A stretch of 64,000 bases of DNA from Bdellovibrionota bacterium (lineage in GTDB: Bacteria > Bdellovibrionota > UBA2394): assembly GCA_044351695.1 (NCBI GenBank), contig JBILFF010000001.1, forward strand, positions 2,400 through 66,399, in the 5' to 3' direction. The notes under the pieces were generated by a model. It worked only from the letters and a program-made list of their open reading frames with translations, ran no database searches and was not told the origin of the DNA. Positions 1 through 64,000 of this stretch are shown one piece after another. The position numbers were made by a program, and so were the translations under genes. Every line of letters begins with the position of its first letter. Position 1 is the stretch's first letter.

Positions 1-443
1 TACAAGTTTGTGGGATTGCTGTACGCCTTGAGCGGCTTCAAGAAGTCGATCATGTCTTTAAAGTGCCTAGTCGTATCAACTCGACTTGGGGGGGAAACAT
101 TGTGGATATGGTTCGCTCTCATCAGTACATGCGCATCATCAAAGAAGAAAACCTGCTGCAACATGTGAGCCAACTTGGAGAGAAAATGCTTTCTGAGTTC
201 GTCAAGCTCTCGCACGAAGATGAGCGCGTCACAAATGCTCGAGGTCGTGGATTTTTAATGGCATTTGATATGCCCACACCAGATCAGCGTGACCGCCTCA
301 TTGATAAGCTTTGGGATCAGGGGCTTTTGATTCTGAAGAGCGGTAAGCGAACGATTCGAGTGCGCCCTGTTCTTGATCTTAAAGAAGACGAGGCGATGGA
401 AGGTCTGCAGATTCTTCGTAAAACTTTAAAAGAATTCCGTTAA
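1..443 (+). CDS. class-III (PLP-dependent) aminotransferase, C-terminal part (5' end outside window); possibly L-lysine epsilon-aminotransferase given the downstream ALDH7-type gene
   Basis: Reading frame is open from position 3 with no upstream stop. C-terminal sequence (…GRGFLMAFDMPT…DQGLLILKSGKRTIRVRPVL…) resembles class-III aminotransferase C-terminal domains. The stop is 10 nt before the next gene with RBS-like 'aaggagg'. Confidence 0.55.
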   Translation, partial: QVCGIAVRLERLQEVDHVFKVPSRINSTWGGNIVDMVRSHQYMRIIKEENLLQHVSQLGEKMLSEFVKLSHEDERVTNARGRGFLMAFDMPTPDQRDRLIDKLWDQGLLILKSGKRTIRVRPVLDLKEDEAMEGLQILRKTLKEFR

Positions 444-452
444 GGAGGTCTC

Positions 453-2057
453 ATGCATTCTCTACTTTCGGCCAAGACCAGTGCTTATGGCCCACAAATT
501 CAAGGCGCCCACTGGATTGACGGAAAATCAATGAGTGGAAGCAAAAATTTTGATTCGATCAACAGTTCTGATCACTCTGATCTTGTCGGAAGCTTTCCGA
601 TGGCAGGCAGTGAAGAGTGTCGAGCGGCAGCCGCAGCGGCTCGAAAGGCTTTCTTGAATTGGAAGAAAGTACCGGCTCCGATTCGCGGAAATGCGATAGG
701 AAGATTGGCGCGAGTTCTGGAGCGCGAGAAAGAAAATTTAGCTGCCATCATCACACGAGAAATTGGAAAGCCTTACCGGGAGTCTCTGGGAGAAGTACAA
801 GAGGCCATTGATACAGCGCAGTTTTTTCAGTCTGAAGGTCGTCGACTGTATGGGCAGACCGTCCCTTCGGAGTTGCCAAACAAGGAGCTCTTCACTTACC
901 GCCGCCCTTTGGGCGTTTGTCTGATGATCACGGCCAGCAACTTTCCGTTTGCCGTTCCTTCTTGGAAGTTGATTCCGGCGCTTCTGTGCGGAAACACTGT
1001 CATCTGGAAGCCCTCCACAGATGCGCCCGCCACCGCGATGGCCTTTGCTCTGTGCTTTCATGAAGCGGGCTTTCCTAATGGCGTGGTGAATCTTATCTTT
1101 GGCGGCACAGAGACGGGCGAGGAACTTCTTAAGTTGGTTGAAGCAGGGGAGATTCAAAAGGTCTCCTTTACCGGCAGCACCAAGGTGGGTCGTCGAATCG
1201 GCGAGATTTGCGGTCGAGCGATTCAAACCCCCTCGCTTGAGCTGGGCGGAAAAAATCCTCTCATCATCCACAAAGATGCTTTGATTGAAAAAGCGATTCC
1301 AACTTCGATCGTCTCTAGCTTCGGTACTGGTGGCCAGCGGTGTACTTCTACCGGCAATATTTTAATTCATGAAGCCGTTTACGAAAAATTCAAGGCTGCT
1401 TTTTTAGAGGCTGCTCAAAGAATCAAAATCGGAAATCCCATTAAGTTCAAAGACGTTCTCTATGGCCCGTTGTTTTCAGAACGCTATCTGACCACCTTTT
1501 TAGAGCACCTGGACTGGGGCAAAAAAGAGGGTGCGAAACTGCTTTTGGGATCGGGACGTATTACTTCAAAGAATCCTTACCCTCATTTTTCAGGCGATCC
1601 CGATGCGGGCTGGTATGTGACTCCTACAATATGGGAAGACGTCACCCCCTCGCATCGCCTATTTAAAGAAGAAATTTTTGGCCCGAGCATTAATTTGGTA
1701 AAAGTGAAAAGCCTCGAAGAAGCCCTTCAATTTGCTAATGCTCATGAGTACGGGCTTTCATCCGCCATCTTTACTGAAGATCCAAGAGCGATGCTTTATT
1801 TTAAAGAAAATATTGAAGCCGGTATGAGCAGCATCAACAATTCTACGACGGGTGCTGAAGCCCATCTACCTTTTGGAGGAACAAAGGCCAGTGGCAATGG
1901 GACGCGCGAAAGTGGGATTTGGGTGCTCGACAGCTACACTCGATGGCATGCCGTCAATGTGGATCTCGCTACTCAGCTACAGCTCGCTCAAATGGACGTC
2001 GATCACGGACATTCACGCGAAGCTGTTTCATTTGAGAGTTGGACTCGGTCTTCTTGA
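453..2057 (+). CDS. aldehyde dehydrogenase, ALDH7 / alpha-aminoadipic-semialdehyde (piperideine-6-carboxylate) dehydrogenase-like
   Basis: ALDH hallmark motifs ELGGKNP and FGTGGQRCTS (catalytic Cys); GTRESG near the C-terminus; overall resemblance to the ALDH7A1 family as I recall it (GQTVPSE, FTGST-VG); 534 aa. Confidence 0.75.
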   Translation: MHSLLSAKTSAYGPQIQGAHWIDGKSMSGSKNFDSINSSDHSDLVGSFPMAGSEECRAAAAAARKAFLNWKKVPAPIRGNAIGRLARVLEREKENLAAIITREIGKPYRESLGEVQEAIDTAQFFQSEGRRLYGQTVPSELPNKELFTYRRPLGVCLMITASNFPFAVPSWKLIPALLCGNTVIWKPSTDAPATAMAFALCFHEAGFPNGVVNLIFGGTETGEELLKLVEAGEIQKVSFTGSTKVGRRIGEICGRAIQTPSLELGGKNPLIIHKDALIEKAIPTSIVSSFGTGGQRCTSTGNILIHEAVYEKFKAAFLEAAQRIKIGNPIKFKDVLYGPLFSERYLTTFLEHLDWGKKEGAKLLLGSGRITSKNPYPHFSGDPDAGWYVTPTIWEDVTPSHRLFKEEIFGPSINLVKVKSLEEALQFANAHEYGLSSAIFTEDPRAMLYFKENIEAGMSSINNSTTGAEAHLPFGGTKASGNGTRESGIWVLDSYTRWHAVNVDLATQLQLAQMDVDHGHSREAVSFESWTRSS

Positions 2058-3839
2058 AAGAAGACCAAGGCCCTGGGCACATGAACGCACCAGACTGAGT
2101 ATCCGTGGCAAATGAGGGCTTCCCCAAAAGTCTCGCGCATAGACACTCACCTTTTGATCAGACTTTGGATCCGAGCTAATGACGAGTTTTGAATAAAGAT
2201 CTGGTCCTAGGAACTGGTTGAGCAAATCTAAGTCAGCTTTCTCTATCGTCTGAGCCTGGCGAAACAAGTTGAACAAAAGATAACTCGCAAAGAGCTGGGC
2301 CCGCGCCTCATCTAATCGGTGAGTCGGATGGTCGCCCTCCGTCGAACCCGATTGTTTGGTAAGAATTCGAACCCTCGACAAAAAAAGAATCATTTTCTTC
2401 GGCAATGTAAGAAGCGAGTTTTGAGGATCCTCTGAAATCGCTAACATTTCTGAGCGCAGAAGTTGTCGATGAGCCCCAGGAACATAGGCCAAAAGATTGA
2501 TCATCTCAGAAAAGCTCGGCTGCATCGCAACAAAGTAGGCAACGCTATCCATCATCGCGTTCCACTTTGCTTCTTTCATGTCTAGCGTTGGAAACACCTC
2601 AAAAAAAGCCAGCTTTAAAAAGCTCTTGGGGTCCTCGGCTTTCAGCAATCGCTCGCGCGCTGTTTTCTCTATGGCCCGAACCATCGAGTACCGATCCCCA
2701 AACAAAGTTGCCGGATCATAAGGAAAGCTCTCGATCTGTTCAAACAACCGGCCCATTGAGTAGGGCTCGCGCGTTCTATAAGACGCGCTTAAACTGATTT
2801 CATCGAGGTGCTCGATTTGCCTTCGCATTAATCGCTCTGGATATTCAAGCACTCGATAAACGCCAAACGGGCTGTAAGATCCCCGCGCTGCCTCCTGAAG
2901 AATCGCAATGTACCTTAAGAACAACCCAGAAATCAGCTCTCGATTCCAAACATCATCTCCTGAAAGAAGGCTTGCAAGGTCCTCTAAAATCAACAGGGTC
3001 TCTTGTTCGGACTTGAAGTGATCGTGAGAGGCTAGAATAGAAATCAGAGCAGTCGTCTCTAGATCTAAATTCTGCCCCAGTAAAAATCGACCAAGCTTTC
3101 TCTGATGAGGAGAACTGGAGTTCTTCATTTTCTGAAACGCGAGAAGAAGCAGCTGGTCAAAAAAATCTTGTCGAGCTGAAACGGGGTCCTTCACACGACT
3201 CAAAAGGCCAACAAGCTGACGCAAGTCTTCTTTGTTGGGACCTTTTTTAAAAAAATCATCTAGACCATCTTTTGCGAGCGAAGCAGTGAACTCGGCCCAT
3301 TCTTCGCGCCTTGGAAAGTCGGACTCACTCAAAAGCTTAGAGTAGTCTGAAGAAACATGAAGTCCTGTTCGAAGAAATCGATAAAAAAGGCTGCGGTAGG
3401 CGCGAAAACTGAGCTTATCGAAAGCTTTTCCGAACTTGTGCCCCGTAGCCTGTTCAAACTTTCTTCGGAGACCAAAAAGCTTCTTTGTCCCCTCCTGGCT
3501 AAATCGCAGCTCTGGATTCAATTGAAGGCTGATCTCAAGATGAGAAAACGCCCAGCCCGCTAATTCGGCGATTTGATCGGGCGAGAGATCTTCTTGAAAA
3601 ATACTGTTATAAAAAGAAATGATGTCGCTTTCATTAGAAAATCTTATCAAAAGCAATCGGCGCTTCACCGAGCTTCTAAATTCTTGTTGGCCCTCTGGCG
3701 AATCGCTTACCCACTTTTGGAGCGCACTTCGATAAGCATCGGATGGATGAGCCAGCGCGGCGCTGCAGTAAACAAAACCAAACAACCCCAGAGCAAAGCC
3801 CAAGACGATTGAAAAACTTTTTAAACGTAAATCTCGCAT
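2028..3839 (-). CDS. hypothetical exported protein (N-terminal signal peptide)
   Basis: 603-aa ORF; N-terminus MRDLRLKSFSIVLGFALGLFGFVYCSAALA looks like a Sec signal peptide; no recognisable domain. Confidence 0.5.
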   Translation of the reverse strand: MRDLRLKSFSIVLGFALGLFGFVYCSAALAHPSDAYRSALQKWVSDSPEGQQEFRSSVKRRLLLIRFSNESDIISFYNSIFQEDLSPDQIAELAGWAFSHLEISLQLNPELRFSQEGTKKLFGLRRKFEQATGHKFGKAFDKLSFRAYRSLFYRFLRTGLHVSSDYSKLLSESDFPRREEWAEFTASLAKDGLDDFFKKGPNKEDLRQLVGLLSRVKDPVSARQDFFDQLLLLAFQKMKNSSSPHQRKLGRFLLGQNLDLETTALISILASHDHFKSEQETLLILEDLASLLSGDDVWNRELISGLFLRYIAILQEAARGSYSPFGVYRVLEYPERLMRRQIEHLDEISLSASYRTREPYSMGRLFEQIESFPYDPATLFGDRYSMVRAIEKTARERLLKAEDPKSFLKLAFFEVFPTLDMKEAKWNAMMDSVAYFVAMQPSFSEMINLLAYVPGAHRQLLRSEMLAISEDPQNSLLTLPKKMILFLSRVRILTKQSGSTEGDHPTHRLDEARAQLFASYLLFNLFRQAQTIEKADLDLLNQFLGPDLYSKLVISSDPKSDQKVSVYARDFWGSPHLPRILSLVRSCAQGLGLLSRRPSPTLK

Positions 3840-3893
3840 TCTCTATGACCTACTGAGGGCTTCGACACGGGTCAAGAAAGCCCTCCCTCTTGA

Positions 3894-4718
3894 TCATCGC
3901 TTCACCAGCGGCACATACGAATCCCCGCTCTTCAGATACAGGGCCTTGTCGGTCAAAACGTAAGCGATAGACTGGTCGCCGACAATGCCGAGCGGTGCGA
4001 TCTGCGCGCACGCTCGACCACTCTCGATCAACGCCTGCGTCGATTCCCATCGAAGCGAGAGAAGAGCTCCATCAGCTCTCACAATCCGGTAATTCAGATT
4101 TCCTTCGCAGCCAGGCAACCGCACATCCACCGTCATGACCTCTCCTCGGATTTCAACATCCGCGCGATCTAACAGAACAGGATCAGCGCCCTGTGTTTGA
4201 TTTGTTTTTTGAGCCACTTGATACTTACCTTCGATTTTTTTTAAGTCGCCAAATCGCTGCTCCAGAGTCTCAAACGATGGACTGCCCGACCGATACTCAA
4301 CAGCCCAGAGGCTGCCCGCATTTGCATTGTAAGTGATCGAATACAGATAGGCCAAGCGCTCCGCTTCGGAATTAAAAGTGAATCCCGCTGGACTCGCTAC
4401 TGTTGCCGCGCTCGGTTGCGACTTTGCAATATGATCGAATCTTAAAACAGGGCCACTCGCCGGGGGGGTTTTATTGTCCTCAACACGTCGAGTAATTTCT
4501 CGATTCTCAGATTGAGCAGACGAAGTCGAAGGTTTCGAAGCACTCGAGGTCATCGTCGATCCCTGGCCCTTCTTTTGGTCGCGAAACTGATCAATTTTTT
4601 CGCGAGTTGCGGCCTCCTCTTTTGGGTTCAGATTTTCTTTGCCTCGAGAAGGGCTCCCATCACTGCAAGCCCAAGACATGGCGCTGACCAAAACCAAAAA
4701 ACCAATTGAATTTCTCAT
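3894..4718 (-). CDS. hypothetical lipoprotein
   Basis: ORF with internal start MRNSIGFLVLVSAMSWAC (signal peptide plus lipobox Cys); Ser/Thr-rich linker. Confidence 0.45.
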   Translation of the reverse strand: MRNSIGFLVLVSAMSWACSDGSPSRGKENLNPKEEAATREKIDQFRDQKKGQGSTMTSSASKPSTSSAQSENREITRRVEDNKTPPASGPVLRFDHIAKSQPSAATVASPAGFTFNSEAERLAYLYSITYNANAGSLWAVEYRSGSPSFETLEQRFGDLKKIEGKYQVAQKTNQTQGADPVLLDRADVEIRGEVMTVDVRLPGCEGNLNYRIVRADGALLSLRWESTQALIESGRACAQIAPLGIVGDQSIAYVLTDKALYLKSGDSYVPLVKR

Positions 4719-4803
4719 GACTTCTCCCAATCCTTTGGGAGATCTCTTAGCAGCGGTTTCAGGCCCTCACAAGACCCCGAGAAAGCTGAGCCCCTTCGAG
4801 GCC

Positions 4804-6459
4804 TTACCTCAATAGCTGGAAGCGACCATTGCGAACGGTAAGGACCTGCGGCTCTTTTCGAATCTGCTGCGCCTCCGAAAACATCTGCCCTGTTACCCCA
4901 TCGAATCCCGACAGGCGGCTCAAACTTTCACGCAAGCCTTCTCTAGAAACAGCTGATCGCGAGTTGCCTCGCAAAAGAGAAATCATCATCGCCCCCACAT
5001 CAAAAGCCTCGGCCGCGATCTTTGAGGGCTTGGTGCCCGTCAGCTCTTCGTAGCGGTTCACAAACAAGCGCGTTTTAAAATCTTGAGAGCTCTCAAAAAA
5101 ACTATCCGTGAAAATCAAACCCTCGGCAGAATCTTGGGCTCGCTCTAACAATTTTGGCGAATGAAAACCCGAAAGCCCCACGACCTGGACTCCGTAGATT
5201 TTTAAGAAGGGGAGGGTGGGCAGAAGATAACCCCCTGCATCTGCAAAATCAGGCACGAATAAGACTTCGAAATCCAAGACCGGATTCAAATCGTTGATGC
5301 TCTTCACACAACCCTCAAGCACCCGGTTCTTAGGACACACCTCATCGACTCGCGCACGAGGAACATCGAGTCGAGTCATCTCTTTTAGAGGATCTTTAAA
5401 GTCAGTAGTCTCTGGCGCATAAACCTTCGCATGTTTAATCTCGAGACCTTCGCGAGTGAAGGACTCTTTTGCAATCTTTGCCGCATCCCACCCATAGTCA
5501 TTCTCAGGAAACATCATCGCGACCCGTTTTGCTCCCAGATCCGTACGAATAAATTTCGCTAGACGATTGATTTGGTCGCGCAGCGTAAGAGCCGATCGAA
5601 AGCTATAACTGCCATACATGGTTAAATTTTCTCTGGGAGCGAGAGAGATGACCGGCACTTTCATCAGTTCAGCACGTTCAAACACAAATTGACTCGCTGC
5701 TGTCGTGACGGGGCCAATCACCGCCAAGACGTTTTCATCATTCACCAGTTTATTGAGGGCGGCTTGAAGGCTGTCGTTGCCCGATCCGCTATCTACAAAT
5801 ACAAACTGAAGACCCTCAGAGGCCGCGAACCCAGAGAGCGTTTGAAGCGCATCCATCACTTCTTTGCCATAATTTTTGAGCTCTCCCGTTAAGGGAATCA
5901 AAACGCCCAGCTTTCCGGAGCTCATGGTTTCAGAAGTGGTGCCCACCTGAAGCAACTCTTGCGCCTGCGCGTAGAGACCCGAATAAGGCTCATCTTGAAT
6001 CGCTTTTAAATAAGAGATCGCGCTGTCGATGGTGCTTTCGCGCAGAGCGCTGAGATAAAGATAATAATTCGCCGTATTCTTTCCGACTGCTGAACCAGCG
6101 CGCGCTAAAATTTTTTCAAGAGAGGCCCCACTCATCATCGGCTCCACAACGAAAGCCCGGAGGTCTTGCGACAACTCTCGTCCACGCTCCACACTCAAGC
6201 GATTTCGACGCTCGAAAATTTCGATCCACTGATCCAACCACAAAAAGTGCTGAATCCTCTCGTCCTCACGCTCAGAAGGATTTTCTCGGATAAATTTAAG
6301 GCCCTGCTCAAAAGCCTCAGCGCTCCCCTCACTGTTGGGACCCGCTGGTACTCCGACGGAAGCTCCGCCTGAGTCTCTCGTGGCACAAGAAAACAGAGCA
6401 AACGAGAGAAATAAAATCGACAGATGCCTTTGGCTGCAGAAATGAAAAAGTGGTCTCAC
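4804..6459 (-). CDS. lipoprotein with N-terminal helical/TPR-like region and C-terminal type-1 periplasmic binding-protein fold (LpoA-like or LivK-like)
   Basis: Lipobox (LFSCA); C-terminal half (…LGVLIPLTGELKNYGKEV…VIGPVTTAAS…) resembles PBP1 / branched-chain amino-acid-binding fold. Confidence 0.5.
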   Translation of the reverse strand: MRPLFHFCSQRHLSILFLSFALFSCATRDSGGASVGVPAGPNSEGSAEAFEQGLKFIRENPSEREDERIQHFLWLDQWIEIFERRNRLSVERGRELSQDLRAFVVEPMMSGASLEKILARAGSAVGKNTANYYLYLSALRESTIDSAISYLKAIQDEPYSGLYAQAQELLQVGTTSETMSSGKLGVLIPLTGELKNYGKEVMDALQTLSGFAASEGLQFVFVDSGSGNDSLQAALNKLVNDENVLAVIGPVTTAASQFVFERAELMKVPVISLAPRENLTMYGSYSFRSALTLRDQINRLAKFIRTDLGAKRVAMMFPENDYGWDAAKIAKESFTREGLEIKHAKVYAPETTDFKDPLKEMTRLDVPRARVDEVCPKNRVLEGCVKSINDLNPVLDFEVLFVPDFADAGGYLLPTLPFLKIYGVQVVGLSGFHSPKLLERAQDSAEGLIFTDSFFESSQDFKTRLFVNRYEELTGTKPSKIAAEAFDVGAMMISLLRGNSRSAVSREGLRESLSRLSGFDGVTGQMFSEAQQIRKEPQVLTVRNGRFQLLR

Positions 6460-6502
6460 TGGCTGAGTGTGAGAAAACTTTGAAGGATCATCAATTGAAT
6501 TT

Positions 6503-8320
6503 TTACTGTCCCGAGGAGATTTGTCCGTAGATGGCCTCAGCCAGTGCGTGTGCGGCGCTATTAAGCTCTTCTTTGGCCAGCTCTACGGCCGAAAGGTCAG
6601 CCGAGACCAAAGACTTCTTGGCCGCGGCGAGAGCATTAGACACCCTTTCGATGATTTCGGCACTCAGGCCGGTCTGAAATTCGTTGATCGACTTCTCGGA
6701 CGTAAAAATTAAAGTCTCCAGTTCGTTTTTGGTCTCAGCCAAAAGTTTTGCGGCCGCATCTTCGGCAGCATAATCTTGAGCCTCTACGATGATTCTTTGT
6801 ATCTGATCCTCTTGCAGCCCACTTGATGAACGAACCTTGATCGTTTGTTCTTTTCCTGTACCCAAATCTTGGGCTCGCACATTGACTATGCCGTTGGAGT
6901 CGATAGCGAACTCTACTTCGATCTGAGGAACCCCTCGAGGGGCTGGAGGAATATCAGTGAGTTCAAACTTTGCAAGACTCTTGTTGTGCGCGGCCATCTC
7001 GCGCTCTCCTTGCAGAACATGAACACTCACAAAATTTTGATTATCTTTGGCAGTCGTAAAGCTTTTCGATTTTTTTGTGGGAATCGTCGTGTTTCGCTCG
7101 ATAATTTTGGTAAAGACCCCGCCAGCCGTTTCAAGGCCAAGCGAAAGAGGAGTCACGTCAAGCAGCACGACATCATTGACCTCACCAGTCAAAATGCCGG
7201 CCTGAACACTCGCTCCGATGGCTACGACTTCGTCTGGGTTGAGAGAAGCATCTCCCTCTTTGCCAAAAATTTTCTTCACCCGCTCGCGAACAGCCGGCAT
7301 CCGAGTCATGCCCCCGACCAGTAAAACTTTGGCGATTTGGCTTGGAGCAACACCAGCATCCTTCAACGCGGTTTCGCAGGGGCCTACTAGTCGAACAAAA
7401 AGATCTTCGCAAAAATCTTCCATCGTCTTTCGATCTAAAGTCATCTTGAGGTGCTTGGGAGCACCAGAAACCGCTGTAATGAACGGCAGCTCCACCAACG
7501 TCGTATTTAACGACGAGAGCTCGTGTTTTGCTTTTTCGGCGGCCTCTTTGATTCGCTGCAGAGCGAGGGGATCTTTTTTTAGATCGATTCCCTCGGCTTC
7601 TTTGAACTGATCGATCAGATAGTTCATGATTCGATGATCAAAATCCTCTCCACCCAAAAAAGTGTCACCGTTTGTAGATTTGACCTCATAAACTCCGCTG
7701 GTGAGCTCAAGAATCGAGATATCGAATGTTCCGCCACCCAAATCAAAAACAGCAATTTTTTCAGAAACCTCAGAGGTTTGTCCGTAAGCCAGGGCAGCTG
7801 CAGTCGGCTCATTAAGGATTCGAAGCACATTTAAACCAGCAATTCGTCCCGCATCCTTTGTGGCCTGTCTTTGGGCATCATTGAAGTAGGCAGGAACAGT
7901 CACGACCGCATCGGTCACCTTTTGACCCAAATAGTCTTCGGCGATTTCTTTCATGCGAGCGAGTACCATGGACGAAATTTCACTCGGACTCATGGGCTTA
8001 TCAGCCACATCGACCCACGCATCGCCGTTGCTTGCGGGAACCACTTTGTAAGTCAACACTTCCTTAGATTTTGCAACCACCTCATCTTCAAAACGCCGTC
8101 CGATGAGGCGCTTCACGGCAAAGACAGTTCTTGAAGAATTAGTAACCGCTTGTCGCTTCGCAATCTGTCCGACGAGCCGCTCATTCGAAGCGGTGAAAGC
8201 CACGATCGACGGAGTCGTTCGAGCACCCTCGGAATTTGGAATCACCACGGGTCGTCCCGCCTCCATCACGCAAACACAAGAGTTGGTCGTACCCAAATCA
8301 ATTCCGATGACGTTTGCCAT
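6503..8320 (-). CDS. dnaK: molecular chaperone DnaK (Hsp70)
   Basis: N-terminus [20 protein letters not shown], and full-length Hsp70 similarity; 605 aa. Confidence 0.95.
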
Positions 8321-8333
8321 TCGCTCTCCTTGA

Positions 8334-8981
8334 CTAGCCCTTTGTCGCGCGCGGGTCCGTCTCGCTGGACTTCACCACCACCACGCTGGCGGGTCGCAAA
8401 AGTCGATCCCCCCATTTGTAACCACAACGAAGCTCCTCCACGATCAGTCCGTCCGGCTTCGAAAAATCTTCGACCCGCGCCACGGCCTCGTGCACTGCGG
8501 GATTAAAAAACTCTCCCTCTGTCTTTACTCGCTCCAAGCCCTCTTGCTGCAACCAACTCTCGGCTTGAGAGAGAACCATGCGCATTCCCTCGGCCAGTGG
8601 GCCCATCAGTGAATCGGGCTGCTTGAGACCTCGACGAAGATTATCAATGATATCCAAAAAGCCGCGAAGAGCCTTCTCTTTGCCCTGGCGCTCCCATTCG
8701 CCCCGCTCTTTGAGAACTCGCTTTCTAAAATTATCAAAGTCTGCGGCGAGCTTCATAAAGGCTTCTCGCTCGACGTATTGCTTGAGATCAATCTTGGCAA
8801 CTCGCTTGCTATCGGTGGTGTCGTATTCGGGATTGCGCTCGATCGGACGAATCGCGGGCTCCTCAAAACCTGGCAGAGCCTGCTCGCCCGTACGGCTCGG
8901 CTCCTCAAAGGCGGCAATAGCTTCGCTGATGAGATCCTCTGTCTTTGAGCGCCCGCCCGACTGATCTTTTTTCTTGGTCAT
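8334..8981 (-). CDS. grpE: nucleotide exchange factor GrpE
   Basis: GrpE-type motif (DNFRKR…E), typical length (215 aa), 13 nt upstream of dnaK in the same orientation. Confidence 0.85.
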
Positions 8982-9023
8982 GACTTCTCTTATTGTATCA
9001 AAACGACAAAAAAGGGCGGGTTT

Positions 9024-10163
9024 TCAGCCTGGCAGCATTTGCAATGCAATTTGATCCATCAAAGGCCATGCTTCGACGCGAAGCCGACATCGATGCCCCG
9101 TCTTTTCAAAATATCTCTGAAGCTCGAGCATTGGCAAAATCCTCTCGCTTGAAATCTCTCGTCTGACTCGCAGATCCAGATAAAGACGCTCGATCTCTTG
9201 CTGCATGGCCGTCAAGCTTTCAGACCAAACGATACCAGACTCGCTAGCGAGCCAGAGCTTGGGGCTTCGCTCCATTTCAAATCGAATCCGTTGATCACTC
9301 TTCAGATAAAGGTAGCCATGAGCGCCCGGCCCAAAAGCCAAGTACTGAGAGTCTGGATTCCAGTAATTTGAATTATGAATCGCCTCTGCTCCCGGCCGGC
9401 AAAAATTTGAAAGCTCATAGTGGCGATAGCCATGAGAAACCGCCCACGAATCCATCGCCAAAAAATATTCAGACTGACGATCAAAATCAGGCAAAGTCTT
9501 TAGCATCTTGTCAGACTTTAACCACTTATGGTCATCGGAGAGACTCAAGAGATAGGCCGAAAAATGCGGGGGCGAAATTTTTTGCAATTCCTCGAGCTCG
9601 CTCTCAAGATCCTGGAGGCTCTGAGCCGGCACCCCCATCATTAAATCCAAGCTCCATCGATCGAAAACCTGATCGATGCTCTCAAGAGCGCTTTGAATTT
9701 TGCTCTCTGTCGATAAGCGCTCGAGCCTTTTGAGACTCTCGGCTCGAAAGCTCTGCACCCCCATCGACACCCGGTTAATCCCAAGATCTCGATAGGCTTG
9801 TAGAATCGTTTTCTCAACGTTTTCGGGGTTACACTCGATGGTAAACTCCTCTACCCGAGCCAATTCAAAATGCTTCTCTAAGACCGCCTTGAGGGACTCG
9901 AGTGAGCGCGGGCTCATGAGGCCGGGCGTCCCCCCTCCCAAATAGACTGTTCTCAGAGGAATTCGAGGGGATCGCTGGCGCTGAAAACTCATGTGTCGAT
10001 CGAGAGTTTGAATCCATCTTTCTTGCCAGTCTTGGCCCCAAAGTGATTCAAGAGTACGCTGACTGTAGACATTGAAGTCGCAATACGAACACACATGCTT
10101 GCAGCCCGGAAAATGAAGATACAGGAATTCGGGCGGAGATTTTAGATCGTGAAAAAAGAACAT
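9024..10163 (-). CDS. hemW: radical-SAM HemN-like protein (HemW / coproporphyrinogen-III oxidase-like)
   Basis: N-terminal LYLHFPGCKHVCSYCDF aligns with the radical-SAM CxxxCxxC motif of the HemW/HemN family. Start is placed at the internal Met (MFFFHDL…) because the longest ORF would overlap rlmE by about 100 nt. Confidence 0.7.
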   Translation of the reverse strand: MFFFHDLKSPPEFLYLHFPGCKHVCSYCDFNVYSQRTLESLWGQDWQERWIQTLDRHMSFQRQRSPRIPLRTVYLGGGTPGLMSPRSLESLKAVLEKHFELARVEEFTIECNPENVEKTILQAYRDLGINRVSMGVQSFRAESLKRLERLSTESKIQSALESIDQVFDRWSLDLMMGVPAQSLQDLESELEELQKISPPHFSAYLLSLSDDHKWLKSDKMLKTLPDFDRQSEYFLAMDSWAVSHGYRHYELSNFCRPGAEAIHNSNYWNPDSQYLAFGPGAHGYLYLKSDQRIRFEMERSPKLWLASESGIVWSESLTAMQQEIERLYLDLRVRREISSERILPMLELQRYFEKTGHRCRLRVEAWPLMDQIALQMLPG

Positions 10164-10748
10164 ATTAAAGACTTCTACTTTTATAAGGCCAAGCGAGAGA
10201 AATACTCTGCTCGAAGCGTCTATAAGCTCAAGAACATCCAAGACAAGTACCATCTTTTTTCGCGTGGCAATCGTGTTTTAGACCTGGGAGCGGCCCCCGG
10301 AAGCTGGTCTGAATACCTGATTGAGGAGTTGGGCAGAACGGGCACATTGATTGCGCTTGATCAAAAACCACTCTCTATGACCTGCCTCGGCAAAATTGAA
10401 AAAGTCGGCATCCAGTTTGAGTTTCTTCAACAATCGGTTTTTGATGATCTTCCCTCAAAGATCTCTCAGCTGGATGCGGTGGTGTCGGACCTTGCGCCCG
10501 CCACACAGGGCACAAAGCTAGTAGATCAGGCTGGCTCGCTGGCGCTGATTGCTCGGGCCTATGAAATCGCTGAAAAGCACCTCAAAAAGGGAGGCCATTT
10601 TGTAGTGAAGCTCTTTCAGTCTGAAGACACCGTAAAGCTCGCCAAATCGTGGGAGAAAAACTTTAAACTCGGCAAGCTCTACAAGCCGCCCGCGACGCAT
10701 AAAGAATCTAAAGAAATTTATTTTGTCGGATGTCACTGGCAAGCCTAA
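10149..10748 (+). CDS. rlmE: 23S rRNA (uridine2552-2'-O)-methyltransferase RlmE/FtsJ
   Basis: SAM-binding motif VLDLGAAPGSWSEY, KYSARSVYKL N-terminus, and VVKLFQ; about 200 aa as in FtsJ. Confidence 0.85.
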   Translation: MKKEHIKDFYFYKAKREKYSARSVYKLKNIQDKYHLFSRGNRVLDLGAAPGSWSEYLIEELGRTGTLIALDQKPLSMTCLGKIEKVGIQFEFLQQSVFDDLPSKISQLDAVVSDLAPATQGTKLVDQAGSLALIARAYEIAEKHLKKGGHFVVKLFQSEDTVKLAKSWEKNFKLGKLYKPPATHKESKEIYFVGCHWQA

Positions 10749-10757
10749 GATCGGACC

Positions 10758-11522
10758 ATGTGGAACATCATCCGCTCCCTGCCTCGACAAAAACATTTTT
10801 TAAGACAAGGCCCCTGGACCCTTTTCATCCTCACTTTTTTAATTGCGGGATGCGCTGCAAAGACAAAAAATTTAGATACGGCCGAAGGAACCCTGCGAGA
10901 GGCTGAGCGCCTCATGAAAGAAGAGTTTCATGAAGAGGCGCGAACTCAGTTTTTGAGAATTAAAACAGAATTTCCGACAAGCCCGCTTCAAGTGAAAGCA
11001 GATTTAGGAATTGCCGACTCGCACTTTAAAGAAGAGTCTTATCCAGCCGCGGCCAAGGCTTACGAGGATTTTATTCGCACCTATCCGGGCCGCGAAGAAA
11101 TTCCCTATGCCCTGTATCAGCTCGGCATGTCTTGGGCGAATCAAATTCCCGGCAATTCAGATCGAGACTCGCGTCCGACTGAAAAAGCTTTAGATGCATT
11201 TTCAAGACTTTTGGTGGATTTTCCTAACAGCCAGTACAAAGACGACGCCTGGAAGTGGGTGAATAAAAGCCAAAGTCTTTTAGCTGAGAAAGCCTTTAGT
11301 ATTGCTCGGTTCTATGAAAGGCAAGATAAAGCGCTTGCCTCTGCCATTCGTTATCAAAAGGTTTTTACACAGTTTCCAGACAGTAGCTTTGCCGAAGAAG
11401 CTCGAGCCCGGCGGATTAAAATGCTACGAAAGGCCGGAAAAACAGACGAAGCTCAAGCCGAGACAGAAAGTTTTAGACGACAGTTTCCTGACTCCAAATT
11501 CGCGACTATGATAGCAGAATGA
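10758..11522 (+). CDS. bamD: outer-membrane protein assembly factor BamD-like TPR lipoprotein
   Basis: Lipobox LIAGC, TPR-like repeats, length and composition typical of BamD/YfiO. Confidence 0.6.
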   Translation: MWNIIRSLPRQKHFLRQGPWTLFILTFLIAGCAAKTKNLDTAEGTLREAERLMKEEFHEEARTQFLRIKTEFPTSPLQVKADLGIADSHFKEESYPAAAKAYEDFIRTYPGREEIPYALYQLGMSWANQIPGNSDRDSRPTEKALDAFSRLLVDFPNSQYKDDAWKWVNKSQSLLAEKAFSIARFYERQDKALASAIRYQKVFTQFPDSSFAEEARARRIKMLRKAGKTDEAQAETESFRRQFPDSKFATMIAE

Positions 11523-12280
11523 AAATCGATTCTTCGGAGCTCAAGAACCAGATTCAGCTAGGCAAAAATTTGCTTCGCGCTAAAGAATATCAAAAGGCTG
11601 AAAAAATTTTTTTGAACATCCTCAAAAAGCATCAGCTGGCGGATGTGCATAATGCTCTGGGCTTAAGCTACGCAGACTCGGGTAATTTTAATGCAGCAGA
11701 GTTTTGTTTTCAAAAGGCGCTTCAGATCAATCCCAATTATATGGAGGCCGCACTCAACCTAAGCGTGCTCTATAACAACTTGGGCTATGGCAAAAAATCT
11801 AAAGAGATCTACGCAAAACTGCAAAAGTACGGCGCTGCAGGTCGAGGCGCGATGGACCCCATGCTCATGTCCAAAATTGCTAATTTATATAGTGAGATTG
11901 GAGATCTATTTCATAGTGTAGGGGAGTATCGGCACGCTATTGAGGCTTATAGCTCCTCTGCTGATCTTTGCCCCCAATTTTTAGATGTTCAAACCAAACT
12001 GGCAGTGGCTCATCGAGAGTCGGGCAACAAAAAGAAGGCGCTGCTTTTGCTAGAAAAGCAAAAAACCAAAGCGAGTAAGTTTGCCCCCTTTTGGGTGGCC
12101 CTCGGCGTCACTTACTATGCTCTTAATCGTCCCAAAGACGCGATGAAGGCTTGGGAGAAAGCGGTGAAGATTGAGCCCACCAATGCATCGGCAAGGGCTT
12201 ATCTAAAACTAAAACTCGATTCAAAAGCGCAAAGACCGACTCACTTAAAGCTGGTTAAAAAATCATCGAAGAAAAAATAG
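11519..12280 (+). CDS. tetratricopeptide-repeat protein
   Basis: Several TPR-like repeats (ALGLSYADSGNFNAAEFCFQKALQINPNY…); start overlaps the stop of the upstream gene. Confidence 0.6.
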   Translation: MKIDSSELKNQIQLGKNLLRAKEYQKAEKIFLNILKKHQLADVHNALGLSYADSGNFNAAEFCFQKALQINPNYMEAALNLSVLYNNLGYGKKSKEIYAKLQKYGAAGRGAMDPMLMSKIANLYSEIGDLFHSVGEYRHAIEAYSSSADLCPQFLDVQTKLAVAHRESGNKKKALLLLEKQKTKASKFAPFWVALGVTYYALNRPKDAMKAWEKAVKIEPTNASARAYLKLKLDSKAQRPTHLKLVKKSSKKK

Positions 12281-12341
12281 CTTGGGGTAAAAAGGATTGT
12301 ACCAAAAAACGACAAGCCGCTTGAAATCTTAAGGCGCTCCC

Positions 12342-12575
12342 TCAGGCCGCAAATGATGAACTTTGTAGGTGGTACAAAAACTCCCGGCCGCCGTCCTTCA
12401 CCGGCACTAACTTGATCAATCCAAGATGCTCGAGAATCTTAGCATAGCAAAGCATTTCATCGCCCTTAAGGTAGGCTTTGCCCGTTTTGAGCACATCTTT
12501 AAGTTTGTCGAACGCGAGATTTTGAGGGCTAGATTCAAATCGAAAAGTAACCTCCTCAACTGAAAATTTTTTCAT
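12342..12575 (-). CDS. small hypothetical protein (77 aa)
   Basis: Only an ORF in an otherwise ~430-bp non-coding gap; no strong RBS. Confidence 0.25.
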   Translation of the reverse strand: MKKFSVEEVTFRFESSPQNLAFDKLKDVLKTGKAYLKGDEMLCYAKILEHLGLIKLVPVKDGGREFLYHLQSSSFAA

Positions 12576-12707
12576 AGTCTTACGGTCAAGATTGGGCTCG
12601 ATGGATCGGCTTTAGGCAGAGTCAATTTTTTGACTCGCTATAAAATTGATTAAGTCTAAGGCCTCAGTCAGATCCTGAGTGGCACAGCCTTTGCTCTTCC
12701 TCCTCTT

Positions 12708-13199
12708 GTGGTGAACTTGAGAAATTGGATTTGGGTGATCATGATCTTGGCCACTCTGAGTGTAAGCCTTAGTGCTTGTGGTGGGCCAGTGCCAGCTCAT
12801 GGTCTAGACAGTGAAGACCCTGAGCATCGGGGCACAAATGTGGGCAATACAGGAAGCATACCCCCCAAAGAAGCTGGCGCCTTTACCGCCATCTCAGCCG
12901 CGGGCGGCCACGTATTCTGCTCCTATCTAGGCGAATCACCAAGCCCCGGATTGGTTCTTTTGGGGTTCACCAACGATGATTCTTGGGAGCTCATTGCCTC
13001 AGCCCCAGCTCCTGAGACATTGATCAGCGTCCCCGAGGAGGCGACTTTTTCCTACGTGAAAATTAAATGCGAGCTGGCTCACGCCATGGGTCAGCTTAGT
13101 CTTCCGGAGCAAAGGCGCCCTCACGGAGGTGAAGAAGCACTCTGGCCTTCAGAGCAGGTGACGGCATCTCCCCCCGCTCCAGTAGTGGAGGGCCCATGA
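12708..13199 (+). CDS. hypothetical lipoprotein
   Basis: N-terminus …MILATLSVSLSACGG (signal peptide plus lipobox). Confidence 0.5.
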   Translation: MVNLRNWIWVIMILATLSVSLSACGGPVPAHGLDSEDPEHRGTNVGNTGSIPPKEAGAFTAISAAGGHVFCSYLGESPSPGLVLLGFTNDDSWELIASAPAPETLISVPEEATFSYVKIKCELAHAMGQLSLPEQRRPHGGEEALWPSEQVTASPPAPVVEGP

Positions 13200-14062
13200 G
13201 ATCTCCGGCAGAGCTCCTTCAGATGGCGCCGAGTGTGTTTGATTTTGTGGATGCGAGAGCATTCATTCGAGAGCACTTGAATTATCTTAAAACTTCTCAA
13301 AGGGGTTTTAGTTTTCGCAAGTTTAATCGTGAAATCGGCGTATCAGCTCCTGGGCATATACACATGATGTTGTCGGGCAAAATCGCGCTGACTGAGAATC
13401 TCGCTCAAAAGTTGGCGCGGGGATTTGCACTAGATAAGATTGAATTCAAAGCCTTCATGGACTTGGCTTTGCTAGAGAGTCTAGATGAGGGTGAGGTCAA
13501 AGACGATCTTAAGAGCCGAGTTTTAGACGATCGCATTCGTCGCAAAAAAACTAAACTCAAAGAGCATCAGTTTGCGTATTTCTCGAGATGGTATTACCCG
13601 GTGATTCGTGAGCTGGTGGGCTTAGCGGATTTTCGGCTGGATACGAAGTGGATTGCGCGCCGCCTTGGGGGCAAAGTCTCAGAAAAAGAAGTTGCCCAAG
13701 CACTGCAAGCGCTGTTTGCGCTGGGGATGATTCGATCCGAGGGGAGTTTGGTTGTTCAGTCTGAGTCTGTTGTGGAGACAGAAGATTTGATTCCAAGCTC
13801 TGAATTGGTGTCTGAGTTTTTGGTGGCGATGATGGATCAAGCTCAGCAGGCTCAGCGCGGGGTAGCCACCTCGCTGCGAGAGATGAGTGGAGTAACTTTG
13901 ACCGTAGACTCTGAGGACTTTGAGCAGATTAAGAGAGAGCTTACGGAGTTTAGACATTCTTTGTTTAGGCGCTTTGGCCAGGTAAAGCCTAGTCATGATC
14001 AAGTTTATCAAGTGAATCTTCAGTTGTTTCCTCTCACAACGAGTACCGATTCAAAAGATTGA
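13196..14062 (+). CDS. HTH-containing hypothetical protein, possibly TIGR02147 (Fibrobacter/Bdellovibrio paralogous family)-like
   Basis: N-terminal region (FIREHLNYLK…RGFSFRKFNREIGVSAPGHIHMMLSGK) resembles the HTH of the TIGR02147 family as I recall it; ATGA start/stop overlap with the upstream gene. Confidence 0.4.
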   Translation: MRSPAELLQMAPSVFDFVDARAFIREHLNYLKTSQRGFSFRKFNREIGVSAPGHIHMMLSGKIALTENLAQKLARGFALDKIEFKAFMDLALLESLDEGEVKDDLKSRVLDDRIRRKKTKLKEHQFAYFSRWYYPVIRELVGLADFRLDTKWIARRLGGKVSEKEVAQALQALFALGMIRSEGSLVVQSESVVETEDLIPSSELVSEFLVAMMDQAQQAQRGVATSLREMSGVTLTVDSEDFEQIKRELTEFRHSLFRRFGQVKPSHDQVYQVNLQLFPLTTSTDSKD

Positions 14063-14275
14063 TTTTCTCAAACAGTTCATGCGTCACGCTATCTAGCGAG
14101 CAAGCTCCCACGCGGTCGGCCTTGCGGTTGCCAAGGTGCTTCATGGGCATTTCAAAGACATTTTGTATGACCACTGTACATGATGAAAATTTTTGTCAGC
14201 CGTAGCTCTGCAAAAAAGTTGATGTGATTTTTTGATCGCCTTGTGGAGCTGTTCATTCTCTAAGCGCCCCTCGGT

Positions 14276-14350
14276 ACATCTCTCGCAATCTCCTCTCTGC
14301 AACACAACTCTCTCAGAGTTCACCGCCAAGTGCGCTGGGTTCGGTGGGGG
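14276..14350 (+). promoter_or_regulatory. conserved ~75-nt 5' leader element, copy A (two predicted hairpins immediately upstream of RBS GAAGGAG)
   Basis: Near-identical (about 3-4 mismatches) to 17699-17775; contains CTCTG…CAGAG and CACCG…CGGTG stem pairs followed by a G-run and an SD. Confidence 0.6.
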
Positions 14351-14370
14351 GAATGAAGAAGGAGAAATTT

Positions 14371-14538
14371 ATGAGATCAAATCATCAAATTGAAGAGATC
14401 AGCTCGAGATTGGGGATGCGTGCGTCTGTGCTGGTGGGCTTAAGTTTTGGGGCATTGATTTACGCATTATTGCCGCAGACGCTGAAGAAATCAAAAGAAA
14501 CGAGGAAAGCAACGATTCACCGAAGTGCATCGCACTGA
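14371..14538 (+). CDS. small membrane peptide (about 55 aa, one TM helix)
   Basis: ATG 8 nt after the GAAGGAGA RBS; hydrophobic segment VLVGLSFGALIYALL; stop overlaps the start of the next ORF (TGATG). Confidence 0.45.
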   Translation: MRSNHQIEEISSRLGMRASVLVGLSFGALIYALLPQTLKKSKETRKATIHRSASH

Positions 14539-15299
14539 TGCAGAAGAATGAAGGGAATATGATTAAATTCAAAGGTGAAAACGACACCCTTGAATGGGAG
14601 GGCTCTTTAATAAAAATGAACGGTAATTGTAAGGTTAAGGAGCTCGAGGTAACGGGGAAGGAGATGGGATTGAAAGTAAAAGAGCCAGGCGATCTTACAA
14701 CTTATAACTGCAATAGCTGCGAATTCACTGCTATTCCACTTAAGATCTACGACTTTTATCTCTACACGAAAGAAGTTATTCGGGCAGAGGAACGGGACAA
14801 GGAGATTATTAATCTTAAGACCGTCATTCCCCGGGACAGCAGAGAAATAATCGTTGAGACGCTGCCAAGACCAGCGGCTGGCAGTTGTGGCTGCGAAACA
14901 ACATGCAAGATAGTGCCTCCAAAAACGAAAAAGACGTACGACGATTTTTCATGGTTCTCCGTGTCTTTGGCACAAGCTGGCGTATCGCCCGTGCCGGTAC
15001 CTCTTTGTATGAAGAGTATCTATCTTGATAGCCCTCAAGCAGACGGGGTGCCATTTTTGTGGGACCCGCGGGGAACTCCTAATTTTTGCGATGAAAGGTA
15101 CTCAGAGAGTTGGAGTGACGATGAGCAGTTGTATTATGATTACTGGGTAAAGCTTCCGGTCGATGTGGGAAATCACGAAGAGGGTGACGAGCCGTCCTTA
15201 TGCAAAACGATATGGCCGAGTTACGCTTGGCTTGCTCAATCTGAAGCGACCCCCCTTCTTTACAGTGCGTTTTGGTTTAGGATTTTCGGCAAACAATAA
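14538..15299 (+). CDS. hypothetical Cys-rich protein (253 aa)
   Basis: Translationally coupled to the upstream small ORF; multiple Cys pairs (CNSC, GSCGCETTC); followed by an intrinsic terminator. Confidence 0.5.
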   Translation: MQKNEGNMIKFKGENDTLEWEGSLIKMNGNCKVKELEVTGKEMGLKVKEPGDLTTYNCNSCEFTAIPLKIYDFYLYTKEVIRAEERDKEIINLKTVIPRDSREIIVETLPRPAAGSCGCETTCKIVPPKTKKTYDDFSWFSVSLAQAGVSPVPVPLCMKSIYLDSPQADGVPFLWDPRGTPNFCDERYSESWSDDEQLYYDYWVKLPVDVGNHEEGDEPSLCKTIWPSYAWLAQSEATPLLYSAFWFRIFGKQ

Positions 15300-15356
15300 A
15301 CGCGCCCCCCCCACTTTGCCCCGATAAAACTTACCAAAATCTCTACCACGCCATAA

Positions 15357-15396
15357 CCCCGATCTTGCTTTGCAGGATCGGGGTTTTTCTTTTTCA
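15357..15396 (+). terminator. rho-independent terminator
   Basis: ccccgatc-ttgctttgcag-gatcgggg hairpin followed by TTTTTCTTTTT. Confidence 0.7.
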
Positions 15397-15528
15397 CATT
15401 CCTTAAGGAATGTTCATCGCAGGACTCCTCCTCTTATCGGGCTCACCCAAAACGAGCTTAAGCAAGCGAAGCCGCAATCAAGGATTACCCATTGACAGCT
15501 AGGGCTCTGATCAGCAGCGTGATCAAGC

Positions 15529-16146
15529 TTGAGAATGGAGGATTCGATGCCGATCACTCAGACGATCTGGAGTATTATTCAAACAAAGGCTGTAGGGCTG
15601 TTTATAGGCATTGCGATCGCGCCGGCTTGGGCTGAAGCTTCTCAGGGGCCATGTATCGCTCGACTTCAATTCTTTTTTGGTCAGTCCTCAAAGATATTTG
15701 ACGATCGGATCTCACAGCTGACCCTTGAGACAACAGAGGCGTTTAATAACCGAATGCTTGAGCTTCGTGCCTTTGTGATTGCTCATCAAGCCCTCAAGAG
15801 AGCCAATCAAGAAGCACTCAAAAGCGCTCTTTACTTTGGAGAAGACAATGAGGGATCTCAGATCAAGACTTTGCATGACCTCTTTCTAAAGCGTCAACCA
15901 AACCAAGATGAACTTAACGCATTTTCTCAAATGATTGACGATGCGCTTCAATCTCTTGTCGAGAAAAAAGAAGACGTTGTGGCACTACGCAAACACTGGG
16001 AGATGAGCGCAAGCCCAGATGATGATCTTGCAGCGCTTCGCTACTTTCTTCAGCAAGATCTCAAGCGCATTCCTCCAGGGCTGGATCGGGCGACAAGTCG
16101 CATGATGGACCTTCGGGGCCTTGCATCCAGGCTTCGTGCTCCCTAA
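15529..16146 (+). CDS. hypothetical exported protein
   Basis: Signal-peptide-like N-terminus (…AVGLFIGIAIAPAWAEAS); start may be the Met at 15547. Confidence 0.45.
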   Translation: MRMEDSMPITQTIWSIIQTKAVGLFIGIAIAPAWAEASQGPCIARLQFFFGQSSKIFDDRISQLTLETTEAFNNRMLELRAFVIAHQALKRANQEALKSALYFGEDNEGSQIKTLHDLFLKRQPNQDELNAFSQMIDDALQSLVEKKEDVVALRKHWEMSASPDDDLAALRYFLQQDLKRIPPGLDRATSRMMDLRGLASRLRAP

Positions 16147-16341
16147 GCAGGAGAAATCCCATCCCGCAAAACTTGATTGCTTCGCGGCACACTCTTCATT
16201 TCGAGAGTGCTTCGACTTTCTCCTCCAGCACACACGTGGAGCCCAGATGATTCACGGTCATAATAAGAAGCAATAACTTGTAGAACCTGACTCGCGTCGT
16301 TGAAATACGGAGACGATCGTCCAATGAGTCCGCCGATTCGA

Positions 16342-16884
16342 TCATTCGAGCTTGGAGTAGAATCTTTCGATCAGACCCAAGATACGTTCTCTCACCTTGG
16401 GTTGTAATTTTTTTACGAGCTTAAGGCGCGTTTGAAGAAGGGCTTTTTTTACAATTCCGTGTTTCAACAGAGCATTGCAATATTCAATATCTTTCGGGCG
16501 GCCCGCTGCGGCTTTTGAAATCCATAAATCGTGTGGCTCTAAGCAAAGTGCCGTAACTCCATTGGTTTGAGGGGTCAAAAACGGAACAAGGCGCGTTTTC
16601 CAACCTCCCGGCAAAATCGCAGTCTTCGGCGTTACTCCCTGAGCATAATAACCAAAAGTTTCCTGAAAAATAGAGAGCTCGCCAATCGATCCATCAATGA
16701 GGTCCGCTTTGGATCCATCTGAATCATCTAAGGCGGCAATATCCGCTTCAATCGAACGTTGGGCTTCTGGAAAATCAAATTTCACCGAACCATGAATGGC
16801 CTGACTGCCGATCACCAGTACCTTATTTGTTCCCAGGATGGCTCCAGCCGCACGAATACAATGTTCAAATTCGCCGCGCTTCAT
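16342..16884 (-). CDS. nucleotidyltransferase-fold protein (putative toxin of TA-like pair)
   Basis: GS…D.D-type minimal NTase signature (VIGSQAIHGS…DFPE…DIAALDD); 4-nt overlap with the upstream HTH gene. Confidence 0.4.
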   Translation of the reverse strand: MKRGEFEHCIRAAGAILGTNKVLVIGSQAIHGSVKFDFPEAQRSIEADIAALDDSDGSKADLIDGSIGELSIFQETFGYYAQGVTPKTAILPGGWKTRLVPFLTPQTNGVTALCLEPHDLWISKAAAGRPKDIEYCNALLKHGIVKKALLQTRLKLVKKLQPKVRERILGLIERFYSKLE

Positions 16885-17381
16885 CGAGTAGAGTCTTTAT
16901 GAAATTGTTTTAGGATTTGAAATCGCTCTTTGGGTGTAAGAACTCCAGAAAAAGGCGAAACCTGTCGCATATCACGTGAAATCATACTGGCATCAAGTAG
17001 TCTAAGGCTCAATTCTTCTGGGGGAAGCTCTAGCCAATCAATCCAAAGATCAAAAAGCAGTTTAGCGCCAGGACTCCGGCTTTTCATTTTTACGAGATTC
17101 TTTTTAGCTCGTCTGAGGATCGAATCAAAGTCATGCCTCAGGCGCTGTGTGATCACTTGATGATAGGCCAAGCTTCGACGATCCTCGCGCGTCAGAGGCG
17201 GCACATAAGATACGAAGAGCTCGCGCCCCATTGCGCGTGCCATCCGTTGCAGCGTTAAAAGCGTCGGCGATTTTTTCTCGGACTCATACTGCGCAATAGT
17301 CGCCTGAGAGGTTCCCGCCATTTTTGCAAGAACCGCCTGGGTGACTCCCACCTGAAGCCTTAATTGACGAACAATGCTCAT
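16881..17381 (-). CDS. XRE-family helix-turn-helix protein (putative antitoxin / transcriptional regulator)
   Basis: N-terminal VGVTQAVLAKMAGTSQATIAQYESEKKSPTLLTLQRMARAMG is a classic Cro/C1-type HTH. Confidence 0.6.
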   Translation of the reverse strand: MSIVRQLRLQVGVTQAVLAKMAGTSQATIAQYESEKKSPTLLTLQRMARAMGRELFVSYVPPLTREDRRSLAYHQVITQRLRHDFDSILRRAKKNLVKMKSRSPGAKLLFDLWIDWLELPPEELSLRLLDASMISRDMRQVSPFSGVLTPKERFQILKQFHKDSTR

Positions 17382-17387
17382 AAATCA

Positions 17388-17411
17388 AATTATATCTGAT
17401 CGGATATAATT
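17388..17411. promoter_or_regulatory. perfect 9-bp inverted repeat (AATTATATC-n6-GATATAATT), putative operator
   Basis: Located 7 nt upstream of the XRE-HTH gene start, overlapping a TATAAT-like box. Confidence 0.5.
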
Positions 17412-17698
17412 GTCAAAATGGGTATTGACTAGAGAATAGGCGGAACAAAGGCCATTTTTTCGAACCCCCGGGTCCCGCTTTTGGGTCGGAAAGGGTCGGC
17501 GAGAGTTTCACCACCGAACATTGATCGAGAAGCTTGCGTAAAGGCTCTCGTCATCGGGTTGGACTGCTCAGCACCACGAGTACGCATTTTTTTTAAAGTG
17601 CCCCAGCGTAAAGCGCTACTCTTTGGTATCTGCTTAGCGGCGGTAACCACCCCAGCCTTTTAAAAATCTCTGAGATTTCAGCAGTACCCAATGCTGGC

Positions 17699-17775
17699 AC
17701 ATCTCTTGCAACCTCCTCTCTGCAACACAACCCTCTCAGAGTTCACCGCCAAGTGCGCTGGGTTCGGTGGGGGAG
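17699..17775 (+). promoter_or_regulatory. conserved ~75-nt 5' leader element, copy B
   Basis: Near-identical to 14276-14350; followed by GAAGGAGAGG and a GTG start. Confidence 0.6.
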
Positions 17776-17795
17776 GTGTTGAAGGAGAGGCGCCC

Positions 17796-18305
17796 GTGAT
17801 TTTAAATCATCTGCAAAAAGGCATCAAAAAGTTCGTCACTGTAGTGGCTGTGTCGACAATACTGATTACGCAATCTAGCTGTAACGAAGCCTGTAAAGTA
17901 GCAGCGCTACTGGCGAACCTTTGTTTTGGACTCGCCCTTCCAGCTTTCTGGTGGCTACCAGTAGGACCTGGAGTAGTCGTCGACCCCGCGTGCCGAGCAC
18001 TTGTAGACGGACTTAACCACACAGCTGCGCTCAACGCCTCACCCGCCGATGTGGCCGCTTTGGTGCTGGATGGTGCGCCTAGTGAGGATGATTTAGAGAC
18101 TGCGGCAGGGCTCACTGCTGTCAATCGCGCCGATGGCAAGAGTTGCGATGGGCCCTGTGATCCGGAGAAATGCTGTGTCGGCCTTAAAGATGCGCGAAAC
18201 AAGTGCCGTGGGCTACCTGGTGGGGTAAATCCGGTCCATGGTCTGAGTCCGAAAGAGGCCTGCGAAAAGGATCTGGGTCATCTCATTCAGGAACACTGCG
18301 ACTAA
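17796..18305 (+). CDS. hypothetical Cys-rich lipoprotein (about 169 aa)
   Basis: GTG start 6 nt after the RBS; N-terminus MILNHLQKGIKKFVTVVAVSTILITQSSC (lipoprotein signal); Cys-rich C-terminus (CDGPCDPEKCC…). Confidence 0.5.
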   Translation: MILNHLQKGIKKFVTVVAVSTILITQSSCNEACKVAALLANLCFGLALPAFWWLPVGPGVVVDPACRALVDGLNHTAALNASPADVAALVLDGAPSEDDLETAAGLTAVNRADGKSCDGPCDPEKCCVGLKDARNKCRGLPGGVNPVHGLSPKEACEKDLGHLIQEHCD

Positions 18306-18325
18306 GTTAGGGGCCTCTTTAGGCT

Positions 18326-19663
18326 TCACCGGTCGCTTGGGCTGCCCGAGTTCGCCAGAATGCTTTTTGCAACAGCCATCTCGGGCATGCTGTGCTCAAC
18401 CGTCGTCTTCATATCTTTAAGCTTAAGATCTCCCGACTTCATTTCGTCTTCTCCGGCAATCAAGCACCACCGATACGCTCTCGCATCGGCAAACTTAAAC
18501 TGATTCTTAAGCTTGGCCGCCTCTGGATACACATCCACCCGCAGGCCCGCAGCTCGAAGCCGCTTTGCCATCTGCAAAACTGCTGGGCGGAGTGCATCCG
18601 AAAACAGAGGAATAAAAACAGACTTCTCTTGATACAGCCTGCCCTCTTGCGATTGCTTTGAAAGCAAAAGCATCAGGCGATCAAAACCAATACTGAATCC
18701 TACAGCGGGCAGGCTTTCTTTTGAAAATCGCCCAATGAGTTGATCATACCGACCGCCACCGCCAAATGAAAAACTCTCGGACTCATGCCGAAGCTCAAAA
18801 ATGGAGCCCGTATAATAACCGAGTCCGCGCGCTAAGGACGGATCAAACTCTATCGCTTTGAGTGGCAAATCAAGAGCCCGCAGAGACTCTAAAATATTCT
18901 GAAGCTCCCCACCGCTGACCGCCTCAACCCCGTGAGCTTCTTCTAAGCTTAGCTCACCCATCAAAATTTTTTGCATGGTTAATGAAAGTGGCCTTTTAGA
19001 AATAGCTTCGAGCTCTTTGCGAAGCTCCGAGAGATCTTGTTTGTCTTTTTTATCGAGTACGATGAGAAAACTTTGATGACTCTCTTCAGCCACTCCTTCT
19101 GCAAAAAGTGCCGCCCTCAGCCAGGCGCGATGATTGATCTTCAAGCGAAAACCATCACCCCCAACGTCGGCCACCGCGGTCACCCCGGCCTGAAGCACCT
19201 CCACATCAGCAGCCCAAGATCGACTGCCCACAATGTCGGCGTCGGCTTGGATGAACTCTCTAAATCGACCCTTTTGCGCGCGCTCCGCTCGCCAGACCGG
19301 CCCAATATGACAGGCCTTCAAAGGAAAGGCGATCTCGCCTCGATACTCTGACACCACCCGCGAGAGCGGAACCGTGAGATCAAAACGCATTCCGAAATCA
19401 GCAATCGAATCTTCTGTCGGAGACGCCTTTAAGGCCCCCTCTAACTTATCGCCCCTCTTCATCACTTTAAAAATCAGCTTCTCGTTCTCTCCACCGCCAC
19501 TACCTTGCAAAATTTCAAGGCGCTCAAGTGCTGGAGTTTCAAGCAGACTGAAACCAAAAGATTGATAAGTCTTTTGAATGCTCTCGATCACGCTTTGACG
19601 TCGATCGGCTGTCTCACCAAAAAAATCTCGAAAACCTGTGGGGGGCTGAGTGGAGATGCTCAT
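18326..19663 (-). CDS. hisS: histidine--tRNA ligase
   Basis: Class-II aaRS N-terminal TGFRDFF motif plus a C-terminal anticodon-binding-like domain; 445 aa, which argues against HisZ. Confidence 0.8.
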   Translation of the reverse strand: MSISTQPPTGFRDFFGETADRRQSVIESIQKTYQSFGFSLLETPALERLEILQGSGGGENEKLIFKVMKRGDKLEGALKASPTEDSIADFGMRFDLTVPLSRVVSEYRGEIAFPLKACHIGPVWRAERAQKGRFREFIQADADIVGSRSWAADVEVLQAGVTAVADVGGDGFRLKINHRAWLRAALFAEGVAEESHQSFLIVLDKKDKQDLSELRKELEAISKRPLSLTMQKILMGELSLEEAHGVEAVSGGELQNILESLRALDLPLKAIEFDPSLARGLGYYTGSIFELRHESESFSFGGGGRYDQLIGRFSKESLPAVGFSIGFDRLMLLLSKQSQEGRLYQEKSVFIPLFSDALRPAVLQMAKRLRAAGLRVDVYPEAAKLKNQFKFADARAYRWCLIAGEDEMKSGDLKLKDMKTTVEHSMPEMAVAKSILANSGSPSDR

Positions 19664-19664
19664 A

Positions 19665-22298
19665 CTAGGCCGTCAACTTTAGCCCTTGAATATGCTCACG
19701 AGCTGCTTTTTTAAGATTATCGAGATTCAAAGCCTCAATGTTGGGCCCACCCACCTGAGCAAAGTCGGGCTTTCCTCCGCCCTTGCCTCCCAAAAGCTCA
19801 CCAATTTTAGTGATTAGCGTTTGAGTTTGAAACAAAGCCGCAATCTCTGCATTCACTGCAACAATCACGGTCGCCTTGCCCTCGATCTCAGCCCCAACAA
19901 TCGCCACCCCTCGACCCACTTGATTTCGGTAGTTCTCGGCGAGAGGTCGAAGATCTTTCGCATTTTCGACCTGAACAATATCTACCAGCACAGGCACCTG
20001 ATCGATGGCCTCAATCAGAGACTTCAGATCTTTGGCCGGAGCCTGCGCTCGGTCTGAGATTTTCTTTTGAAGATCCGAGCGCTCCTTGAGAAGCTTTTCT
20101 ACTTTACTGAGAAGCTCTTTGCGCGGCGTCTTTAGAGTTTCTGCAATCTGCTCGAGCATCGCTTGTTCTTCGGCCACTAAATCCAGCGCCTTTTGGGCCG
20201 TTACTGCTGTGATCCGTCGCACTCCCGAGGCAATACTCGACTCCGAAACAATTTTAAAGAGTCCGGCCTCCGCTAAACTCTCAGCGTGCGTGCCACCGCA
20301 AAGCTCTGTTGAAAACTTACCAACCCGAAGAACTCTTACTCGATCGCCATATTTGTCTTCAAAAAAAGCCTTCGCGCCTGAGGCCAGCGCCTCTTCGAGA
20401 CCCTCTTCTTTGATTTGTATAGCGGGATTCTCTCGGATTCGCTGATTACAAATGTTCTCGATTTTCAAAAGCTCTTCGCGAGTGAGTGCTTGATAGTGAC
20501 TAAAATCAAATCTCAAATATTGATCGGTCACGAGACTTCCTGCCTGCTTGATGTGACCGCCCACCACTTCCTGCAAAGTAGCGTGAAGAACATGAGTCAT
20601 CGTGTGATTGATACGAATTCGCTTACGCCGCACAAAGTCGATTGCCGCTTCAACAGCATCTCCACGCTTTAAGCTGCCGTGACGGACTCGCCCCAAATGA
20701 ATATGAAAACTGCCGATGGGCTTTTTGCAATCCAGAACCTCAAAAAAGGCTTCTCCTAATTTTATGGTGCCGCTATCGCCCACCTGCCCACCAGACTCTG
20801 CATAAAAGGGCGTTCGATCTAAAATAATCTCGGCGTCTTCACCTTCATGGACTTGATCCACAAGCTTTCCGCCAGAGATTAGCGCTAGAATTCGTGCCGG
20901 CTCGGCCACCGAAGCATAACCCGTAAACTCTGCCCCCTGAGCGAGCGAGGCCGCTTGATGATAAACTTCTTCTACTGTTTTTTGACCACTACCCTTCCAA
21001 CTGGCTCGCGATCTCTCGCGCTGCTCCTCCAAAGCGACTTGAAAACCCTGCGCGTCGAGCTGAAATCCCCGCTCTCGCAAGATGACCTCTGTGAGATCAA
21101 GAGGAAATCCAAAGGTATCATAAAGTTGAAAAGCCAGCGCGCCTTCGAGAGTCCCGCCACTGGCCAACTTAGAAAGTCGTGAATCTAAAAGCTTGAGTCC
21201 ACCCTCAAGGGTTTCAAAAAACTTTTCTTCTTCGAGCTGAATCATCTTGGTGACGGCCGCTTCGTTTGTACTGAGCTCAGGATAAGCCGCCGACATTTCA
21301 GAGACTAAAGTGTTCACTGCTTTATGAAAAAAGGGCTTTTCGGCTCCTAGTTTTTTGCCGTAGCGAATGGCTCGCCTCAAAATTCGGCGCAGCACATAGC
21401 CACGACCCTCGTTTGAGGGGTTTACGCCATCGGCAATTAAGAAACTACAAGCTCGCAGATGGTCGGTAAGCACTTTAAGAGCAGCACTAGTGGCCTCTTC
21501 TTTTCCGTACTGAGCGCCCGTGATTTCACAAAAAGCCTTCACGATTTTTTGCATTCCATCGATATCGTAGTTGCTATCGACTCCCTGCACGAGGCTTGCC
21601 AGTCGCTCGAGACCCATGCCTGTATCTACCGAGGGTTTTGGAAGGGGAATCATCCGTCCGTCCGAAAATCTTTCAAACTGCATAAAGACGTTGTTCCAAA
21701 CTTCTAAATATCTCTCGCCCCCGTCGTAGATGGTCACATTCTTTCCAAGGGACTCGCCTCGGTCATAATAAATTTCAGTGCAAGGCCCACAAGGGCCCGT
21801 GTCTCCCATGGCCCAAAAATTATCGGCCTCGCCCATGCGAGCAATGCGATTGTCAGAGAGGCCTGAAATTTTCTTCCAGAGATCGGCCGCTTCTTGATCG
21901 TCTTTATAAACAGAGACCCAAAGTTTTTCTTTGGGAAAGCCCACGACCTTGGTGAGGTAGGTCCACGCAAACTCAATGGCCTCCTCTTTAAAATAATCTC
22001 CAAACGAGAAATTTCCTAACATCTCAAAAAAAGTGTGATGTCTCTTGGTAAAGCCCACGCTTTCGAGATCGTTGTGCTTACCCCCCGCCCGAACACACTT
22101 TTGTACCGTGGTCGCCCGTGTAAAGCTGGGCTTTTCTTTGCCGGTAAAGAAGTCCTTAAACTGCACCATACCAGCATTGGTAAAGAGCAGAGTCGGATCA
22201 TTTTGGGGGACTAGAGAAGACGAGCGAACCCGCCGATGGTTTCGCTCTTCGAAAAACTTTAAAAAGGACTCGCGCAAATCGCGAACAGTCTTAGACAT
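19665..22298 (-). CDS. alaS: alanine--tRNA ligase
   Basis: N-terminal FLKFF…LLFTNAGMVQFKDFFTG; 877 aa. Confidence 0.95.
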   Translation of the reverse strand: MSKTVRDLRESFLKFFEERNHRRVRSSSLVPQNDPTLLFTNAGMVQFKDFFTGKEKPSFTRATTVQKCVRAGGKHNDLESVGFTKRHHTFFEMLGNFSFGDYFKEEAIEFAWTYLTKVVGFPKEKLWVSVYKDDQEAADLWKKISGLSDNRIARMGEADNFWAMGDTGPCGPCTEIYYDRGESLGKNVTIYDGGERYLEVWNNVFMQFERFSDGRMIPLPKPSVDTGMGLERLASLVQGVDSNYDIDGMQKIVKAFCEITGAQYGKEEATSAALKVLTDHLRACSFLIADGVNPSNEGRGYVLRRILRRAIRYGKKLGAEKPFFHKAVNTLVSEMSAAYPELSTNEAAVTKMIQLEEEKFFETLEGGLKLLDSRLSKLASGGTLEGALAFQLYDTFGFPLDLTEVILRERGFQLDAQGFQVALEEQRERSRASWKGSGQKTVEEVYHQAASLAQGAEFTGYASVAEPARILALISGGKLVDQVHEGEDAEIILDRTPFYAESGGQVGDSGTIKLGEAFFEVLDCKKPIGSFHIHLGRVRHGSLKRGDAVEAAIDFVRRKRIRINHTMTHVLHATLQEVVGGHIKQAGSLVTDQYLRFDFSHYQALTREELLKIENICNQRIRENPAIQIKEEGLEEALASGAKAFFEDKYGDRVRVLRVGKFSTELCGGTHAESLAEAGLFKIVSESSIASGVRRITAVTAQKALDLVAEEQAMLEQIAETLKTPRKELLSKVEKLLKERSDLQKKISDRAQAPAKDLKSLIEAIDQVPVLVDIVQVENAKDLRPLAENYRNQVGRGVAIVGAEIEGKATVIVAVNAEIAALFQTQTLITKIGELLGGKGGGKPDFAQVGGPNIEALNLDNLKKAAREHIQGLKLTA

Positions 22299-22339
22299 GG
22301 AGCCACGCTAACAGAGGCCCCCGTCTATCGGCAAGACGA

Positions 22340-24763
22340 CTACTGCAAGGTTGCGGGACCCTGGGGCATCGACGCTCGACGCCGGGCCTTGACCTTGCCG
22401 CGAGAAGTCCCTGCATGGGCCCGTTTTAGAGCCAACTGAAGCACTTCATCGATATGATCCACCAAATGAATCTTCAGCTTAGATCGCACAGCCTTGGGCA
22501 AATCGACCAAATCCTTTTCGCACGCACGGGGCATAATGATTTGGTGCACGCTTTGGCGAACCGCCGCTAGCACCTTTTCTTTAATGCCGCCCACCGGAAG
22601 AACTCGACCGGTCAAAGTGATTTCGCCGGTCATCGCAAAATCGCGATTCACGGGCACGCCCGTGACGAGTGAAATCAAAGCCGTTGCAAAAGTGATCCCT
22701 GCGGATGGCCCATCCTTCGGAATCGCCCCCGCTGGCGCATGAATATGAAAATCATGCTCACCAAAAAAGCTCTTCGGCAGACCCAACTCATCTGAACGCG
22801 TTCGCACAAACGAAAGCGCCGTCTGAGCAGACTCCTTCATGACCTCTCCCAACTGTCCGGTGAGTTGAATCTTGCCGGTTCCTGAAGAAAAGCTTCCCTC
22901 CATCACCAAAGTCTCACCCCCCGACTCAGTCCAAGCTAAGCCCGTAGCGACTCCCACCTGGTCCACATCCCTCAGCGGATCGGGCACAACTTTTTGTGGG
23001 CCCAAGAAAACAGGGATCAGCTTTGGAGTTACTTTTTTGGCAGTAAACTCAACGCCTTCAAGCGCTTTTTTGCGCGCGATCTTTCGGCAGACCGTGCCCA
23101 CTTCACGCTCAAGGCTTCTCAGTCCCGCTTCACGCGTGTAACTCTCAATCATCATTTGCACCGCCGAACTGGTGATGCTCATGTCTTGAGGCTCGAGACC
23201 ATTTTCTTTCATTTGCTTAGGAACCAGATACTTGTGAGCGATCTGCACTTTGTCTTCGAGCGTATAGCCGGTCAAGCGAATGACCTCCATTCGATCTCGC
23301 AGCGGCCCAGGGATGGTGTCTAGGTTGTTGGCCGTGCAAATAAACAACACATTGCTCAGATCAAAAGGCAGATTGACGTAGTGATCTCTGAAGCTGTTGT
23401 TTTGCTCGGGATCCAAAACCTCGAGCAATGCTGAAGCCGGATCTCCTCGGTAATCCATTCCAAGCTTGTCGATTTCATCTAATACAAAGACGGGATTATT
23501 GGTGCCCGCCATTCGCAAGCCCTGAATCACTCGACCGGGCATAGCGCCGACGTAAGTTCTTCGGTGCCCGCGAATCTCGGCCTCATCTTTTACACCACCC
23601 ATACTCATTCGAACGAATTGTCGTCCCATGGTACGAGCAATGCTCTTGCCCAAAGAAGTCTTTCCTACTCCGGGAGGGCCTACAAAACAAAGGATCGGAC
23701 CCTTCACCGATTTCTTGAGCTTACAAACCGCCAGGTGGTCGAGAATTCTCTCTTTGATTTTCTCGAGATCAAAATGGTCCTCATCCAAAACCTCTTTGGC
23801 TTTCAATAAATCCAAATTGTCCGTAGAGGACTTCGACCAAGGAAGTTCGCACATGGCATCCAGATAGGTGCGGATGATGGTGGCCTCCGCGCTATCGTTA
23901 TGCATATTCTCGAGACGCTTGAGTTGCTTGAGGCACTCGCGCTCTGGCTCAGGCGCCATTTTAGAATTCGCGATTCTTTGTCTAAGCTCTTCGACTTCTT
24001 CTATTTTAGAGTCAGCGTCGCCGAGCTCGCTTCGGATCGCCCTCATCTGCTCACGCAAAAAGTATTCTTTTTGCGTGCGACTCATTTCGTCTTTAGCTTG
24101 CGATTGAATCTTTGCCTGCATCTCAAGGACTTCAATTTCTTTAGCAAGCGCATCGTTGACCTTGCGAAGGCGATCCACGGGATCCGATACTTCAAGAATC
24201 TGCTGACTATCGACCACCTTGAGTCCAAGGTTCGATGCAACGAGATCGGCGAGCCGTCCCGGCTCTTGAATCTCATCGAGCACGACTAAAATATCGGGCG
24301 ATAAAACTTTGCCCATCGAAATCACGCGCTCAAGAAGCGCCTTCACATTTCGAATAAGCGCCTCGGCCTCAAGCTCTCGATCGGCCCAAGAACCATCAGC
24401 AATTTTTTTAATCTTCACCTGAAAATTAGGCGCGTCCTGCACGAAGTCAGTAATCTCGGCCTTGACCAAGCCCTGAACGAGAATCTTGATCTTGCCGTCT
24501 TCGGGCAATTTATTCATGCGCATGATCATGCCCACGCAACCCACCCGGTGAATCCCTCCCGGAGAGGGATTCTCTTCGTCTACATCCTTTTGGGCAGCCA
24601 AAAACAATAAACGATCTTTGTTTAATGCCTCATTGACAGCATTAATCGAAGACGTTCTGCCCACAAAAAGAGGAAGAATCATGTAGGGATAGATCACTAC
24701 ATCTCTTACAGGGAGGAGGGGTAATTCATCAGGTATTTGGATATGATCGTGTTCGCTCGACAT
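22340..24763 (-). CDS. lon: ATP-dependent protease Lon
   Basis: Lon N-terminal domain, AAA+ Walker A GPPGVGKTS, C-terminal protease domain; 807 aa. Confidence 0.95.
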   Translation of the reverse strand: MSSEHDHIQIPDELPLLPVRDVVIYPYMILPLFVGRTSSINAVNEALNKDRLLFLAAQKDVDEENPSPGGIHRVGCVGMIMRMNKLPEDGKIKILVQGLVKAEITDFVQDAPNFQVKIKKIADGSWADRELEAEALIRNVKALLERVISMGKVLSPDILVVLDEIQEPGRLADLVASNLGLKVVDSQQILEVSDPVDRLRKVNDALAKEIEVLEMQAKIQSQAKDEMSRTQKEYFLREQMRAIRSELGDADSKIEEVEELRQRIANSKMAPEPERECLKQLKRLENMHNDSAEATIIRTYLDAMCELPWSKSSTDNLDLLKAKEVLDEDHFDLEKIKERILDHLAVCKLKKSVKGPILCFVGPPGVGKTSLGKSIARTMGRQFVRMSMGGVKDEAEIRGHRRTYVGAMPGRVIQGLRMAGTNNPVFVLDEIDKLGMDYRGDPASALLEVLDPEQNNSFRDHYVNLPFDLSNVLFICTANNLDTIPGPLRDRMEVIRLTGYTLEDKVQIAHKYLVPKQMKENGLEPQDMSITSSAVQMMIESYTREAGLRSLEREVGTVCRKIARKKALEGVEFTAKKVTPKLIPVFLGPQKVVPDPLRDVDQVGVATGLAWTESGGETLVMEGSFSSGTGKIQLTGQLGEVMKESAQTALSFVRTRSDELGLPKSFFGEHDFHIHAPAGAIPKDGPSAGITFATALISLVTGVPVNRDFAMTGEITLTGRVLPVGGIKEKVLAAVRQSVHQIIMPRACEKDLVDLPKAVRSKLKIHLVDHIDEVLQLALKRAHAGTSRGKVKARRRASMPQGPATLQ

Positions 24764-24897
24764 CTCTTATACTGTAGCAGTCGTACAAAAAGGCAGCGAA
24801 GCACCAAAAGAATTCAATCCTATGCATAAATTTTGACACGCAATTATTTCGCACCGTGGGTCGGCGCATCAATTGAGGAAAGCGTTAAAATAGTTTT

Positions 24898-26067
24898 ATG
24901 GAGCTCAACGATATTCTAAAGATCGCGGTTAAAGCCAGCGCATCCGACATTCACCTTAAAGCCGGACTTCAGCCGATCTTTAGAATCGACGGGTCGCTGG
25001 TGCCGCTCAGCAATTCACCAACGATCACCACTGAGCAGGTGGTCAAAATCATGAATACCATGTTGAATGCTCAACAAAAATTGCGGTTCGAGGAATTTAA
25101 TGAGGTGGATTTAGCCTACGGCGTAGCAGGCGTTGGTCGATTTCGTGTTAACGCGTTTCAACAACGCGGCACGCCCGGACTCGTCTTTCGAGTGATTCCT
25201 TACGTCGTTAAGAGTATCGACCAGCTTGAGCTTCCCCCCATTCTTAAAACTATTGCTCTAGAGGAGCGTGGTCTTATTTTAGTGACCGGCGCGACTGGCA
25301 GCGGAAAGTCCACAACGCTCGCCGCGATGGTCGATTATATTAACGAGAATCATGCCTGTAATATTGTGACGATCGAGGAGCCGATCGAGTATTTGGTTAA
25401 AGATAAGAAGTCGATTGTGAATCAGCGCGAGGTAGGGGTGGATACGGTGGGCTTTAACCTGGCTCTTCGCGGAGCACTTCGACAAGATCCTGATGTCATT
25501 TTAGTGGGCGAGATGCGGGATGCAGAAACCATGGAGACGGCGATTCAAGCGGCCGAGACGGGGCACCTGGTCTTAAGCACTCTTCACACTTCTGATGCCG
25601 TTGAGACCATCAATCGAATTGTATCGGTGTTTCCGCCCTATCAGCACAAACAAATTCGGCTTCAATTGGCGAGCAACCTCAAGGCGGTGATCTCGCAGAG
25701 ACTGGTGAATAGACAAAGCGGCGAGGGCCGGGTTCCCGCCGTTGAGATCTTGATTAACAATTCGAGAACAAAAGAAATGATAGAGAACCCCGACCGCACA
25801 CGCGAGATGCATCAAGCCATCGCTGAAAGCCATGTCTCCTACAACATGCAAACTTTTGATCAGTCGCTGATGCAACTTCTTTCTAAAGAGCTCATCTCTT
25901 ATGAAGAGGCTCTTAAGCAATCTTCGAACCCTCACGATTTCGCACTTCGCGCCTCGGGTATTCACTCAGGTACAGATGCCAACTGGGATGCTTTTGAGCG
26001 ATCAGCCGAGGCCGAAAGCGCTCTCATCCCAAACGCTCAGGAGCCGGAGCGGGCCCAGAAAAAATAG
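24898..26067 (+). CDS. pilT: type IV pilus retraction ATPase, PilT/PilU family
   Basis: Walker A GATGSGKST and overall PilT similarity; about 40-aa C-terminal extension. Confidence 0.85.
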   Translation: MELNDILKIAVKASASDIHLKAGLQPIFRIDGSLVPLSNSPTITTEQVVKIMNTMLNAQQKLRFEEFNEVDLAYGVAGVGRFRVNAFQQRGTPGLVFRVIPYVVKSIDQLELPPILKTIALEERGLILVTGATGSGKSTTLAAMVDYINENHACNIVTIEEPIEYLVKDKKSIVNQREVGVDTVGFNLALRGALRQDPDVILVGEMRDAETMETAIQAAETGHLVLSTLHTSDAVETINRIVSVFPPYQHKQIRLQLASNLKAVISQRLVNRQSGEGRVPAVEILINNSRTKEMIENPDRTREMHQAIAESHVSYNMQTFDQSLMQLLSKELISYEEALKQSSNPHDFALRASGIHSGTDANWDAFERSAEAESALIPNAQEPERAQKK

Positions 26068-26122
26068 GGCCCCTTTCGCAAGATAGACGCGGCCCAGCAG
26101 TGACGAGTAAACTTGGGGGCAG

Positions 26123-26989
26123 ATGTCTAAAAAAAGGTCGGAGCGAGGATCGATCATGTCTGATGAAAGCCCATCAAACTCAAAGCCCCGTAGCAAATCA
26201 CAGCACTCATCCTCTGCTTTTCCGCAAACACTCAAGTCTTTGGTCTCTGATATTGCATTTGACGCTTGGAATACGGCGCAGTACTTCAGACATTTTTTTA
26301 AGATTCATTACCGTCGAGTTTCTCATCTCAACCAAAAATCTGATCACCCCCCGGTCATCTTGCTTCAGGGCTTTATGGGCACACACTCTGTACTCGATCC
26401 GCTCGATCGATTCATGCGAGACAATGGCCGCCATGTCTTTTTGATTGATCTCGGGCTCGTCAATGTTCGCGATATTCGAGAATCTGCTGAAACCCTCCTT
26501 TTTGAGATCGAACGGATTGTAGACGAGTACTCCAAAACGCACGGCTTCAAAAAATTTGATATCGTTGCCCACAGCATGGGAGGGCTCATTGCCCTTTACT
26601 ACATAAAGAAACTGGGCGGCCATCGACTGATTCGAAAGTTAATTTGCCTGGGATCTCCGTTTCGCGGCACTTGGGCCGCTACTTTAGGGGCCGCTTTGTT
26701 TGGTCTAGTTTCAAAAGGTGTTTGGCAAATGCTTCCGCGCTCTTCTTTTTTGACGGAGCTTCATCAGACGGGCTCAACACATAAAACCCAAATTTATTCG
26801 ATCGCCGCTCAAAACGATACGGTCTGCCCACCCAGAAGTTGCTTTTTAAAGGGAGCCGTGAATCGGATTTTGCCTCTGGGACATGCCTCGCTGGTGATGG
26901 ACAAAAGAGTTTTTGAAACTATTCTCAGTTTCTTAGACTCAGAGAAGCTTGAGTCTAAGATCGTCGAGTTTGAGCATTTTCGTCACTAG
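26123..26989 (+). CDS. alpha/beta-fold hydrolase (lipase/esterase-like)
   Basis: GxSxG nucleophile elbow AHSMGG; HGF motif; 288 aa. Confidence 0.65.
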   Translation: MSKKRSERGSIMSDESPSNSKPRSKSQHSSSAFPQTLKSLVSDIAFDAWNTAQYFRHFFKIHYRRVSHLNQKSDHPPVILLQGFMGTHSVLDPLDRFMRDNGRHVFLIDLGLVNVRDIRESAETLLFEIERIVDEYSKTHGFKKFDIVAHSMGGLIALYYIKKLGGHRLIRKLICLGSPFRGTWAATLGAALFGLVSKGVWQMLPRSSFLTELHQTGSTHKTQIYSIAAQNDTVCPPRSCFLKGAVNRILPLGHASLVMDKRVFETILSFLDSEKLESKIVEFEHFRH

Positions 26990-27327
26990 TCTTTTTTTGG
27001 TGATCCCCAGGAAATCCACTGGCCCGTATAAATATTGTGAGTAAAAGACTCGGCAGTGAAGGGGGGGCGATGGAGTTCGACCACAAAGTCTCCTCGCTCA
27101 AAATTTAGAACTCGAAAGCTCATCTGATGGCCCATCATGGCCTGTGGGAACTTTTGCACAGCCCTGGATTCTAACTCTTGGGTTTGAATAGCAGTCGCTA
27201 GCAGCCTGAGCATCTGTATGCTTATCAGAGCGAGAGTGCTCAGAGCCGCCCACTTAAGCCACCGAAGACAGAGATTTTTCATAGAGGAGTTTGATCTGAA
27301 TGCTTTTAATAAACTGATCTGTTCCAA
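26986..27327 (-). CDS. small hypothetical membrane protein
   Basis: Only an ORF with a hydrophobic segment; overlaps neighbours, so the start is uncertain. Confidence 0.25.
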   Translation of the reverse strand: MEQISLLKAFRSNSSMKNLCLRWLKWAALSTLALISIQMLRLLATAIQTQELESRAVQKFPQAMMGHQMSFRVLNFERGDFVVELHRPPFTAESFTHNIYTGQWISWGSPKKD

Positions 27328-27859
27328 GAATGCTTTGAGTGTTTCTAAAATGAAGACTTTCAGTGGGGATGGGCCCTCCCAATGATTTTTTTAAACTCTG
27401 GGGCTGAGAGGGTCCTTTTGTTGGCCTTGCACACTCATACCAATAATGGCTGTCGGAGGAATCGGAGCCCGATGTTTGAGAGTGATGCTTCTGCCTCATC
27501 TGCTGAAGGAGGGGTAGAGTAAATTCATCTTGCACGAGCACGCAGCGGTAAAAAAGCCTCTCGGATTCAAGCAGCAGACTCTTTTGCTGATTCATCAGAG
27601 CATGCAGTCGCTTCATAAAACCCTCGAGATTCGCAAGAGAGGGTCGAAGCAGAATCTCGTAGCCATTCTCCGTTAAAGCATATGCGCAGAGCTCAATCTG
27701 AAATTTCTCAGCACACTGGTGAAGTGTTTTTACAAACTGTTTGGCCATGCCTGTCGATGAAAAATAGCGCTTACTAGCTGAGCGTTTAGGGCTCTGAGAG
27801 AGTGCTTGGTTTGTGATCCAATAGAAGTGATGGGGGAGGAGGATTCTTTTTTCTCGCAT
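27254..27859 (-). mobile_element. IS200/RayT-like (COG1943) transposase-family protein, probable inactivated derivative
   Basis: YWITNQ… and …ELCAYALTENGYEILLRP resemble the Y…T/NR and LMPNHVHLL segments of IS200/RayT proteins, but the HxH of the HUH motif is replaced by GYE; non-canonical C-terminal extension. Confidence 0.4.
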
Positions 27860-27890
27860 AAAAAAAGCCCTGCAGAACTAGCTGCAGGGC
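27860..27890 (-). terminator. rho-independent terminator (minus strand)
   Basis: GCCCTGCAG-aactag-CTGCAGGGC hairpin followed on the minus strand by TTTTTTT. Confidence 0.6.
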
Positions 27891-27988
27891 TTAAAAACGA
27901 AATCGCTGATGTCTGGGCTAAAGCCTTTCTCGAAAGCGAATGCTCGCTTTCAAAATTCGAAGCCTCAGCGAAGAATAAAACTTAAGGC

Positions 27989-28162
27989 TTAATTGCCGCG
28001 CTGGTCTTTATTGTCCACAGGAGTCGGGTTCTCTAAATCAGGCCCAGCTTCAGTGCGTTTTTCGGCCTCTGATCCTGTAGGACTACATCTATCACCCGCG
28101 AGCAAAGAGCTCGCCGAGAAACTCATCACCGTGGTCATCATTAAAAGAGCTAATAATTTCAT
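27989..28162 (-). CDS. small secreted peptide (about 57 aa)
   Basis: MKLLALLMMTTVMSFSASSLLAG signal peptide; upstream of the terminator. Confidence 0.3.
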   Translation of the reverse strand: MKLLALLMMTTVMSFSASSLLAGDRCSPTGSEAEKRTEAGPDLENPTPVDNKDQRGN

Positions 28163-28515
28163 ACGAGGGTCCCTCCAATAATTCTGGATACTCATCCAGA
28201 CGGCCTAAAGTTGTGCATTTTTAATGCCACCCCTGATCAGGCGGGGGTTTAGCTAAGTCGTTGAAAGCCCTTAGGTTTCGAACACGCCCCCCGGCCCCTA
28301 CGATGCGGCCTGCGACCTTGCCATCGCAGCTCCCCGAAAGTCTTGCGACCTCTTAGATCCAGCTCCATGCCCGAGAGCCCAGGAGTTCTCTCACGATCGC
28401 CGGGACTGGGCATGACGGCTGAGGAATCTACTTGTTAACAATCAGTCGTTGGATTTGGTAAAGACCCGTTAGAATTGTCGGGCTCCTGATTTAAGTTTTT
28501 ACGCTTCCTTTCGAA

Positions 28516-29137
28516 TCATTTCAATTTTCTTTTCAGCCAAAGCAGCGATGAGCAGATGGACTTGCTTATACCCTTTGAGCTTTCTGAGTTTGGGACGGTG
28601 TTCGAGGATGGAAGCAGCCAGCCGATCTGACCGTGATATTTTTCAGGAGCATAACTTTTTAAACTGCGAAGTTTATGAATCCAACAGCGCTGAATCAGCA
28701 CGCGATCTCCCCAAATATCTTGAAGCGCCTTTTTCAAAGCCCTGCCTCCGTCAATCACTGCAAGAATTCGATCGCCGGCAAAAATGCTCTCGATACCGAC
28801 GATTTCGAAATGCCTGTGCGATCAGAAAATCCCTTGATCACTTTCTAATAGTTGCGAGACGATATTCCACCCACCATGGCTTCGCGCATCTGGTCATCGA
28901 GTAAATCTTTCCCCCGTCGACGATCATCGACGTCATTTCGGATCCTCCACGGTGAAATTGTCCGTCGGCTTTACGAGAAAAAGGCTCTCCACAAAAACTT
29001 CGAACTCCTTGCTCCAAAAGCTCAAGTCCGAGCTTCAGCACGGCTGTCTTGCAATTCTCTCTCAGCAGGTCTTGAAGATCTTTACTCGTTGGAAAAAGAT
29101 TTGGTTGATTTGATAGAGATTCAGGTGTGACTTTCAT
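28516..29137 (-). pseudogene. IS256-family (Mutator-like) transposase remnant, internally deleted or frameshifted
   Basis: Two ORF fragments; the C-terminal fragment has DGG…LKKAL…QRCWIHKLRS matching the IS256 DA.KGL…QRC.VH..RN region; the N-terminal fragment resembles the IS256 N-terminus; no intact DDE core. Confidence 0.6.
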
Positions 29138-29303
29138 TCATGGGCTCCTTTTGAATTTTGACGTTCTCCCGGATTTTATCCGGGGGAGCCCCATCTTTTG
29201 AAATCCTAACGATTTCCGGGGTTACACCGAAATTTTAGTTACAAGTAAAATAAAAATTTGAAGAATTAGCGATTTAAAAACACGCATCTATCCCCCTCTG
29301 AAA

Positions 29304-30344
29304 TTATACTAATTGATAGGAAGCGCCCTTACCTTTGCCTACGAGCTTCAAATGCTTGGCTTCCACCAATTTTCTCAAGTGAGTTTTGAGAGTATTTCGA
29401 TTAATTTCTGTCGCAGCATTTAGATCTTTTATCGTGGTTCGTCCGTGATCTTTGACGAACGCCATGATTCTCATCGAAACATCAGGAAGTTCTTCAATAA
29501 GCTGCTCCGTTTGAAGTTTTTTCTCTAGTTCGGTCATTTGTTTTTGAAGAATTTCGAGAAAAAAATTGAGCCAATCGTTAAGCTGTTTGTCTCCCTTGTC
29601 GAACGTGGCTTGCCCACGTCTGAGAGCCAAATAGTAGCGGTCTTTGTTTGCCTCAACGATTCTTTCAAGAGAGCTATACGGAACATAAGAGTAGCCCGCT
29701 CTAAGCAAAAGAATTGTCGTCAAAATTCTCGAAAGACGCCCATTTCCATCTTGAAACGGGTGGATGGCCAAGAACTGAATAACGAAATATCCAATAACGA
29801 GAATGGGATGAATTTCTCTCGATGAAAGTTGAGAATTAGTCCACTCAACGAGTCTCGTCATTTTGAACGGAGTATCGAAAGGCGCAGCCGATTCAAAAAT
29901 GACTCCGACACTCTTTCCTTTCTCATCGAAAGCTTCAACATTATTGGGGAATTTTTTGTACTCGCCGCGATGTCGCTCATCTTTCGTACTGAATCTCAAA
30001 AGAATTCCATGAAATTGCTTAATAATATTCTCGGTCAGAGGCAGTTCCTGATAATTGGCAAAAACTTTCTCCATCGCTTCAGCGTAGCCAGCAACTTCTT
30101 GTTCATCGCGACTTCTAAATGAATAACGTTTAAGGCCAGACAATAATTTTTCGATCTCTTGATCGGTAAGCTTGACCCCCTCGATTCGTGTAGAAGATCC
30201 AATGGATTCAATGGTCGCCACATGCCGGAGCGCATTCAGACGCTCAGGAGCGAGCCGTCTTGTCGCCGACCACCTGCCCTTAAATTCATCGAGCGCAGCA
30301 AGGATTCGAACCATTTCATGGGTTATTTTAATTTTGGGATCCAT
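29304..30344 (-). CDS. Fic/DOC family protein
   Basis: Canonical Fic motif HPFQDGNGRLSR; C-terminal wHTH-like region; AT-rich gene (~40% GC) compared with its surroundings. Confidence 0.85.
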   Translation of the reverse strand: MDPKIKITHEMVRILAALDEFKGRWSATRRLAPERLNALRHVATIESIGSSTRIEGVKLTDQEIEKLLSGLKRYSFRSRDEQEVAGYAEAMEKVFANYQELPLTENIIKQFHGILLRFSTKDERHRGEYKKFPNNVEAFDEKGKSVGVIFESAAPFDTPFKMTRLVEWTNSQLSSREIHPILVIGYFVIQFLAIHPFQDGNGRLSRILTTILLLRAGYSYVPYSSLERIVEANKDRYYLALRRGQATFDKGDKQLNDWLNFFLEILQKQMTELEKKLQTEQLIEELPDVSMRIMAFVKDHGRTTIKDLNAATEINRNTLKTHLRKLVEAKHLKLVGKGKGASYQLV

Positions 30345-30730
30345 ACACCCAAATATACACCCACATTCACCCAAATGTAACTAGATATGGGTATTTTTGG
30401 GTGAATTTATGGGGGTTTGATGAACCCGATTAAGAGAGTTTTAATCGGAGTATAAATATGGAACGATGCAGTTTGACGCAAAACCCGAAAGCGTTGGCTC
30501 AGCATGAACAAGCATCATTAATCGCAGTGGCGACCCAAGACATAAAGTTTCATCTGGATTAATACGATGCTTTCCGTCGCATTCTGTCTTCAAACCATGA
30601 GGCATAACCTTCTCTTGAGTGTGAGTTTTCTTCGAAACAACTTGGCCGATGCGTATCGATCTCAAGTGATGCCTGAGCGCAGGTCTCTTTTTATCTGAGT
30701 CCACCAGCTCAACATTCCGCACGGAATGTA

Positions 30731-30970
30731 GTGACGGCCCGTCGGATTCCCGCAACGATTCAGCATCAAATTCATCTGCGAGATCGAGGTCACTGCCAAC
30801 ACATCCTACCCAGTGGGCAGAAATGCCGATCCCGGCGAGGCCTTCATATTCATCATGAGCATGAGTATGGGGCGGGTGGGGTGCATGAGCCTGAGAATTT
30901 AAGAACTTACTGCCGAGCCCATCACCAGCTAACTCACTTTCAGCGCGAGATGCGGCTTGAGGCCTGCTAA
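30731..30970 (+). CDS. HNH endonuclease (start uncertain; frame open further upstream)
   Basis: HIHHEHEYGAGGVHEPENLRTYCRAHHQLTH fits the HNH motif (His-metal finger with Cys/His ligands). Confidence 0.6.
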   Translation: MTARRIPATIQHQIHLRDRGHCQHILPSGQKCRSRRGLHIHHEHEYGAGGVHEPENLRTYCRAHHQLTHFQREMRLEAC

Positions 30971-31178
30971 GGTTTGCAAGGATAAGTGAACTCTTTGTCA
31001 TGGGAACGATGGGCTTACGAGAATTGCCCATGGACGACGATGACGAAAAGGTCGCACGCCCTCAAGCACCGGCTCCGGCACCAGCACCCACTCCGGTGTA
31101 TCACGCGCCACAGCCGTATCCGTATCCGCATCCCAAGTACTACAAAAAGAAATCACTACTTAAAGAGCTGTTTGATTT

Positions 31179-32081
31179 TTAAATCTCAATCGTCAGAATC
31201 TTTTTGATCCAAAGAGCGCCCATGGTGATGAAGACCAGCATAAGGCCAAGCAGAATTAAACCCAAGTTGGTGGTGAAAAGCAGGCCGATGTAGTCAGGCT
31301 GCGTGAAATACAAAAGTCCCATCATCACAAAGGGTAGAGACGAGAGAATAAATCCCTGAGTCACGCCCGCACTCACCATGGTTTTAATTTTTTCGTTCAC
31401 GCGCTGACGCTCGCGAATCGTGTGTGCAATGGTCTCAAACGCCTCGCTCAAATCTCCCCCCTGCTGAGAGAGCGTTACCACAGAGTTCACAATCATAAAC
31501 AAATCGGCAGAGGGCACGCGCTTGGACATATTCATAAGTGCCTCGTTCAGCGGAACCCCAATACGATTTTCTTTGATGACCATCGCAAACTCTTGCTTTG
31601 CCGGATTGGGCAGCTCTTGCTCAAGCAATTGCACCACTTGCAAAAAACTAAGGCCTGACTTGATCGCATTAGACATCATATTGAGCGCATCGATGAGCTG
31701 CAGATCAAACGTCTCAAGTCGTTTTTGATACACAAATCGAATCACGATGCCCGGCAAACGATAAGCGCCAAAGGCCAGGAGTGATCCTGCAATCAAACTA
31801 CCAATCAAACCAAAGCGAAGACCGATGAGAAGGCCCACGACCCCAAAAAAGATCGTGGTTCCTAAAATGATTTGATACGCGCGATTCATCGACTGGCGCA
31901 TGTACATGCGATCGAAGTAATCGTAGATCTCGGCAGCGTAGTCATGAACCCCGACCTTAATATCGCGCTCCCATTCTCCGTATTTGTTCATGAAGAGTAA
32001 GAAGAGCGCGACAAAAATCGAGGCCGCACCGAGAACCAAAAATACGTAATACTGCGCTTCGTTAAAAAAATTCTCGATCAT
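31179..32081 (-). CDS. tadB: Tad/Flp pilus assembly inner-membrane platform protein TadB-like (T2SS-F domain)
   Basis: T2SSF-type polytopic membrane protein (…AMVIKENRIGVPLNEAL…); 4-nt overlap with the upstream ATPase gene. Confidence 0.75.
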   Translation of the reverse strand: MIENFFNEAQYYVFLVLGAASIFVALFLLFMNKYGEWERDIKVGVHDYAAEIYDYFDRMYMRQSMNRAYQIILGTTIFFGVVGLLIGLRFGLIGSLIAGSLLAFGAYRLPGIVIRFVYQKRLETFDLQLIDALNMMSNAIKSGLSFLQVVQLLEQELPNPAKQEFAMVIKENRIGVPLNEALMNMSKRVPSADLFMIVNSVVTLSQQGGDLSEAFETIAHTIRERQRVNEKIKTMVSAGVTQGFILSSLPFVMMGLLYFTQPDYIGLLFTTNLGLILLGLMLVFITMGALWIKKILTIEI

Positions 32082-34441
32082 GCCTTAGTCCCCCGAATCG
32101 GTGCGCGAACGGGGAGTGGTCCGGGTGCGCCCGAGGCGCCCGGTGCTGCAGGACGTGAAATCGGTCGGGGAGTGGGTCCTCCCACTTTTGCCGCCATCGC
32201 CGCAGCTCCTGCTGCATTGGCTGGCATAGCGGCTGGACTTGAAGGTACCGAAGCCACGGCTGACCCTGCTGAGGGAGCCGCAGCTCCGCCACCACCAAAC
32301 ATTCCTTTGGGCAAAGCAATTCCTTTGGCCTTGAGTGACTCTACAAATTTGGGAATCAAACCCGACGGCTGATAAGTTCCCAAAACCTTACCCTTCTCAT
32401 CCGTCCCCGACTGCTTAAACTCAAAAATCGGTTGGGTCACAATCGTATCGCCCTCGAGACCCATGACCTCAGTGATATGCGAAATGCGGCGACTTCCGTC
32501 GCTAAAACGTCTGAGCTGAACAATCAAATTTACCGCGCCCGAAATCTGCTCACGAATCGCGTTAATCGGCATATCAAAACCCGCCATCATGACGAGCGTC
32601 TCGATCCGCCGCAAACAATCGCGTGGATTATTAGAGTGAATGGTCGTGAGCGATCCATCGTGGCCCGTGTTCATGGCCTGAAGCATATCGAGCGCTTCAC
32701 CCGCACGACATTCTCCCACCACAATTCGATCGGGTCTCATACGCAAGGTGTTTCGCACGAGATCGCGAATCGTAATTGCGCCCTCACCTTGTAAATTGGG
32801 CGGCTTGGTTTCAAGAGTAATCACATGAGGCTGCGGGAGCTGAAGTTCGGCCGCATCCTCTACAGTAATAATCCGCTCGTCCTCGGGAATAAAGCCTGAA
32901 ATCAAATTCAAAAGCGTCGTCTTACCAGAACCCGTTCCTCCGCTCACAATGATATTCAAATGGGCCTGAACAGCGGCCCGCAAAAAGTCTGACATCTCTT
33001 CAGTCAAGGACCCGTACTTCACCAGATCGGAAATCTGAAGTTTCTCTTTAAAGAATTTTCGAATCGTGAGCGTTGCACCCGAAAGTGCGAGCGGCGGAAT
33101 AATCACGTTGATACGAGATCCATCTTTAAGACGTCCGTCGCAAAGCGGGGTTTTCTCATCGACCCGCCGACCTATCGGCATCAGTATCCGATCGATACAA
33201 CTCATGAGTTGTTTTTCAGAGGTAAATCGCAGATCCGAGAGAAAAATCTTTCCCTTTTGCTCTACAAAAATTCGGTTGTGACCATTCACCATGATTTCGG
33301 TGACGTCTTTACTTTCAAGGAGCGGCTCTAATGGCCCGAGGCCCAAGGCTTCATCGATAATATCTTTGGCGAGGCCTGCGCGCTCTTTTCGATCTTGAAC
33401 TTCTTTTGCCTCTTCTTCGAGTAGGCGGTGTACGGCTTGAATGGTTTGGTTTTTTAATTCTTCACGCTTTCGAGGGTCTTTTTCGAGAGCGAGCGCATCC
33501 ATTTGCTTAAGATCCACCAACTCCAAAAGTCGATCGTGCACACGCATTCGAATGCTAATATTGCGAGTGAGAATGGGATCGGGCGTGCTGCCCGCCTTGG
33601 CGACCAGCTTATCGCTTACGCCTCCGCCGTAAGTAAAAGGCAGAACCGTTTTGAGCGAATCAAAAATCTGCAGAGCTCCGGGCTTGGAATTGGCGGGCTT
33701 GCCGGGCCGAATGCTCTCTTGCACGACACGAAGAGCTTCATCCATCGCCTTGATATAAGGATGCTTTGAATTCAAAAGATGCAGCGGCTTTGCGGTGGCC
33801 ACCGACTGCTGAAACGACGGGCTGTCTGCCGGCAAAAGAATTCGCGCATCGAGCTGCATTTTTTGTCGGAGGAGCGTTGGGTTTACGACTCCGCCCGGGT
33901 TAAAACGATTTACGACCAGTCGCAGTTGATCGTTTGAAAAATGAAGCGATCGAAGCCTCTTAATGTGCTCGCCCGATTGATTCACCGACAGAATGTCGGA
34001 ATCGGTGACCACGAAAATGAGATCGGAGTTCTCAAAAACTCTAAAACTAAGCGGGTTGATGTCTGCGCCCGCATCCACAATCACAAAGTCAAAGCTGCGC
34101 GCCAGAAGCTTAAGCGCCTTGTCGGCTACCACATCATCGAGATTCTGAAAGTCAGTTACAAAGTTGGCTGCATTCAAAATCGACAGGCCTGTCGAGTGTT
34201 TGCCCACCCAGTTCAGCGCAAGCTTGGGGTCCATCTTGTTCGACTCCTTCATAAAGTCGATCAAGGTTTTTTGATCTCTTGCGTTTAAGAAGGTCGAAAA
34301 ATCACCGAGATTTTTTACATCGGCCTCGACCAAACAAATCTTGCTCGCCCCACCTTGCATAAGACCCATGGCCAAATGAATGGCGTAGGTCGACTTACCC
34401 ACCCCATCTTTACCACCAGTGATCGAAATCAAAGCCCCCAT
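32078..34441 (-). CDS. fused TadZ/CpaE-like (ParA/MinD ATPase) and TadA/CpaF secretion ATPase, with low-complexity Gly/Ala/Pro C-terminal tail
   Basis: N-terminal deviant Walker A GGKDGVGKST (MinD/ParA-like); C-terminal VirB11/CpaF region (GGTGSGKTTLLN…TVEDAAELQL…TGHDGSLTTIHSN); 787 aa. Confidence 0.75.
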   Translation of the reverse strand: MGALISITGGKDGVGKSTYAIHLAMGLMQGGASKICLVEADVKNLGDFSTFLNARDQKTLIDFMKESNKMDPKLALNWVGKHSTGLSILNAANFVTDFQNLDDVVADKALKLLARSFDFVIVDAGADINPLSFRVFENSDLIFVVTDSDILSVNQSGEHIKRLRSLHFSNDQLRLVVNRFNPGGVVNPTLLRQKMQLDARILLPADSPSFQQSVATAKPLHLLNSKHPYIKAMDEALRVVQESIRPGKPANSKPGALQIFDSLKTVLPFTYGGGVSDKLVAKAGSTPDPILTRNISIRMRVHDRLLELVDLKQMDALALEKDPRKREELKNQTIQAVHRLLEEEAKEVQDRKERAGLAKDIIDEALGLGPLEPLLESKDVTEIMVNGHNRIFVEQKGKIFLSDLRFTSEKQLMSCIDRILMPIGRRVDEKTPLCDGRLKDGSRINVIIPPLALSGATLTIRKFFKEKLQISDLVKYGSLTEEMSDFLRAAVQAHLNIIVSGGTGSGKTTLLNLISGFIPEDERIITVEDAAELQLPQPHVITLETKPPNLQGEGAITIRDLVRNTLRMRPDRIVVGECRAGEALDMLQAMNTGHDGSLTTIHSNNPRDCLRRIETLVMMAGFDMPINAIREQISGAVNLIVQLRRFSDGSRRISHITEVMGLEGDTIVTQPIFEFKQSGTDEKGKVLGTYQPSGLIPKFVESLKAKGIALPKGMFGGGGAAAPSAGSAVASVPSSPAAMPANAAGAAAMAAKVGGPTPRPISRPAAPGASGAPGPLPVRAPIRGTKA

Positions 34442-36102
34442 CAGTTCGCTCCTCCCTCATCATCGCCCGCCACAGGCTCAACTGCGTCGAGATTGATTTT
34501 TTGTCGAATGTCTTTAGACGCGTCTCGTGCTGAAACCAGAATCTCGGGCGTCACAAAGACAATAAAAATACTTCGGTCTTGGTTCATCGCGCGACTCTTA
34601 AAGACGTTAAAAATATTTCCGAGAGCGGGGGTCACGGGTGCTGTCAGCCCTGGGGCTTGAAACCCAAAAGGTTGCGGGGCATCTTTGATATCAACCATCG
34701 AGGTCTTCACCACACCCCCCAGAGCCACCGTTTCACCTGATCGAACGTAGTTTGAAGTGTCGACACTTGATTCATTAACAATCACGCCCTGAACTTCAGC
34801 TGTAGACGATCCCAGAGCACGCACCGATACCGAGACTTTCATATCAATAAAGTCTCTCTCATCGGCAGTGGGAGTCACATTCAGAGTGACCCCGATAGGT
34901 ACCGGCTCGCCCGAAGTCACCAGCTGACCCTGTTGATTGACGGACTGTAAGAACAACTGGCCTCCCGAATTGATGGCCGCCACTTCTCCGCTCTTCACCG
35001 AGACGCTGGGGTTATGAAACACTCGCGCCACTCCCAAAGCCTTGGCCGTAGAGAGTCGGGGCAAGAAGTCACTCAGAACCGCGGCAAAACTAAAGGGCTC
35101 TTGACCAGCCGGAGTAGGAAATGGACCCACTTGAGTTTGCGCCAACGCCACCGGCGCCCAGCTAAAACTAAAGTTTCGCATAAAAGACTTATTGAGCTCT
35201 ACAAAGTGAGCAGAGATTTGCACCAGTCTGGCGGGTCGAGAGTTTTTACGGTCCGGATTGACCGCGATCACGTTTACGATTTTGTCGGCGGGCACATAAA
35301 TGCCAGCAATCAAACCAGCTCGTTCTTTTTCTTGCTCAGTGGCGACCTCACCCTTCAAGACCACTCGGTCTCTTACGTTTTCGACTTCAACACCAGAGAT
35401 GTTGATTTCGTTTTTAATCCGCCGAGTGAGAATACGCTGCGTGTCTCGCGAGAGTCCTACCAAGTTAACGACCGATGTATTGCCCGCAGTCACCTCGGCA
35501 ATTCGATCGAGATCGGCCTGCAAAAACACTTCGCCCTCGATAATGATGCGGCTACCCACACGCTTAAAGCTTAGGCCTTCAATATCGCGCAAAAGAAACT
35601 TAAGATCTTTGACGTAGGCATCGAGATCACTCGACGTCACCACGAGCTCAATTTTATCTCGCTGAATGCCGCGCGAATCAAAAAGCAGGATGGCTGTTTG
35701 ACCAGGACTTAAGGGAGAGACGATCATTCGACGTCGCGGCCGATCTAAAATCGGAGCCGCTATCGAGGGATTACCAATCGCAATCTCACCAATATCATAG
35801 TCGAATTCGATCGTGCGGGGCACGTTGACCACCAAAAGAAGTTCGCGATTTCGAATTTTATCGATGGGTGTTGCATCGGTACTCAGACTGATGCCCGACG
35901 CTGGCGCACTTGAGCTGGGAGTACTTGGGCTTGAAGCGCTAGAGTCCTCAATCAAGGCGGGAGGAGGCGTTGCGCTCGAGTCGCTAGGCTGACTTGAATT
36001 ACTCGATTCTTGAGCATCGAGCTTGAGTGGTAAAGCTAAGAAGACAAGCACAATCCCAAAATTGAGGTGCTGGCGATAACTACTTTTAGAACGGAGTAGC
36101 AT
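34441..36102 (-). CDS. cpaC: Flp pilus secretin CpaC/RcpA-like
   Basis: Signal peptide, Ser/Pro-rich linker, C-terminal secretin-like region; position between cpaB and the ATPase as in tad/cpa loci. Start taken at an internal Met to limit overlap with cpaB. Confidence 0.65.
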   Translation of the reverse strand: MLLRSKSSYRQHLNFGIVLVFLALPLKLDAQESSNSSQPSDSSATPPPALIEDSSASSPSTPSSSAPASGISLSTDATPIDKIRNRELLLVVNVPRTIEFDYDIGEIAIGNPSIAAPILDRPRRRMIVSPLSPGQTAILLFDSRGIQRDKIELVVTSSDLDAYVKDLKFLLRDIEGLSFKRVGSRIIIEGEVFLQADLDRIAEVTAGNTSVVNLVGLSRDTQRILTRRIKNEINISGVEVENVRDRVVLKGEVATEQEKERAGLIAGIYVPADKIVNVIAVNPDRKNSRPARLVQISAHFVELNKSFMRNFSFSWAPVALAQTQVGPFPTPAGQEPFSFAAVLSDFLPRLSTAKALGVARVFHNPSVSVKSGEVAAINSGGQLFLQSVNQQGQLVTSGEPVPIGVTLNVTPTADERDFIDMKVSVSVRALGSSTAEVQGVIVNESSVDTSNYVRSGETVALGGVVKTSMVDIKDAPQPFGFQAPGLTAPVTPALGNIFNVFKSRAMNQDRSIFIVFVTPEILVSARDASKDIRQKINLDAVEPVAGDDEGGAN

Positions 36103-36961
36103 AAACCTGCCCTCCGCGAATCTCACGATAGGCCGGAGGTGGCCCAACGACGATTGGTAGTTTGATTCCAAAAGCTCTAAACGGATCGAGGTAGTCGAGG
36201 TTATCGACCGTGCTTGTATCTCCAAAGGGTCGCAGCGAGAGAACGATACGACCCGCTGCCTGAGCCAAGATGAGCTTTTGAACATCTTGAGGGCTTAAGG
36301 CCACCGTCACGTTTTTATTCGCAAGATCTCCGCCCTCAAAGGCAGAGGTCATTCGATTCACTTGCGCAGAAGGCAGGCGCTGATCTTGACCCACCGCAAT
36401 GATTTGAATGCGCTGAAAGATGGTACGAACTTCGGCCTTCAGCTCTTGTGTTTGCGCGTTTAGAGCCGCTGCCCCCGCCATACCGCCCCGCTCGATTTCT
36501 TTGGTGCTTACAAAAAGCGTGAGCAGAATATCTACAAAATGACCGGGGCGAATAAGCCCTGCCACACCCACCACATCCTGATCGTCACGAATACCGATGG
36601 TGACCGCTCGCATGCCTTCTGGAATTCTTTTATCGAGCGAGCTCTCATCAAACGGAATGAGTTTAGTCGTCATGATGGGCTCATTGGCCTTGATCGTCGA
36701 CTGAGCGACCTGGCCAATCACTTGTGACTCGTTTACCGCCGTCTGGGGCGGAACATAGCGAGTAGGCCACACCTCTTTAACCACCATGTCGGCGGTGATT
36801 CTTGAGCCAGGGACGATATCTTGAAGTGCCTTAATAATCAGACTCTTCTCATCCATGTCTCCCACACGATTGTCGACCGCCTTACTCACAGACAGCAGAT
36901 AGAACACGGCGGCTCCCACTGCTGCTGCCAATGACCAGACTATAGCGCGTTTGTTTTCCAT
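36086..36961 (-). CDS. cpaB: Flp pilus assembly protein CpaB/RcpC
   Basis: N-terminal TM, SAF-like domain; typical CpaB length (291 aa). Confidence 0.75.
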   Translation of the reverse strand: MENKRAIVWSLAAAVGAAVFYLLSVSKAVDNRVGDMDEKSLIIKALQDIVPGSRITADMVVKEVWPTRYVPPQTAVNESQVIGQVAQSTIKANEPIMTTKLIPFDESSLDKRIPEGMRAVTIGIRDDQDVVGVAGLIRPGHFVDILLTLFVSTKEIERGGMAGAAALNAQTQELKAEVRTIFQRIQIIAVGQDQRLPSAQVNRMTSAFEGGDLANKNVTVALSPQDVQKLILAQAAGRIVLSLRPFGDTSTVDNLDYLDPFRAFGIKLPIVVGPPPAYREIRGGQVYATPF

Positions 36962-36962
36962 C

Positions 36963-39900
36963 TCAGTTCGTAGCCTTTCGCTCCTGCGACTTCAGAATTT
37001 CTGCAAATCGCATTTTTGTTTCGACATAACGACGGGACTTTTCTTGGTAATGCGCCTTGAGCGCCTCCAAAGTTTCTCGACCCGTCGTAAACTTAACTCG
37101 TGTGTAAATCTCTTCGGCTCGCTTCAAGCGCTCGTACTGAGAATCAGCAGGACTCATCTCGGCCTTACGATAAGCCTTGATCATTTGCGCAGCGGCTCGA
37201 GCGGCCTGAGCAAAGCGTCGCTCTTCGCTGAATCCACTGGCAATCACGGGACGATCCGATAGTTTTTCTTCGGCAACGCGTACTAAGTGAAAAACTTTTT
37301 GGGCTTCTTTGTAGCGCTCTTGATAGTTTTGGTGGGCCTTTGCAATCAGAGCTCGGTCTGCCTCGAGGCGTGCACCAGGAGCCGGTCGCTTAAGTTTTCG
37401 ATCGAGAATCTTTTGAGCCTCGTCAATTTTTTTCTGAAGTGCATTTAAATAAACCTCTGTTTGCAGCTCGCCCTCGGCCGCTCGGGCCTCGATGCTTTGT
37501 ATCGCCTCTTGAGAGGCCTCCAGAGTTCGCCAAAGGGCCGCCCCGTCGCGGTGACCAAATCGTCGCAAGACCTCGCGCTGAGAGATTTGACTGAGGGCAT
37601 TTGAGAGCGCCGTTAAACTGCCCGCATGACTTGAGCCTTCAAAGTTTTCTTTGAGAGCTCGAGGAAAATTTTGCTCTCCTTGTCGACGAATATTGTCGGC
37701 AAGAGCGGCTGTAAATTGCTGTTCGGCACGAACGATTTTTGGATTCAGGCTCATGCGACGACCGGCATTGCCCATGTCAACCGCGCCTGGTGCGCCTGAG
37801 TTCGAAGCCATCTGGCGCGCATAAGATTCTTCGCGATCGACGATGCGCTGCACGCTTTGATACGCCAAGAGCATGTCTTGAACAATTTGCTGATCAGGGG
37901 TTCGGCCCTGTGCCGTTTCTCGAGTGATATGATCCTCAGCCTGAGCAATCACACTCATGTATTCATCAAATCGAGCACGGTCGCCCTCCGTCAGCTGGGC
38001 ACGAATCGAGTTGGCCTTAGAATTGATCGTCGTCATTTTTTGACGAACATCACTTGCGGCCACCACTTCAACCGCGCTAGCCGGCTTACCGCTAGGGCCG
38101 CGATTTCGAGCAAACGAAGCGGCCTCGCTACTGGCTTGATTTTCCAACTCGCCGATTTCTTTTTGGGCCGCTGCATAATCAGCCCGCCCTTGGGCTTCGA
38201 TCTGATCAGCTACATCTTGAGCTTGATTGTATGCCTCGACCGCGCCCTTCACACCACCAGCCGTACCCACGACCATGTTGCCCGCATTGATCGTGGCGTT
38301 CACCGTTTTGAAGGCATCATTCGCCTTTTCGAAAGACGTTCGATTGTCGGGCGCTGCTTCTTTTGAGTTTGCATCTTTGTTGCCCTCACCAGAGGCTACG
38401 GCTTGGCCTGCGGCGTCTTTTTCTTTGCTCGAATTTTTAGCGTATTCGCCCACGGCGTCGGCAAACATTCCCGCAGCGCCTACTAATGCCAGCGCTCCCG
38501 CTCCCATGGTGGCGTAACCAAATTTTTCAGCCAACTCTTGATTACCAGTGGCCTGAGCGATGCTGCCGCCCACTGCTGCCACCCCGCCGATCGCGGCTCC
38601 CGTTTGAGCCAAGGCCTCAAAAGGTTTATCACTCAAAGAAATTTTGCCTGACTGCACACCGTGAGCAAATGAGCCCACCCCTCCCACTGCGGCAAGTGCC
38701 CCACCAGCAAGGCCGAGGCCCTTGGCGACTCCACTATCTGGATCTGCTATTCCAACAATCCCGCCGGCACCACTAATCAAGCCCCCCGCAGCGGTGACGG
38801 CCTCCCACTTAGCCCCGTCGACCCACTTGCCCTCTTTGATCCAGGTGTCAGTGACGCCTGTATAATTTTCTCCAAAACTAAAAGCAGCTCCACCAAAACC
38901 AGAAACAGTGCTCACGATACCCGCTGCTCGGCCAAAGTTAGGGTCGACGAATCCTCCAATCGTTCCTACACCGCCAGAAACTCCACTGATTCCTTTAAAA
39001 ATGTCTGAACCCAAACCCGCTTGGCCTAGAGTTTGGTTGTTCACTGTGAAACCATCAAATTTTTGAAAACTTGAAATTCCGCCTGCAATTCCTCCAGCGG
39101 CCCCAGTGATAGCTGCGGCCATACCCAAAGCCTCACTTTGATTTCCGCCGAGTGCTAAGCCCGCGTTCACTAAATTGAGTCCATTAGAAACTGTGTTTAA
39201 AACCTGGCCGGTATTGTAGATGACAAAGCCTTCTTTGAGTCCCTGCCCCCCTCCTAGAAACTGTACAATGTTATTGAGAGTGCTATTGGCGGTCGCACCC
39301 GCTGCCGCCCCCGTGTTTGCAGCACTTGCAGCACTTGCTGCGTTTATCGCTTGAATGTTTGCAATCGATGCCATCGCAAGAGAGACGATGGCTGCAACAC
39401 CTCCTCCTGTAATTCCATCCATCGCGCTCACAGTGCCTCGAAAGTTGTGCGCTTCTTGAGCAAGTCGTGGGTCGTTCTCGACGATTTGCTTGAGCTGCTC
39501 TTCAATAAACTGCGTGTTGTCAATGAGGCCCACACCCGCCACATCGGCGGCCTGCATGAGCGGCTGAAGTTTTAATAGGTGAACTCCGCCACTATAAATT
39601 CCGGTGCCGCCACCAAAACCAGCGGCCTGATTCAAGTTTAGATCTGAGGGGTCTTCATTTAATTTCAAAGATCGATTAGAGGCAATCGCCACCGTTTGAC
39701 TCATGACCCACTCACGAGCTGCTATGTCATCACCACCAATATCCCACTTGTATTTAACAACCCCCGTCGGAAAACTAAATTGCTGCCAAAAACGATTTTG
39801 TACTTTGGGCAGGGCGCCATCAAACTGCATCTCGCCCTCAACTGCTTTTTTAAAACTATCGATCTTGTCGAGCTCGATGCGAGTGCCCGGGGTTTCTTTG

Positions 39901-40157
39901 CCCAACTGAAACACAAGAAAACCTTTGTTGTTCTGCAGATCGTCTTCGCCAAATCTCTCGGTTCCGAAATCCGAAAAATTACCCAGCTCTAAAAAGGCTT
40001 GCGACCGAGCTAACATGGTTTGCTTTTGACTAATCTCGAAAAGATTATTCATCACAAAGGCCGCACCGAAAAAGAAAACCACCAAAGAAAGCACCGCAAA
40101 AAGCTCAATAACGCTTTGAGCTCGATGCGATTTATACTGGCGACTGGTGCTCTTCAT
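36963..40157 (-). CDS. giant (1064 aa) Gly/Ala-rich protein with prepilin/TadE-like N-terminus (putative giant pseudopilin or pilus tip protein)
   Basis: N-terminal …HRAQSVIELFAVLSLVVFFFG matches the Flp/TadE-type prepilin pattern (A/G|Q-x-x-x-E plus hydrophobic helix); long GGxG-rich repeats; C-terminal coiled-coil-like region. Confidence 0.55.
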   Translation of the reverse strand: MKSTSRQYKSHRAQSVIELFAVLSLVVFFFGAAFVMNNLFEISQKQTMLARSQAFLELGNFSDFGTERFGEDDLQNNKGFLVFQLGKETPGTRIELDKIDSFKKAVEGEMQFDGALPKVQNRFWQQFSFPTGVVKYKWDIGGDDIAAREWVMSQTVAIASNRSLKLNEDPSDLNLNQAAGFGGGTGIYSGGVHLLKLQPLMQAADVAGVGLIDNTQFIEEQLKQIVENDPRLAQEAHNFRGTVSAMDGITGGGVAAIVSLAMASIANIQAINAASAASAANTGAAAGATANSTLNNIVQFLGGGQGLKEGFVIYNTGQVLNTVSNGLNLVNAGLALGGNQSEALGMAAAITGAAGGIAGGISSFQKFDGFTVNNQTLGQAGLGSDIFKGISGVSGGVGTIGGFVDPNFGRAAGIVSTVSGFGGAAFSFGENYTGVTDTWIKEGKWVDGAKWEAVTAAGGLISGAGGIVGIADPDSGVAKGLGLAGGALAAVGGVGSFAHGVQSGKISLSDKPFEALAQTGAAIGGVAAVGGSIAQATGNQELAEKFGYATMGAGALALVGAAGMFADAVGEYAKNSSKEKDAAGQAVASGEGNKDANSKEAAPDNRTSFEKANDAFKTVNATINAGNMVVGTAGGVKGAVEAYNQAQDVADQIEAQGRADYAAAQKEIGELENQASSEAASFARNRGPSGKPASAVEVVAASDVRQKMTTINSKANSIRAQLTEGDRARFDEYMSVIAQAEDHITRETAQGRTPDQQIVQDMLLAYQSVQRIVDREESYARQMASNSGAPGAVDMGNAGRRMSLNPKIVRAEQQFTAALADNIRRQGEQNFPRALKENFEGSSHAGSLTALSNALSQISQREVLRRFGHRDGAALWRTLEASQEAIQSIEARAAEGELQTEVYLNALQKKIDEAQKILDRKLKRPAPGARLEADRALIAKAHQNYQERYKEAQKVFHLVRVAEEKLSDRPVIASGFSEERRFAQAARAAAQMIKAYRKAEMSPADSQYERLKRAEEIYTRVKFTTGRETLEALKAHYQEKSRRYVETKMRFAEILKSQERKATN

Positions 40158-41449
40158 TAGTGCAAGAACCTCTTAATCACATCTTCGGCGGTTTCTTGTT
40201 GTTGATTGGGTCCTTTGGGTCCAACGTACTGCATGTACTTCCACAGATCGCCGTAGTCCTCTTTGATCGGTGTGGTTCGAGGATCCAAAAGTAGTTTTCG
40301 AATTCCGGCGAGTCGCACACCAAAAGGCATATATTCACTCTTGGCCAGACTGCCCCCAAAAGGCTCGGCCGCAGAGACCGCAGCAAGTCGAGTACGAGTC
40401 GGAAAGAGAGAGCCCGTTGCACCCAGAGAATTTTCGAGATTCATAAACGTGCCTGACTGCGGAAACCAGTCGGCCGCAACAACCGCAAAGGGTTTTGGCT
40501 TATGCGGATTCTCTACAAAATGAATGGGAATCGCGTTGCCATCGATTTTTGAGAGCCGGTTGATCTTACCAATATTTCCCACACCCTCTCGTCCTAGGGC
40601 GTAAGCCGAAAGCGCAAGCGCCAGACCCGGAAAGCCACCCGACGTGCCCGCTCCGTTCACCGGACAGTAATACAGTGGCGGACACTTTGAGGGATCCGGG
40701 CAGGCATTGACACACATCGGCCCGAAATAAATAAGAGTGTGGGGCACTCCCGCAACCACTTGAGCGAGGTAGGCCCCCTTGTTGCTTGAAAAAGTGAGAA
40801 TCGCATTCTTTCGTTTTTGGCCCGATGCCGGGTTGGAGGCGTTGACGATCTCGTCCAGTTGGTTGGTGGTATCACCAGAACTCAAAAGCCCACCGCCATC
40901 TATTGTAAGCTCTGGCACATTGGCGCGCATCGTCGCCTCTGCCGCTTTTTGCATGGCTTTTGGTAGCTGCTGAAGAATGCGACGAATCTCTTCATGCTGT
41001 TGCATGATGCGTTCTTTGGCATCATCGTAGGTGTCTAAAGCGCGGCCAGCCACGACGACATTCATCGCGTTACATGCCACTGAGCAAGAGCCAGGGTCTG
41101 GCCAGATGCCCGGAAAGGCCACACGATTGGGGCGCTTGTTAATATCTTCAATTAACTTGAAGTACTCTTCTCTGATTTTAAAATTTTTTGCCTGAATTGA
41201 ATTTTCGCCCGAACTATAATTACCCAAATAATTGGCAGCGACAGATGCGGCAGAGTAAGCCGCCATATCTGTGGCTGTTTGCAAACGGATTTTTTGCCAA
41301 ACCATAAAGCCGCTGTTGATCACGAGCATAAAAAATCCCATGAACAATCCAAAAATCATCGTAAAGAAAACAAGTGCAATCGCTCGCCTTGACGATGGAT
41401 GAAGGAGCCTCGATTTAGTTGCTGGGCGAATTCGCATTCTGATCCTCAT
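40157..41449 (-). CDS. TadG-like (Tad_N domain) pilus assembly protein
   Basis: N-terminal TM followed by …QKIRLQTATDMAAYSAA, typical of the TadG N-terminal domain; start uncertain. Confidence 0.55.
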   Translation of the reverse strand: MRIRMRIRPATKSRLLHPSSRRAIALVFFTMIFGLFMGFFMLVINSGFMVWQKIRLQTATDMAAYSAASVAANYLGNYSSGENSIQAKNFKIREEYFKLIEDINKRPNRVAFPGIWPDPGSCSVACNAMNVVVAGRALDTYDDAKERIMQQHEEIRRILQQLPKAMQKAAEATMRANVPELTIDGGGLLSSGDTTNQLDEIVNASNPASGQKRKNAILTFSSNKGAYLAQVVAGVPHTLIYFGPMCVNACPDPSKCPPLYYCPVNGAGTSGGFPGLALALSAYALGREGVGNIGKINRLSKIDGNAIPIHFVENPHKPKPFAVVAADWFPQSGTFMNLENSLGATGSLFPTRTRLAAVSAAEPFGGSLAKSEYMPFGVRLAGIRKLLLDPRTTPIKEDYGDLWKYMQYVGPKGPNQQQETAEDVIKRFLH

Positions 41450-42239
41450 CTTGATTTTCTTGTGAAGGCGCCTCAACGACTCCAGACTCAAGGCCTGGGT
41501 TGAGCAGTACAGGCACGTAAACCTTATGCCATCGACGAGCGCGCTCGCGATCGTCTACCTGCTTTTCAACGGTGATCCCGCCCTCCGTGGTCGGCTGCTT
41601 GCCATCGAAGACACTGTAGGGGTTAAACAAAAGGCGGTTCTTAAATTGTAGTCGCATGATTGCGTAACGCAGGGGTTCGCGATCTTTCTCTTTAAATCCT
41701 CCTGAGAGGGCCTCGAGCTGAGCTCGATTTGCAAAATTAGACAAAGCATTATCTTCGTATTTTAAAAACGTAATCGACTTATTGATGTTGGTGCTTTCGT
41801 ACTTTCTTTCGCCCTCCATACAGGCGGCTCGTTCTTGATCTTGAGTGGGCGCTGCAGAAGTTAAATCTCCCTGAGGAGGCCGAACCCAGGGCAGTGCGCA
41901 GGTAAAAATATCTTCGGCCGTTCGAATGACGGTTAGAGTTTTTTCGGAACTCAAAAGACCAAGGTCGCCACTCGTGCCGCGCTCTTTGAACGCGTCTTTA
42001 CCGGTGTGATCGCCATACACCTGGTAACTTCGAGCAGCCATGAAAGCTGCGTAAGTGGCAACGGTTCGAGTGTGCATATAAACCCCAAGGTTAATGGTGG
42101 CAAAAGCGAGAAAGATGATGCTTGTGAAAACAAAGGCGGTCTCCAGAGCGGTTTGAGCCCGCTCTGGATTTCGCAACTTGAAACACAACCGACTCCGAGT
42201 CCCCGAATGTAAAAGTAGGGAGTTCACGAGGCCGAGCAT
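41415..42239 (-). CDS. TadE-like pseudopilin
   Basis: N-terminal …RAQTALETAFVFTSIIFLAFATINLG (TadE-type prepilin helix). Confidence 0.6.
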   Translation of the reverse strand: MLGLVNSLLLHSGTRSRLCFKLRNPERAQTALETAFVFTSIIFLAFATINLGVYMHTRTVATYAAFMAARSYQVYGDHTGKDAFKERGTSGDLGLLSSEKTLTVIRTAEDIFTCALPWVRPPQGDLTSAAPTQDQERAACMEGERKYESTNINKSITFLKYEDNALSNFANRAQLEALSGGFKEKDREPLRYAIMRLQFKNRLLFNPYSVFDGKQPTTEGGITVEKQVDDRERARRWHKVYVPVLLNPGLESGVVEAPSQENQDEDQNANSPSN

Positions 42240-42249
42240 CCTCTCTCGC

Positions 42250-42459
42250 TTACCGAGGTACAGTGGCGTTACCCTGAATAAGATTCTTTTGAATATCTTC
42301 AGAGAGTTTACCCTCGATCGCTTTTTTGACTTTATCGCCCACCACGTTCCAAGACGCCATGATCACTAGCGTAATGGCGCCAACCACCAGAGCGTACTCC
42401 AGAGCGGTTTGAGCTTTTCTGTTTTTTCGGGTTTTGAGTTTTTGAATCATTCGTTTCAT
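42250..42459 (-). CDS. flp: Flp family type IVb/c pilin
   Basis: …RKAQTALEYALVVGAITLVIMA carries the Flp motif (x-TA-LEY plus hydrophobic core); about 69 aa from an internal Met. Confidence 0.7.
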   Translation of the reverse strand: MKRMIQKLKTRKNRKAQTALEYALVVGAITLVIMASWNVVGDKVKKAIEGKLSEDIQKNLIQGNATVPR

Positions 42460-42517
42460 CGGTATTGCTTCTCCTTTTACAAAGTGGTTAATGGGGACAA
42501 ACTTTTGAGCAGCGTCA

Positions 42518-42769
42518 CTACGGGTAGGGGCGTCCAATCACGCCCATTTTTTCTTCGTCGCCGTAGGCGCTCTTGACGACATTACGAACGAGATTGTCTT
42601 TTTTGTTATCACCTGAGTCTTTGAGGTAGCTGTTGAGCACGATCGCGACCGGAATCACAAAAACCGCAATCATCAAAAAGTATTCGAGCGTCGTCTGAGC
42701 TCTGCGACGACTTACTTTAGAGCTCGAGCGTAAAAGACTTTGGGTGTTAAAAATCGCCTTCATCCGCAC
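42518..42769 (-). CDS. flp: Flp family pilin (second copy)
   Basis: …RRAQTTLEYFLMIAVFVIPVAIV Flp motif. Confidence 0.7.
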   Translation of the reverse strand: MRMKAIFNTQSLLRSSSKVSRRRAQTTLEYFLMIAVFVIPVAIVLNSYLKDSGDNKKDNLVRNVVKSAYGDEEKMGVIGRPYP

Positions 42770-42847
42770 TCTAGGATTGCAAAGCCCGTTCCGGGATTTG
42801 GGGCCTATAGATGGCTTATAATGGGTTTATAGGGGCTAAAATAAAGA

Positions 42848-42871
42848 GGCCCGCAGAAGTTTGCGGGCCTG
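42848..42871 (-). terminator. stem-loop, putative intrinsic terminator or attenuator between the giant lipoprotein gene and the flp genes
   Basis: Perfect 8-bp GC-rich stem GGCCCGCA-gaagtt-TGCGGGCC, followed on the minus strand by a U-rich stretch (UCUUUAUUUU). Confidence 0.5.
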
Positions 42872-42917
42872 CAAACACGGGCTGTGAAAGACTCATCAGG
42901 GCACCCAAAAGTCGTCT

Positions 42918-45900
42918 TTATCTAAAGGCTGCAGCGTTTGATGATCCGCCGCGCAGATCTGAGCTAGGCCCATCACCCGCCACGCCCGGCCCATAGCTCT
43001 GGTTTTGAGCGTACAGATCACTGCCATTGGTGATGATGTCTTGATTGCGCAAAACGGAGATGCGCTCACCAAGAATGCTCAACTCTTGATTGGCCACTGA
43101 AGCATTATAATTTTCGCCCAAAGCGTCTAGCAATAGGCCCACAGACATTTGTGAGTCCGCCAGCAAGTCTTGAGTATTTTGAATCGAGGTCTGATTAGAT
43201 CCCACGATAGAAACTTTTTCTCTCAGCTCATTCAGCTCATCGATCTTTGTGTTCAGAGCGGCGAGACTTGTTTGATAGCTTTTAATTTTTTGCTCTTCTT
43301 CTGGCGTTCGATTGTTCTTTTTACGAATCTCCTCCACCTCTGCACGCAGCGATTTCAGCGATTCCCCTTCTTGACGAATCTCGTCCAGCTTTGCAGCGTA
43401 GGCCTGAAAGCCCGCACACTCGTCATTTTCGTAGCCGCCCACGCAAGCATACTTTGCCTCTCTCTCCGCCCTGTCCATATCGTAGGCGCGCCTCAATAAG
43501 TCGGGCACGTTTGTAGAAGAATCGGGTGAGGGCGTGGTTTTAGCAGCGGGTGCGGCACTCGGCGCTGCTAGTAATGGAGGTGTGGTGAAGATAGGAAAAC
43601 CAAAATTGTTTACCTCAACACTTGCTGAAGCTGCAGCGGCAGCACTCGCACCACCGCCTGAGGCGACCGCCGAGGCCGCGGCTCCAGCACGAGGGCTCGG
43701 TGGCCCAACAAAACTTGGATCGTTTTCATAAGCCGCTGCACTGGCTACGCTGGCCGCACTGGCAAGGCCATCCACTGCTGCATCTGTCTGCGATGCACTT
43801 AACGCTGCTCCTGGCGCTGCCGTGGCCTCAGAGCCCACACCAGCCGCACTGACCGCTGCCGCGGCACTACCCGCACCCGCTCCGGGGGCTAGGCTTAATA
43901 AATTACTTAAACTCGAATCATCCGACCCATCCGAGGGCGCAGCAAAAGGCACGCCCTTCCAATCCGAATTTTTTCCATCGCCCGATTTTTCGCCACCCCC
44001 TGCAGAAAGTTGCCCAAGTGCCGAGTCATTTTCTTTTGGAAGTTCGACGTAGTTTTTGGGAGCGGATGGATTCGAATCAGAGGATGGTTCGCTCGACCTT
44101 AAATTATCATACTGAACTCTTCCCGTCTGCGTGTCCCCACCTCCCACATTGATCGCAGCATCATTTGCATCGGGCTGCATGTCTTTAGTCACTGAGTTTA
44201 CGTTCGCACTGACCCAGTCCGCGACGTTTGCATTGTCGGGGATCTTATCTGGGTTAAACAAGAATGAGTTTCCATCTTTGTTCGTGACCTTCACCGATTG
44301 GTGCAAAACGCTCGTACCATCTTTGCCAATAATCTGCTGATCGATCACCTCGAATTGGTACCCATCTTTGCCCATCTTCTCGCTAAGGCTTACCGAGCAT
44401 GCCACAGCAAGCGGACCACACGATAGTGGGCCCTGCCACTCCTTGGCCACTACCAATACAGCCGCTCCGCGCGTCATTCCCTGTGCGACACGCGAGTCAA
44501 CTTCTTGGCCGAACGCCTGCATTTCCGCTGGCGTCATACTTCCGGACTTATTCGAGATGGCTCGAAGGTCTTGGTTTTCGAGAATTACTTTCCCCACTGC
44601 CTCACCAACGCCCTGGTCCAGCTTGAGCTCTCCGGGAACATTAATGCTAGCAACTCCGTCGACTTCTCTGATCGTTCCAAGTCCCATTCCGGTAAGCTGC
44701 TTTACATAGGCATCATCAAGAGGGCGATTTACCAGTTCGCCATTCTCAACTTTCTGTCCGCCCATCACCATCACTCTTGCGGATCCATTTGGAAGCTTGT
44801 CCAAGTTCAAGGCCTTTTGCAGAGGCTCCTTCGCTTTTAACCGACCGTCTTTTCCAACCTCTGCGGTGGCCAATACAATTTCTTGGGTCGAAGGGGCAAA
44901 GAAACTAGGAATGCTATAGCTTCCTGTGTTGGTTTCGATCTTAATCGTGTCGCCGCGTTGTTTTTTTGAAGCCGGCTCATCTGAGAACGGATCGGGAGGC
45001 AAATCGCCCAACAGGCTTTGGGGGTCCGAGTCGACCCCCTCCTCTTCACCTGCATAGGCCGCAAGCTGCTTGGATCTCTCCTTGAGCTCGGCCTTTTTAT
45101 CTGTAAGCGCCCTATTCAGCTGCTCGACTCTCGCAAGCTCACCCGGCTTATCGAGATCGGGGTTCCCCCAGAAATTCGTCCCACCATTCACAGCCTTACC
45201 AACCTTGTCTTTATCTTTGAAAATAATCTGCTGGCCTCCACCGTCGAGTGGTTGGGTCTCGTATTCGAGACCGTTTCGTCGCGCAAAGTCCTGAATTCGA
45301 GCCTTGTCAGAGTTAGGCGTTCCAGCCCCCAAAATGACTCGGCCCGAAGAGGCGGCGTCGGTGAGGTGCCCGACATATGTCGAATTTCTCTCAAGCCGGC
45401 GATCAACCTCTGCCATCGCTCCACTGTGTCGTCTTAGGTCCGCGGCAAAACTCTTCGCCGCCTTATCTCCAAGAACCTGAAACCGAACCTGATCGGTGCG
45501 CGCTTGAGCTTCAGCAAGGCGCGCCTCTTTGTTCGCATCGACAGAGTATTTTGTAGCATCCGCTTGAGCCTCAGCTGCATCTCTCGCTCCCGAAGCATTC
45601 ATGGCCGCTCCGCCCACCGAACCCGCTAGACCAGCACCCGCCTGAAAAGCCGAGCCCCACATTTGCCCTGAAGCCGCATCTCTCTGGGCCTCCGCTTGAA
45701 TCTGCGCTTGTGTAACTCTGGCATCGGCTTCATATTTTCGCGCTTCAACATTTCCTTTTTGCTCTCCGCCTCGAAGGTCTGCGCTATTGTCGGCCTCTTT
45801 GCTCCGAACTTTAAGCTCTTCGAGTTTCAGTTCTTTATTTACTCCCAACTCCTTCTCTCTAAACTCACGATCTCTTTTATCTTTATCTTCTTGTGCCTTT

Positions 45901-46070
45901 CGAGCGGCTTCAGCTTGCTTTTCATCAAAGTCTCTTTTTTCTCGATCTTGGCGCATTTGAGTATCTACATCCGCTGCGCCCAGGGGGGTTTCATCTTTAC
46001 CGGTCATTCGTGCGTTGGTTGGCACCTCTTCATTACAAGCCACCAAAAAGAGGGGCAAAACAAACATCAT
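42918..46070 (-). CDS. giant (about 1050 aa) low-complexity lipoprotein of unknown function
   Basis: Internal start MMFVLPLFLVAC (lipobox); KE/D-rich coiled-coil-like segments and Ala/Ser/Gly-rich tracts; no recognisable catalytic domain. Confidence 0.5.
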   Translation of the reverse strand: MMFVLPLFLVACNEEVPTNARMTGKDETPLGAADVDTQMRQDREKRDFDEKQAEAARKAQEDKDKRDREFREKELGVNKELKLEELKVRSKEADNSADLRGGEQKGNVEARKYEADARVTQAQIQAEAQRDAASGQMWGSAFQAGAGLAGSVGGAAMNASGARDAAEAQADATKYSVDANKEARLAEAQARTDQVRFQVLGDKAAKSFAADLRRHSGAMAEVDRRLERNSTYVGHLTDAASSGRVILGAGTPNSDKARIQDFARRNGLEYETQPLDGGGQQIIFKDKDKVGKAVNGGTNFWGNPDLDKPGELARVEQLNRALTDKKAELKERSKQLAAYAGEEEGVDSDPQSLLGDLPPDPFSDEPASKKQRGDTIKIETNTGSYSIPSFFAPSTQEIVLATAEVGKDGRLKAKEPLQKALNLDKLPNGSARVMVMGGQKVENGELVNRPLDDAYVKQLTGMGLGTIREVDGVASINVPGELKLDQGVGEAVGKVILENQDLRAISNKSGSMTPAEMQAFGQEVDSRVAQGMTRGAAVLVVAKEWQGPLSCGPLAVACSVSLSEKMGKDGYQFEVIDQQIIGKDGTSVLHQSVKVTNKDGNSFLFNPDKIPDNANVADWVSANVNSVTKDMQPDANDAAINVGGGDTQTGRVQYDNLRSSEPSSDSNPSAPKNYVELPKENDSALGQLSAGGGEKSGDGKNSDWKGVPFAAPSDGSDDSSLSNLLSLAPGAGAGSAAAAVSAAGVGSEATAAPGAALSASQTDAAVDGLASAASVASAAAYENDPSFVGPPSPRAGAAASAVASGGGASAAAAASASVEVNNFGFPIFTTPPLLAAPSAAPAAKTTPSPDSSTNVPDLLRRAYDMDRAEREAKYACVGGYENDECAGFQAYAAKLDEIRQEGESLKSLRAEVEEIRKKNNRTPEEEQKIKSYQTSLAALNTKIDELNELREKVSIVGSNQTSIQNTQDLLADSQMSVGLLLDALGENYNASVANQELSILGERISVLRNQDIITNGSDLYAQNQSYGPGVAGDGPSSDLRGGSSNAAAFR

Positions 46071-46449
46071 ATATATAGATATTTTGTTTAGTAGCGCGAT
46101 CACCCTGACTCGAGACCGCGTATCGACACCATGCACTAAAGGGGTTGGGCTCATTCGATCACTACAAACCAGCAACAAAGGTGCCAAAAAATGTCACTCT
46201 GCGCTGTGAATAAGCATCCACAGGGCCTCTAAAAACCCATGAATTTAAGGTGCTTAGCTCGGGCTCTCTCTGCACAGGCGCACCCCTAGGGCCCGGACAT
46301 GCCCTCTACGCAAAGTGCTGCATAGCCAAAGACGATCCCCTGCGAGGCAAGCGGGTCTCAAGCCTGCGTCTAAAAACAGCCCCCACCTACCAAAACAAGC
46401 CCAGCCCAAAATAAATTACGTTTTATTTTGGTCTAGACCATTATAAAAT

Positions 46450-47610
46450 GTGGTTTATAATGGCCGGGTGTTAGAACGACTCATCCAGCACCCTGTTCAG
46501 CAGGATCTTTTGAAAAAGATTGTTTTTATCTCGGGCCCTCGGCAATGCGGAAAGACCACTCTTGCTCAAGAGCTCATCCGAACGAGCAAAGACTCGGGCC
46601 TATACTTAAACTGGGATGACCCTAAGGATCGCCTGCGCATTATCAGGCGAGACTGGGATGACTCACAAAGGCTCATTGTATTGGATGAAATTCATAAGAA
46701 TAAAAAATGGAAGAATTTTGTTAAAGGCACCTACGACACTCAAAAAACGAAGCACTCTTTTTTAGTCACCGGAAGCGCCCGACTCGACCTCTACCGAAAA
46801 GGCCAAGACTCGCTCATGGGTCGCTACCACCATTGGCGACTTCACCCCATGGGCCTTGACGAACACCCTCAATCGATGAGCCCCAAAGAAGCGCTTCGGC
46901 GACTGCTGCGGGTAGGAGGATTTCCGGAACCCTTTCTTGACGGAGGAGAAACAGTAGCCCGTCGATGGCGGCTTGCTCGACGCGAAAATATTTTTAGATC
47001 GGACATTCAGAGCATTCAAAATGTGGGCGAAATTACAAAACTCGAGCTTTGTTTTGACCTGCTTCGGTCTCGAGTGGGCTCCCCGATATCCTATAAAAGT
47101 TTGCATGAAGATCTCGACGTATCGGCTCCTACCGTTAAGGCCTGGACTGAACTTTTGAGCCTCAGCTACGCCAGCTTTATTGTTCGCCCCTACGCAAAAA
47201 TGGAGCGCTCCATCAAGAAGGCGCCAAAGATCTACTTTTTCGACAACGCCGATGTAGATGGCGACGAAGGCGCTGTTTTTGAAAACTTGGTGGCCAACCA
47301 CTTACTCAAAAAAATAAATTATCTTCAAGACAAGACGGGCCACGCTTACGATCTCTGTTATCTTAGAGACAAAGAGGGCCACGAAGTAGACTTTGTGATT
47401 TTGAAAGACCGAAAGCCCCTTGAATTGATCGAAGCCAAACTCTCCGACACCAACGATTACAAAAACCTGCAGTACTATGCGGAGAGGTTAAAGCCCGAGC
47501 GAGCTGTTTTGTTGGTGGCTCAACCTAATCGATCACTCTGGAAACGCGGCCGCATGGAATGCCTCTCGGTTTTCGATTACTTTGCGCCAGGCAAAGCGGC
47601 TGCGGCCTGA
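46450..47610 (+). CDS. AAA-family ATPase (DUF4143 / COG1373-type)
   Basis: Walker A GPRQCGKTT near the N-terminus; architecture typical of the widespread ATPase with a C-terminal DUF4143. Confidence 0.7.
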   Translation: MVYNGRVLERLIQHPVQQDLLKKIVFISGPRQCGKTTLAQELIRTSKDSGLYLNWDDPKDRLRIIRRDWDDSQRLIVLDEIHKNKKWKNFVKGTYDTQKTKHSFLVTGSARLDLYRKGQDSLMGRYHHWRLHPMGLDEHPQSMSPKEALRRLLRVGGFPEPFLDGGETVARRWRLARRENIFRSDIQSIQNVGEITKLELCFDLLRSRVGSPISYKSLHEDLDVSAPTVKAWTELLSLSYASFIVRPYAKMERSIKKAPKIYFFDNADVDGDEGAVFENLVANHLLKKINYLQDKTGHAYDLCYLRDKEGHEVDFVILKDRKPLELIEAKLSDTNDYKNLQYYAERLKPERAVLLVAQPNRSLWKRGRMECLSVFDYFAPGKAAAA

Positions 47611-47700
47611 CTGATTAACAGCGAGCAGGACCAAGCAAACACATCTCCTCAAAAACCACTAACCCCAAAAATAAAAAAATTTATTTTGATCGCACTGCGC

Positions 47701-50277
47701 TTACTGCAAATTTTTTCGTCTCACCGCTTGAAAGCGACGATTTGCTTTATCGGCCAGCTCGCCGCGAGGGTCTACCGTGTCGAGCGTCTTTTTATAGAAT
47801 TGCTCGGCCGCCACAATGTCGTCGGCCTCAAACTCAAAAACACGCGCCTGATTATAAAGCTGGGCCCCTTTGGCAGAGGTTTTAGACTCCAGCTCTGCCC
47901 GAATCTCTAGAAAGCTTTGATGATCTACACCCACCTGATCGCCAATTTGATACAGAAGATCCCAGGCCTGTTTAAAATTTTCAATCTGCACTAAGCTGGT
48001 AATGTCTTGTCGGGTTCGGTCGAGAGTCACTTTTATTTCTCTGATCAAGTCATCGCGCAAGCCCTCCATGCTCGCAATATCGCCGTGATCAGGATAGGCT
48101 CTGATGAAATCATTCGTCTTACGAAGCGAGTCCGAATACCGCTTTGCCAGAAACAGCTGATTGATCTCGGCAATCAAGTCTGCCCCCTTTTCTTCTTGCT
48201 TGGCAATCAGCGCCCGCCTTTTGCTGCGCTCCTCTATCGATTGATTCATTTGCCGCTGCTTGCCGCGCCACTCTGTCCCTGCACTGGTGACATACTCTGC
48301 AAATTGAGGCTTTTGCTTCACCAAATTGTCGAGGCGCTCTAAAAGTTTGGTCGCATAATCTTTTGCCCCATCAAAATCTTGGGCGCTCACATATTCTTCA
48401 TAGGTCTTATTATGCTGCATCATGATCTTTACAAAAGTCTCTCGCTCTTCCGGGGTAACCAACTGCCCCTTTTCGAGCCCCACAAAACTCATGCGCTCAT
48501 CGAGCTCCTTTCGCATGGTAAGCAGCTCGGCATTCTCTGGCGCCTCTTTTAAAAACAAATCCACATACTTTGAAGCCTCTTCATTGCGCTGCGCCTTAAA
48601 GGCCTCAATCATCCGTGATCTCATCAGAGCAAAAACTTCGGCGATGTTTCCGTTGTTGTCGATCAGCGCTTGAGTGAGCTCGGGATCAGAAAGAATACTG
48701 TGGTAAAGCTCTGCCGGCACTTGCTGCAAATACTGTTTCATGTCTTCGGGTAGCGGAAAACTTTGCATTTTTTGTAAGACCAAACTTTTGACGTCTTCGG
48801 GCGCAGCCTCACTGATCGGCTTGCCAAGATCTTGCGCAATTTGCGCGGGCAGAGCGCTTAATTGGCCCTGCACAAAACCCTTCAAACTGCTTTGCAAAAA
48901 TTCCTGAATGCGCGCCGTGTTTTGAAAGGCCCAGAAACTTCCAGCAAGCACAATAGTAGCGAGCGCGAGCCACCGCATTCTTTTTGAGCCCGATCGCTTT
49001 AGCTTACGATTGTTTGTCGGAATCATCATCGTCTCTTGGTTTGAGTTGGGAGGCTCAGACCCATCGAGCGCCGCATCGGAATCGGAAGCGGCAGCGGCAC
49101 CAGACTCCAAATCGCCCTCGACTTCAAATCGCAGCTTGAGATTACCTATCTGAATGATATCGAAATTTTTAAGCACGGCTTCGGGCTGTGTTTTGTCGTT
49201 CACCTGAACGCCATTGGTCGACTGAAGATCAACAACCACAATCTGGCCCTGAACCTCTCGGAACTCTGCATGAAAGCGAGAGGCGTTTGAGTCATCGACA
49301 CTCAAGTCGTTCTTCGGATCACGCCCGATCGAGTAGGGCAGCCGCGTGAGCTCAATCTCACCTTCAATCGGAGAGTGCGCCAGCGGGATCAGTCGATAAA
49401 TCGGCTCGTCCGCTCTTTGCGCTTTGCTTATGGGGTACTCAAAAGCCACTGTCTTTCGCGAGATCCCACTGCCGGCCGGCACCACGGCTTCTTTATAGCT
49501 TTCGTAGAGCTCATCGATGGGATCTTCAGCTCCACCCGAGGCTTCATCTGCCAAACCTTCGAGCGCAGCCTCAGCCGCCAGCTCGCTCTCGGGAATTTTT
49601 TTAGTGAAAGCCTCTGCTTGATCGATGCCCTCATCGGCAAAAGGGGCCGCACTCAAATCTTGCGATAAAATTTGAGACTCGCTCAGGCCCTCAATGGCAT
49701 CAGACAAAATAATCGTGCGCGACGAATGAGATTCAGCGATCGAAGTTTTTGATTTAGCCGTCGATTGATCTTCAAACTCAACAAAGCTTTCAGCCTGGCC
49801 ATGAAGCCTAGTTTTGCGACTGTCTGCCCGATAGCTTTGAGCAAAGATATCGGTGGCTCGCGAGGCATCGGCCTCCTCAACCCCCGCTAAAAGTTTGTCT
49901 TCGAGCGTGGCGTCTTGCTGAAGCTCTTGAATCAAAACCGCCTCTTCTTGATCTCCGTAAATGTTGGTTTGCCGAAAGCCCCCTGACTCTGCCTGAATCG
50001 TCGCCTCATCACCAAAGTCGTTTTCAGTAATTTCTTGAGTGGCAGTAGGCTCCTCCGACAAAAAGCCGGGGCTGTCAGGCGAATGCGCGAAGACTTCGTC
50101 TGAATGCGCTGGCACATCACTCAGTGGGTGAGACTGCTCTAAGGTGGTGCTCGGCTCATCCGTGACCGGAGCGGCGACGGCCGCAACACTCGATGAAGAG
50201 GCCTTTGCCTTCGAGTGGATTGCCGAACTGTCGGACATGCCGATCAGTTTTAAAAAGCTGTCATTTGCTGCACTCAT
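47701..50277 (-). CDS. FHA-domain membrane protein (acidic N-terminal region, FHA, TM, periplasmic helical C-terminal domain)
   Basis: FHA signature …YSIGRDPKNDLSVDDSNASRFHAEF…TNGVQVN; TM MRWLALATIVLAGSFWAF; 858 aa. Confidence 0.65.
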   Translation of the reverse strand: MSAANDSFLKLIGMSDSSAIHSKAKASSSSVAAVAAPVTDEPSTTLEQSHPLSDVPAHSDEVFAHSPDSPGFLSEEPTATQEITENDFGDEATIQAESGGFRQTNIYGDQEEAVLIQELQQDATLEDKLLAGVEEADASRATDIFAQSYRADSRKTRLHGQAESFVEFEDQSTAKSKTSIAESHSSRTIILSDAIEGLSESQILSQDLSAAPFADEGIDQAEAFTKKIPESELAAEAALEGLADEASGGAEDPIDELYESYKEAVVPAGSGISRKTVAFEYPISKAQRADEPIYRLIPLAHSPIEGEIELTRLPYSIGRDPKNDLSVDDSNASRFHAEFREVQGQIVVVDLQSTNGVQVNDKTQPEAVLKNFDIIQIGNLKLRFEVEGDLESGAAAASDSDAALDGSEPPNSNQETMMIPTNNRKLKRSGSKRMRWLALATIVLAGSFWAFQNTARIQEFLQSSLKGFVQGQLSALPAQIAQDLGKPISEAAPEDVKSLVLQKMQSFPLPEDMKQYLQQVPAELYHSILSDPELTQALIDNNGNIAEVFALMRSRMIEAFKAQRNEEASKYVDLFLKEAPENAELLTMRKELDERMSFVGLEKGQLVTPEERETFVKIMMQHNKTYEEYVSAQDFDGAKDYATKLLERLDNLVKQKPQFAEYVTSAGTEWRGKQRQMNQSIEERSKRRALIAKQEEKGADLIAEINQLFLAKRYSDSLRKTNDFIRAYPDHGDIASMEGLRDDLIREIKVTLDRTRQDITSLVQIENFKQAWDLLYQIGDQVGVDHQSFLEIRAELESKTSAKGAQLYNQARVFEFEADDIVAAEQFYKKTLDTVDPRGELADKANRRFQAVRRKNLQ

Positions 50278-51206
50278 CGTCTTATTAACTTTTTCTTCTT
50301 AGCCTCTTCGAGTTGCTGACGCGCGCTCTTGCGAACCACAGAGTCATCGTCGGCGATTAATAAAACCTCTTGAAACTTCACAATGGCCAAATCGTAGTAA
50401 TAGTTTTCGAGAGCTCGAGAGCCCTCTTCAAAGCGAAGGTCTGCTAAGGCGGTCTGATTGGTCTTCACTCGCTGTACGGCTTCACACACCTCGCGCGTAT
50501 TTTCCATTCGAGCAAAGCAGGCCAGGGCCAATCTATAGTTGCCCAAATCTTCATGCTCTCGGCAGGCCTCAAAGGCCTGAACGGGAGTAGGTTGTTTAGA
50601 GATTTTCGCGGCCGCACAGGGGTTGTCTTGAATCGCCGCCTGCGCTTGTTCTAGAATCTGCTGACTGCCCGTGGGCCCTCCCAGCATCTGCACTAAAACA
50701 ATCATGAGCAGAAGCACGCCTCCGCCCACGATGATTTTTTTCTTGAGCGGCGGGAGCGCCGCAAAGCGATCCAATAAACTTGCGCGAGGAGCCAGCCCAA
50801 CTGCCGTTTCTTCGGTCGGTCCTGAGGGTTTTGTTTTTGGGTGTTTCTGAAAGAACTGGCCCTCAAGATCTCCGATTTCAAAACGATCGTTATTTCGCAG
50901 CTCGGCTCGCTGCACGCGCTTTCCCTTCACTTTGATTCCATTGCGACTTTTTAAATCTTCGATAAATACGCCGCTCTCAGTCACATAAAACTGCGCGTGT
51001 TGTCGCGACACGCTCGGGTGATCAATCACAATTTGGTTTTCAGAAGCGCGACCCAGGGTAACGATCTCTGCCGAGAGGCTATACTCGCGGCCCTCGATAC
51101 GAATCAAACACTCGGGGGGTAATGGCTCGCCCCTCAGCTGACTTGAGCTTGCGGCGTAGGGATCTACTTTTGAGATCGATCTTCTGTTTTTTATGTTCGT
51201 ACTCAT
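50274..51206 (-). CDS. FHA-domain membrane protein with periplasmic TPR-like C-terminus
   Basis: FHA …VTLGRASENQIVIDHPSVSRQHAQF…SRNGIKV; TM IIVGGGVLLLMIVLV; 4-nt overlap with the downstream gene. Confidence 0.65.
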   Translation of the reverse strand: MSTNIKNRRSISKVDPYAASSSQLRGEPLPPECLIRIEGREYSLSAEIVTLGRASENQIVIDHPSVSRQHAQFYVTESGVFIEDLKSRNGIKVKGKRVQRAELRNNDRFEIGDLEGQFFQKHPKTKPSGPTEETAVGLAPRASLLDRFAALPPLKKKIIVGGGVLLLMIVLVQMLGGPTGSQQILEQAQAAIQDNPCAAAKISKQPTPVQAFEACREHEDLGNYRLALACFARMENTREVCEAVQRVKTNQTALADLRFEEGSRALENYYYDLAIVKFQEVLLIADDDSVVRKSARQQLEEAKKKKLIRR

Positions 51207-51249
51207 CGCTTCGCCGTCCTTGGTGTCTGTCGGCGAACCAGCTTGAAAC

Positions 51250-52842
51250 TTAAGCTTGGTAGAAGAACAACAAGGTCGCTACTTGCTTACCTTGATGTAG
51301 AAGCGGCATGCCCCGAACTTGTAAGATCCGGTCAGTGGCCGATACCGCCCTATCCATTACTTCCGGCGATCCACTCAACTCATTCAAAAAAGCCATCAGC
51401 TCCATTTGAAGGTGAGTGTCGGCAATGGCCTCAGTCACATGTTTTTGTGACCAATCCGATTGCATCGGAACAATGTCTTGGAGGTAACCCGAAACCGCCA
51501 TCACCTGGTTGTCCGGATCCACCGCCATAACGGCTCGTTCTTCCAACAGAAACACCTGATCTAAAAGAGTTTGCAAGAAGCCTGCCTCAGCCTGAGACCC
51601 CTCTGCCCCCCCCTTAACCCCCTGATTTACCTTTGAAATCAGCCGATTCAACTCGGCCACCAACTCGTCAAAGGCCGCAAAGCTTTGCAGACTCTCCACA
51701 TTTTGCGCTGTGCCCGTGTAGAGCAGATGAACCTCTTCGGTCAGGCTTCGAATGCCCTGCTTGGTCCAATACAAAACCGCCCAGACCAAAAGCAAAGAGA
51801 AGATCAGTACCAAAATTAAAGTTTGAGTTCGTATCGATGAAAACTTATCGATGGCTCGATTAAACTCTAGTGGTTCAAACAAAATTCGCGTGTACCCCAC
51901 CAGCTCCGGAGGGGCTGCGCCCTCTTTGCGCACCCGCACCGGATACACCACCTCGCACTGATCTCCGTTTTGACCCAAAAGTTTTGAGCCGCAAGTATCA
52001 ACGCGATTTTGAGTTCTCTGCGCCTCAAGAAACAAATCGTCTTTGGGCATCTTCACTCCGATCGGACACAAAGTGCCCCCGTCCTTGCCCAAAATAAATG
52101 CCTGATTCACACCCTCATTTCGGCCATAACCTTCGCAATCAAAAATGAGTTGCGACTGGGCTAAACTGAGCTTGGATCTCTCGCCCAAATTCTCGGCCAG
52201 AAGCTGCGCGTTCTTGCGCGCCTCAGCTAAAAAACGGAGCCGAGCCTCGGTATGGAGCGCTTGATACGATACAAAATGAAATCCAATGGCGCCCAAAATC
52301 ATCAGCAAAATAATTTTGAATTTAAAGTCGAGACGCTCAAATCGAGCATGAACAATCCCCGCCAGGGCCCGAAGCCGCGCGATCGGCGATTCCCGAGGGC
52401 CCATCGCCAGCGGTAAATTTGGATCAGGAGCGTCCTCTGCAAAACCCTCCGACTCAGCAGCGGCCGCCTGCTTTGCGTCGGCCATCGCATCCGCCCTGTT
52501 TTTGTAGGCTGTCTTTCTTTGTACCAGAGTTCGGGCCAGCTCTGCTTCGAGCTTAAATCCAAACTCGCCAAGCTCTACTCGATCGCCACTCTTGAGCGCC
52601 GCTGCCGGCACCTTTCTGCGATTTACACGTATGCCATTAAAGCTTTTGAGATCTCGTATCTTCCACTGTCCGTGTTCAAAAAAAATTTCTGCATGATTTC
52701 TGGAAACGGTTTGAGAGGGGAGCTCAATCGCCGAGAGCTCTTCTGCCGCTTCGGGCTCACGGCCTAATCGATAGACCTTTGATTCTTCGAGCTCAAAATC
52801 GCGTCCCGCCAGGGGGCCCTTTACAAAACGAATCCTTACCAT
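51250..52842 (-). CDS. FHA-domain protein with two TM helices and a C-terminal sensor-like domain
   Basis: N-terminal FHA (…YRLGREPEAAEELSAIELPSQTVSRNHAEI…FNGIRVN); TM segments near residues 170 and 340. Confidence 0.6.
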   Translation of the reverse strand: MVRIRFVKGPLAGRDFELEESKVYRLGREPEAAEELSAIELPSQTVSRNHAEIFFEHGQWKIRDLKSFNGIRVNRRKVPAAALKSGDRVELGEFGFKLEAELARTLVQRKTAYKNRADAMADAKQAAAAESEGFAEDAPDPNLPLAMGPRESPIARLRALAGIVHARFERLDFKFKIILLMILGAIGFHFVSYQALHTEARLRFLAEARKNAQLLAENLGERSKLSLAQSQLIFDCEGYGRNEGVNQAFILGKDGGTLCPIGVKMPKDDLFLEAQRTQNRVDTCGSKLLGQNGDQCEVVYPVRVRKEGAAPPELVGYTRILFEPLEFNRAIDKFSSIRTQTLILVLIFSLLLVWAVLYWTKQGIRSLTEEVHLLYTGTAQNVESLQSFAAFDELVAELNRLISKVNQGVKGGAEGSQAEAGFLQTLLDQVFLLEERAVMAVDPDNQVMAVSGYLQDIVPMQSDWSQKHVTEAIADTHLQMELMAFLNELSGSPEVMDRAVSATDRILQVRGMPLLHQGKQVATLLFFYQA

Positions 52843-53204
52843 TCGAGTCGATCCCCCACACGAAGATCGCCTAAATCACAGAGCGAAAACTCAACCAGAT
52901 AGCTACAGCCCCCCAGCAAATATCGCCCCGGAGCAATGAGCCGTCCGGGCTTAACCGCTCGATAGATTGCTCGCACTACTTTTTCAGAATTACAAAAAAC
53001 AATGTCGATCGAAAACTTCATGCCAAAAGTATGGACCACGGGCAAAAAGCCTCCGAGCGCCAAATCAAAAACCGCCGCCGATTGACGGGGGGCTTGCGAG
53101 TATTTAAGTAAGCCGCGGGCCCTCTCGGCAGCACTCCTAAAAAATTCGAGCCGCTCAGCAAGCAGTCGTTGGTCTCGATGGGCTTGTGCAAGTCTCGTGA
53201 TCAT
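52836..53204 (-). CDS. DUF192 (COG1430) family protein
   Basis: …MKFSIDIVFCNSEKVVRAIYRAVKPGRLIAPGRYLLGGCSYLVEF fits the DUF192 pattern (…ID.vF.d…V……P……YVLE); overlaps both neighbours. Confidence 0.55.
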   Translation of the reverse strand: MITRLAQAHRDQRLLAERLEFFRSAAERARGLLKYSQAPRQSAAVFDLALGGFLPVVHTFGMKFSIDIVFCNSEKVVRAIYRAVKPGRLIAPGRYLLGGCSYLVEFSLCDLGDLRVGDRLEW

Positions 53205-54181
53205 TACAAGAAGTTCTTAAATAAAGGGTTGTTGTAGTAGAGGTCGCAAACCACCGGCCCCAGAATCACAATAAAAACGGCAGGCAAAATACAAATGACC
53301 AGCGGTAATAAAATCTTTTGCGATGCCTTGGCCCCTTCGCGCTCCGCCTTAGCAAATCGATCGCGCCTCAAAAGATCACTCTGCGCCCGAAGCACGCCCC
53401 CAATGCTCGCTCCCATCTCGTCGGCCTGAATCAGAATCGAAACAAACGAAGAAATCTGCGACAGCTCTGTGCGATCGGCCATGTTTCTCAGCGAGTCGGC
53501 ACGCGAGGTGCCCAGCTGAATTTCTTTAAGAACCGTGTTGAGCTCATCGATGAGTGGGCCGGGCTTTGAAAACTGAATCACGCGCGAAAGTGCCGCCATA
53601 AAATCCATGCCGGCCTCAACAGAGAGCGTAAGCAAGTCCATGACATTGGGCAGCTCCCGAATGATCGCCTTTTGGCGCCGCTTTTTTGTTTCAATCACAA
53701 TATAGTCGGGAATATACAGCCCCACCAAAGCCACTAAAAGCGCGTGCGGCAGACCCAAGCTGCTGCCCGCCTGAAGCGCAAAGAGAGTCGCAAAAACAAC
53801 CGCAAGACCCGCAGCACAAATTTTGAGTCCCACAAATTCATCAGGATCAAACTGATCCGAAACTCCAGCCACAATAAACAGCTTGCGCTTTTTTTGCCTA
53901 TACATGGGCATCTTCATTTGCTGAATCCGAGGCACCATTGCCGAGTAAAATGGCGATAGAAATTTAAGTGACCAGTGCCGAAACACACGATTTGCGCTCT
54001 CAACCCCCAAGCGCTGCTGCGCGGCCAAAAGCTCTTGATCCGGAAAGATGAGCTTTACTGCATTAAAAACAAAAAAGCCGATGCACAGCATCCCTAAGAG
54101 CTGAAAACTCGTGGATAAAATATAATCAAAGGTCAAAGCCATGGATTGCTCCGTAAAGATTGATTGCAAGGCCCAAGCCAC
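53204..54181 (-). CDS. tadC: Tad/Flp pilus assembly inner-membrane platform protein TadC-like (T2SS-F domain)
   Basis: T2SSF-type polytopic membrane protein (…LPNVMDLLTLSVEAGMDFMAAL…). Confidence 0.75.
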   Translation of the reverse strand: MAWALQSIFTEQSMALTFDYILSTSFQLLGMLCIGFFVFNAVKLIFPDQELLAAQQRLGVESANRVFRHWSLKFLSPFYSAMVPRIQQMKMPMYRQKKRKLFIVAGVSDQFDPDEFVGLKICAAGLAVVFATLFALQAGSSLGLPHALLVALVGLYIPDYIVIETKKRRQKAIIRELPNVMDLLTLSVEAGMDFMAALSRVIQFSKPGPLIDELNTVLKEIQLGTSRADSLRNMADRTELSQISSFVSILIQADEMGASIGGVLRAQSDLLRRDRFAKAEREGAKASQKILLPLVICILPAVFIVILGPVVCDLYYNNPLFKNFL

Positions 54182-54218
54182 CCTAAGGCTCCGATATGAC
54201 CCAGGCCTTTACGCTGTT

Positions 54219-54233
54219 ATGAAAATTTTTCAT
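54219..54233. promoter_or_regulatory. 15-bp perfect palindrome ATGAAAATTTTTCAT in the tadC/uvrA divergent intergenic region
   Basis: Read directly from the sequence; candidate operator. Confidence 0.4.
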
Positions 54234-54353
54234 TAAACGCGAGCCCATCTCGACTCTGAGTCGCCGAAACCGAGAGAGCGCGCGCGGCCCTCTCTGTAAA
54301 CTGGCCGCATTCTCGATTGCGCCTAACGACAAGCCCTGGCAGCGTGAGTTTGA

Positions 54354-57158
54354 ATGGCGCCAACAACGCAGAAAGCCTCAGAATCTGTATTAAGCCCCTC
54401 ACGTCGGGTCAAAATCATTGGCGCCCGCCAAAACAATCTTAAAAACCTGAGTCTCGAAATTCCTCTCGAACAACTCATTTGCATCACCGGCCCCAGCGGC
54501 TCCGGAAAAAGTTCGCTGGCTTTTGATACGCTCTATGCCGAAGGCTATCGAAGATACGTAGAATCCTTAAGCACCTATGCTCGGCAATTTTTTGAAAAGG
54601 TGCCCAAGCCCGACGTCGATACGATTGAAAATGTTTGTCCCTCGATCGCGCTTCAACAGACGAATCCTATTAAAAACTCTCGCTCCACCGTAGGAACATC
54701 CACAGAGATTTACGACTACCTGCGCCTGTTTTTCTCTAAAGTCGCCGAGGCACACTGTCCGAACGGCCATGGACTTATTGCCTCAGACACTCCGCAGTCT
54801 GCAGCCGATCAGGTTTTAGCAGCGCTTGGCCAAAGCAGCGATCGCGCCTACTTGGGCTTTTTTTTGCCGGCAGCCACTCCTGTGGACCAGCTTTTAGAAC
54901 AAGGTTTTTTGCGTCGTTTAAAATCAGAAAAATTACCCGAGCCGCTGGAGCTTGAGACCGAGCGCGGCCAAAAGCTTTCAAAAGGCTCTTTGATTGTTCT
55001 CGATCGCCTTGTCGTCAGTCACCAAGATCGCTTTCGCCTGATTGAGTCTTTTGAATCAAGTTTTCGAATGGGAGAGGCTCACGCTTTTATTTATCTTTTA
55101 GAAAAGAAGGCCTTCTATCGATTTAGTGCACAAGAGTCTTGTAGCCAGTGTAGCGCCAGCCTGCCGCGAAAAGATCCGCTTTTGTTTTCATTCAATTCCC
55201 CGCTGGGCGCCTGTTCTCACTGCAAAGGATTTGGCAACACACTGGAGTACGATGAGAGCCTTTTGATTCCACGACCAAGACTGAGTCTTGAGAGGGGTGC
55301 CGTGGAGCCTTTGACCAAAAAAATCATGTCGAAGGCTAAACGAAAGCTCTTCGACTTTGTTGACGAAGAAGGAATTTCTAAGAATGTGCCCTTTAATGAG
55401 TTAAGTGCTGAGCACCAAAAAATGATTCTCGTGGGCAAGGGCAAGTATAAGGGCGTGGTGGGATCCTTTAAGGCTCTCGAAGAAAAAAAATACAAACTTC
55501 ATATTCGCGTCTTTTTGCGCAGATATCAGGCGAGCGTGTTATGCACGATTTGTCGTGGCGCTCGACTTCGACCCGAGTCCCTCTACTTTAAGATCAAAGA
55601 TAAAAATATTTTTGATCTTTGCTTAAGCCCCCTCGGCTCACTCGAAAATTGGTTTAAAAAAATAAAGCTCAAAGAGTCTGAGCAAAAAATATCAGAAGAA
55701 ATTTTGAGACAAATCAAAAGTCGAATTCATTTTTTAAATCGAATGGGGCTTCATTATTTAAATCTGCACCGCCTTTCTAAAACGCTTTCGGGCGGCGAGT
55801 CTCAGCGCATCGCCCTGGCCAACCAGCTTGGCTCCGAACTCTCGGGTACTTTGTATGTTTTAGATGAGCCCTCGATTGGACTTCATGCGATCGATCGCGA
55901 CCGCCTGCTCCTTTCTTTGCGCGAGCTCGTGGATCGCGGCAACTCCGTGGTGGTGGTAGAGCATGATCTCGACACCATCAAAACCGCCGATCAGGTCATC
56001 GAGATGGGGCCTAAAAGCGGTATCGAGGGCGGCCAGATTGTGTTTCAAGGCGATCAAAAGTCTTTTCTATCTTCCAACACTCTCACCGCTCAGTTTGCCA
56101 GGGGCGAGAAAAAAATTCCTTTGCCCCCTAAACGAAGAGAGAAGTCCTCGCACTGGCTGAGTCTTCAGGGCTGCTCCGAAAACAACTTGCAAGATGTAAA
56201 TTTCAGAATTCCCCTTAATCGACTGGTGGGAATCTCTGGGGTTTCTGGCAGCGGCAAAAGTACGCTCGTTCGACAAACGCTCTACAATGCTCTCGCTCGG
56301 CTTTTTAATAACTCCACCGAGGGCATCGGTCGCTTTAAAAAACTTTTTGGATCTGATCGACTTAAGGGCGTATCTCTTCTCGATCAATCTCCGATTGGGC
56401 GGACCAGCCGCAGCATTCCTTTATCGGTCATCGGGGCCTACGATGAGGTTCGTAAACTTTTTTCGTCGGTCGCTCAGCAAAGGGGAAAGGCCTGGGGTCC
56501 AGGGCACTTCTCTTTCAATGTTTCTGGGGGACGATGCGAGACTTGTTCGGGCGAGGGATATGTGACGACCGAGATGTATTTTCTCGATGACCTTCGGCTG
56601 ATTTGCGAGGACTGCGACGGCAAGAGATTTAAAAAAGAAGTGCTCGATCTCAAATACCGCGGAAAGAGCATTCACGATGTCTTTCAGTTAACGGCGAGCG
56701 AAGCAAAATCTTTTTTTGCTGACCAAAAAAGCCTTGTGCTTAAGTTTCAACAACTTGAAAAAGTGGGCTTGGGATATATTCAACTCGGGCAAAGTAGCCA
56801 AAGTCTATCGGGGGGCGAGTCTCAGCGACTTAAAATTGCCGCAGAAATTTTTAACGTTAAAAAGAAGCAGCAGCTCTATATATTAGACGAGCCCACCACT
56901 GGTCTTCATGTCAGCGAGATCGCCTTGCTGCTTGAGCTTCTTCAAGATCTTGTAGACGCCGGAAACACAGTGGTGGTGATCGAGCACAATCTCGATGTTT
57001 TAAAGTGCGTCGACTGGCTTGTTGATTTGGGTCCCGGGGCGGGCGTCGAAGGCGGGCAAATCGTCGGAGAAGGGGCTCCAGAAGACATCGCCTCGCTGGA
57101 TACACCAACGGGGCGCTTTATTCGCCCAATCATTCAATCTTCTCGCTTGAGCCACTGA
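54354..57158 (+). CDS. uvrA: excinuclease ABC subunit UvrA
   Basis: Two ABC ATPase modules ([20 protein letters not shown]), zinc-finger Cys clusters, LSGGE signature; 934 aa. Confidence 0.95.
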
Positions 57159-57862
57159 ATATAAAGACGCCCACGGGTTTTAGAGTCAAAAGACTCATGA
57201 CCCAAAGCCTCATAGACCTCAAGTTTGCTTAAATCTTTGGGGATCACAAAAGATCTCTTCTGCAGTCTTACTGTTTTTCCATAAGCCTGACAGTCTTTGC
57301 AGGCTTCTTCGACTTGAGCGCCCTGACCATGACACTCCTCGCAGGTTTTCTTCCAACGAAACGAGGCCCCTCGCGAAATCATTTTGTATCCTAGGCCCGC
57401 ACAGCTCTTACATCGCACGCGCTTAGACCGAGAAGATCCGCCACTGCCGCGACAATGGGCACAGACCTCCTCCACACTCCACTGGACTTCTTGGGACTGG
57501 CCAGATCTTTTGCCCAAATCGACAATCACTATAATTCTTTGATCAAGCTTTTCGACGCGGGCTGGGCTCTCGGGGTTCGTCGCCTTGAGCGCATTCGCGC
57601 GTGTCGAGGACTTTGGCGACCAACGATCGTAAGCAACGAGTCGATTTTCATTGCGCGAGTTGGTGCCTATTTTTTTTCTGATCTTTTCGATGCGTGTTTG
57701 GCTTTTAAGTTGATCATACGCCTCTTGAATCGTCGCAAATTCCTCGGCTCGATCAGGCGCGACATCTGGATGAAACAATCTGGCCAACTGCTTGTAGGCC
57801 TTGCGAATCTCTTCGAGACTCGCGTCGGGGCTTAGACCTAAATCGGCAAAATAATCTCTCAC
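57134..57862 (-). CDS. J-domain protein with CR-type zinc finger (DnaJ-like)
   Basis: N-terminal J-domain (DYFADLGLSPDASLEEIRKAYKQLARLFHPD); CxxCxGxG repeats. Confidence 0.75.
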   Translation of the reverse strand: MRDYFADLGLSPDASLEEIRKAYKQLARLFHPDVAPDRAEEFATIQEAYDQLKSQTRIEKIRKKIGTNSRNENRLVAYDRWSPKSSTRANALKATNPESPARVEKLDQRIIVIVDLGKRSGQSQEVQWSVEEVCAHCRGSGGSSRSKRVRCKSCAGLGYKMISRGASFRWKKTCEECHGQGAQVEEACKDCQAYGKTVRLQKRSFVIPKDLSKLEVYEALGHESFDSKTRGRLYIQWLKRED

Positions 57863-57907
57863 TCAAAATCATTTTACTACTGTGGGCTTTGAATTAGTCT
57901 CTTTTTT

Positions 57908-59356
57908 ATGATTTTGGGGATTGATCAAGGCACGACAGGCAGCACGGCCATTTTACTCGACGAGTCGGGTCATCTACTTGCATCGCACACAGCTGCGGTG
58001 CCCCAACACTTTCCGAAGCCGGGGTGGGTCGAGCACGATCCCGAAGAGATTTGGGTGAGCGTCGAGTCTGCCGTGCGAGGCTGTCTTGAGAAAGCAAAGC
58101 GCTCAAGCTCCGACATTCACGCCATCGGCATAACCAATCAAAGAGAAACGCTGAGCCTCTTTGATCATCGCCGCGCCCTGCACCGTTTCATCGTTTGGCA
58201 AGATCGACGAACCAGTGCGGACTGTCGTCGCCTCGACAAACACATGGGGCTAGTCAGAAAAATTTCAGGCACACCGATTGATCCCTACTTTTCGTCGACC
58301 AAGATTCGCTGGCTCTTGAAACAACTCAAGATCCGGCGCGCCTCTCAAGATTTGCGATTTCGAACAATCGACAGCTATCTGCTGCAGCGACTCTGCGGCG
58401 AAGACGCCATGGAATGCAGCAATGCACACCGCACTCAGCTTTTAGATTTGCGACGCGCCGTGTGGAGCGACCGTCTTTTAGATGTTTTTCAGGTGCCAAA
58501 AAGTCTTTGCCCGCCCATCATTCCGAGCGAGGGCTTCAGTTTTAAAACGCAGGCCCTCGGGTTTCTGCCCAAGGGCATTCCAGTGGTGGCAGCTCTTGGC
58601 GATCAACAAGCAGCTCTGTTTGGACAGGGGGCGTGGAAGAAGGGTGCCGGCAAGATTACCTACGGCACGGGCTCTTTTATTTTGATTCACACTGGCGACA
58701 CCCCCGTGGTCTCAAAACGCGATTTGGTTTCGACGATCGCCCTACAGCCGAGCTCTGGCAAAACTCAGTATGCGCTTGAAGGAAGTGTTTTTGTTTGTGG
58801 CGCGTGGGTTCAGTGGCTTCGAGACCAGCTTGGAATGATTTCAACATCTGCTGAGATCGAAGCACTGGCGCGCGAGAGTGTTGATAGCGATGGCGTGCTG
58901 GTAGTCCCCGCTCTCACTGGCCTTGGCGCCCCCTTTTGGAGGGCCTCTGCTCGCGGGCTCATCGCTGGACTCACGCGCGGAAGCCATCGAGGCCATATCG
59001 CTTACGCCTCGATCGAGGGGCTCGCCTTCCAGAATCGCGCCCTCATTGATTCTTTGAAAGACGAGGGCATTAAGCTGAGGCTCTCAAACTGGCGAGTCGA
59101 TGGTGGGGCGGCCAAAAATAATTTACTTCTAGAAATTCAGTCTCAGCTTTTAAACGCAGTCGTTTTACGACCCAAGAATCTCGAGGCCACAGCCACGGGC
59201 GTTGCCTATCTGGCGGGGCTTTCTAAAAAACACTGGAGCCTCAGTGATATCGAAAAGCTTTGGGAGCTCGATCAAAAGTTTGAGCCACAAAAATCGAGGT
59301 CCCAAAAATTAGAGCGGCGCTATCAAGAATGGCGACGGCTGGCTGAACTCTCTTAA
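57908..59356 (+). CDS. glpK: glycerol kinase (FGGY family)
   Basis: ILGIDQGTTGS, HFPKPGWVEHDPEEIW; FGGY N- and C-terminal domains. Confidence 0.85.
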   Translation: MILGIDQGTTGSTAILLDESGHLLASHTAAVPQHFPKPGWVEHDPEEIWVSVESAVRGCLEKAKRSSSDIHAIGITNQRETLSLFDHRRALHRFIVWQDRRTSADCRRLDKHMGLVRKISGTPIDPYFSSTKIRWLLKQLKIRRASQDLRFRTIDSYLLQRLCGEDAMECSNAHRTQLLDLRRAVWSDRLLDVFQVPKSLCPPIIPSEGFSFKTQALGFLPKGIPVVAALGDQQAALFGQGAWKKGAGKITYGTGSFILIHTGDTPVVSKRDLVSTIALQPSSGKTQYALEGSVFVCGAWVQWLRDQLGMISTSAEIEALARESVDSDGVLVVPALTGLGAPFWRASARGLIAGLTRGSHRGHIAYASIEGLAFQNRALIDSLKDEGIKLRLSNWRVDGGAAKNNLLLEIQSQLLNAVVLRPKNLEATATGVAYLAGLSKKHWSLSDIEKLWELDQKFEPQKSRSQKLERRYQEWRRLAELS

Positions 59357-60228
59357 TAGCGACGATCTGCAAGAGCTTCGGCGACTCGCCCATTTTCATA
59401 GGCCTCGTAACACGGCAGTGACTCGAGCTCTTTTTTAAAAGTCACTTGGTAGGCCCGTTGGATCCGGCCCTCTAACAAATTCTGAGAAATCCACTTTCGA
59501 TCAATCTCGGCCAGTGGCGTTTCAACAAAATAAGTGCCATCCACGGGCAGGCCCGAATCGCGGCCCCTGATTCCGGCCCACAATTCCTTCATACGATCCA
59601 CCCAATACTCTCCGATTCCGTCCCGCGAATAGTAGCCCATGACATCTTGATCCCAGGTGATCTTCCAAAGTCTTTCTGCCAATTCAATAGAAGAAACACA
59701 CCGATCCTCCTCGGTCGCCCGCAGCTCAAGCATTCGAGCAATGGTGACGCGAGAACTGATTAGATCTCCAAGCGAGCTCGCGTAGGCCTCTTCAAGCGCG
59801 ATGATCGCCTTCGCCTCTGGCAAATCCCGATAGAGCTGCGCTGGTCGTGATCTCATCCAGTTCCATTGCGCTCGATACCTTGGCTCTTTTTTAAGATGAT
59901 TGGTGTAAAAAGAATGAAATGACTCGTGCGCCAAAGTGCCCAGATTTAATGGCCCGAGTCGCGACCACGACTTGAGTCGTCCGCCATTATCTGAAAAGTT
60001 TTCAGCAAGAACCATCGTATTCGTAAATGGATGAAAGCGATCTGTACCATCAGAGCTAAATCGTATGCGCCCCACAGACGCTAAGCCCTCGGTCCAGAAT
60101 CTAAAGCCGTAAAATGGGGCCTTTGATCTCAGCTCATTAAAAAAAGTTTCTGTTTGCCACGACTGTGCCTCAACCCGAAGCGAGGCCAGGCCCAATAGGC
60201 TTGCCGCACACCAAAAAAATAATCGCAT
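59353..60228 (-). CDS. hypothetical secreted protein with HExxH motif (possible zinc metallopeptidase-like)
   Basis: Signal peptide MRLFFWCAASLLGLASLRVEA; HESFH motif. Confidence 0.4.
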   Translation of the reverse strand: MRLFFWCAASLLGLASLRVEAQSWQTETFFNELRSKAPFYGFRFWTEGLASVGRIRFSSDGTDRFHPFTNTMVLAENFSDNGGRLKSWSRLGPLNLGTLAHESFHSFYTNHLKKEPRYRAQWNWMRSRPAQLYRDLPEAKAIIALEEAYASSLGDLISSRVTIARMLELRATEEDRCVSSIELAERLWKITWDQDVMGYYSRDGIGEYWVDRMKELWAGIRGRDSGLPVDGTYFVETPLAEIDRKWISQNLLEGRIQRAYQVTFKKELESLPCYEAYENGRVAEALADRRY

Positions 60229-60318
60229 TTTCCCCCTCCGAGATCTTCATTCAAAAAAACAAATGCAGATCTCTTCCCCCAATTTCTATTACACGGATAT
60301 AGTGGTGGGCAGGTCAAT

Positions 60319-61494
60319 ATGAATCGAACCAAGACCGGACTTGAATTTCTTTCGTCGTGGATCAAATCACGCTCGCTCAAACGAAAAAATTTTGGCGTGT
60401 TGTGTCATCCCTCATCGATCACCCCCTCACTCGAACACCTCGCTGACATCGTCGACGACGCGGCTTCTTTAAAAACTTTTTTTGGTCCGCAGCACGGAAT
60501 TTTTGGCGAAACTCAAGACAACATGATCGAGTGGGAAGATCGCCAAGATTCGCAGGGTCGGCCAATCTACTCGCTCTACGGTAAGCATCGCAAGCCCACG
60601 CGCGAAAGCTTGAGCGGGCTTGATTATCTGGTCATCGATTTGTTTGACGTGGGCGCGCGCTACTACACTTTTATTTACACCATGTCTTATATGATCGAGG
60701 TCTGCGCCGAGCTTGGAATTGAGGTGGTAGTTTGTGATCGTCCTAATCCGCTAGGCGGTCAGTTTGTTGAAGGCCCAATCCTCGATCTTCAGTATCGGTC
60801 TTTTGTAGGACTTCATCCCCTGCCGGTTTGTCACGGCATGACGATTGGTGAGTTGGCCATGTTTTTTCAGCAGTTTCACTCACACCAAGCTAAAATTCAT
60901 ATCCTCAAGCTGAAAAATTGGGATCGGCGCCAGGTGTTTCCGCAGACGGGGCTGCCTTGGCTTCTGCCGTCACCCAATATGCCCAACTATTTAACGGCAG
61001 CTCTTTATCCGGGAATGTGCCTACTTGAGGCGACCAGTTTGTCTGAGGGCCGCGGAACTACCAGACCCTTTGAGCTCATTGGAGCGCCCTTTTTTAATTG
61101 GCAAGACATTGAGCGAGAGTACTTAAAAATTTGCAAATCCATCGGAATTGCCCCATCACAATTTCACCGACAAGGTTTTATTCCGACTTTTCATAAGCAT
61201 GCGGGTGAGCTTTGTTTTGGAGCCATTCAAATTCCCCCCAAATCCAAGTTCTATCCTCTACGACACATGACGATTCTGCTTTGGGTTTTTCGATCGCTTT
61301 ATGGTGATCGGTGGTCTTGGAAGCAGCCTCCTTATGAATATGAATTTCATAAGCTGCCCATTGATATCTTAGCGGGGGGTCCAGAGCTTCGAGAGTGTGT
61401 AGATCAGCAGGGCAGTCTAAAAAAGCTGTTTCAAAGTTGGCAAGATCACGAAAAGACATTTAAGACTCAACGGAAGAAATACTTATTGTATTGA
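60319..61494 (+). CDS. DUF1343 family protein (NamZ-like exo-beta-N-acetylmuramidase family)
   Basis: Full-length resemblance to DUF1343/YzbB proteins (…GPQHGIFGE…LVIDLFDVGARYYTFIYTM…). Confidence 0.65.
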   Translation: MNRTKTGLEFLSSWIKSRSLKRKNFGVLCHPSSITPSLEHLADIVDDAASLKTFFGPQHGIFGETQDNMIEWEDRQDSQGRPIYSLYGKHRKPTRESLSGLDYLVIDLFDVGARYYTFIYTMSYMIEVCAELGIEVVVCDRPNPLGGQFVEGPILDLQYRSFVGLHPLPVCHGMTIGELAMFFQQFHSHQAKIHILKLKNWDRRQVFPQTGLPWLLPSPNMPNYLTAALYPGMCLLEATSLSEGRGTTRPFELIGAPFFNWQDIEREYLKICKSIGIAPSQFHRQGFIPTFHKHAGELCFGAIQIPPKSKFYPLRHMTILLWVFRSLYGDRWSWKQPPYEYEFHKLPIDILAGGPELRECVDQQGSLKKLFQSWQDHEKTFKTQRKKYLLY

Positions 61495-61519
61495 GCGCCC
61501 TAAAGGGGGCGGGTCTTTT

Positions 61520-64000
61520 ATGATTCAAACAAAGCGTATCGGCGGCCTAGAGGGCTCGACTCTTAGTTACTTTATTTCTCGTCATTACGATCGAGCCCTT
61601 CTCGTTTACCCTCTCAGCGCGAATCTCGAAGAGGAGTCGCGCTCTTTAGAGTTTTTTAGCCGACAAAAAAATCTCGGGGCTTGTGCCAGATTTCCCGCCT
61701 TTGAGAACGCTTACGATGCCGCCCGAGAAGACCCAAGAACCGTCTATCAGCGGCTGCAAACTCAGCTGCACCTCAGCTCGTCTGGCTCGCAGAGGCCTGC
61801 TTTCGTTCTTACCAATCTTGTTGCGCTTTCGCAAAAAACGATCTCGTCGCAGCTTCTCCACAGCGCCTGCATTAGCTTTGAAAAGGGTGCATTTTTTGAC
61901 CGAGACGACCTTATTCTTCGGCTTCAGGCGGCAGGATACATTCGCGACGAACTCGCTCAAGATCATGGGACTTTTAGTGTTCGCGGCCTCTTGATTGATG
62001 TGTTTCCCCCTTTTGATGAGCAGCCTCTGCGGCTTGAGTTTTTTGTAGACGAGATTATTTCGATTCGTCGATTTGATCCCGAATCTCAGCGCTCATTGAT
62101 AGAGCTGAATTCGTACACTCTTCCGCCTTGTCGTGAATTGATTCTATCAGCCGACAGAATTTCTTCGTTTCGCAAAAACCTGAAGGATTTTGGGGACAGC
62201 AAAAACATTGCTCGCGAAGATCGAGAGGCCGTTCTTTTGCAGCTTGAAAATCACCGAGAACTCGTGGAGTCGCGCACCCTGCTGCCCGCCCTTGGAGAGC
62301 GGCTCGTGGATCTTTGGGATTATCTTCCGAAAGACTGGCCCATTGTTTGGATCAATCGCAAACAGGCCGATGAAGAGGCTTCTCGTTTTTGGTTGAGAGA
62401 AGATTCTCAGTTCGCACAGCTGCAACATCTAGCCTATGGACCAGAGAGCCTTCGATCAGATCATGCCCCGACCAACAGGGTTGAGAGCGAGCTCAGCACG
62501 TTGATCGATGCGTCTGCGGAGATCAACTACCAAAGCGAAGCCCTCTCTACTCTGAGATCAAGGATTCTGGGCAGCAAGTCTCTTCAGCCCCTCATCGACA
62601 CGATTCACTCCAACATTGAAAAACAGTTTGAGGTCCACCTCGTTCTCAACAACATGAAGCGCCGAGAATCTCTGCTCGAGAGCCTGTCGCTCTCGAGCGA
62701 TTCCTCCCTGATTCAGTGGCACCAAGGGCCGCTGTTTTCGGGTTTTAGTTCGGGCACGCTTCGCTCGTGTTACATCACCGAGAGAGATATTTTTGGAGCA
62801 CGCAGCTCACCCAAAACCGTCGGCAAGCGCGTAGAGGCCAAAGACTATCTTCGCGAGTTTTCGGATTTGGTCGACGGAGACTACGTCGTGCACGAAGAGC
62901 ACGGTCTGGGCCGATTTAAGGGCCTCATCACTTTAGAACTTCACTCCGTCACCTCTGAGTTTGCCCTTATTGAGTATGCCGACGCAGACAAGCTCTATCT
63001 GCCCATCTATCGACTCGATCAAATTTCGCGCTATGTGCCTGGAGATGGCTACGCCACCCCACGGCTCGACAAGCTGGGCAGCCAGGTGTTTGCCAAAAAG
63101 AAGCAACGTGCTCGCGAAGATATTCTTAAGCTTGCCCATGAGCTGCTCGACGTCGCAGCAAAAAGAAAATTATTGAAGATCGAGCGCGCTAAGCTCGATC
63201 TTCAAAAGTATCACTCCTTTTGCAATGACTTTCCCTTTGAGCTCACGCCCGACCAAGAAAGCACGATGGCCGATGTAGAGTCTGACTTAAAAAAAGAGGT
63301 CCCCATGGATCGTCTGGTATGTGGAGACGTGGGATTCGGAAAAACCGAAATCGCTTTGCGGGCTGCCATGTATCGAGCCCTTCAGGGCACGCAAATCATC
63401 GTCTTGGCACCCACCACGCTCCTTGTAGAGCAGCACTTTAAGGGCTTTCAAAAAAGATTCGCCCCCTATGGAATTCGGGTGGAGCGACTTTCGCGATTTC
63501 TAAGCGCAAAAGAACAAAGGCAGGTTTTAGATCGTGTCGAAAGTGGGGCCACTCAAATCATTGTGGGCACGCATCGCCTCCTTCAGTCCGACGTCAGGTT
63601 TAATCACGCGGGCTTGTTGATTGTGGATGAAGAACAAAGGTTTGGAGTGAAGCACAAAGAAAGAATGAAAAAGCTTCGCTCCGAAATGGACATTCTCACT
63701 CTCAGCGCCACGCCCATTCCGCGCACGCTTCAAATGGCCATCGTCGGCTTGCGAGAGCTCTCGCTCATCACCACGCCCCCAGAAACCCGAGAAGCAGTAA
63801 ACACTTTCGTGGGCCGCTTTGATTCTAAATTGATTCGCGACGCCAGCCTGAGAGAGCTTCAGCGTGATGGGCAAATTCTTTTTATCCACAACCGTGTCCA
63901 AAGCATCTATCGGCTTGAACAAGAACTTAAAAAGCTTTTGCCTGAGTTTCGAATTCTTGTCGGTCACGGACAAATGCCCGAGGCTGATCTCGAAAAAGTG
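61520..64000 (+). CDS. mfd: transcription-repair coupling factor Mfd (3' end outside window)
   Basis: ORF open to the window end, so absent from the supplied ORF track; UvrB-homology and RNAP-interacting N-terminal domains; helicase motifs GDVGFGKTE, DEEQRFGV, LTLSATPIPRTL. Confidence 0.9.
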   Translation, partial: MIQTKRIGGLEGSTLSYFISRHYDRALLVYPLSANLEEESRSLEFFSRQKNLGACARFPAFENAYDAAREDPRTVYQRLQTQLHLSSSGSQRPAFVLTNLVALSQKTISSQLLHSACISFEKGAFFDRDDLILRLQAAGYIRDELAQDHGTFSVRGLLIDVFPPFDEQPLRLEFFVDEIISIRRFDPESQRSLIELNSYTLPPCRELILSADRISSFRKNLKDFGDSKNIAREDREAVLLQLENHRELVESRTLLPALGERLVDLWDYLPKDWPIVWINRKQADEEASRFWLREDSQFAQLQHLAYGPESLRSDHAPTNRVESELSTLIDASAEINYQSEALSTLRSRILGSKSLQPLIDTIHSNIEKQFEVHLVLNNMKRRESLLESLSLSSDSSLIQWHQGPLFSGFSSGTLRSCYITERDIFGARSSPKTVGKRVEAKDYLREFSDLVDGDYVVHEEHGLGRFKGLITLELHSVTSEFALIEYADADKLYLPIYRLDQISRYVPGDGYATPRLDKLGSQVFAKKKQRAREDILKLAHELLDVAAKRKLLKIERAKLDLQKYHSFCNDFPFELTPDQESTMADVESDLKKEVPMDRLVCGDVGFGKTEIALRAAMYRALQGTQIIVLAPTTLLVEQHFKGFQKRFAPYGIRVERLSRFLSAKEQRQVLDRVESGATQIIVGTHRLLQSDVRFNHAGLLIVDEEQRFGVKHKERMKKLRSEMDILTLSATPIPRTLQMAIVGLRELSLITTPPETREAVNTFVGRFDSKLIRDASLRELQRDGQILFIHNRVQSIYRLEQELKKLLPEFRILVGHGQMPEADLEKV

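Follow-up and report, generated by a model that had tools for sequence, protein, structure and literature searches.

A direct repeat of about 93 bases was found in the 64,000-nucleotide stretch of DNA analysed in this study (the window), and the repeated element is probably a sigma-54-type promoter joined to an untranslated leader and a ribosome-binding site. As judged from sequence comparison, it most likely belongs to a small family of such modules in one clade of predatory Bacteriovoracaceae, where they lie before unrelated, lineage-specific genes for orphan exported proteins near DUF4423 genes.

Copy 1 of the module occupies positions 14273 to 14365 and served as the reference (98 bits in nhmmer and 97.9 bits with a covariance model). 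Copy 2 occupies positions 17696 to 17788 (84 bits and 82.8 bits, respectively), and all features described below lie on the + strand like these two. A repeat search revealed them as the only direct-repeat family in the whole window, with 90% identity over 93 nucleotides. The copies are separated by 3.4 kb, and their identity is 90 to 96%; between 14276-14350 and 17699-17773 there are only three mismatches in 75 nucleotides (at 14284, 14289, and 14309). An exact 37-nucleotide core, CAGAGTTCACCGCCAAGTGCGCTGGGTTCGGTGGGGG, is present in both copies, while shuffled sequences are expected to give no such match. The sequences 5′ of the first GG and 3′ of GAAGGAGA are unlike between the copies, and no similarity was found between the proteins encoded downstream of them. 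Thus, the initial annotation was right that a near-identical element of about 75 nucleotides is duplicated before two unrelated exported-protein genes, and also that a G-run directly precedes the Shine-Dalgarno sequence, which was seen in both copies. A larger duplicated segment including coding sequence was looked for and is not the case. No further copy turned up elsewhere in the 64 kb with sensitive blastn, nhmmer, or a covariance model. The element occurs in other genomes and at other loci, since seven versions were found in related Bacteriovoracaceae assemblies, and the two species-representative genomes that matched have one copy each. The orientation of the module is constant, always before a start codon. 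A MITE- or REP-like mobile element was considered and rejected; the 64 kb contain just two copies, and neither terminal inverted repeats nor flanking direct repeats were found around the module in the window.

The edges of the repeat coincide exactly with the GG of a sigma-54 -24 box on the 5′ side and with the Shine-Dalgarno sequence on the 3′ side. The putative -24/-12 element of copy 2, TGGCACATCTCTTGCA (17695 to 17710), matches the consensus TGGCAC-N5-TTGCW exactly. That of copy 1, CGGTACATCTCTCGCA (14272 to 14287, with GG at 14273-14274 and GC at 14285-14286), is weak and has three mismatches. Exact consensus matches number three in the window, whereas 0.11 would be expected by chance and none of the shuffled sequences had as many. 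All three are in the correct orientation 5′ of exported-protein or lipoprotein genes; one of them, at 12680 to 12695, lies outside the repeat and before an operon of a lipoprotein gene and a DUF4423 gene. The GG-N10-GC arrangement is invariant in all seven full-module versions, both window copies among them, and is also kept at two loci that have the promoter only (L011:1495 and L012:5586). The version in L012 is TGGCACACCTCTCGCA. Even the most divergent version, that of L008, whose promoter segment is 45 to 60% identical to the others, has these boxes. No sigma-70-like site was found on the + strand beside either window copy or in L005, L008, and L009, and in L005 and L008 the module is separated from the upstream gene by a terminator-like hairpin. 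Thus, the promoter must be inside the module. The initial annotation had left the choice between a cis-regulatory RNA and a co-regulated promoter module; the boxes at the repeat edge, the invariance of GG-N10-GC, and the conserved element 53 nucleotides upstream in copy 2 speak for the promoter module, and the riboswitch that it had also suggested is not borne out.

Transcription from sigma-54 promoters starts about 12 nucleotides after the C of the -12 box. By this position rule, the starts are predicted at 14298 for copy 1 and 17721 for copy 2 (both ±2 nucleotides), and the start codons lie about 100 nucleotides 3′ of the boxes. If the module is sigma-54 dependent, as its sequence suggests, sigma-54 RNA polymerase would bind GG-N10-GC and would require an ATP-dependent activator for initiation. 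A search for GAFTGA and RpoN-box motifs detected no gene for RpoN or an enhancer-binding protein in the 64-kb window. Bacteriovorax marinus, a relative in culture, encodes rpoN (PMC3526173).

Copy 2 has a conserved upstream element at 17630 to 17694, which is a candidate enhancer or operator and includes GGTAACCACCCCAGCCTTTTAAAAA at 17642 to 17666. A degenerate TTAGC-N3-GGTAA palindrome (17634 to 17646) is found at the 5′ side of GGTAACCACCCCAGCCTTTTAAAAA. The core of the element (GGTAACCACC...AAAA) lies exactly 53 nucleotides before the -24 box, and the same motif occurs at the same spacing before sigma-54-like boxes at L011:1495, L012:5586, and L012:5887. The 17630-17694 stretch is 62% identical to the L012 sequence and only 20% identical to the sequence upstream of copy 1. 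No 10-mer is shared by the regions upstream of the two window copies, and the element was not found before copy 1 or before the copies in upstream context B. The activator of copy 2 would probably act from this GGTAACC/A-tract element.

This arrangement resembles those of sigma-54 promoters with activator sites, such as glnAp2, glnKp, and Pu. They also have GG-N10-GC boxes, which in the module lie at the 5′ edge and match the consensus exactly in one copy, as well as an element at a fixed upstream distance (about -79 from the predicted start in copy 2). In contrast to these promoters, copy 1 has no upstream element, and the conserved unit comprises the complete transcribed leader along with the promoter. 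The cargos of the module also fit the exported or cell-exterior theme of sigma-54 regulons. This theme was reported by Francke et al. 2011, as cited in a later preprint (10.1101/086108).

The remaining 75 nucleotides or so of the module after the promoter are the predicted 5′UTR, which ends in the ribosome-binding site GAAGGAGA (14358 to 14365 in copy 1 and 17781 to 17788 in copy 2). This octamer is invariant in the seven full-module versions. It is followed by an ATG at 14371 in copy 1, where another ATG lies upstream in frame at 14353, and by a GTG start codon at 17796 in copy 2. RNAalifold predicted a consensus stem-loop at 14308 to 14349 in copy 1, in which a CUCU.UC arm pairs with GG.GGGG and encloses two inner helices. 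By covariance model alignment, the counterpart in copy 2 is at 17731 to 17772 and is part of the minimum-free-energy fold of that copy. In the alignment, 93 to 94% of the cells are paired against 39 to 60% in slid controls, with four compensatory pairs, although about four lineages underlie these values, the sequences scored are those from which the structure had been derived, and the G/U-rich 3′ arm pairs promiscuously. The stem-loop is the minimum-free-energy fold in L005, L007, L008, and L009 (z-scores of -1.8 to -3.1). In the window copies, the folds are no better than those of shuffled sequences (z-scores of +0.25 and -0.03, and -0.26 to -1.5 in a separate run). A conserved 5′UTR stem-loop is modestly supported. 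It is not one of the two hairpins of the initial annotation (CUCUG…CAGAG and CACCG…CGGUG), which can be drawn but are without support; the folding z-scores of the window copies are -0.26 to -1.5, neither hairpin is conserved in relatives, and the predicted start of transcription overlaps with the CUCUG arm. The imperfect stem-loop would start about 10 nucleotides from the 5′ end of the transcript, where the CU-rich arm would pair with the G-run, and its most likely role is to stabilize the mRNA or to modulate access to the adjacent GAAGGAGA. The 5′UTR of Escherichia coli ompA has a stabilizing stem-loop at the 5′ terminus of an envelope-protein mRNA. The predicted stem-loop of the module is likewise near the predicted 5′ end of an envelope-protein mRNA and upstream of an exposed Shine-Dalgarno sequence, while the two leaders have no sequence relationship.

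Could the module instead act in the first place as a structured RNA in cis, either as a riboswitch or as a leader bound by a protein or an sRNA, and govern the translation of the cargo, with the promoter resemblance being secondary? The consensus stem-loop with its compensatory changes may be taken as a sign of this. In addition, the CU-rich 5′ arm could pair with the G-run or the Shine-Dalgarno sequence, the latter pairing occurring in the minimum-free-energy fold of copy 1, and two GGA motifs near the Shine-Dalgarno sequence look CsrA-like on reading the sequence. However, the window has no Rfam match at the gathering thresholds, and relaxing the cutoff to E ≤ 10 for 14100-18000 brought up nothing relevant. 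Conservation between lineages is lowest in the loop and inner stems (47 to 59% identity) and highest in the columns of the promoter boxes and the Shine-Dalgarno sequence. There is no conserved unpaired core as in ligand-binding RNAs, and the window copies fold no better than shuffled sequences. This makes a primarily RNA-based module unlikely, while the leader may still have some RNA-level function.

It was also considered that the CT-rich stretch CTCCTCTCT between -12 and +1 might be an anti-Shine-Dalgarno insulator silencing the translation of read-through transcripts, which would be an added function of the promoter module and not an alternative identity. Such insulators were described within E. 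coli sigma-54 promoters by Levy et al. (bioRxiv 10.1101/086108); like the stretch in the module, they are CT-rich runs between -12 and +1 that are transcribed only by read-through and are complementary to the Shine-Dalgarno sequence. The stretch is CT-rich in all leaders of this study. In the predicted read-through RNAs, the Shine-Dalgarno sequence pairs with positions -2 to -7 in five of six leaders, and its probability of being unpaired falls from 0.24-0.83 to 0.08-0.35. However, replacing the 11-nucleotide CT-rich segment with random window sequence left the Shine-Dalgarno sequence equally sequestered in five of the six leaders, and only copy 1 differed in this control (fraction 0.01), so that the folding control did not single out the stretch. 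Moreover, the published effect was within 25 nucleotides of the Shine-Dalgarno sequence, whereas the CT-rich run of the module is about 65 nucleotides away. The insulator function is rather doubtful.

The initial annotation stated that the repeat is not coding in a consistent frame. In fact, the same reading frame is open in both copies, and a 204-amino-acid product including copy 2 was called by JGI, so that the repeat could encode either an extended N terminus or a leader peptide common to both genes (..PLCNTTLSEFTAKCAGFGGG..). The frame claim thus fails, but the element is still non-coding because the versions among relatives are separated by indels of one, two, and four nucleotides, none of them divisible by three. 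Of the three substitutions that distinguish the copies, two are non-synonymous, and the peptide was found in no other protein among 5.8 billion. The signal peptide begins after the GTG at 17796, and the product from this codon is the 169-amino-acid form in NCBI/Logan (P0001). The indel pattern effectively refutes the coding reading, which I regard as extremely improbable.

The cargo of copy 1 (14371 to 15299) consists of a 55-residue membrane-like ORF (14371 to 14538) overlapping a 253-residue ORF (14538 to 15299), which together correspond to a single 340-residue exported protein (P0003) in a relative. It has no Pfam or NCBIfam match and only four representatives among 1.84 billion. An intrinsic terminator with a 14-bp stem and a T-run closes the copy-1 unit at 15355 to 15385. 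The cargo of copy 2 (17796 to 18305) is an orphan Cys-rich protein of 169 residues, probably a lipoprotein, without a Pfam or NCBIfam match; the sole homolog found is near-identical. A DUF4423/TIGR02147 gene is located directly 5′ of copy 1 (13196 to 14062; Pfam, 3.8e-38; TIGR02147, 8.2e-53). In L008, L009, and L012, the module likewise has a member of this family at a distance of no more than about 2 kb, and one is also found beside the promoter-only L011 locus, while the L005 and L007 contigs are too short to show the neighbour. Copy 2 has no DUF4423 gene of its own and is about 3.6 kb from that at 13196-14062.

Across the relatives, four unrelated cargos lie behind the module (P, the X operon, the 169-residue lipoprotein, and P7), and the sequence contexts 5′ of it are of at least three kinds. 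In the transcribed segments, the identity of the window copies to each other is 96 to 100%, whereas copy 1 is only 47 to 79% identical in most segments to the L009 version, which has the same upstream gene, and to the L005 version, which has the same cargo. From this handful of short metagenomic contigs, I infer that the window copies are two pre-existing paralogous modules whose tract of about 93 nucleotides from -24 to the Shine-Dalgarno sequence was homogenized by gene conversion; such conversion would explain both the sharp identity edges and the higher identity within the genome than between genomes. A recent and selectively neutral 93-nucleotide local duplication that came to lie before two genes by chance would also account for two such similar copies at so short a distance, and the clade is so poorly sampled that the comparisons are few. 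However, the edges of the repeat are exactly the -24 GG and the Shine-Dalgarno sequence, and the module is kept before a cargo (P7) that is only 28% identical to P0003. In addition, the upstream element of copy 2 is missing from copy 1 and shared with distant relatives at identical spacing. Thus, a module existed at the copy 2 locus before the likeness to copy 1 arose, and a neutral duplication is very unlikely.

Another reading is that the module is an exchange slot for gene cassettes, in which the 5′ leader and a 3′ terminator are homology arms for swapping orphan secreted-protein genes between loci or strains, and leader similarity is maintained as a recombination substrate. Two upstream contexts and two cargos occur in every pairing (A-P, A-X, B-P, and B-X), and the leaders show a mosaic pattern of segments. 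The identity of 98 to 99% between L005 and L007 breaks down at the G-run and is gone immediately past the ATG. After P, both in the window and in L005, and after the X operon of L009 comes the same terminator hairpin, CCCCGATC..GATCGGGG. On the other hand, the X operon of L008 has a different terminator, the gene list shows no recombinase or integrase nearby, and ordinary homologous recombination among paralogous promoters would generate the same pattern without a dedicated system. As only seven short contigs bear on it, the exchange slot is a possible reading, though on the unlikely side.

The promoter module may be compared with the upstream homology box (UHB) that reportedly precedes the ospE/ospF/elp (erp) lipoprotein genes of Borrelia burgdorferi (Marconi et al. 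1996, J Bacteriol 178:5615, listed in PMC10016077). Recombination maintains the similarity of the UHB copies and also shuffles them. Like the UHB, the module is a conserved promoter and 5′ region common to genes with differing coding regions, lipoprotein genes in the case of the UHB, and it shows the marks of a shared promoter region, namely the same upstream region before four unrelated cargos, different upstream contexts, mosaic segments, and a higher identity within than between genomes. The UHB is a sigma-70-type promoter/operator on multicopy cp32 prophages, whereas the module lies on the chromosome in few copies, is of the sigma-54 type, and involves no prophage. Thus, the likeness is a functional analogy and not homology. 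No new principle is involved, since sigma-54 promoters are familiar and so are promoter regions that are shared and recombine; the lineage-specific variant is new.

Bacteriovoracaceae are obligate predators of other bacteria. Regulation in this family has, as far as is known, hardly been studied, and the majority of the proteins that these bacteria export are orphans. The DUF4423/TIGR02147 family is not known to have a function, and its consistent linkage to the module suggests a role. An improbable but far-reaching extension is that the module and the conserved terminator form a sigma-54-controlled expression slot for swapping orphan secreted-protein genes by homologous recombination, with the neighbouring DUF4423/TIGR02147 protein being a dedicated regulator that binds TTACC-N5-GGTAA. 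If true, this would give the first function for a large uncharacterized family and a mechanism for the rapid turnover of the predator secretome. The homogenization within a genome together with the swapping of cargos would be a clean small example of the concerted evolution of regulatory DNA. The putative sigma-54 promoter, the candidate enhancer site at fixed spacing, and the leader common to orphan exported-protein genes define a testable regulon, and they offer a way to trace further genes under the same control, which may act on prey or at the cell surface.

The sole long direct repeat returned by the repeat search of the window pairs positions 14273-14365 (copy 1) with 17696-17788 (copy 2), over 93 nt at 90% identity. 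The similarity runs from the GG in GGTACATC (copy 1, preceded by C) or GGCACATC (copy 2, preceded by T) to GAAGGAGA. The duplicated element described in the initial annotation was confirmed, with 3 mismatches over 75 nt counted at its coordinates; an identical 37-nt core occurs in both copies with 0 matches in 100 shuffles, and the proteins downstream of the two copies are unrelated. No third copy was found in the 64 kb by low-stringency blastn, a profile HMM or a covariance model (CM). An exact 22-mer of the core had 0 matches in species-representative genomes, and two patterns had 0 matches in viral contigs. A protein database was also queried with the ORF reading through copy 2, seeking translated copies of the leader, and only the same gene was returned. 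One match of a 20-mer in JGI metagenome contigs was rejected as chance; the contig is GC-rich and its flanks are dissimilar. The element is real, non-random and functional-looking. A mobile element is ruled out by the copy number, the constant orientation and the lack of terminal repeats. Since the versions of the element differ by indels of 1, 2 and 4 nt, a coding function is ruled out as well.

At its 5′ end, copy 2 starts with TGGCACATCTCTTGCA, which fits the sigma-54 consensus TGGCAC-N5-TTGCW at every position; copy 1 starts with CGGTACATCTCTCGCA, which keeps the critical GG-N10-GC. The exact consensus occurs three times in the window against 0.11 expected, a number never reached in shuffles. 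All three sites are correctly oriented ahead of genes for exported proteins or lipoproteins: 12680-12695 (+) ahead of a lipoprotein and DUF4423 operon, 17695 (+) ahead of the copy-2 lipoprotein, and 46186 (-) ahead of another lipoprotein. No sigma-70-like site was found on the + strand ahead of either copy. In two contigs from related assemblies, L005 and L008, a terminator-like hairpin lies between the upstream gene and the module and is followed by no sigma-70-like site; thus, the promoter must be within the module. A motif search of the 64-kb window found no rpoN or enhancer-binding protein gene; rpoN is encoded by a cultured relative (PMC3526173). Judged by its sequence, the element qualifies as a probable sigma-54 promoter.

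Two further observations concern these boxes. At 12680-12695 (+) of the window, L008:4644-4659 and L009:3322-3337, sigma-54 boxes lie about 13-14 nt ahead of the start codon of a lipoprotein (+DUF4423) operon. The predicted transcription start is therefore 2-3 nt ahead of the codon, and the transcripts look leaderless. About 220 nt from the consensus at 46186 (-), the repeat search found a 40-nt imperfect palindrome with overlapping arms (46401-46468, 78% complementary).

The source is itself a metagenome-assembled genome (MAG), and among named genomes the nearest to it are Bacteriovoracaceae MAGs. The proteins encoded by the cargo genes are extreme orphans without a match in Pfam or NCBIfam; the sole relative of the 169-aa copy-2 lipoprotein is near-identical to it, and the family of the copy-1 cargo, P, has 4 representatives among 1.84 billion sequences. 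The additional module versions come from the contigs of these few cargo homologs. In L005 (=L006), the module precedes P0003, a 340-aa exported protein 66% identical to the P of the window. In L007 and L008, and in L009/L010, it precedes X, an exported protein unrelated to P, and in L012/L013 it precedes P7, whose identity to P0003 is only 28%. The versions score 66-101 bits with the profile and 42-100 bits with the CM, and all keep GG-N10-GC, the G-run, GAAGGAGA and the start codon. With the sigma-54 consensus at the 5′ end and this conservation in relatives, the "co-regulated promoter module" offered as an alternative in the initial annotation is most likely right. The copy-1 cargo (14371-15299) is split, whereas P0003 is a single protein. 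A membrane-like ORF of 55 aa (14371-14538) ends in a TGATG, where it overlaps the beginning of a 253-aa ORF. The frame of this second ORF is already open at 14394, and its match to P0003 begins at about 14481. The identical split recurs in L001, an independent assembly; the cargo may be a pseudogene with a frameshift or a version made of two coupled genes.

Copy 2 has GGTAACCACCCCAGCCTTTTAAAAA at 17642-17666, exactly 53 nt upstream of the -24 box, while copy 1 lacks it. The same motif lies at the same 53-nt distance upstream of sigma-54-like boxes at L011:1495, L012:5586 and L012:5887, and in both contigs it belongs to a TTACC-N5-GGTAA palindrome. The stretch upstream of copy 2 shares 62% identity with that of L012 and 20% with that of copy 1; the upstream regions of the two window copies share no 10-mer. 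Relative to the predicted start, the site lies at about -79, and an A-tract separates it from the promoter. In these respects, this candidate element looks like the enhancer-type sites of sigma-54 promoters. The L012:5586 box belongs to a second sigma-54-like promoter (TGGCATGATTCTGGCA), which likewise has GGTAACC 53 nt ahead of it. Downstream come about 90 nt of C/A-rich sequence without a convincing ORF and then a strong terminator (GCCCCCTGATGC..GGATCAGGGGGC with a T-run); L012:5533-5700 is a candidate sigma-54-dependent small RNA.

A DUF4423/TIGR02147 gene lies immediately upstream of copy 1 (13196-14062). Leaving aside L005 and L007, whose contigs are too short to tell, such a gene lies no more than about 2 kb from the module in L008 (5275-6120), L009 (233-1114) and L012 (4561-5469), and also at the promoter-only locus of L011 (457-1296); in L011 and L012 it is divergent and beside a distant P homolog. 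Residues 35-78 of the protein have a weak likeness to HigA/Xre-type HTH domains (E 0.2). It is possibly the cognate regulator. Copy 2 has no DUF4423 gene of its own, that of the window being about 3.6 kb away, and its divergent neighbour is an HTH_3/DUF6036 pair. These genes, encoding a DUF6036 nucleotidyltransferase-like protein and an HTH_3 (Xre) protein, lie between the module copies (16342-17381, -), overlap by 4 nt and resemble a toxin-antitoxin system. A perfect sigma-70 consensus, TTGACA-16-TATAAT, is present at 17416-17389.

Upstream of the module, two contexts recur: in context A it is the DUF4423 gene, with 75% identity between window and L009, and in context B a TetR-like gene together with one of 161 aa (L005, L007, L008). 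Both contexts occur with each of the cargos P and X. L005 and L007 are 98-99% identical as far as the G-run and unrelated directly past the ATG. Copy 1 and L009 form a mosaic, with 95% identity in the promoter, 93% from the G-run to the ATG and 50-74% in the middle, where the L009 segments match L005 at 87-100%. Over the transcribed part to the G-run, copies 1 and 2 are 96-100% identical, compared with 47-79% in most segments between each window copy and its counterpart in other genomes. Because identity is higher within the genome than between genomes and the upstream element is present in copy 2 only, the simplest reading is that these are two older paralogous modules whose tract of about 93 nt was homogenised by gene conversion, which would explain the sharp edges of identity. 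Copy 2 would then keep the ancestral upstream element, and copy 1 would never have had one. The P unit in the window (15355-15385) and in L005 (4113-4139) and the unrelated X operon of L009 (3198-3226) close with one and the same terminator hairpin, CCCCGATC..GATCGGGG, a hint that recombination acts at both ends of the units. The X operon of L008 has a different hairpin within otherwise homologous sequence.

The predicted starts at 14298 (copy 1) and 17721 (copy 2) give a 5′UTR of about 73 nt. RNAalifold (n=6) and the CM alignment (n=7) yielded a single imperfect stem-loop, at 14308-14349 in copy 1, in which a CU-rich arm pairs with the G-run. Paired cells amount to 93-94% against 39-60% with slid partners, and compensatory pairs to 4 against 0-1, in a structure derived from the same few lineages used for scoring and with a G/U-rich arm that pairs easily. 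The stem-loop is the minimum-free-energy fold in L005, L007, L008 and L009 (z-scores -1.8 to -3.1); in the window copies, folding is no better than in shuffles. The stem-loop is moderately supported and may serve stability or Shine-Dalgarno (SD) access. The riboswitch suggested by the initial annotation found no support, as the window copies fold like shuffles and Rfam gave no match for the window at gathering thresholds and nothing relevant locally at E<=10. Of the two hairpins described in that annotation, CUCUG/CAGAG and CACCG/CGGUG, neither is conserved in L005-type leaders, and the former straddles the predicted transcription start. CT-rich runs of sigma-54 promoters (-12 to +1) have been reported to silence transcripts arising by read-through, through base-pairing to the SD (10.1101/086108). 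Folding predicted fitting partners in 5/6 leaders; the SD was equally sequestered in 5/6 leaders after the run was swapped for random sequence, and this loss of specificity leaves an anti-SD insulator without specific support.

A common recombining promoter and 5′ region before unrelated lipoprotein genes recalls the upstream homology box of Borrelia (Marconi et al. 1996, as cited in PMC10016077). The module is not homologous to that box and is of the sigma-54 type. It falls outside all Rfam families, and its behaviour is not that of a mobile element. It is a lineage-specific version of already known kinds of element, and the points of greater interest are the upstream site at a fixed distance, the DUF4423 neighbour and the swapping of cargo.

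Follow-up and report, generated by a model that had tools for sequence, protein, structure and literature searches.

What kind of machine is encoded between positions 31179 and 54142, and how much of it is new? We considered this question in a 64,000-nucleotide stretch of DNA (the window) from an uncultured Bdellovibrionota lineage, for which an original prediction had proposed a non-canonical Tad/Flp-type locus in two operons. In our view, the region is probably a single conserved locus with a complete gene cluster for a Tad (type IVc) pilus of a Bdellovibrio-like subtype, related to the Kil system of Myxococcus and with a role in attachment. Every machine gene lies on the minus strand, and the DUF4143 ATPase gene alone lies on the plus strand. 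The features are given below in their order from 54142 to 31179 (a slash marks a predicted cleavage site).

53204-54142, minus: tadC, inner-membrane platform, first gene of the locus (Pfam T2SSF, E 1.5e-20; four hydrophobic segments)
52836-53204, minus: 122-aa DUF192 protein that lacks a signal peptide, a conserved accessory gene immediately downstream of tadC (Pfam DUF192, 32.3 bits against a cutoff of 27)
51250-52842, minus: FHA protein 1, 530 aa (FHA, E 7.6e-14; Yop-YscD_cpl, E 2e-11)
50274-51206, minus: FHA protein 2, 310 aa (FHA, E 1.8e-20; hydrophobic segment 158-176)
47701-50277, minus: FHA protein 3, 858 aa (FHA, E 5.3e-15; weak TPR match)
46450-47610, plus: AAA_14 and DUF4143 ATPase gene (Pfam)
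42918-46154, minus: giant lipoprotein, 1078 aa (lipobox LVAC; slot position)
42847-42870, minus: intrinsic-terminator-like hairpin between the lipoprotein and first flp genes (9-bp stem, 7 G-C pairs, T-rich tail)
42518-42763, minus: Flp-like pilin 1, 81 aa, RRA/QTTLEY (Class_IIIsignal, 21.9 bits, below cutoff)
42250-42462, minus: Flp pilin 2, 70 aa, RKA/QTALEY (Flp_Fap, 27.7 bits, cutoff 32.2)
41415-42239, minus: TadE-like minor pilin, 274 aa, ERA/QTALET (motif; Pfam TadE, 28.4 bits, cutoff 22.9)
40157-41491, minus: TadG-like minor pilin, about 400-444 aa (Pfam Tad, 19.5 bits, below cutoff 22.3)
36963-40157, minus: giant prepilin-like protein, 1064 aa, HRA/QSVIEL (cleavage motif; conserved position)
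36086-36961, minus: CpaB/RcpC periplasmic alignment protein, 291 aa (SAF and RcpC; TIGR03177 pilus_cpaB, 134 bits, cutoff 71)
34441-36102, minus: CpaC/RcpA secretin, 553 aa (Pfam T2SS-T3SS_pil_N, BON and Secretin)
32078-34441, minus: TadZA fusion ATPase, 787 aa (Pfam AAA_31, CbiA and T2SSE)
31179-32081, minus: tadB, 300 aa, the other platform protein of the inner membrane, at the end of the locus (T2SSF, E 3.8e-15; four hydrophobic segments)

Motor, conduit and pilins

Searches of Pfam, NCBIfam and PDB recovered each domain assignment of the original prediction. TadB, TadC, the TadZ-TadA fusion, CpaB, CpaC, TadE, DUF192 and the three FHA proteins were all reproduced; among the pilin-type calls, TadE scored above its Pfam cutoff, and both Flp proteins and TadG were recovered below theirs. 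Homology identifies TadB and TadC as the inner-membrane platform. The tadC start most likely lies at 54142, as in public gene calls, within an ORF that runs to 54181, and an identical 312-aa protein carries the JGI name 'tight adherence protein C'. The motor that drives pilin insertion and extraction is, again by homology, a CpaF-type hexameric ATPase fused N-terminally to TadZ. Residue 1 already belongs to its ParA/MinD-like domain (GGKDGVGKST), so that a receiver-like domain is lacking, as in the TadZA of B. bacteriovorus; next come a linker, the CpaF-type motor at residues 301-705 (E 1.6e-130 against solved CpaF chains in PDB) and a Pro/Ala-rich tail; the NCBIfam matches are MinD and TadA-family. 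In Myxococcus KilF, by contrast, the N-terminus is an FHA domain. CpaB and the BON-containing secretin, by the same kind of evidence, form the periplasmic and outer-membrane conduit. The secretin combines BON and pilus-N domains, as the Kil secretin does, and gave no Secretin_N match in Pfam; its start most likely lies at 36102, which provides a signal peptide and agrees with the 553-aa gene call on the parent contig, the mechanical ORF extending to 36285.

The two Flp proteins, the TadE-like and TadG-like proteins and the 1064-aa prepilin-like protein are identified by homology as the filament and minor-pilin set, and four of the five share a [KR]A/Q..[IL]E cleavage site. Flp-like pilin 1 has the motif and a hydrophobic stretch, with orthologues in four relatives (L004, L008, L083 and L084), that of L008 carrying Gly at position -1; Flp pilin 2, which matches Flp better than pilin 1 does, has orthologues that are 58-70% identical, and its gene is preceded by a GGAG ribosome-binding site. 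The TadG-like start is uncertain, being probably the Met at 41449, and the N-terminus (RRAIALVFF) has no Glu at +5; the orthologue in L083 has a precomputed PF13400 Tad match, and identity among relatives is 47-64%. A six-frame translation of all 64 kb contains the pattern [KR][AG][QS]x.[ILV]E with a hydrophobic stretch behind it at exactly four places: the N-termini of both Flp proteins, TadE and the 1064-aa protein, all in this operon. Because the motif is confined to these four N-termini, the corresponding pilin calls are strengthened. Relatives retain it, with G or A at -1, and so do the members of the giant-protein family. As originally predicted, no prepilin peptidase is evident: the window's ORFs of 130 aa or longer gave no Peptidase_A24 match.

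A contiguous locus headed by a tadC-FHA module

Is this one locus or two? The original prediction had placed tadC in a separate operon about 7 kb away. First, the order FHA-FHA-lipoprotein-flp-flp-tadE-tadG-giant-cpaB-secretin-tadZA-tadB is also found on two related metagenome contigs (L083 and L084), whose proteins are 29-82% identical to those of the window, except for the lipoprotein, which shows almost no similarity. Second, tadC-DUF192 and three FHA genes are followed by flp-flp-tadE-tadG in four species-level MAGs (L004, L007, L008 and L011). The supposed two operons are both ends of one contiguous conserved locus. Of the two genes thought to lie between them, the lipoprotein occupies a conserved slot, and the DUF4143 ATPase gene is a local, lineage- or contig-specific insertion and not a component of the machine. 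It is flanked by an imperfect 30-nt inverted repeat, and both L083 and L084 lack it at this place, their last FHA gene being followed within about 250 nt by the lipoprotein gene. The terminator-like hairpin downstream of the lipoprotein gene is the top-scoring site within 40000-55000.

We surveyed 80 loci at species level, those whose TadC is nearest to the window's, the informative subset differing per count. FHA genes lay just downstream of tadC in all 59 loci with enough sequence, and tadB adjoined tadC in only 7 of 62. In 34 of 75 related loci, the gene immediately after tadC is a DUF192 homologue. Pfam confirmed DUF192 within a complete tadC-DUF192-FHA-FHA-FHA module in a Bdellovibrionaceae MAG (L035), and a tadC-FHA-FHA/TPR-FHA/TPR module in one Myxococcota MAG. 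All three FHA proteins of the window keep the pThr-binding signature. FHA protein 1 (signature GR..SRNH..NG) consists of the FHA domain, a membrane segment (173-191), an outside loop of about 150 aa, a second membrane segment (341-359) and a cytoplasmic C-terminal domain, and its Myxococcota counterpart has a PAS match at the C-terminus. FHA protein 2 has its FHA domain, a single membrane segment and a helical C-terminal part; in its counterparts from L035 and L042, the FHA domain is followed by TPR repeats. FHA protein 3 begins with an acidic Ser/Thr-rich region of about 300 aa; its FHA domain leads into a single segment of weak hydrophobicity (436-452) and a helical C-terminal part of about 400 aa, and its counterparts in L035 and L042 combine FHA with TPR.

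The comparison with Kil and the Bdellovibrio hit/Flp region proved apt, and published descriptions match. In Myxococcus, FHA proteins adjoin a platform gene (Seef 2021, PMC8460266): FHA and FHA/TPR proteins lie beside KilH, and FHA genes border kilH and kilG. In B. bacteriovorus, TadZ and TadA are fused, tadC lies apart from tadB beside FHA/TPR genes, and TadV is absent (Avidan 2017, PMC5430801; Tesseur 2026 preprint, bioRxiv 10.64898/2026.07.08.737194). In the Bdellovibrionaceae, the tadC module sits away from the main tad locus, whereas in the window it is contiguous with it. The FHA proteins, split platform genes, TadZ-TadA fusion and missing peptidase, which had been put forward as unusual, have thus all been published for Kil or B. 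bacteriovorus. The odd features of the locus are mostly already described, the two giant fast-evolving proteins excepted. The original prediction had named, as its refutation, an identical FHA-containing gene order already described as the standard Flp locus of the source genus. These results come close to that; the papers examined gave no account of the exact contiguous order with two giant genes.

The two giant genes

The 1064-aa protein has a long N-terminal helix, a small beta region, a Gly/Ala-rich region of about 330 aa with about eight uncharged helices of membrane-spanning length, and a charged helical C-terminal part of about 450 aa. Its AF2 model had a pLDDT of 41.7, and therefore the secondary structure alone was used. 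Pfam and NCBIfam gave no family match. A search of 1.84 billion representatives found 38 clusters of its family, every one of metagenome or MAG origin. Each apparently full-length member retains both a cleavage motif of the form [GA]/Q[TS][ILV][ILV]E and the sequence FE(V/I)SQKQTML.R.QAF.ELGN. The gene occupies the same position in L083 and L084, and many glycines are invariant between the window's protein and four homologues; GxxxG motifs are not enriched beyond the level predicted from composition.

The giant lipoprotein most likely starts at 46154, giving 1078 aa and not the 1089 aa first reported. It has long predicted helices, a disordered Ala/Ser/Pro-rich region of about 220 aa and a coiled-coil-like C-terminal part; its AF2 model is of low confidence, it has no Pfam or NCBIfam match, and a word-indexed homologue search returned only itself. 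The slot it occupies is hypervariable: L004, L008, L083 and L084 have lipoproteins there, 528-1170 aa long and bearing C-[ND]-x-E, that show almost no sequence similarity. Against L084, the 1064-aa protein is 45% and the slot lipoprotein about 25% identical, compared with 60-82% for core genes, and both giants evolve much faster than the core. Neither a family of prepilin-motif proteins of about 1000 aa nor a hypervariable lipoprotein slot was found described in the papers examined.

A proposed role in attachment and its alternatives

What might this pilus do? Any role for the FHA proteins, for DUF192 or for either giant is putative, being based only on gene neighbourhood. The expectation of a predatory-bacterium-type Tad locus is supported. 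By TadC, UvrA and synteny, its nearest relatives are MAGs that bear the label Bdellovibrionota or Bacteriovoracaceae; predation itself is read from such labels, because the organism is known from metagenome contigs alone. In an ATPase-only tree built on 240 columns of the published Kil alignment, the window lineage forms its own deep branch, clearly outside the alphaproteobacterial Tad group, with 35% support for its placement relative to the Bdellovibrio, Halobacteriovorax, Myxococcus and beta/gamma-proteobacterial Tad systems. This weak placement, the FHA N-terminus that KilF has where the window's ATPase has TadZ, the Flp and TadG scores below their cutoffs and the label-based lifestyle all weigh against our reading.

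It is conceivable, if unlikely, that the locus encodes an ordinary adhesion or biofilm pilus of a non-predator, the FHA module being a regulatory layer of a broad Tad subfamily unconnected to predation. The dependence of the lifestyle on MAG labels leaves room for this reading, and tadC followed by FHA genes also occurs in groups that are not known to be predatory, in MAGs with the labels Acidobacteriota, Desulfarculaceae, Schekmanbacteria and Phycisphaerales; TadZ-ATPase fusions occur there too (the alignments of L045, L070 and L075 span at least query residues 2-715). However, the closest relatives carry the labels given above, and this subtype is required for prey killing or invasion in both organisms tested (PMC8460266; bioRxiv 10.64898/2026.07.08.737194). 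A machine that is chiefly a delivery device seems to us rather improbable; here the giant prepilin-like protein, and perhaps the lipoprotein, would be cargo or effector, as membrane-inserting or prey-binding modules at the pilus tip or pushed through the secretin. The cleavage site kept throughout the 1064-aa family, its membrane-length helices followed by charged ones, its invariant glycines and the rapid divergence of both giants would suit such a device, and papers on Kil have suggested variable tip domains as well as a toxin yet to be identified; yet the giants resemble no toxin, translocon or adhesin family, GxxxG frequency and the unreliable structure models lend no help, and a 1000-residue extension must fit through the secretin. 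That the FHA and DUF192 genes are chance neighbours or a separate signalling system, the true Tad locus being only 31179-42769, is very improbable: the hairpin, the inserted gene and the detached Bdellovibrionaceae module fit it, but the module is headed by tadC, an essential platform gene, the survey found FHA genes after tadC without exception across several phyla, with DUF192 frequent, and FHA genes flank kilH and kilG (PMC8460266).

We return to the proposed Bdellovibrio-like attachment pilus. Because the locus has no prepilin peptidase, the prepilins would be cleaved by a peptidase encoded elsewhere, as Flp1 is processed by PilD in B. bacteriovorus (PMC5430801; bioRxiv 10.64898/2026.07.08.737194). 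The TadZ domain may position the motor at a defined site, as via RomR in B. bacteriovorus; no PilD, RomR or Ser/Thr kinase was seen within the window. The three FHA membrane proteins, with their pThr-binding residues, could serve as a scaffold or signalling layer at the inner membrane, linking pilus assembly to a signal from a Ser/Thr kinase or from the envelope. TadE, TadG and the giant prepilin-like protein may together make up a complex for priming or for the tip, much like the KilLMN tips. The Tad machine of B. bacteriovorus is needed for prey attachment and invasion (PMC5430801; bioRxiv 10.64898/2026.07.08.737194), and the pilus proposed here would likewise serve prolonged attachment to prey or another surface.

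A contiguous tad locus with a recognisable core

How far does this locus depart from known Tad systems? In the window, its minus-strand genes run nearly unbroken from 54142 down to 31179, and domain searches bore out the list of genes and domains that the original prediction had drawn up. The features, in order of transcription of the minus strand, are as follows.

53204-54181, minus strand: tadC, a platform gene (T2SSF domain)
Next, minus strand: DUF192 gene
Next, minus strand: genes for three FHA proteins of 530, 310 and 858 aa
46450-47610, plus strand: AAA_14/DUF4143 gene
42918-46154, minus strand: giant lipoprotein of 1078 aa, without family match
42870-42847: strong terminator-like hairpin, between the lipoprotein gene and the flp genes
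Next, minus strand: two small Flp-like pilins, a TadE-like and a TadG-like protein
36963-40157, minus strand: giant prepilin-like protein of 1064 aa, without family match
Next, minus strand: cpaB, the secretin gene and the gene for a 787-aa ATPase
31179-32081, minus strand: tadB, the second platform gene (T2SSF domain)

All core Tad/Flp features are present except TadV, TadD and RcpB. First, the ATPase matches T2SSE (E 8e-64), and its residues 301-705 match the solved CpaF chains 8rkd and 9e24 at E ~1e-130 (best 1.6e-130), as is typical of a CpaF/TadA-type motor; a ParA/MinD-like domain of the TadZ/CpaE kind begins at residue 1 (AAA_31, 36 bits; CbiA, 33 bits; MinD models), with the Walker A motif GGKDGVGKST at residues 9-18. 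Second, TadB and TadC each carry one T2SSF domain and four hydrophobic segments. Third, the secretin combines Secretin, T2SS-T3SS_pil_N and BON domains (Pfam), and CpaB scores above the TIGR03177 equivalog cutoff, so that both RcpA/CpaC and RcpC/CpaB are represented. As shown by homology, TadB and TadC form the platform, the ATPase joins a CpaF-type motor to a positioning domain of the TadZ kind, the conduit consists of CpaB and the secretin, and the filament set comprises the Flp pilins, the TadE/TadG-type minor pilins and the giant prepilin.

Some of the pilins score low at the family level. TadE exceeds its Pfam cutoff; one Flp pilin reaches 27.7 bits on Flp_Fap (cutoff 32.2), and the other and the N-terminus of the TadG-like protein also fall below their cutoffs, PF13400 being recorded for the TadG orthologue in L083, one of two related metagenome contigs (L083 and L084). 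Because of this score, the short Flp pilins were recognised by motif, size, position and orthology. Their processing sites are KA/QTALEY and RA/QTTLEY (the slash marks cleavage), with Ala at position -1, and the orthologues in the metagenome-assembled genome (MAG) L008 read RG/QTALEY and KG/QTALEY. Across the six frames of the whole 64-kb window there are exactly four instances of the pattern [KR][AG][QS]x.[ILV]E with a hydrophobic stretch after it, and all four are the N-termini of the two Flp pilins, the TadE-like protein and the 1064-aa protein, a restriction to operon N-termini that supports the weak family-level calls.

The lack of a prepilin peptidase had been singled out beforehand. Indeed, Pfam recognised no Peptidase_A24 domain (TadV/CpaA) in any window ORF of 130 aa or more, and none was seen in L083 or L084; however, this is not unusual, because TadV is also absent from Bdellovibrio genomes (PMC5430801), and its absence is therefore no bar to membership of the subtype. 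Neither a TPR lipoprotein (the TadD pilotin) nor an RcpB-like gene was seen in the locus, whose sole lipoprotein (42918-46154) has no family match.

The original prediction had further divided the genes into two operons about 7 kb apart. Synteny argues otherwise: the tadC module and the main tad genes constitute one conserved locus. In both L083 and L084 the order is FHA, FHA, lipoprotein, flp, flp, tadE, tadG, giant protein, cpaB, secretin, tadZA, tadB, with a lipoprotein of 1170 or 1060 aa and a giant protein of 1110 or 1063 aa. Four species-level MAGs (L004, L007, L008 and L011) carry DnaJ and UvrA, then tadC-DUF192-FHA-FHA-FHA, then flp-flp-tadE-tadG. The AAA_14/DUF4143 gene, which had been placed between the two operons, is missing at the equivalent slot of L083 and L084, and we therefore regard it as an insertion in this contig rather than a component of the machine. 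An imperfect 30-nt inverted repeat (73% complementary; 46407-46436 and 47659-47688) brackets this gene, and could mark a small mobile insertion or have arisen by chance. In L083, a DUF4846 gene lies between the giant prepilin gene and cpaB (13334-14140), which again suggests that insertions are tolerated in the central part of the locus.

Relation to the Tad machines of Bdellovibrio and Myxococcus

We compared the locus with the Tad system of Bdellovibrio bacteriovorus as it appears in published descriptions. In this bacterium tad locus 1 spans Bd0110-Bd0119, and tadC has a locus of its own at Bd0470 (Avidan 2017, PMC5430801; Tesseur et al. 2026, bioRxiv 10.64898/2026.07.08.737194). The homologues of Kil genes are listed as Bd0110-Bd0119, with that of KilH far off at Bd0470 (PMC8460266). 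Its TadZA fusion lacks a receiver-like domain and interacts with RomR, and its tadC lies near FHA/TPR/PilZ genes (July 2026 preprint, bioRxiv 10.64898/2026.07.08.737194). The window shares with it the main-locus order (flp, minor pilins, cpaB, secretin, ATPase, tadB), a TadZ-fused ATPase without a receiver-like domain and with a linker before the CpaF part, a BON-containing secretin, a tadC that accompanies genes for FHA/TPR proteins and is not next to tadB (the two are the end genes of the locus, about 21 kb apart), and the absence of TadV from the locus. The TadZA fusion, separated tadC, FHA module and BON secretin are all traits of the B. bacteriovorus type. In addition, the Bdellovibrionaceae MAG L035 shares the tadC-DUF192-FHA-FHA-FHA module of the window, in the form T2SSF-DUF192-FHA-FHA/TPR-FHA/TPR (Pfam).

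The two systems differ in several respects. In the window the tadC module joins the main locus, with only the lipoprotein gene and the inserted gene between them; this contiguity was less expected, given the dispersed arrangement in Bdellovibrio. The window also has the 1064-aa prepilin-like protein between tadG and cpaB and the giant lipoprotein before flp, and neither PMC5430801 nor bioRxiv 10.64898/2026.07.08.737194 mentions a counterpart of either. No hit-locus genes (Bd0108/Bd0109-like) were recognised beside tadB in the window. A gene for a Fic/DOC protein with a C-terminal winged-helix domain (29304-30374, minus strand) and a 196-aa His-rich ORF without family match (30441-31031, minus strand) lie directly downstream of tadB, the site of those genes in B. 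bacteriovorus; relatives carry other genes there.

The Kil system of Myxococcus xanthus (Seef 2021, PMC8460266; Herrou 2025, PMC12075869) is, like the window system, a Tad-derived machine with many FHA proteins. Its FHA (PrgH-like by HHpred) and FHA/TPR proteins are encoded beside the platform gene kilH, and its secretin combines BON with pilus-N domains (PMC8460266); both traits are common to Kil and the window. The window secretin, without a Secretin_N match, has the domain list of KilC, that is, a short BON/pilus-N form that lacks N0 as judged by sequence profile. Kil also has TadE/TadF/TadG-like minor pilins, which have been proposed to form variable tips, and lipoproteins of unknown role in its clusters. 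In contrast, KilF bears an N-terminal FHA domain in place of the TadZ domain of the window ATPase, on which no FHA domain was matched (Pfam); kilG and kilH adjoin, whereas tadB and tadC lie at opposite ends; cluster 1 of Kil encodes the prepilin peptidase KilA, whereas none was recognised in the window locus; the Kil genes form two distant clusters, whereas the window locus is contiguous; and no 1000-aa prepilin-like protein has been reported for Kil (PMC8460266; PMC12075869). Kil assembles at sites of prey contact, whereas the B. bacteriovorus machine is polar.

With canonical Tad/Cpa systems (Aggregatibacter tad, Caulobacter cpa) the window shares Flp, TadE/TadG-type pilins, RcpC/CpaB, RcpA/CpaC, the TadZ/CpaE function, TadA/CpaF, TadB and TadC. 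It differs from them in the fusion of TadZ to TadA, in the distant positions of tadB and tadC, in having no recognised TadV/CpaA, TadD or RcpB, in its extra three FHA proteins, DUF192 and two giants, and in the Ala, rather than Gly, at position -1 of its four prepilin-type proteins.

How widespread are these departures? Taking a single genome for each species, we searched with a TadC alignment and counted features in the 80 species-level loci with the closest TadC. Of these loci, 59 extend 3 kb or more downstream of tadC, and every one of the 59 has FHA-coding sequence within 6 kb on the same strand; in 58 it falls into two or more distinct regions. DUF192 follows tadC immediately in 34 of 75 loci, and tadB adjoins tadC in only seven of 62. 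Long TadZ-ATPase fusions also occur in MAGs of Acidobacteriota and Schekmanbacteria. Taken with the Kil and B. bacteriovorus literature (PMC8460266; bioRxiv 10.64898/2026.07.08.737194), these counts indicate that the FHA module, the split tadB/tadC and the TadZ fusion, which the original prediction stressed as non-canonical, are the norm for a described subtype. What it observed holds, and its comparison with Bdellovibrio and Kil finds support, its interpretation as a whole only in part; the core and most of the oddities have already been described.

In the window, each of the three FHA proteins encoded after tadC-DUF192 has its FHA domain in the cytoplasm, ahead of a membrane segment and a part that is outside or TPR-like, and all keep the phosphothreonine-binding signature GR..SxxH..NG. 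PrgH/YscD of type III and Fha1/TagH of type VI secretion systems share this topology, in which a single membrane segment separates the cytoplasmic FHA domain from a domain outside; PrgH/YscD have, however, probably lost the phosphothreonine-binding residues. All three window proteins have Yop-YscD_cpl matches (Pfam), and the 530-aa protein has a weak TagH match, but the type III and type VI matches are limited to the FHA domain, and no ring-building periplasmic domains were recognised. A literature search for a link between DUF192 and Tad pili returned nothing relevant. In one uncultured Bdellovibrionota clade the tadC-DUF192-FHA module is joined to the main tad operon, which speaks for the FHA proteins and DUF192 as parts of the machine. 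For the lipoprotein, as for DUF192, it is conserved position that argues for such a part.

Several relatives show variants of this module. In the Pseudobdellovibrionaceae MAG L056 (11217-17121), four consecutive ORFs follow tadC and a 118-aa ORF at the DUF192 position, where others have three FHA genes; at least three of the four give FHA-type tblastn matches, and the number of FHA proteins per module may therefore vary. In the Myxococcota MAG L042, the order is TadC-FHA(PAS)-FHA/TPR-FHA/TPR (Pfam), and a weak protein-kinase-domain match (19073-20803, minus strand; 22.7 bits, below cutoff) a few kb from the module may point to the Ser/Thr kinase on which the FHA proteins would depend. In the window, no kinase was seen.

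The closest loci, with 57-69% TadC identity, are all from MAGs (one genome per species scanned), labelled mostly Bdellovibrionota, Bacteriovoracaceae or "Deltaproteobacteria" and in one case "Bradymonadales", and none of the 80 best TadC loci belongs to a cultured organism. A 206,659-bp metagenome contig (JGI and NCBI) encodes the window ATPase with every residue identical. We accordingly assign the source to an uncultured lineage of Bdellovibrionota, whose lifestyle is inferred. In a neighbour-joining tree (100 bootstraps, 240 ATPase columns) of 32 taxa of the published Kil supermatrix with the window and its relatives, the window, L083 and L084 form their own branch with 100% support, outside the alphaproteobacterial Tad group (95-100%). 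The placement of this branch relative to the Bdellovibrio, Halobacteriovorax, Myxococcus and beta/gamma-proteobacterial systems has 35% support in this ATPase-only tree of 240 columns, and the ranking of ATPase identity to the published taxa is flat (44-57%). We file the system as one that architecturally matches, and would work like, a Bdellovibrio/Kil-type Tad, its clade position being drawn from the 240 ATPase columns only.

The ATPase ends in a Pro/Ala/Gly-rich low-complexity tail of about 80 residues (706-787; 32078-32320), and alignments to the more distant fused ATPases of loci L045, L055 and L070 end ahead of it, at residue 715. A genuine PilT/PilU-family type IVa pilus ATPase gene (24898-26067, plus strand; TIGR01420, 463.6 bits, cutoff 319) is found some 5 kb past tadB, beside genes for an alpha/beta hydrolase (26123-26989), Lon (22340-24763) and alanyl-tRNA synthetase (19665-22298). 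A T2SSE ATPase and a hydrolase are also beside tadB in L083 and L084, with Lon in L084 as well; this neighbourhood may reflect no more than synteny of the genome backbone, or it may connect the type IVa and Tad pilus systems. Elsewhere in the window, an HTH_3 (Xre-type) gene overlapping a DUF6036 nucleotidyltransferase gene (16342-17381, minus strand) looks like a toxin-antitoxin pair, and a NamZ-type exo-beta-N-acetylmuramidase (60319-61494, plus strand), a peptidoglycan-recycling or degrading enzyme, fits a cell-wall-scavenging lifestyle, to which it is not specific.

The giant prepilin-like protein and the hypervariable lipoprotein

Besides the contiguous layout, two additions deserve mention: the family of giant prepilins and the hypervariable slot of the lipoprotein. 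A word-indexed homology search gave at least five matches for the 1064-aa protein and at least one for the lipoprotein; because low-complexity words crowded its candidates, an exhaustive profile search was needed for the former, and it recovered only 38 clusters among 1.84 billion representative proteins. The members looked up come from metagenomes or MAGs, on contigs of the closest TadC group. All apparently full-length members have a short basic leader, the cleavage motif [GA]/Q[TS][ILV][ILV]E, a hydrophobic helix and then FE(V/I)SQKQTML.R.QAF.ELGN, and position -1 varies between Gly and Ala, as it does in the Flp and TadE orthologues. Together, the leader, motif and helix amount to a prepilin signature.

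In the body of the protein, a region rich in Gly and Ala contains about eight uncharged helices, each long enough to span a membrane; many of its glycines are invariant in an alignment of five sequences (the window protein and four homologues). The C-terminal half that follows is charged, helical and variable. Since the structural model is unreliable (pLDDT 41.7; monomer, five-sequence alignment), secondary structure alone was used. A glycine-zipper was considered and set aside, GxxxG in residues 241-600 numbering 17 against 14.9 +/- 3.1 in composition-matched shuffles. A profile search of the PDB with the family returned nothing credible.

The lipoprotein always lies between the last FHA gene and flp, has C-[ND]-x-E after the lipobox and ranges from 528 to 1170 aa. 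The slot lipoproteins are almost without sequence similarity between genomes, whereas the neighbouring genes are 60-82% identical. The single-sequence model of the window lipoprotein (pLDDT 46.0) was too poor for use. The two giants are not paralogues; BLASTP gave no significant match between them.

There are three candidates for a tip resembling KilLMN, a predicted heterotrimer of three minor pilins whose TadG-like subunit has a variable distal domain: the TadE-like, the TadG-like and the 1064-aa protein. Both giants are fast-evolving, one with a conserved prepilin signal, and they are candidates for the prey-facing end of the system. A more specific reading strikes us as improbable: that the 1064-aa protein represents an undescribed giant-prepilin family, its 38 clusters known only from MAGs of uncultured Bdellovibrionota-like bacteria, and that it undergoes pilin-like cleavage and rides on the Tad pilus tip, where it would show about eight membrane-length Gly/Ala-rich helices and a variable coiled-coil region to the prey envelope, with the neighbouring hypervariable lipoprotein as a co-evolving partner.

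Predicted working of the machine and its significance

The basic picture is unchanged, and the core finding is a system of a known kind. We infer that the prepilins would be processed by a peptidase encoded elsewhere in the genome, as PilD processes Flp1 in B. bacteriovorus (bioRxiv 10.64898/2026.07.08.737194), and that the TadZ domain would position the motor. The three FHA proteins may form an inner-membrane scaffold or a phosphothreonine-dependent switch, and TadE, TadG and the giant prepilin may, by analogy with KilLMN, constitute a priming or tip complex. The pilus would serve lasting attachment to prey; in B. bacteriovorus, Tad is required for prey attachment and invasion (bioRxiv 10.64898/2026.07.08.737194).

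Tad pili have recently come to be seen as the organelle with which bacterial predators make contact, in the form of Kil in Myxococcus and of Tad in Bdellovibrio. The FHA module, the separation of tadB from tadC and the TadZ-ATPase fusions are widespread rather than peculiarities of B. bacteriovorus, and they reach lineages not known as predators. On the improbable reading of a giant prepilin borne at the pilus tip, the protein would be a pilus-borne membrane-insertion or translocon-like module, and a specific candidate for what connects Tad/Kil pili with prey-envelope damage, a connection long sought.

Follow-up and report, generated by a model that had tools for sequence, protein, structure and literature searches.

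Tad (Flp/type IVc) pili are built at a site set by TadZ/CpaE and are powered by TadA/CpaF. Canonical TadZ/CpaE members, such as those of A. actinomycetemcomitans, C. crescentus and E. rectale (PDB 3fkq), are separate proteins with a ParA/MinD fold and a deviant Walker A motif, are encoded at the tadZ position by tadA, and also contain an atypical receiver domain (ARD), which is thought to serve polar targeting. In Caulobacter, cryo-ET revealed that CpaE dimers ring CpaF in situ, and therefore physical proximity of both proteins represents the normal state; models of this assembly contain 12 CpaE per CpaF hexamer. With regard to the motor itself, C. crescentus CpaF (structures 8rkd, 8rjf and 9e24) is a bifunctional Tad motor, the first 79 residues of which (NTD0) are disordered and dispensable.

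Covalent union of both functions has been described for TadZA of B. bacteriovorus, a TadZ-TadA hybrid of tad locus 1 that is essential and produced at full length, lacks an ARD, is enriched at the invasive pole and binds the polar hub RomR through its TadZ part plus linker, with tadC being encoded apart among FHA neighbours (bioRxiv 10.64898/2026.07.08.737194, July 2026). According to that preprint, the fusion had been reported earlier. Likewise, KilF from the Tad-like Kil predation system of the predatory bacterium Myxococcus xanthus consists of a CpaF-type motor to which an additional N-terminal domain is fused, and the tad-like genes of that system are split over FHA-domain-rich loci. However, KilF carries an FHA domain in place of a ParA-like ATPase, and assembly of Kil takes place at sites of prey contact and not at a pole.

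Here, we analyzed a 64-kb stretch of DNA from a Bdellovibrionota bacterium (hereafter, the window) that encodes a protein with the same succession of parts as B. bacteriovorus TadZA, namely a ParA/MinD-like TadZ domain without an ARD, followed in one chain by a flexible linker and a TadA ATPase. The likeness extends to the locus, where rcpA and tadB are together, tadC is elsewhere and FHA-domain genes are near, and both proteins come from the predatory Bdellovibrionota lineage. Compared to CpaF, a folded ATPase of 245 aa and the linker take the place of the 79-residue NTD0, and the C-terminus is extended by a long tail. We consider it likely that the gene encodes a TadZA-type motor subunit of the Tad pilus machinery of a Bacteriovoracaceae-like bacterium within the Bdellovibrionota, with a proposed coupling of positioning to the motor.

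The tadZA-like gene and its tad locus

The tadZA-like gene (32078..34441) is located on the minus strand, which the first-pass annotation had left unstated, and runs from an ATG to a stop codon at 32078-32080 as one ORF of 787 aa, with no internal stops or frameshifts in the ORF listing. A Shine-Dalgarno sequence, GGGAGGAG, is placed 7 nt 5' of the ATG, which shares TGATG with the stop of the secretin gene, and the stop codon of the tadZA-like gene shares ATGA with the start of tadB. On account of these three features, the boundaries of the gene look genuine. The same gene and its flanks were also present, with 0 mismatches over 3.6 kb, in two independent JGI metagenome contigs. The single in-frame polypeptide described by the first-pass annotation is thus borne out by one uninterrupted ORF and by identical DNA in two independent assemblies, and the frameshift for which that annotation had advised a check was not found in the ORF.

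The gene is embedded in a complete tad locus and is translationally coupled as rcpA-tadZA-tadB, the order of the operon being two flp genes, a tadE-like gene, two unknown genes, rcpC, rcpA, the tadZA-like gene and tadB. Upstream, the coupled rcpA/cpaC secretin gene (34441..36285) matched Pfam Secretin, T2SS-T3SS_pil_N and BON, and rcpC/cpaB (36086..36961) matched Pfam RcpC (3.9e-22) and SAF. Further genes of the locus encode a tadE-like pseudopilin (41415..42239; Pfam TadE, 1.8e-06) and two candidate Flp pilins (42250..42769, comprising 42250-42537 and 42518-42769), assigned by reading their Flp-type leader/hydrophobic segments (QTALEYALVVGAI and QTTLEYFLMIAVF) rather than by a profile. Downstream, the coupled tadB-like gene (31179..32081; Pfam T2SSF, 3.8e-15) encodes a platform protein, and a gene for a tadC-like second platform protein (53204..54181; Pfam T2SSF, 1.5e-20; phmmer with TadB, 4.2e-08) is found 21 kb from the main locus, beside three FHA-domain genes. 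All of these tad genes are on the minus strand. The two unknown operon genes, both large (1064 and 444 aa), and an upstream 1089-aa gene had no matches in Pfam or NCBIfam.

Domain architecture of the fused protein

The N-terminal domain (aa 1-245; 33707..34441, minus strand) was predicted to be a ParA/MinD-fold ATPase, with an AF2 model of pLDDT 92 and pTM 0.91. Residues 4-190 matched the ParA-like Pfam families AAA_31, CbiA and MipZ, and the NCBIfam model minD_bact matched aa 4-191 (7.9e-17) at 61.5 bits, well short of the cut-off of 212.9 bits for MinD; the neighbours of the gene are tad genes. The deviant Walker A motif GGKDGVGKST of the first-pass annotation is indeed present at aa 9-18 (34388..34417, minus strand), with both the signature Lys (K11) and the P-loop Lys (K16). 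In comparison with the TadZ consensus K/RGGxGxS/T, the signature Lys and the Ser of K-D-G-V-G-K-S fit, and the second position is Asp, not Gly. Across 62 fusions, whose N-domains share about 27% identity overall, K11 and K16 were conserved in at least 90%, D41 and D123 were invariant, and G9, G13 and G15 were also invariant or nearly so.

Among solved structures, the closest was 3ea0 (113 bits in a PDB profile search; TM 0.88-0.90 by Foldseek; rmsd 2.2 Å), a structural-genomics 'ParA family ATPase' from Chlorobium tepidum. FlhG and MinD reached 76 and 53-67 bits, respectively, with TM values of 0.75-0.81, and E. rectale TadZ (3fkq) showed weak sequence similarity (33 bits) and was not among the top 50 Foldseek matches. 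Like the N-domain, 3ea0 is an ATPase domain of stand-alone size without an ARD; unlike it, 3ea0 is not fused to TadA and carries the Walker A motif KGGDGGS, without the P-loop Lys, at 20% identity. We found no description of its function in the literature consulted.

An exhaustive profile search returned, as the best unfused relatives of the N-domain, proteins of 380-440 aa with a receiver-like N-terminus followed by ParA (REC+ParA); in 8 of 12 comparison loci, the matching gene immediately precedes cpaF. Since REC+ParA is the architecture of CpaE/TadZ, these relationships indicate a domain specifically related to TadZ/CpaE and not a random ParA, which answers the doubt in the first-pass annotation that the domain might be generic. 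In these relatives, 125-250 residues with response-regulator-like matches precede the ATPase, whereas in the window protein the ATPase begins at residue 2. Because the ARD is missing, we class the domain as a probable homologue of the TadZ ATPase domain and not as a complete TadZ, so that the earlier designation of this half as TadZ/CpaE-like stands for the ATPase domain only. No second ParA-like gene or separate tadZ was detected in the 64-kb window. Four full-length matches from Planctomycetota were rejected as fusions, each consisting of a TadZ-like gene of about 400 aa and an adjacent cpaF that had been joined by tblastn. The adjacency in these loci is in itself useful evidence for the TadZ-relatedness of the N-domain.

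The linker (aa 246-287; 33581..33706, minus strand) was predicted to be flexible, with pLDDT <50 at aa 246-277, and contains a short conserved helix/motif, LQIFDSLKTVLPFTYGG, at about aa 257-273, the helix being modelled at 259-266. A hydrophobic-moment scan of this helix, which might be a relic membrane-targeting amphipathic helix, was not discriminating, as the linker outscored the reference peptide from MinD.

The motor domain (aa 288-715; 32297..33580, minus strand) matched Pfam T2SSE at aa 366-645 (8e-64; 216 bits against a cut-off of 24.9) and the NCBIfam TadA family at aa 330-657 (4.8e-96); TIGR03819, a model of a conjugal-transfer-associated subgroup, scored 321.9 bits, under its cut-off of 373. 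Residues 301-704 aligned with residues 89-485 of C. crescentus CpaF (8rkd/9e24) across NTD1-NTD2-CTD (E=2.9e-131, 441 bits). The ATPase motifs of CpaF are all present, namely Walker A (GGTGSGKTT, 501-509), the Asp box (ERIITVED, 522), Walker B with its catalytic Glu (RMRPDRIVVGECR, 567-579) and the His box (GHDGSLTTIH, 593-602), and they were invariant in 62 homologues, as were, across the fusion family, P606/R607, which correspond to the retraction-linked P386/R387 of CpaF. Motifs, similarity to a characterised CpaF and tad-locus setting thus all point to TadA/CpaF, in agreement with the complete, in-frame ATPase claimed previously.

Following '...ALPKGMF', the protein ends in a tail of 72 aa (aa 716-787; 32081..32296, minus strand), matching the Ala/Gly/Pro-rich stretch of about 70 aa noted earlier. 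It contains 22 Ala, 13 Pro, 12 Gly and 7 Ser, with Ala/Pro/Gly making up 65% and a net charge of +6, and it was predicted to be disordered (pLDDT <50 at aa 716-778). Its last residues form a basic peptide, LPVRAPIRGTKA (32081..32116, minus strand), a degenerate copy of a motif, ΦP[IV][RK]NPxGxKK, which within the window is confined to this ORF.

Distribution and divergence of the fusion family

The search for homologous fusions proposed by the first-pass annotation revealed that the architecture is common in Bdellovibrionota, with well over 100 protein clusters, the named ones being nearly all from this phylum (Bdellovibrionales, Pseudobdellovibrionaceae, Bacteriovoracaceae and Bdellovibrionota). 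The window protein showed 61-82% identity to about 40 fusion clusters; for about 75 further clusters, identity was 43-45% at a coverage of 89-91%. Full-length fusions were also present in Candidatus Omnitrophota MAGs. A rough, midpoint-rooted NJ tree without support values suggested one main Bdellovibrionota clade, with an Omnitrophota sequence (P0307) and P0215 outside it, and we do not treat a single origin of all fusions as established. Given that TadZA fusions are common and already described, the TadZ-TadA fusion is not new, and the window protein is a new, somewhat divergent member.

This divergence is apparent in comparison with the Bdellovibrionales-type fusions of about 720 aa, presumed to include TadZA, to which overall identity is about 43-45%; between subfamilies, it amounts to about 27% in the N-domain and about 55% in the motor half. 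While the ~720-aa subfamily carries the Walker A motif KGGVGKS, which fits K/RGGxGxS/T, the window protein has KDGVGKS, and a [KR]DG variant occurs in all 38 sequences of its own group (subfamily A). The linker motif differs as well, with 'LDVLK..LPFTYG' conserved in subfamily A and LxxLAKLKKPTG in the ~720-aa type. A disordered tail that ends in a conserved basic peptide is mostly absent from the latter. All 38 subfamily-A sequences have homologous tails (23-86 aa), in which the terminal peptide is conserved and the spacer is variable: KK is found within the last 4 residues in 35 and the full ΦP[IV][RK]NPxGxKK in 20, and the last 12 aa have a mean net charge of +3. The Bacteriovoracaceae-type subfamily with its KDG Walker A, the variable tail ending in this peptide and the full-length fusions of Candidatus Omnitrophota all appear undescribed in the literature consulted.

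Proposed role and competing explanations

In the mechanism that we propose, the C-terminal two thirds would form a regular hexameric ATPase of the CpaF/TadA type and drive pilus dynamics via the TadB/TadC platform, and the disordered N-terminal segment of an ordinary CpaF would have given way to a TadZ/CpaE ATPase domain attached by a flexible tether about 40 residues long, which is supported by the alignment of the motor part from CpaF residue 89 on. Every motor subunit would therefore carry its own ParA/MinD-type module, which is probably ATP-dependent, dimerising and involved in positioning; dimerisation upon ATP binding and association with the motor would be expected from canonical TadZ/CpaE. 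As the N-domain is covalently joined to TadA, a 1:1 stoichiometry is fixed, and with 6 modules forced per hexamer instead of 12 CpaE, the ring geometry of Caulobacter cannot be matched. By analogy with B. bacteriovorus TadZA, the N-domain and linker most likely bind a polar hub protein, where RomR would supply the receiver-like domain missing here and thereby link recruitment and activity of the motor to the pole of prey invasion. Binding to RomR may not apply here, because the N-domain is only distantly related to the Bdellovibrionales type; the linker motif is also a different one, and the interaction is reported for B. bacteriovorus only. The first-pass view that localisation is hard-wired to the motor fits the B. 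bacteriovorus proposal, partly tested there, but in the absence of the ARD it holds only for the ATPase half of TadZ.

Different origins of this arrangement were considered. The usual adjacency of tadZ and tadA, in the same order, means that one sequencing or assembly error, by frameshift or lost stop, could fuse both, and separate genes in Planctomycetota were indeed joined by tblastn. Nevertheless, the probability of such an artefact is close to nil: it is effectively refuted by the identical DNA in two other, independently assembled contigs together with the linker, which is conserved family-wide along with the architecture (716-801 aa in >100 homologue clusters), and ruled out on these grounds. 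Moreover, AlphaFold modelled both halves confidently from a single chain, and full-length TadZA was detected in B. bacteriovorus (bioRxiv 10.64898/2026.07.08.737194). It is also unlikely, albeit less so, that the N-domain is a generic MinD/FlhG-type ATPase, recruited apart from TadZ (e.g., for membrane binding or regulation) and no TadZ/CpaE orthologue. Every MinD model scored far under its cut-off, even though minD_bact was the best NCBIfam match, above CpaE_hom_Actino, and the best non-fused relatives were overwhelmingly of REC+ParA type and not MinD-sized (260 aa), with matching genes at cpaF. The full, MinD-like GK[ST] with its P-loop Lys would favour a generic origin, but KGGxGK[ST] variants are seen in unfused tad-locus relatives as well. 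Similarly, the weaker match of 3fkq compared to MinD and FlhG and the lack of an ARD are set against the TadZ-type motif of 3ea0, the closest structure, and against the placement of the domain at the tadZ position in an operon without another tadZ.

Even if TadZ-derived, the domain might be a degenerating remnant in a protein that acts as a plain TadA, with N-domain and tail as dispensable passengers. This would be consistent with the much faster evolution of the N-domain than of the motor, the loss of the ARD, the low-complexity, highly variable tail and the dispensability of the equivalent segment in Caulobacter CpaF. We regard it as very improbable, since the nucleotide-binding and catalytic residues persist in all or nearly all of the 62 sequences in spite of their low overall identity, the fold is confidently predicted, the terminal peptide of the tail is conserved though its spacer is not, and TadZ plus linker mediates a specific interaction with RomR in B. 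bacteriovorus (bioRxiv 10.64898/2026.07.08.737194).

Beyond the preferred reading of a TadZA-type motor subunit, we tentatively put forward two further ideas, although their chances are rather low. One is that, in a subfamily without the TadZ receiver domain, the tail and its conserved basic end peptide might serve as a tethered motif for regulation or interaction. It would be placed on the C-terminal hexamer face, for which a retraction-specific role has been proposed, and could tune the extension/retraction switch or anchor the motor to a partner or membrane. The other, separate idea is that TadZ and TadA became fused on more than one occasion in lineages that are predatory or depend on a host, namely Bdellovibrionota and Candidatus Omnitrophota. 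If true, this would suggest that a hard-wired link between motor and positioning ATPase is selected for when the pilus must fire at a defined cell-contact site.

The window protein leaves the overall picture unchanged. The gain is comparative, in that it represents a second divergent subfamily in which every nucleotide-binding residue is kept, with a different conserved linker motif and, on the hexamer face to which a recent model attributes retraction, a C-terminal tail with its peptide. As covalent fusion fixes both the TadZ/TadA ratio and proximity, such proteins offer a useful natural experiment on the coupling of positioning and motor, a question that would matter especially in predators firing the pilus at the prey-contact pole and that is already under study in B. 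bacteriovorus.

A single ORF joining a ParA-type domain and a CpaF/TadA motor

The ORF listing of the window placed the fusion gene at 32078-34441 on the minus strand, the strand being the sole detail absent from the first-pass annotation, as a single ORF of 787 aa with an ATG start and no internal stops. The ATG is preceded by a Shine-Dalgarno sequence (GGGAGGAG) at a spacing of 7 nt and overlaps the stop codon of the upstream secretin gene (TGATG), and the stop codon of the fusion gene shares bases with the ATG of the tadB-like gene that follows (ATGA). Judged from the sequence, such overlaps are typical of a translationally coupled operon.

Pfam assigned ParA-type matches (AAA_31, CbiA, MipZ) to aa 4-190 and T2SSE to aa 366-645 (8e-64), and NCBIfam assigned the TadA family to aa 330-657 (4.8e-96); NCBIfam MinD models matched aa 4-191 with scores far under their cut-offs. 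The proposed in-frame fusion of a ParA-like and a CpaF-like domain was therefore borne out, as were the Walker A motif GGKDGVGKST (residues 9-18) and the low-complexity end of about 70 aa, since the tail following '...ALPKGMF' comprises 72 aa, 47 of which are Ala, Pro or Gly. With regard to a frameshift that might have joined two genes artificially, the exact 787-aa protein was also encoded on contigs of two separate JGI metagenome assemblies, neither of which differs from the window over 3.6 kb. A protein search with the fusion protein gave 2963 matches at E≤1e-10; among the 120 best, which were listed, almost all were homologous fusions of 716-801 aa with ParA-type and T2SSE domains, the exceptions being a few fragments. 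On both grounds, a sequencing or assembly artefact was excluded.

The C-terminal part of the protein matched the solved C. crescentus CpaF (E=2.9e-131) over CpaF residues 89-485. The four ATPase motifs of this part (Walker A, Asp box, Walker B, His box) are all intact and do not vary across the fusion family, and P606/R607, invariant in 62 fusions, are the equivalents of CpaF P386/R387, which have been linked to retraction (2026 preprint). Residues 1-79 of Caulobacter CpaF, which are disordered and dispensable, correspond exactly to the segment replaced in the fusion protein.

Relationship of the N-terminal domain to TadZ/CpaE

The N-domain (aa 1-245) might be TadZ-like, as originally annotated, or a generic ParA unrelated to TadZ. 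Its fold was predicted with a pLDDT of 92 and a pTM of 0.91, and the best structural and profile match was PDB 3ea0 (113 bits, TM 0.88-0.90), an uncharacterised 'ParA family' ATPase that carries the TadZ-type KGGDGGS motif. In the profile search this was followed by FlhG (76 bits) and MinD (53-67 bits), with the canonical ErTadZ (3fkq) at 33 bits. Unfused relatives were sought with a profile of the fused N-domains among 1.84 billion representative proteins. After the fusions themselves, the best matches were overwhelmingly proteins of 380-440 aa, matched at approximately residues 130-390; a MinD-like ATPase was found in all six of those scanned, and N-terminal response-regulator-like matches in at least three of them, an organization that, at the sequence level, is that of CpaE/TadZ. 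The best-matching ORF lay directly upstream of cpaF in 8 of the 12 genome loci compared, and the ATPase domain of the unfused locus relatives always started 125-250 residues into the protein. Single-sequence bit scores reached 69 for unfused relatives versus 34 for MinD. Based on the receiver-plus-ParA relatives, the adjacency to cpaF and the scores above MinD, we consider the N-domain homologous to the ATPase domain of TadZ/CpaE, devoid of the atypical receiver domain (ARD), which argues against a generic ParA.

Since the fusions retain the signature Lys K11, the P-loop Lys K16, D41 and D123, this TadZ-like domain probably binds nucleotide and is able to dimerise. Several ARD-less relatives of stand-alone size (about 250-270 aa; P0129 of 252 aa, P0131 of 262 aa, P0254, P0258 and P0263) scored as high as some fusions; they may represent real TadZ proteins, unfused and without an ARD as in 3ea0, or else fragments of genes.

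Two subfamilies and the C-terminal tail

The fusion family divides into two subfamilies. Subfamily A, to which the window protein belongs, comprised about 40 clusters among the matches listed (61-82% identity), and Bacteriovoracaceae-labelled MAGs in the genome collection encoded proteins 62-66% identical to the window protein. The subfamily is marked by a [KR]DG Walker A, the linker motif 'LDVLK..LPFTYG' and the C-terminal tail. Subfamily B, of the Bdellovibrionales type (about 720 aa), shares 43-45% identity with the window protein overall and about 27% in the N-domain, and is marked by KGGVGKS, another linker motif and the usual lack of a tail. Named fusion clusters came from Bdellovibrionales, Pseudobdellovibrionaceae, Bacteriovoracaceae and Bdellovibrionota, under the generic database labels CpaF, MinD and TadA.

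A 241-kb contig of a Candidatus Omnitrophota MAG also encodes a full-length fusion (P0307, 721 aa), as do 'Deltaproteobacteria' MAGs (P0310, 727 aa). The homologue P0308 (712 aa) is another complete TadZ-TadA fusion outside Bdellovibrionota-labelled genomes. In a rough NJ tree computed without support values, P0307 and the homologue P0215 fell apart from the main fused clade, so that more than one fusion event may have occurred; the grouping of the Omnitrophota N-domain with unfused TadZ-like proteins in the same tree is a hint of a separate fusion event or of a transfer.

Full-chain AlphaFold modelling of the window protein gave two confident domains, a linker that is disordered (aa 246-277) apart from a short helix (aa 259-266), and a disordered tail. 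Subfamily-A tails measure 23-86 aa (P 21%, S 14%, G 13%, A 11%, K 9%) and are unconserved in sequence except at the end, ΦP[IV][RK]NPxGxKK, and 35 of 38 sequences have KK among their final four residues; the end of the window protein, LPVRAPIRGTKA, is a degenerate copy. We found no description of this tail in the literature surveyed. Because the motor's C-terminal face has been proposed to engage the platform during retraction, and a C-terminal mCherry fusion was reported to block retraction (2026 preprint), the tail is, speculatively, a reasonable candidate regulator. Two proteins from Bdellovibrionales/Bdellovibrionaceae MAGs (loci L007, 754 aa, and L008, 778 aa) are nearer to the ~720-aa subfamily, yet carry C-terminal extensions ending in basic Gly-Lys-rich peptides (…PRKPLGFKKTGTDGSNT and …KRVPGGDKK); the Bacteriovoracaceae-type subfamily is thus not strictly the only one with a tail.

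The tad locus and a proposed motor with a tethered localisation domain

The tad locus runs along the minus strand, with two candidate Flp pilins (42250-42769), a TadE-like pseudopilin (41415-42239), two genes of 444 and 1064 aa (36963-41491), rcpC/cpaB (36086-36961), the rcpA/cpaC secretin (34441-36285), the fusion gene and tadB (31179-32081). Taken as their longest ORFs, rcpC and the secretin share 200 nt (36086-36285), and the true start of the latter is probably one of its downstream start codons. Neither the 444-aa and 1064-aa products nor that of a 1089-aa gene immediately upstream of the Flp pair (42918-46187, minus strand) matched any Pfam or NCBIfam family; the last contains long Ala/Ser/Gly-rich and coiled-coil-like stretches. 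All three are candidates for lineage-specific components of a Tad or hit-locus-like type.

The usual place of tadC is directly downstream of tadB. In the window, this position (29304-31031, minus strand) holds a 196-aa ORF that gave no matches, together with a gene for a 356-aa Fic/DOC-domain protein with a C-terminal HTH. A tadC-like gene for a second platform protein lies 21 kb from the main locus (53204-54181), followed by three consecutive genes for FHA-domain proteins of 530 aa (51250-52842), 310 aa (50274-51206) and 858 aa (47701-50277), all on the minus strand. The window thereby shares with B. bacteriovorus a dispersed arrangement in which tadC is set apart and FHA genes lie nearby (bioRxiv 10.64898/2026.07.08.737194), and the three FHA genes recall the FHA-rich, Tad-like Kil predation system of Myxococcus. 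It is conceivable that subfamily-A motors, through their Ser/Thr/Pro-rich tails, provide phospho-dependent FHA ligands. Besides the fusion gene, no further ParA-like ORF was found within the 64-kb window. A PilT/PilU-family type IVa retraction ATPase (24898-26067, plus strand; TIGR01420, 463.6 bits, above cut-off) is encoded 6 kb from the tad locus, so that T4aP and Tad machinery genes are both present in this region of the genome.

That the fusion would hard-wire the localisation module to the motor, as the first-pass annotation proposed, is supported by analogy with published work. In B. bacteriovorus, deletion of tadZA proved impossible, and in a heterologous assay the TadZ part together with the linker was both required and enough for binding to the polar hub RomR; TadZA is ARD-less, RomR contains a degenerate receiver domain, and TadZA moves dynamically between the poles with a bias to the invasive pole (bioRxiv 10.64898/2026.07.08.737194). 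In Caulobacter cryo-ET, six CpaE dimers were fitted in a ring that encircles the CpaF hexamer. The architecture, motifs, conservation and context of the fusion protein are direct observations and confirm the original reading; the protein is a divergent addition to an already described fusion type. Its interactions and their consequences, as extrapolated from B. bacteriovorus and Caulobacter, would be those of a Tad motor whose every subunit bears a TadZ-type ATPase tethered by about 40 residues, with a forced stoichiometry of 6:6 versus the 12:6 modelled in Caulobacter. Motor recruitment would be coupled to a polarity cue supplied in trans, and the tail peptide would provide an additional tethered contact.

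Follow-up and report, generated by a model that had tools for sequence, protein, structure and literature searches.

A giant protein with a prepilin-type N-terminus, a probable modular minor pilin of a Kil-like Tad pilus in Bdellovibrionota

The current model of how predatory Tad/Kil pili recognise and damage their prey places variable minor-pilin modules at the pilus tip. The DNA stretch analysed here (the window: 64,000 nucleotides, positions 2,400 to 66,399 of contig JBILFF010000001.1, forward strand, from the Bdellovibrionota bacterium assembly GCA_044351695.1) carries a tad operon with an ORF of 1064 aa (36963..40157, minus strand, ATG start), for which a Flp/TadE-type prepilin N-terminus had been proposed. 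The locus raises the question of what part such a protein, hereafter the giant, plays in a Tad system. The following features were assigned, with a slash marking the predicted cleavage site.

47701..54181, minus strand: upstream Kil-like accessory genes, encoding three FHA-domain proteins, a DUF192 protein and a second T2SSF protein (TadC-type)
42518..42769, minus strand: second Flp-like pilin ORF, RRA/QTTLEY
42250..42537, minus strand: Flp pilin ORF, RKA/QTALEY
41415..42239, minus strand: TadE-like minor pilin, 274 aa, ERA/QTALET; PF07811 at 28.4 bits, above cutoff
40157..41491, minus strand: TadG-like minor pilin, 444-aa ORF, N-terminus RRA/IALVFF without Glu+5
40119..40157, minus strand: giant, leader peptide (residues 1-13, MKSTSRQYKSHRA), short and basic, Ala at -1
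40050..40118, minus strand: giant, predicted mature N-terminus, alpha1N (residues 14-36, QSVIELFAVLSLVVFFFGAAFVM), with Gln+1, Glu+5 and a hydrophobic tract
39423..40049, minus strand: giant, remainder of the conserved N-terminal module (residues 37-245), alpha1C and predicted beta strands
38418..39422, minus strand: giant, Gly/Ala-rich, charge-poor central region (residues 246-580)
36966..38417, minus strand: giant, charged, Ala/Arg/Glu/Gln-rich C-terminal region (residues 581-1064), predicted helical
36086..36961, minus strand: RcpC/CpaB homologue, starting one base past the stop codon of the giant
34441..36285, minus strand: Tad secretin, RcpA/CpaC type, 553 aa as called in the source record
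32078..34441, minus strand: TadZ/CpaE-TadA/CpaF fusion ATPase, 787 aa
31179..32081, minus strand: TadB-type platform protein (T2SSF)

The operon block reads flp-flp-tadE-like-tadG-like-GIANT-rcpC-secretin-tadZ/A-tadB, with the giant as a fixed member. In the sequence TAATG, its ATG overlaps with the TAA that ends the TadG-like gene upstream, an arrangement of translational coupling. Two of the neighbouring ORFs are probably too long as called: the 444-aa TadG-like ORF probably begins at an internal Met, and the Flp pilin ORF at 42250..42537 is likely to start at the internal MKRMIQKL, giving a protein of ~69 aa as in the related loci L006 and L008. The TadG-like protein scored 19.5 bits against PF13400, below threshold; for its orthologues PF13400 matches are recorded, unmarked in L011 and marked weak in L012. 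A prepilin peptidase (A24-like or polytopic ORF) was found neither in the window nor within 10 kb in any related locus, and a 1089-aa lipoprotein-like protein encoded upstream showed no homology to the giant.

According to the definition of the class III signal and of pilin architecture in PMC8179133, a type IV pilin has a short hydrophilic leader with a terminal Gly or Ala, Glu at position +5 of the mature protein and about 21 mainly hydrophobic alpha1N residues within an alpha1 of ~50 residues. All of these features were found in the giant, whose hydrophobic tract spans ~22 residues (14-36) with a Kyte-Doolittle hydropathy peak of 2.5. The underlying motif, [KR][GA]/Q[ST]xxE, is common to both Flp pilins and the TadE-like protein in every related operon examined. 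A regular expression combining motif and hydrophobic run was matched against all six reading frames of the window operon and of six related loci, and returned only the N-termini of Flp, TadE-like and giant proteins, plus one further match that was weak and internal. With a profile built from Flp and TadE N-termini alone, the N-termini of the giants ranked directly behind Flp/TadE among 2368 ORF segments (E 0.017-0.7). The regex and profile tests thus agree with the original prediction of an N-terminus shared with both Flp ORFs and the TadE-like ORF, and, judged from sequence, the motif in the giant is not a product of chance. Conservation of the prepilin site in homologues had been named beforehand as the point at which that prediction could fail; of the 31 family members whose N-terminus is complete, at 20-48% identity, every one retains the motif, with Gly (18) or Ala (13) at -1 and with Glu+5 throughout (invariant E18 of the family alignment). 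Alternation of G and A at -1 is seen in genuine Flp pilins too, and the TadG-like neighbour is an example of a Glu5-less N-terminus within the same operon.

The family set came from an exhaustive representative search (39 representatives among 1.84 billion, all of them MAG or metagenome proteins), to which two word-indexed homologue searches with family alignments added almost nothing new. The members all come from uncultured Bdellovibrionota and Bradymonadales. The full-length architecture recurs in more than 30 homologues (800-1100 aa) located on independent contigs from several sources, and an identical copy of the giant is present in JGI metagenomes. A search for homologues beside flp genes had been suggested, and the operon position proved to be conserved: in 9/9 related loci with flanks read, the giant directly follows the TadG-like gene, and it precedes RcpC wherever the contig reaches that far. 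The TadE-like, TadG-like and giant genes lie side by side in the window, as they do in each of the 9 related loci whose upstream flank was read.

These data bear directly on the view that the giant is an artefact, whether through mis-assembly or fusion or because a Gly/Ala-rich ORF is not coding at all, a view of negligible probability. Compositional bias and the lack of database domains speak for it, and nothing else does. It is refuted by the homologue set: because the architecture and gene position recur in more than 30 proteins on independent contigs, the ORF is not a fusion product, and the identical metagenomic copy, the conserved synteny and the tight coupling of start and stop to the neighbouring genes point the same way. 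The ORF was accordingly accepted as genuine. Since the prepilin N-terminus is conserved family-wide and the ORF is no artefact, a pilus-borne role is reasonable.

Residues 14-245 form a conserved, non-Gly-rich domain ahead of the Gly/Ala-rich stretch, and its alpha1C carries the near-invariant motif SQKQTML.R.QAF.ELGN. In AF2 modelling from 21 N-domains, the N-terminus forms a helix of 48 residues (11-58), after which five beta strands are predicted at residues 80-159 (block pLDDT about 61-87); block pLDDT is mostly 73-88. On this model, the N-terminal module is predicted to have a pilin-like architecture as defined in PMC8179133; a full pilin fold would also require a globular head whose beta-sheet packs on alpha1C. 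Its alpha1 could be placed in register with that of the type IV pilin 6w8u, with Glu5 aligned, a match that is weak and not significant (E 0.66). Pfam TadE (PF07811) and Tad (PF13400) gave no match at E up to 1 with 21 N-domains or 32 full-length members, and N_methyl matched the N-domains no better than at E 0.1, in one member. With hhalign, the giant aligned to the TadE-like and TadG-like families over leader and TM segment only, at ~34% probability. Sequence searches of Pfam, NCBIfam and PDB and fold searches with both structure models yielded no significant match; of the two models, the full-length AF2 one was derived from 6 sequences and was of poor quality (pLDDT 41.9).

The body of the protein had been described as ~1000 aa of GGxG-rich repeats, which did not hold. 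Self-BLAST revealed no internal repeats, TRF detected only a 22-nt array, and the Gly/Ala-rich part comprises only residues 246-580 (~335 aa; 20.6% Gly, 18.6% Ala), a charge-poor stretch conserved across the family. GG, GxG, GxxG, GxxxG and GxxxGxxxG showed no excess over composition-matched shuffles (z about 0; GxxxG 17 observed vs 14.3 expected, GxxxGxxxG 2 vs 2.9), nor were GxxxG and GxxxGxxxG enriched over composition in the family (median z about 0). Assignments as a repeat protein, as a GGxG motif protein or as a glycine-zipper toxin of the Tde1 or TelE type were rejected on these grounds, the latter two on the spacing statistics. A phage tape-measure-like protein was also considered, and no PHROG match was found. 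The central region has a mean hydropathy near 1.0 and contains ~10 predicted helices with 0-2 charged residues each, except for the last (residues 540-578), which has 7. Some of these helices are marginally hydrophobic (Kyte-Doolittle 1.4-1.8), and only about half of the members have even one hydrophobic segment above the TM threshold. The structure model of this region was uninformative (pLDDT 21-43). For the C-terminal region, AF2 predicted long helices in residues 608-1062, with pLDDT 60-87 for about residues 690-1050. A coiled coil had been suggested here; the prediction is only helical and of low to moderate confidence. In a crude Fourier analysis of hydrophobic residues, the region taken as a whole showed no periodicity of 3.5 or 7 residues. 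The final ~100-150 residues are better conserved. The giant in the window has 0 Cys and the family 0-3, mostly a single C-terminal C-x4-6-C pair; about half of the relatives end in such a pair, which fits an extracytoplasmic C-terminus.

Since it shares its prepilin signal with the Flp pilins encoded nearby, the giant is most probably a minor pilin of unusual size. Specifically, we assign it, with a probability of roughly 0.6, to the Kil-like Tad (type IVc) pilus of a Bdellovibrionota/Bradymonadales-type organism, as a very large modular minor pilin (pseudopilin). This reading is based on the motif in 31/31 members, the profile rank, the predicted architecture of the N-domain, synteny and the coupling of start and stop; the lack of a Pfam pilin match, the lack of a nearby peptidase gene and the restriction of the hhalign match to leader and TM segment count against it. 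For a Tad secretin, moreover, a 115-kDa subunit with a long charge-poor region is uncommon cargo. The giant would be cleaved after Ala13 by a prepilin peptidase whose gene lies elsewhere, and the Tad machine would extract the mature hydrophobic alpha1 helix (Gln1...Glu5) from the inner membrane. This helix may then bundle with the TadE-like protein and the Glu5-less TadG-like protein into a priming or tip complex, in which the giant would occupy the TadF/KilL-type slot beneath or beside the TadG-like subunit. The ~820-residue extension, charge-poor and Gly/Ala-rich at first and charged and helical thereafter, would pass the secretin and be presented to prey at the far end of the pilus, where it may serve in adhesion, envelope insertion or signalling.

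Tad systems encode the pseudopilins TadE, TadF and TadG, TadE and TadF being proteins of roughly 190 aa. In the classical tad locus, TadE and TadF are reportedly processed by TadV, an account ascribed to Tomich et al. 2006. The giant resembles these two in its leader with a small final residue, Glu+5, hydrophobic alpha1N and location in a tad operon alongside tadG; it differs in being about five times larger, in falling below the Pfam TadE/Tad models and in having Leu after Glu5 instead of Tyr, Phe or Thr. In the Tad-like Kil predation pili of Myxococcus xanthus, the minor pilins KilL, KilM and KilN form 'Tips', one subunit of which is large (Herrou et al. 2025, PMC12075869), and analogous tips are predicted for B. 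bacteriovorus (Bd0114/Bd0115/Bd0148) and Bradymonas sediminis; Kil and Tad tips are trimers, and Kil tips are described as beta-scaffolds rich in disulfides (PMC12075869). The window shares with them a Tad/Kil-type operon of a predatory lineage with FHA genes, a TadZ/A fusion, RcpC and a secretin, and three co-encoded minor pilins of TadE/F/G type beside the Flp pilins: a small TadE-like one, a TadG-like one without Glu5, and one with a large extension of unrecognised fold. By analogy, the extension would be expected to act as a variable module exposed at the pilus end. Besides the giant, the operon has one Glu5-bearing TadE-like and one TadG-like minor pilin only, whereas the tips are trimers, which favours a minor pilin; a third tip partner is expected because the B. 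bacteriovorus tip model combines Bd0114, with its TadG-type N-terminus, and Bd0115 with a third pilin, Bd0148, which by its locus number lies outside bd0109-bd0119. No sequence relationship to the Kil tips is detectable, however; the oversized subunit here is the Glu5-bearing one and not the TadG/KilN-type, and its extension is predicted to be helical, is Gly/Ala-rich and, being Cys-free, offers none of the numerous intramolecular disulfide bonds of Kil tips.

The main alternative, rather unlikely in our view, takes the giant for a bitopic (or weakly polytopic) inner-membrane part of the Tad machine that is left unprocessed and never enters the pilus, with an N-terminus acting only as a signal-anchor. 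TadG of A. actinomycetemcomitans is reportedly such an unprocessed inner-membrane component outside the pilus. The giant would then stay in the predator envelope as a periplasm-spanning structural, alignment or regulatory part, which we regard as equally doubtful. An anchor of this kind would suit the single strong TM segment with several marginally hydrophobic central Gly/Ala helices, the want of a pilin family match by Pfam or fold search and of a peptidase gene nearby, and a predicted long helical C-terminus that could span the periplasm; rcpC, which the giant adjoins, encodes the periplasmic alignment complex (PMC12307814). G/A-1, Q+1 and E+5, kept throughout the family in register with the Flp pilins, would however be needless for an anchor, and the TadG-like neighbour demonstrates a Glu5-less N-terminus in the same operon, while the central hydrophobic segments are not conserved as TM segments.

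Improbable, too, is a pilin-anchored membrane-active effector, which the pilus would bring to the prey and whose charge-poor Gly/Ala region would insert into the envelope of the prey as a pore or translocon. As a special case of the minor-pilin explanation, the giant would be the killing or entry factor of a Kil-like system, an assignment with similarly slim prospects. The ~335 residues of predicted low-charge, family-conserved helices, the scarcity or absence of cysteines and the limitation of the family to predatory lineages and Kil-like operons with FHA genes are compatible with it, and T6SS and T7SS toxins are known to contain Gly-rich segments that insert into membranes (PMC10240207, PMC10434224). 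Neither GxxxG nor GxxxGxxxG, however, exceeds composition in the window protein or family, no homology was detected to toxins or to entries of Pfam, PHROG or PDB, no adjacent immunity-like gene was noticed, and the model of the central region gives no guidance. If the effector reading were true, the 115-kDa giant would supply the 'killing/entry head' that contact-dependent Tad predation has so far been missing, and fusion of an effector to a pilin would be a delivery principle not yet demonstrated for Tad pili.

With the giant taken as a minor pilin, the original statement that no such component exists in model Tad systems is too strong, given the TadE/F/G pseudopilins, the KilL/M/N tips and modular pilins. 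Modular type IV pilins with grafted modules are widespread, among them S. sanguinis PilB/PilC, ETEC CofB, T2SS GspK and ComZ (Raynaud et al. 2021, PMC8179133). Like these, the giant combines a class III signal, a small pilin module and a bulky grafted module expected to be tip-exposed. They belong to T4a/T4b/Com/T2SS systems and carry mostly recognisable modules (vWA, lectin, beta-solenoid), whereas the module of the giant has no recognisable domain; with 1064 residues, the giant as a whole surpasses the most extreme case quoted in PMC8179133 (860). As the principle has already been published (Herrou 2025; modular pilins), the novelty lies in the family itself and in how large its members are, which makes it a new family within a described kind of pilus component. 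No pilin-type subunit linked to a Tad system to date would be larger, and the family, with a module unlike any described one, would offer a concrete candidate for prey contact or envelope insertion; it would also indicate that an oversized tip subunit can be a Glu5-bearing (TadF/KilL-type) pilin rather than a TadG/KilN-type one.

Two proteins of B. bacteriovorus were compared as possible counterparts. Bd0109 of the hit locus, a YD/RHS-repeat protein in the bd0109-bd0119 Tad operon (PMC3818213, PMC5430801), is likewise a large protein in a BALO Tad operon, for which a pilin-like N-terminal element and an action on pili have been proposed. It has, in contrast, a Sec-type signal and is encoded at the tadB end; homology was rejected, as neither the giant nor 32 members gave an RHS (PF05593) match. 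Bd0114, which adjoins rcpC in HD100, was rejected as an equivalent as well: its mature N-terminus, read from the published model file as QIALFVALIF, is TadG-type and therefore matches the 444-aa neighbour, not the giant.

The gene for the giant protein was located in a Tad pilus operon with the Kil-like arrangement known from predatory bacteria (PMC12075869), which comprised, from upstream to downstream:

47701-54181, minus: three consecutive FHA-domain proteins (858, 310 and 530 aa), upstream of the pilin block, with a TadC-type T2SSF protein (the second T2SSF) and a DUF192 protein
46450-47610, plus: AAA_14/DUF4143 ATPase, flanked by the FHA genes and the lipoprotein-like gene
42918-46187, minus: lipoprotein-like protein, 1089 aa, just upstream of the flp genes
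minus, between the 1089-aa gene and the TadE-like gene: two Flp-like pilins
minus: TadE-like protein, 274 aa (PF07811, 28.4 bits)
40157-41491, minus: TadG-like protein, 444 aa (PF13400, 19.5 bits)
36963-40157, minus: giant protein, 1064 aa, ATG start
minus, downstream of the giant: RcpC
34441-36285, minus: secretin
32078-34441, minus: TadZ/CpaE-like and TadA/CpaF-like fusion ATPase, 787 aa
minus, after the fusion ATPase: TadB

The ATG of the giant overlapped the TAA stop of the preceding gene (TAATG), its stop lay one base ahead of the next start by coordinates, and its GC content equalled that of the adjoining genes, with chromosomal housekeeping genes (DnaK, GrpE, Lon, AlaRS, HisRS, UvrA) in the surroundings. 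FHA genes upstream of the pilin block are typical of Kil-like predatory Tad clusters, and the TadZ-TadA fusion was kept in all related loci (777-801 aa). For two genes the mechanically called ORF start overlapped the preceding gene, by 77 nt for the TadG-like protein (TTG; the real start is probably internal, at MRIRMRIR) and by 200 nt for the secretin, to which the source record gives 553 aa and which probably also starts internally.

The N-terminus of the giant, MKSTSRQYKSHRA|QSVIELFAVLSLVVFFFGAAFVM, was compared with those of the Flp pilins (RRA|QTTLEY, RKA|QTALEY) and the TadE-like protein (ERA|QTALET). The window operon and six related loci were translated in all six frames and scanned with the regular expression [GA][QSATN][STAV]xxE plus a hydrophobic run, and only Flp, TadE-like and giant N-termini were matched, along with one weak internal match. 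In a search of 2368 ORF segments from all loci with a profile made from Flp and TadE N-termini alone, the N-termini of the giants ranked next after the Flp/TadE proteins (E 0.017-0.7). Among 32 aligned family members (20-48% identity to the window protein), the 31 with complete N-termini carried short, basic leaders with G (18) or A (13) at -1, Q at +1 in all but one (30/31) and E at +5 without exception (31/31); genuine Flp pilins also alternate between G and A at -1 within loci. A G/A at -1, Glu at +5 and a short leader define class III signal peptides (PMC8179133). Taken together, these three controls argue at the sequence level for a match beyond chance, and the prepilin-type N-terminus of the original prediction proved robust; an ordinary transmembrane helix with no peptidase site conserved in homologues, which would have refuted the prediction, was not what the family showed.

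A word-indexed search returned 5 relatives of the giant; when 1.84 billion representatives were searched exhaustively with a profile, 39 were returned (34 at E <= 1e-30), mostly of 800-1100 aa. All 39 were metagenome or MAG proteins, named 'hypothetical protein' where a name was given and assigned to Bradymonadales, Bdellovibrionota or 'Deltaproteobacteria' MAGs, and the corresponding genome loci belonged to Bacteriovoracaceae, Bdellovibrionota and Bradymonadales MAGs. The giant directly followed the TadG-like gene in the related loci L001, L002, L003, L005, L006/L007, L008, L011 and L012, and stood ahead of RcpC wherever the contig reached downstream (all of these except L012), with one extra gene in between in L011. 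An assembly or fusion artefact is excluded by this homologue set and gene position. The TadG-like orthologues have PF13400 matches on record, flagged as weak in L012 and carrying no flag in L011.

Residues 14-245 formed the best conserved module, with a (near-)invariant SQKQTML.R.QAF.ELGN motif among other positions. AF2 prediction from 21 sequences (mean pLDDT 63) placed one helix over residues 11-58 and five strands within residues 80-159, with block pLDDT mostly 73-88, a predicted layout that is pilin-like. The remainder had been described, in part wrongly, as about 1000 aa of GGxG-rich repeats with a coiled-coil C-terminus, of which the glycine/alanine-rich stretch was recovered at residues 246-580 (Gly 20.6%, Ala 18.6%, few charges; 11.2% and 15.2% in the whole protein). 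A repeat search ruled out a repeat array there, and GG, GxG, GxxG, GxxxG and GxxxGxxxG showed no excess over composition-matched shuffles; GxxxxxxG was mildly enriched (z 2.3). Roughly ten helices were drawn by AF2 in this region at low confidence, with mean hydropathy near 1 and 0-2 charged residues each (7 in the last). Since its conservation is on a par with that of parts of the N-domain, a mere linker is unlikely. Low charge and hydrophobicity are the only features of the extension that would point to a membrane-active role, and this reading is weakened by the negative glycine-zipper spacing test and by the lack of homology of the giant to any toxin.

Residues 581-1064 were charged and predicted to be helical (pLDDT 60-87 over about 690-1050); a heptad signal was not confirmed. 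In roughly half of the relatives (P0005, P0007, P0016, P0018, P0019, P0021, P0024-P0027, P0029-P0033) a conserved RLKRAE..W…F.SPKEAL motif was followed, at the very end of the protein, by a conserved C-x4-6-C pair. The pair suggests an oxidising, extracytoplasmic C-terminus. The window protein contains no cysteine and lacks this pair; together with its closest relatives it has lost the C-terminal cysteines.

Judged from sequence, a pilus-borne giant is a reasonable reading. A peptidase whose gene lies elsewhere would cleave the protein behind Ala13, and the giant would join the TadE-like and TadG-like proteins in a priming or tip complex, be exported via the secretin and display its extension on the pilus. 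Neither a prepilin peptidase (A24) nor another small polytopic membrane ORF was detected in the 64 kb of the window or less than 10 kb from the related operons (L001-L012), and TadV has been reported missing from Bdellovibrio genomes (PMC5430801). The main rival, an uncleaved structural component of the inner membrane, is made less likely by the strict conservation at -1, +1 and +5.

The published tip model of B. bacteriovorus comprises Bd0114, Bd0115 and Bd0148 (Herrou et al., PMC12075869). In the deposited model file, mature Bd0114 starts with QIALFVALIFQILFL, is longer than 626 residues and is modelled at high confidence; as this N-terminus has no Glu5, its sequence marks Bd0114 as a TadG/KilN-type subunit, the counterpart of the 444-aa neighbour (RRA|IALVFF) and not of the giant. 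Because the Bd0148 locus number falls outside the bd0109-bd0119 operon and no protein of the window operon other than the giant adds a pilin-type N-terminus to those of the Flp, TadE-like and TadG-like proteins, we infer that the giant occupies the third, TadF/KilL-type tip slot. A Glu5-less subunit is topmost in the type II secretion system (GspK). By analogy, the TadG-like protein would be topmost, with the giant, which bears Glu5, below or alongside it and the extension reaching outward. The family is new and unannotated; the principle of a pilus-borne giant has precedents in Tad pseudopilins, Kil tips and modular pilins, so its novelty had been overstated. Bd0109, which the hit locus of B. 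bacteriovorus encodes, has YD repeats and is unrelated to the giant.

The 1089-aa protein, likewise unrelated to the giant, starts in the manner of a lipoprotein (…LFLVAC…); its N-terminal part is charged and helical, long stretches are rich in Ala and Ser, and Pfam, NCBIfam and PHROG gave no match. Similar-sized genes occupied its position in L008 (1057 aa, weakly similar at both ends), L011 (1168 aa) and L012 (974 aa). FHA genes stood at the same position as in the window in L011 and L012, and in L006 an AAA_14/DUF4143 ATPase gene (809-1960, minus) lay just ahead of the flp genes. Directly after tadB, a Fic-domain protein (source-record Pfam annotation) and an ORF of 196 aa, rich in His and Pro and without a Pfam match on record, were encoded at 29304-31031 (minus), a pair also present on the 206-kb source contig. 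Another T2SSE-family ATPase, the second, has 389 aa and may be a retraction ATPase; it was paired with a DUF915/DUF676 lipase-like alpha/beta-hydrolase at 24898-26989 (plus); in three loci this pair was conserved beside lon, at a distance of a few kb from the Tad operon (elsewhere at 16308-18178 in L008 and 21620-23330 in L011).
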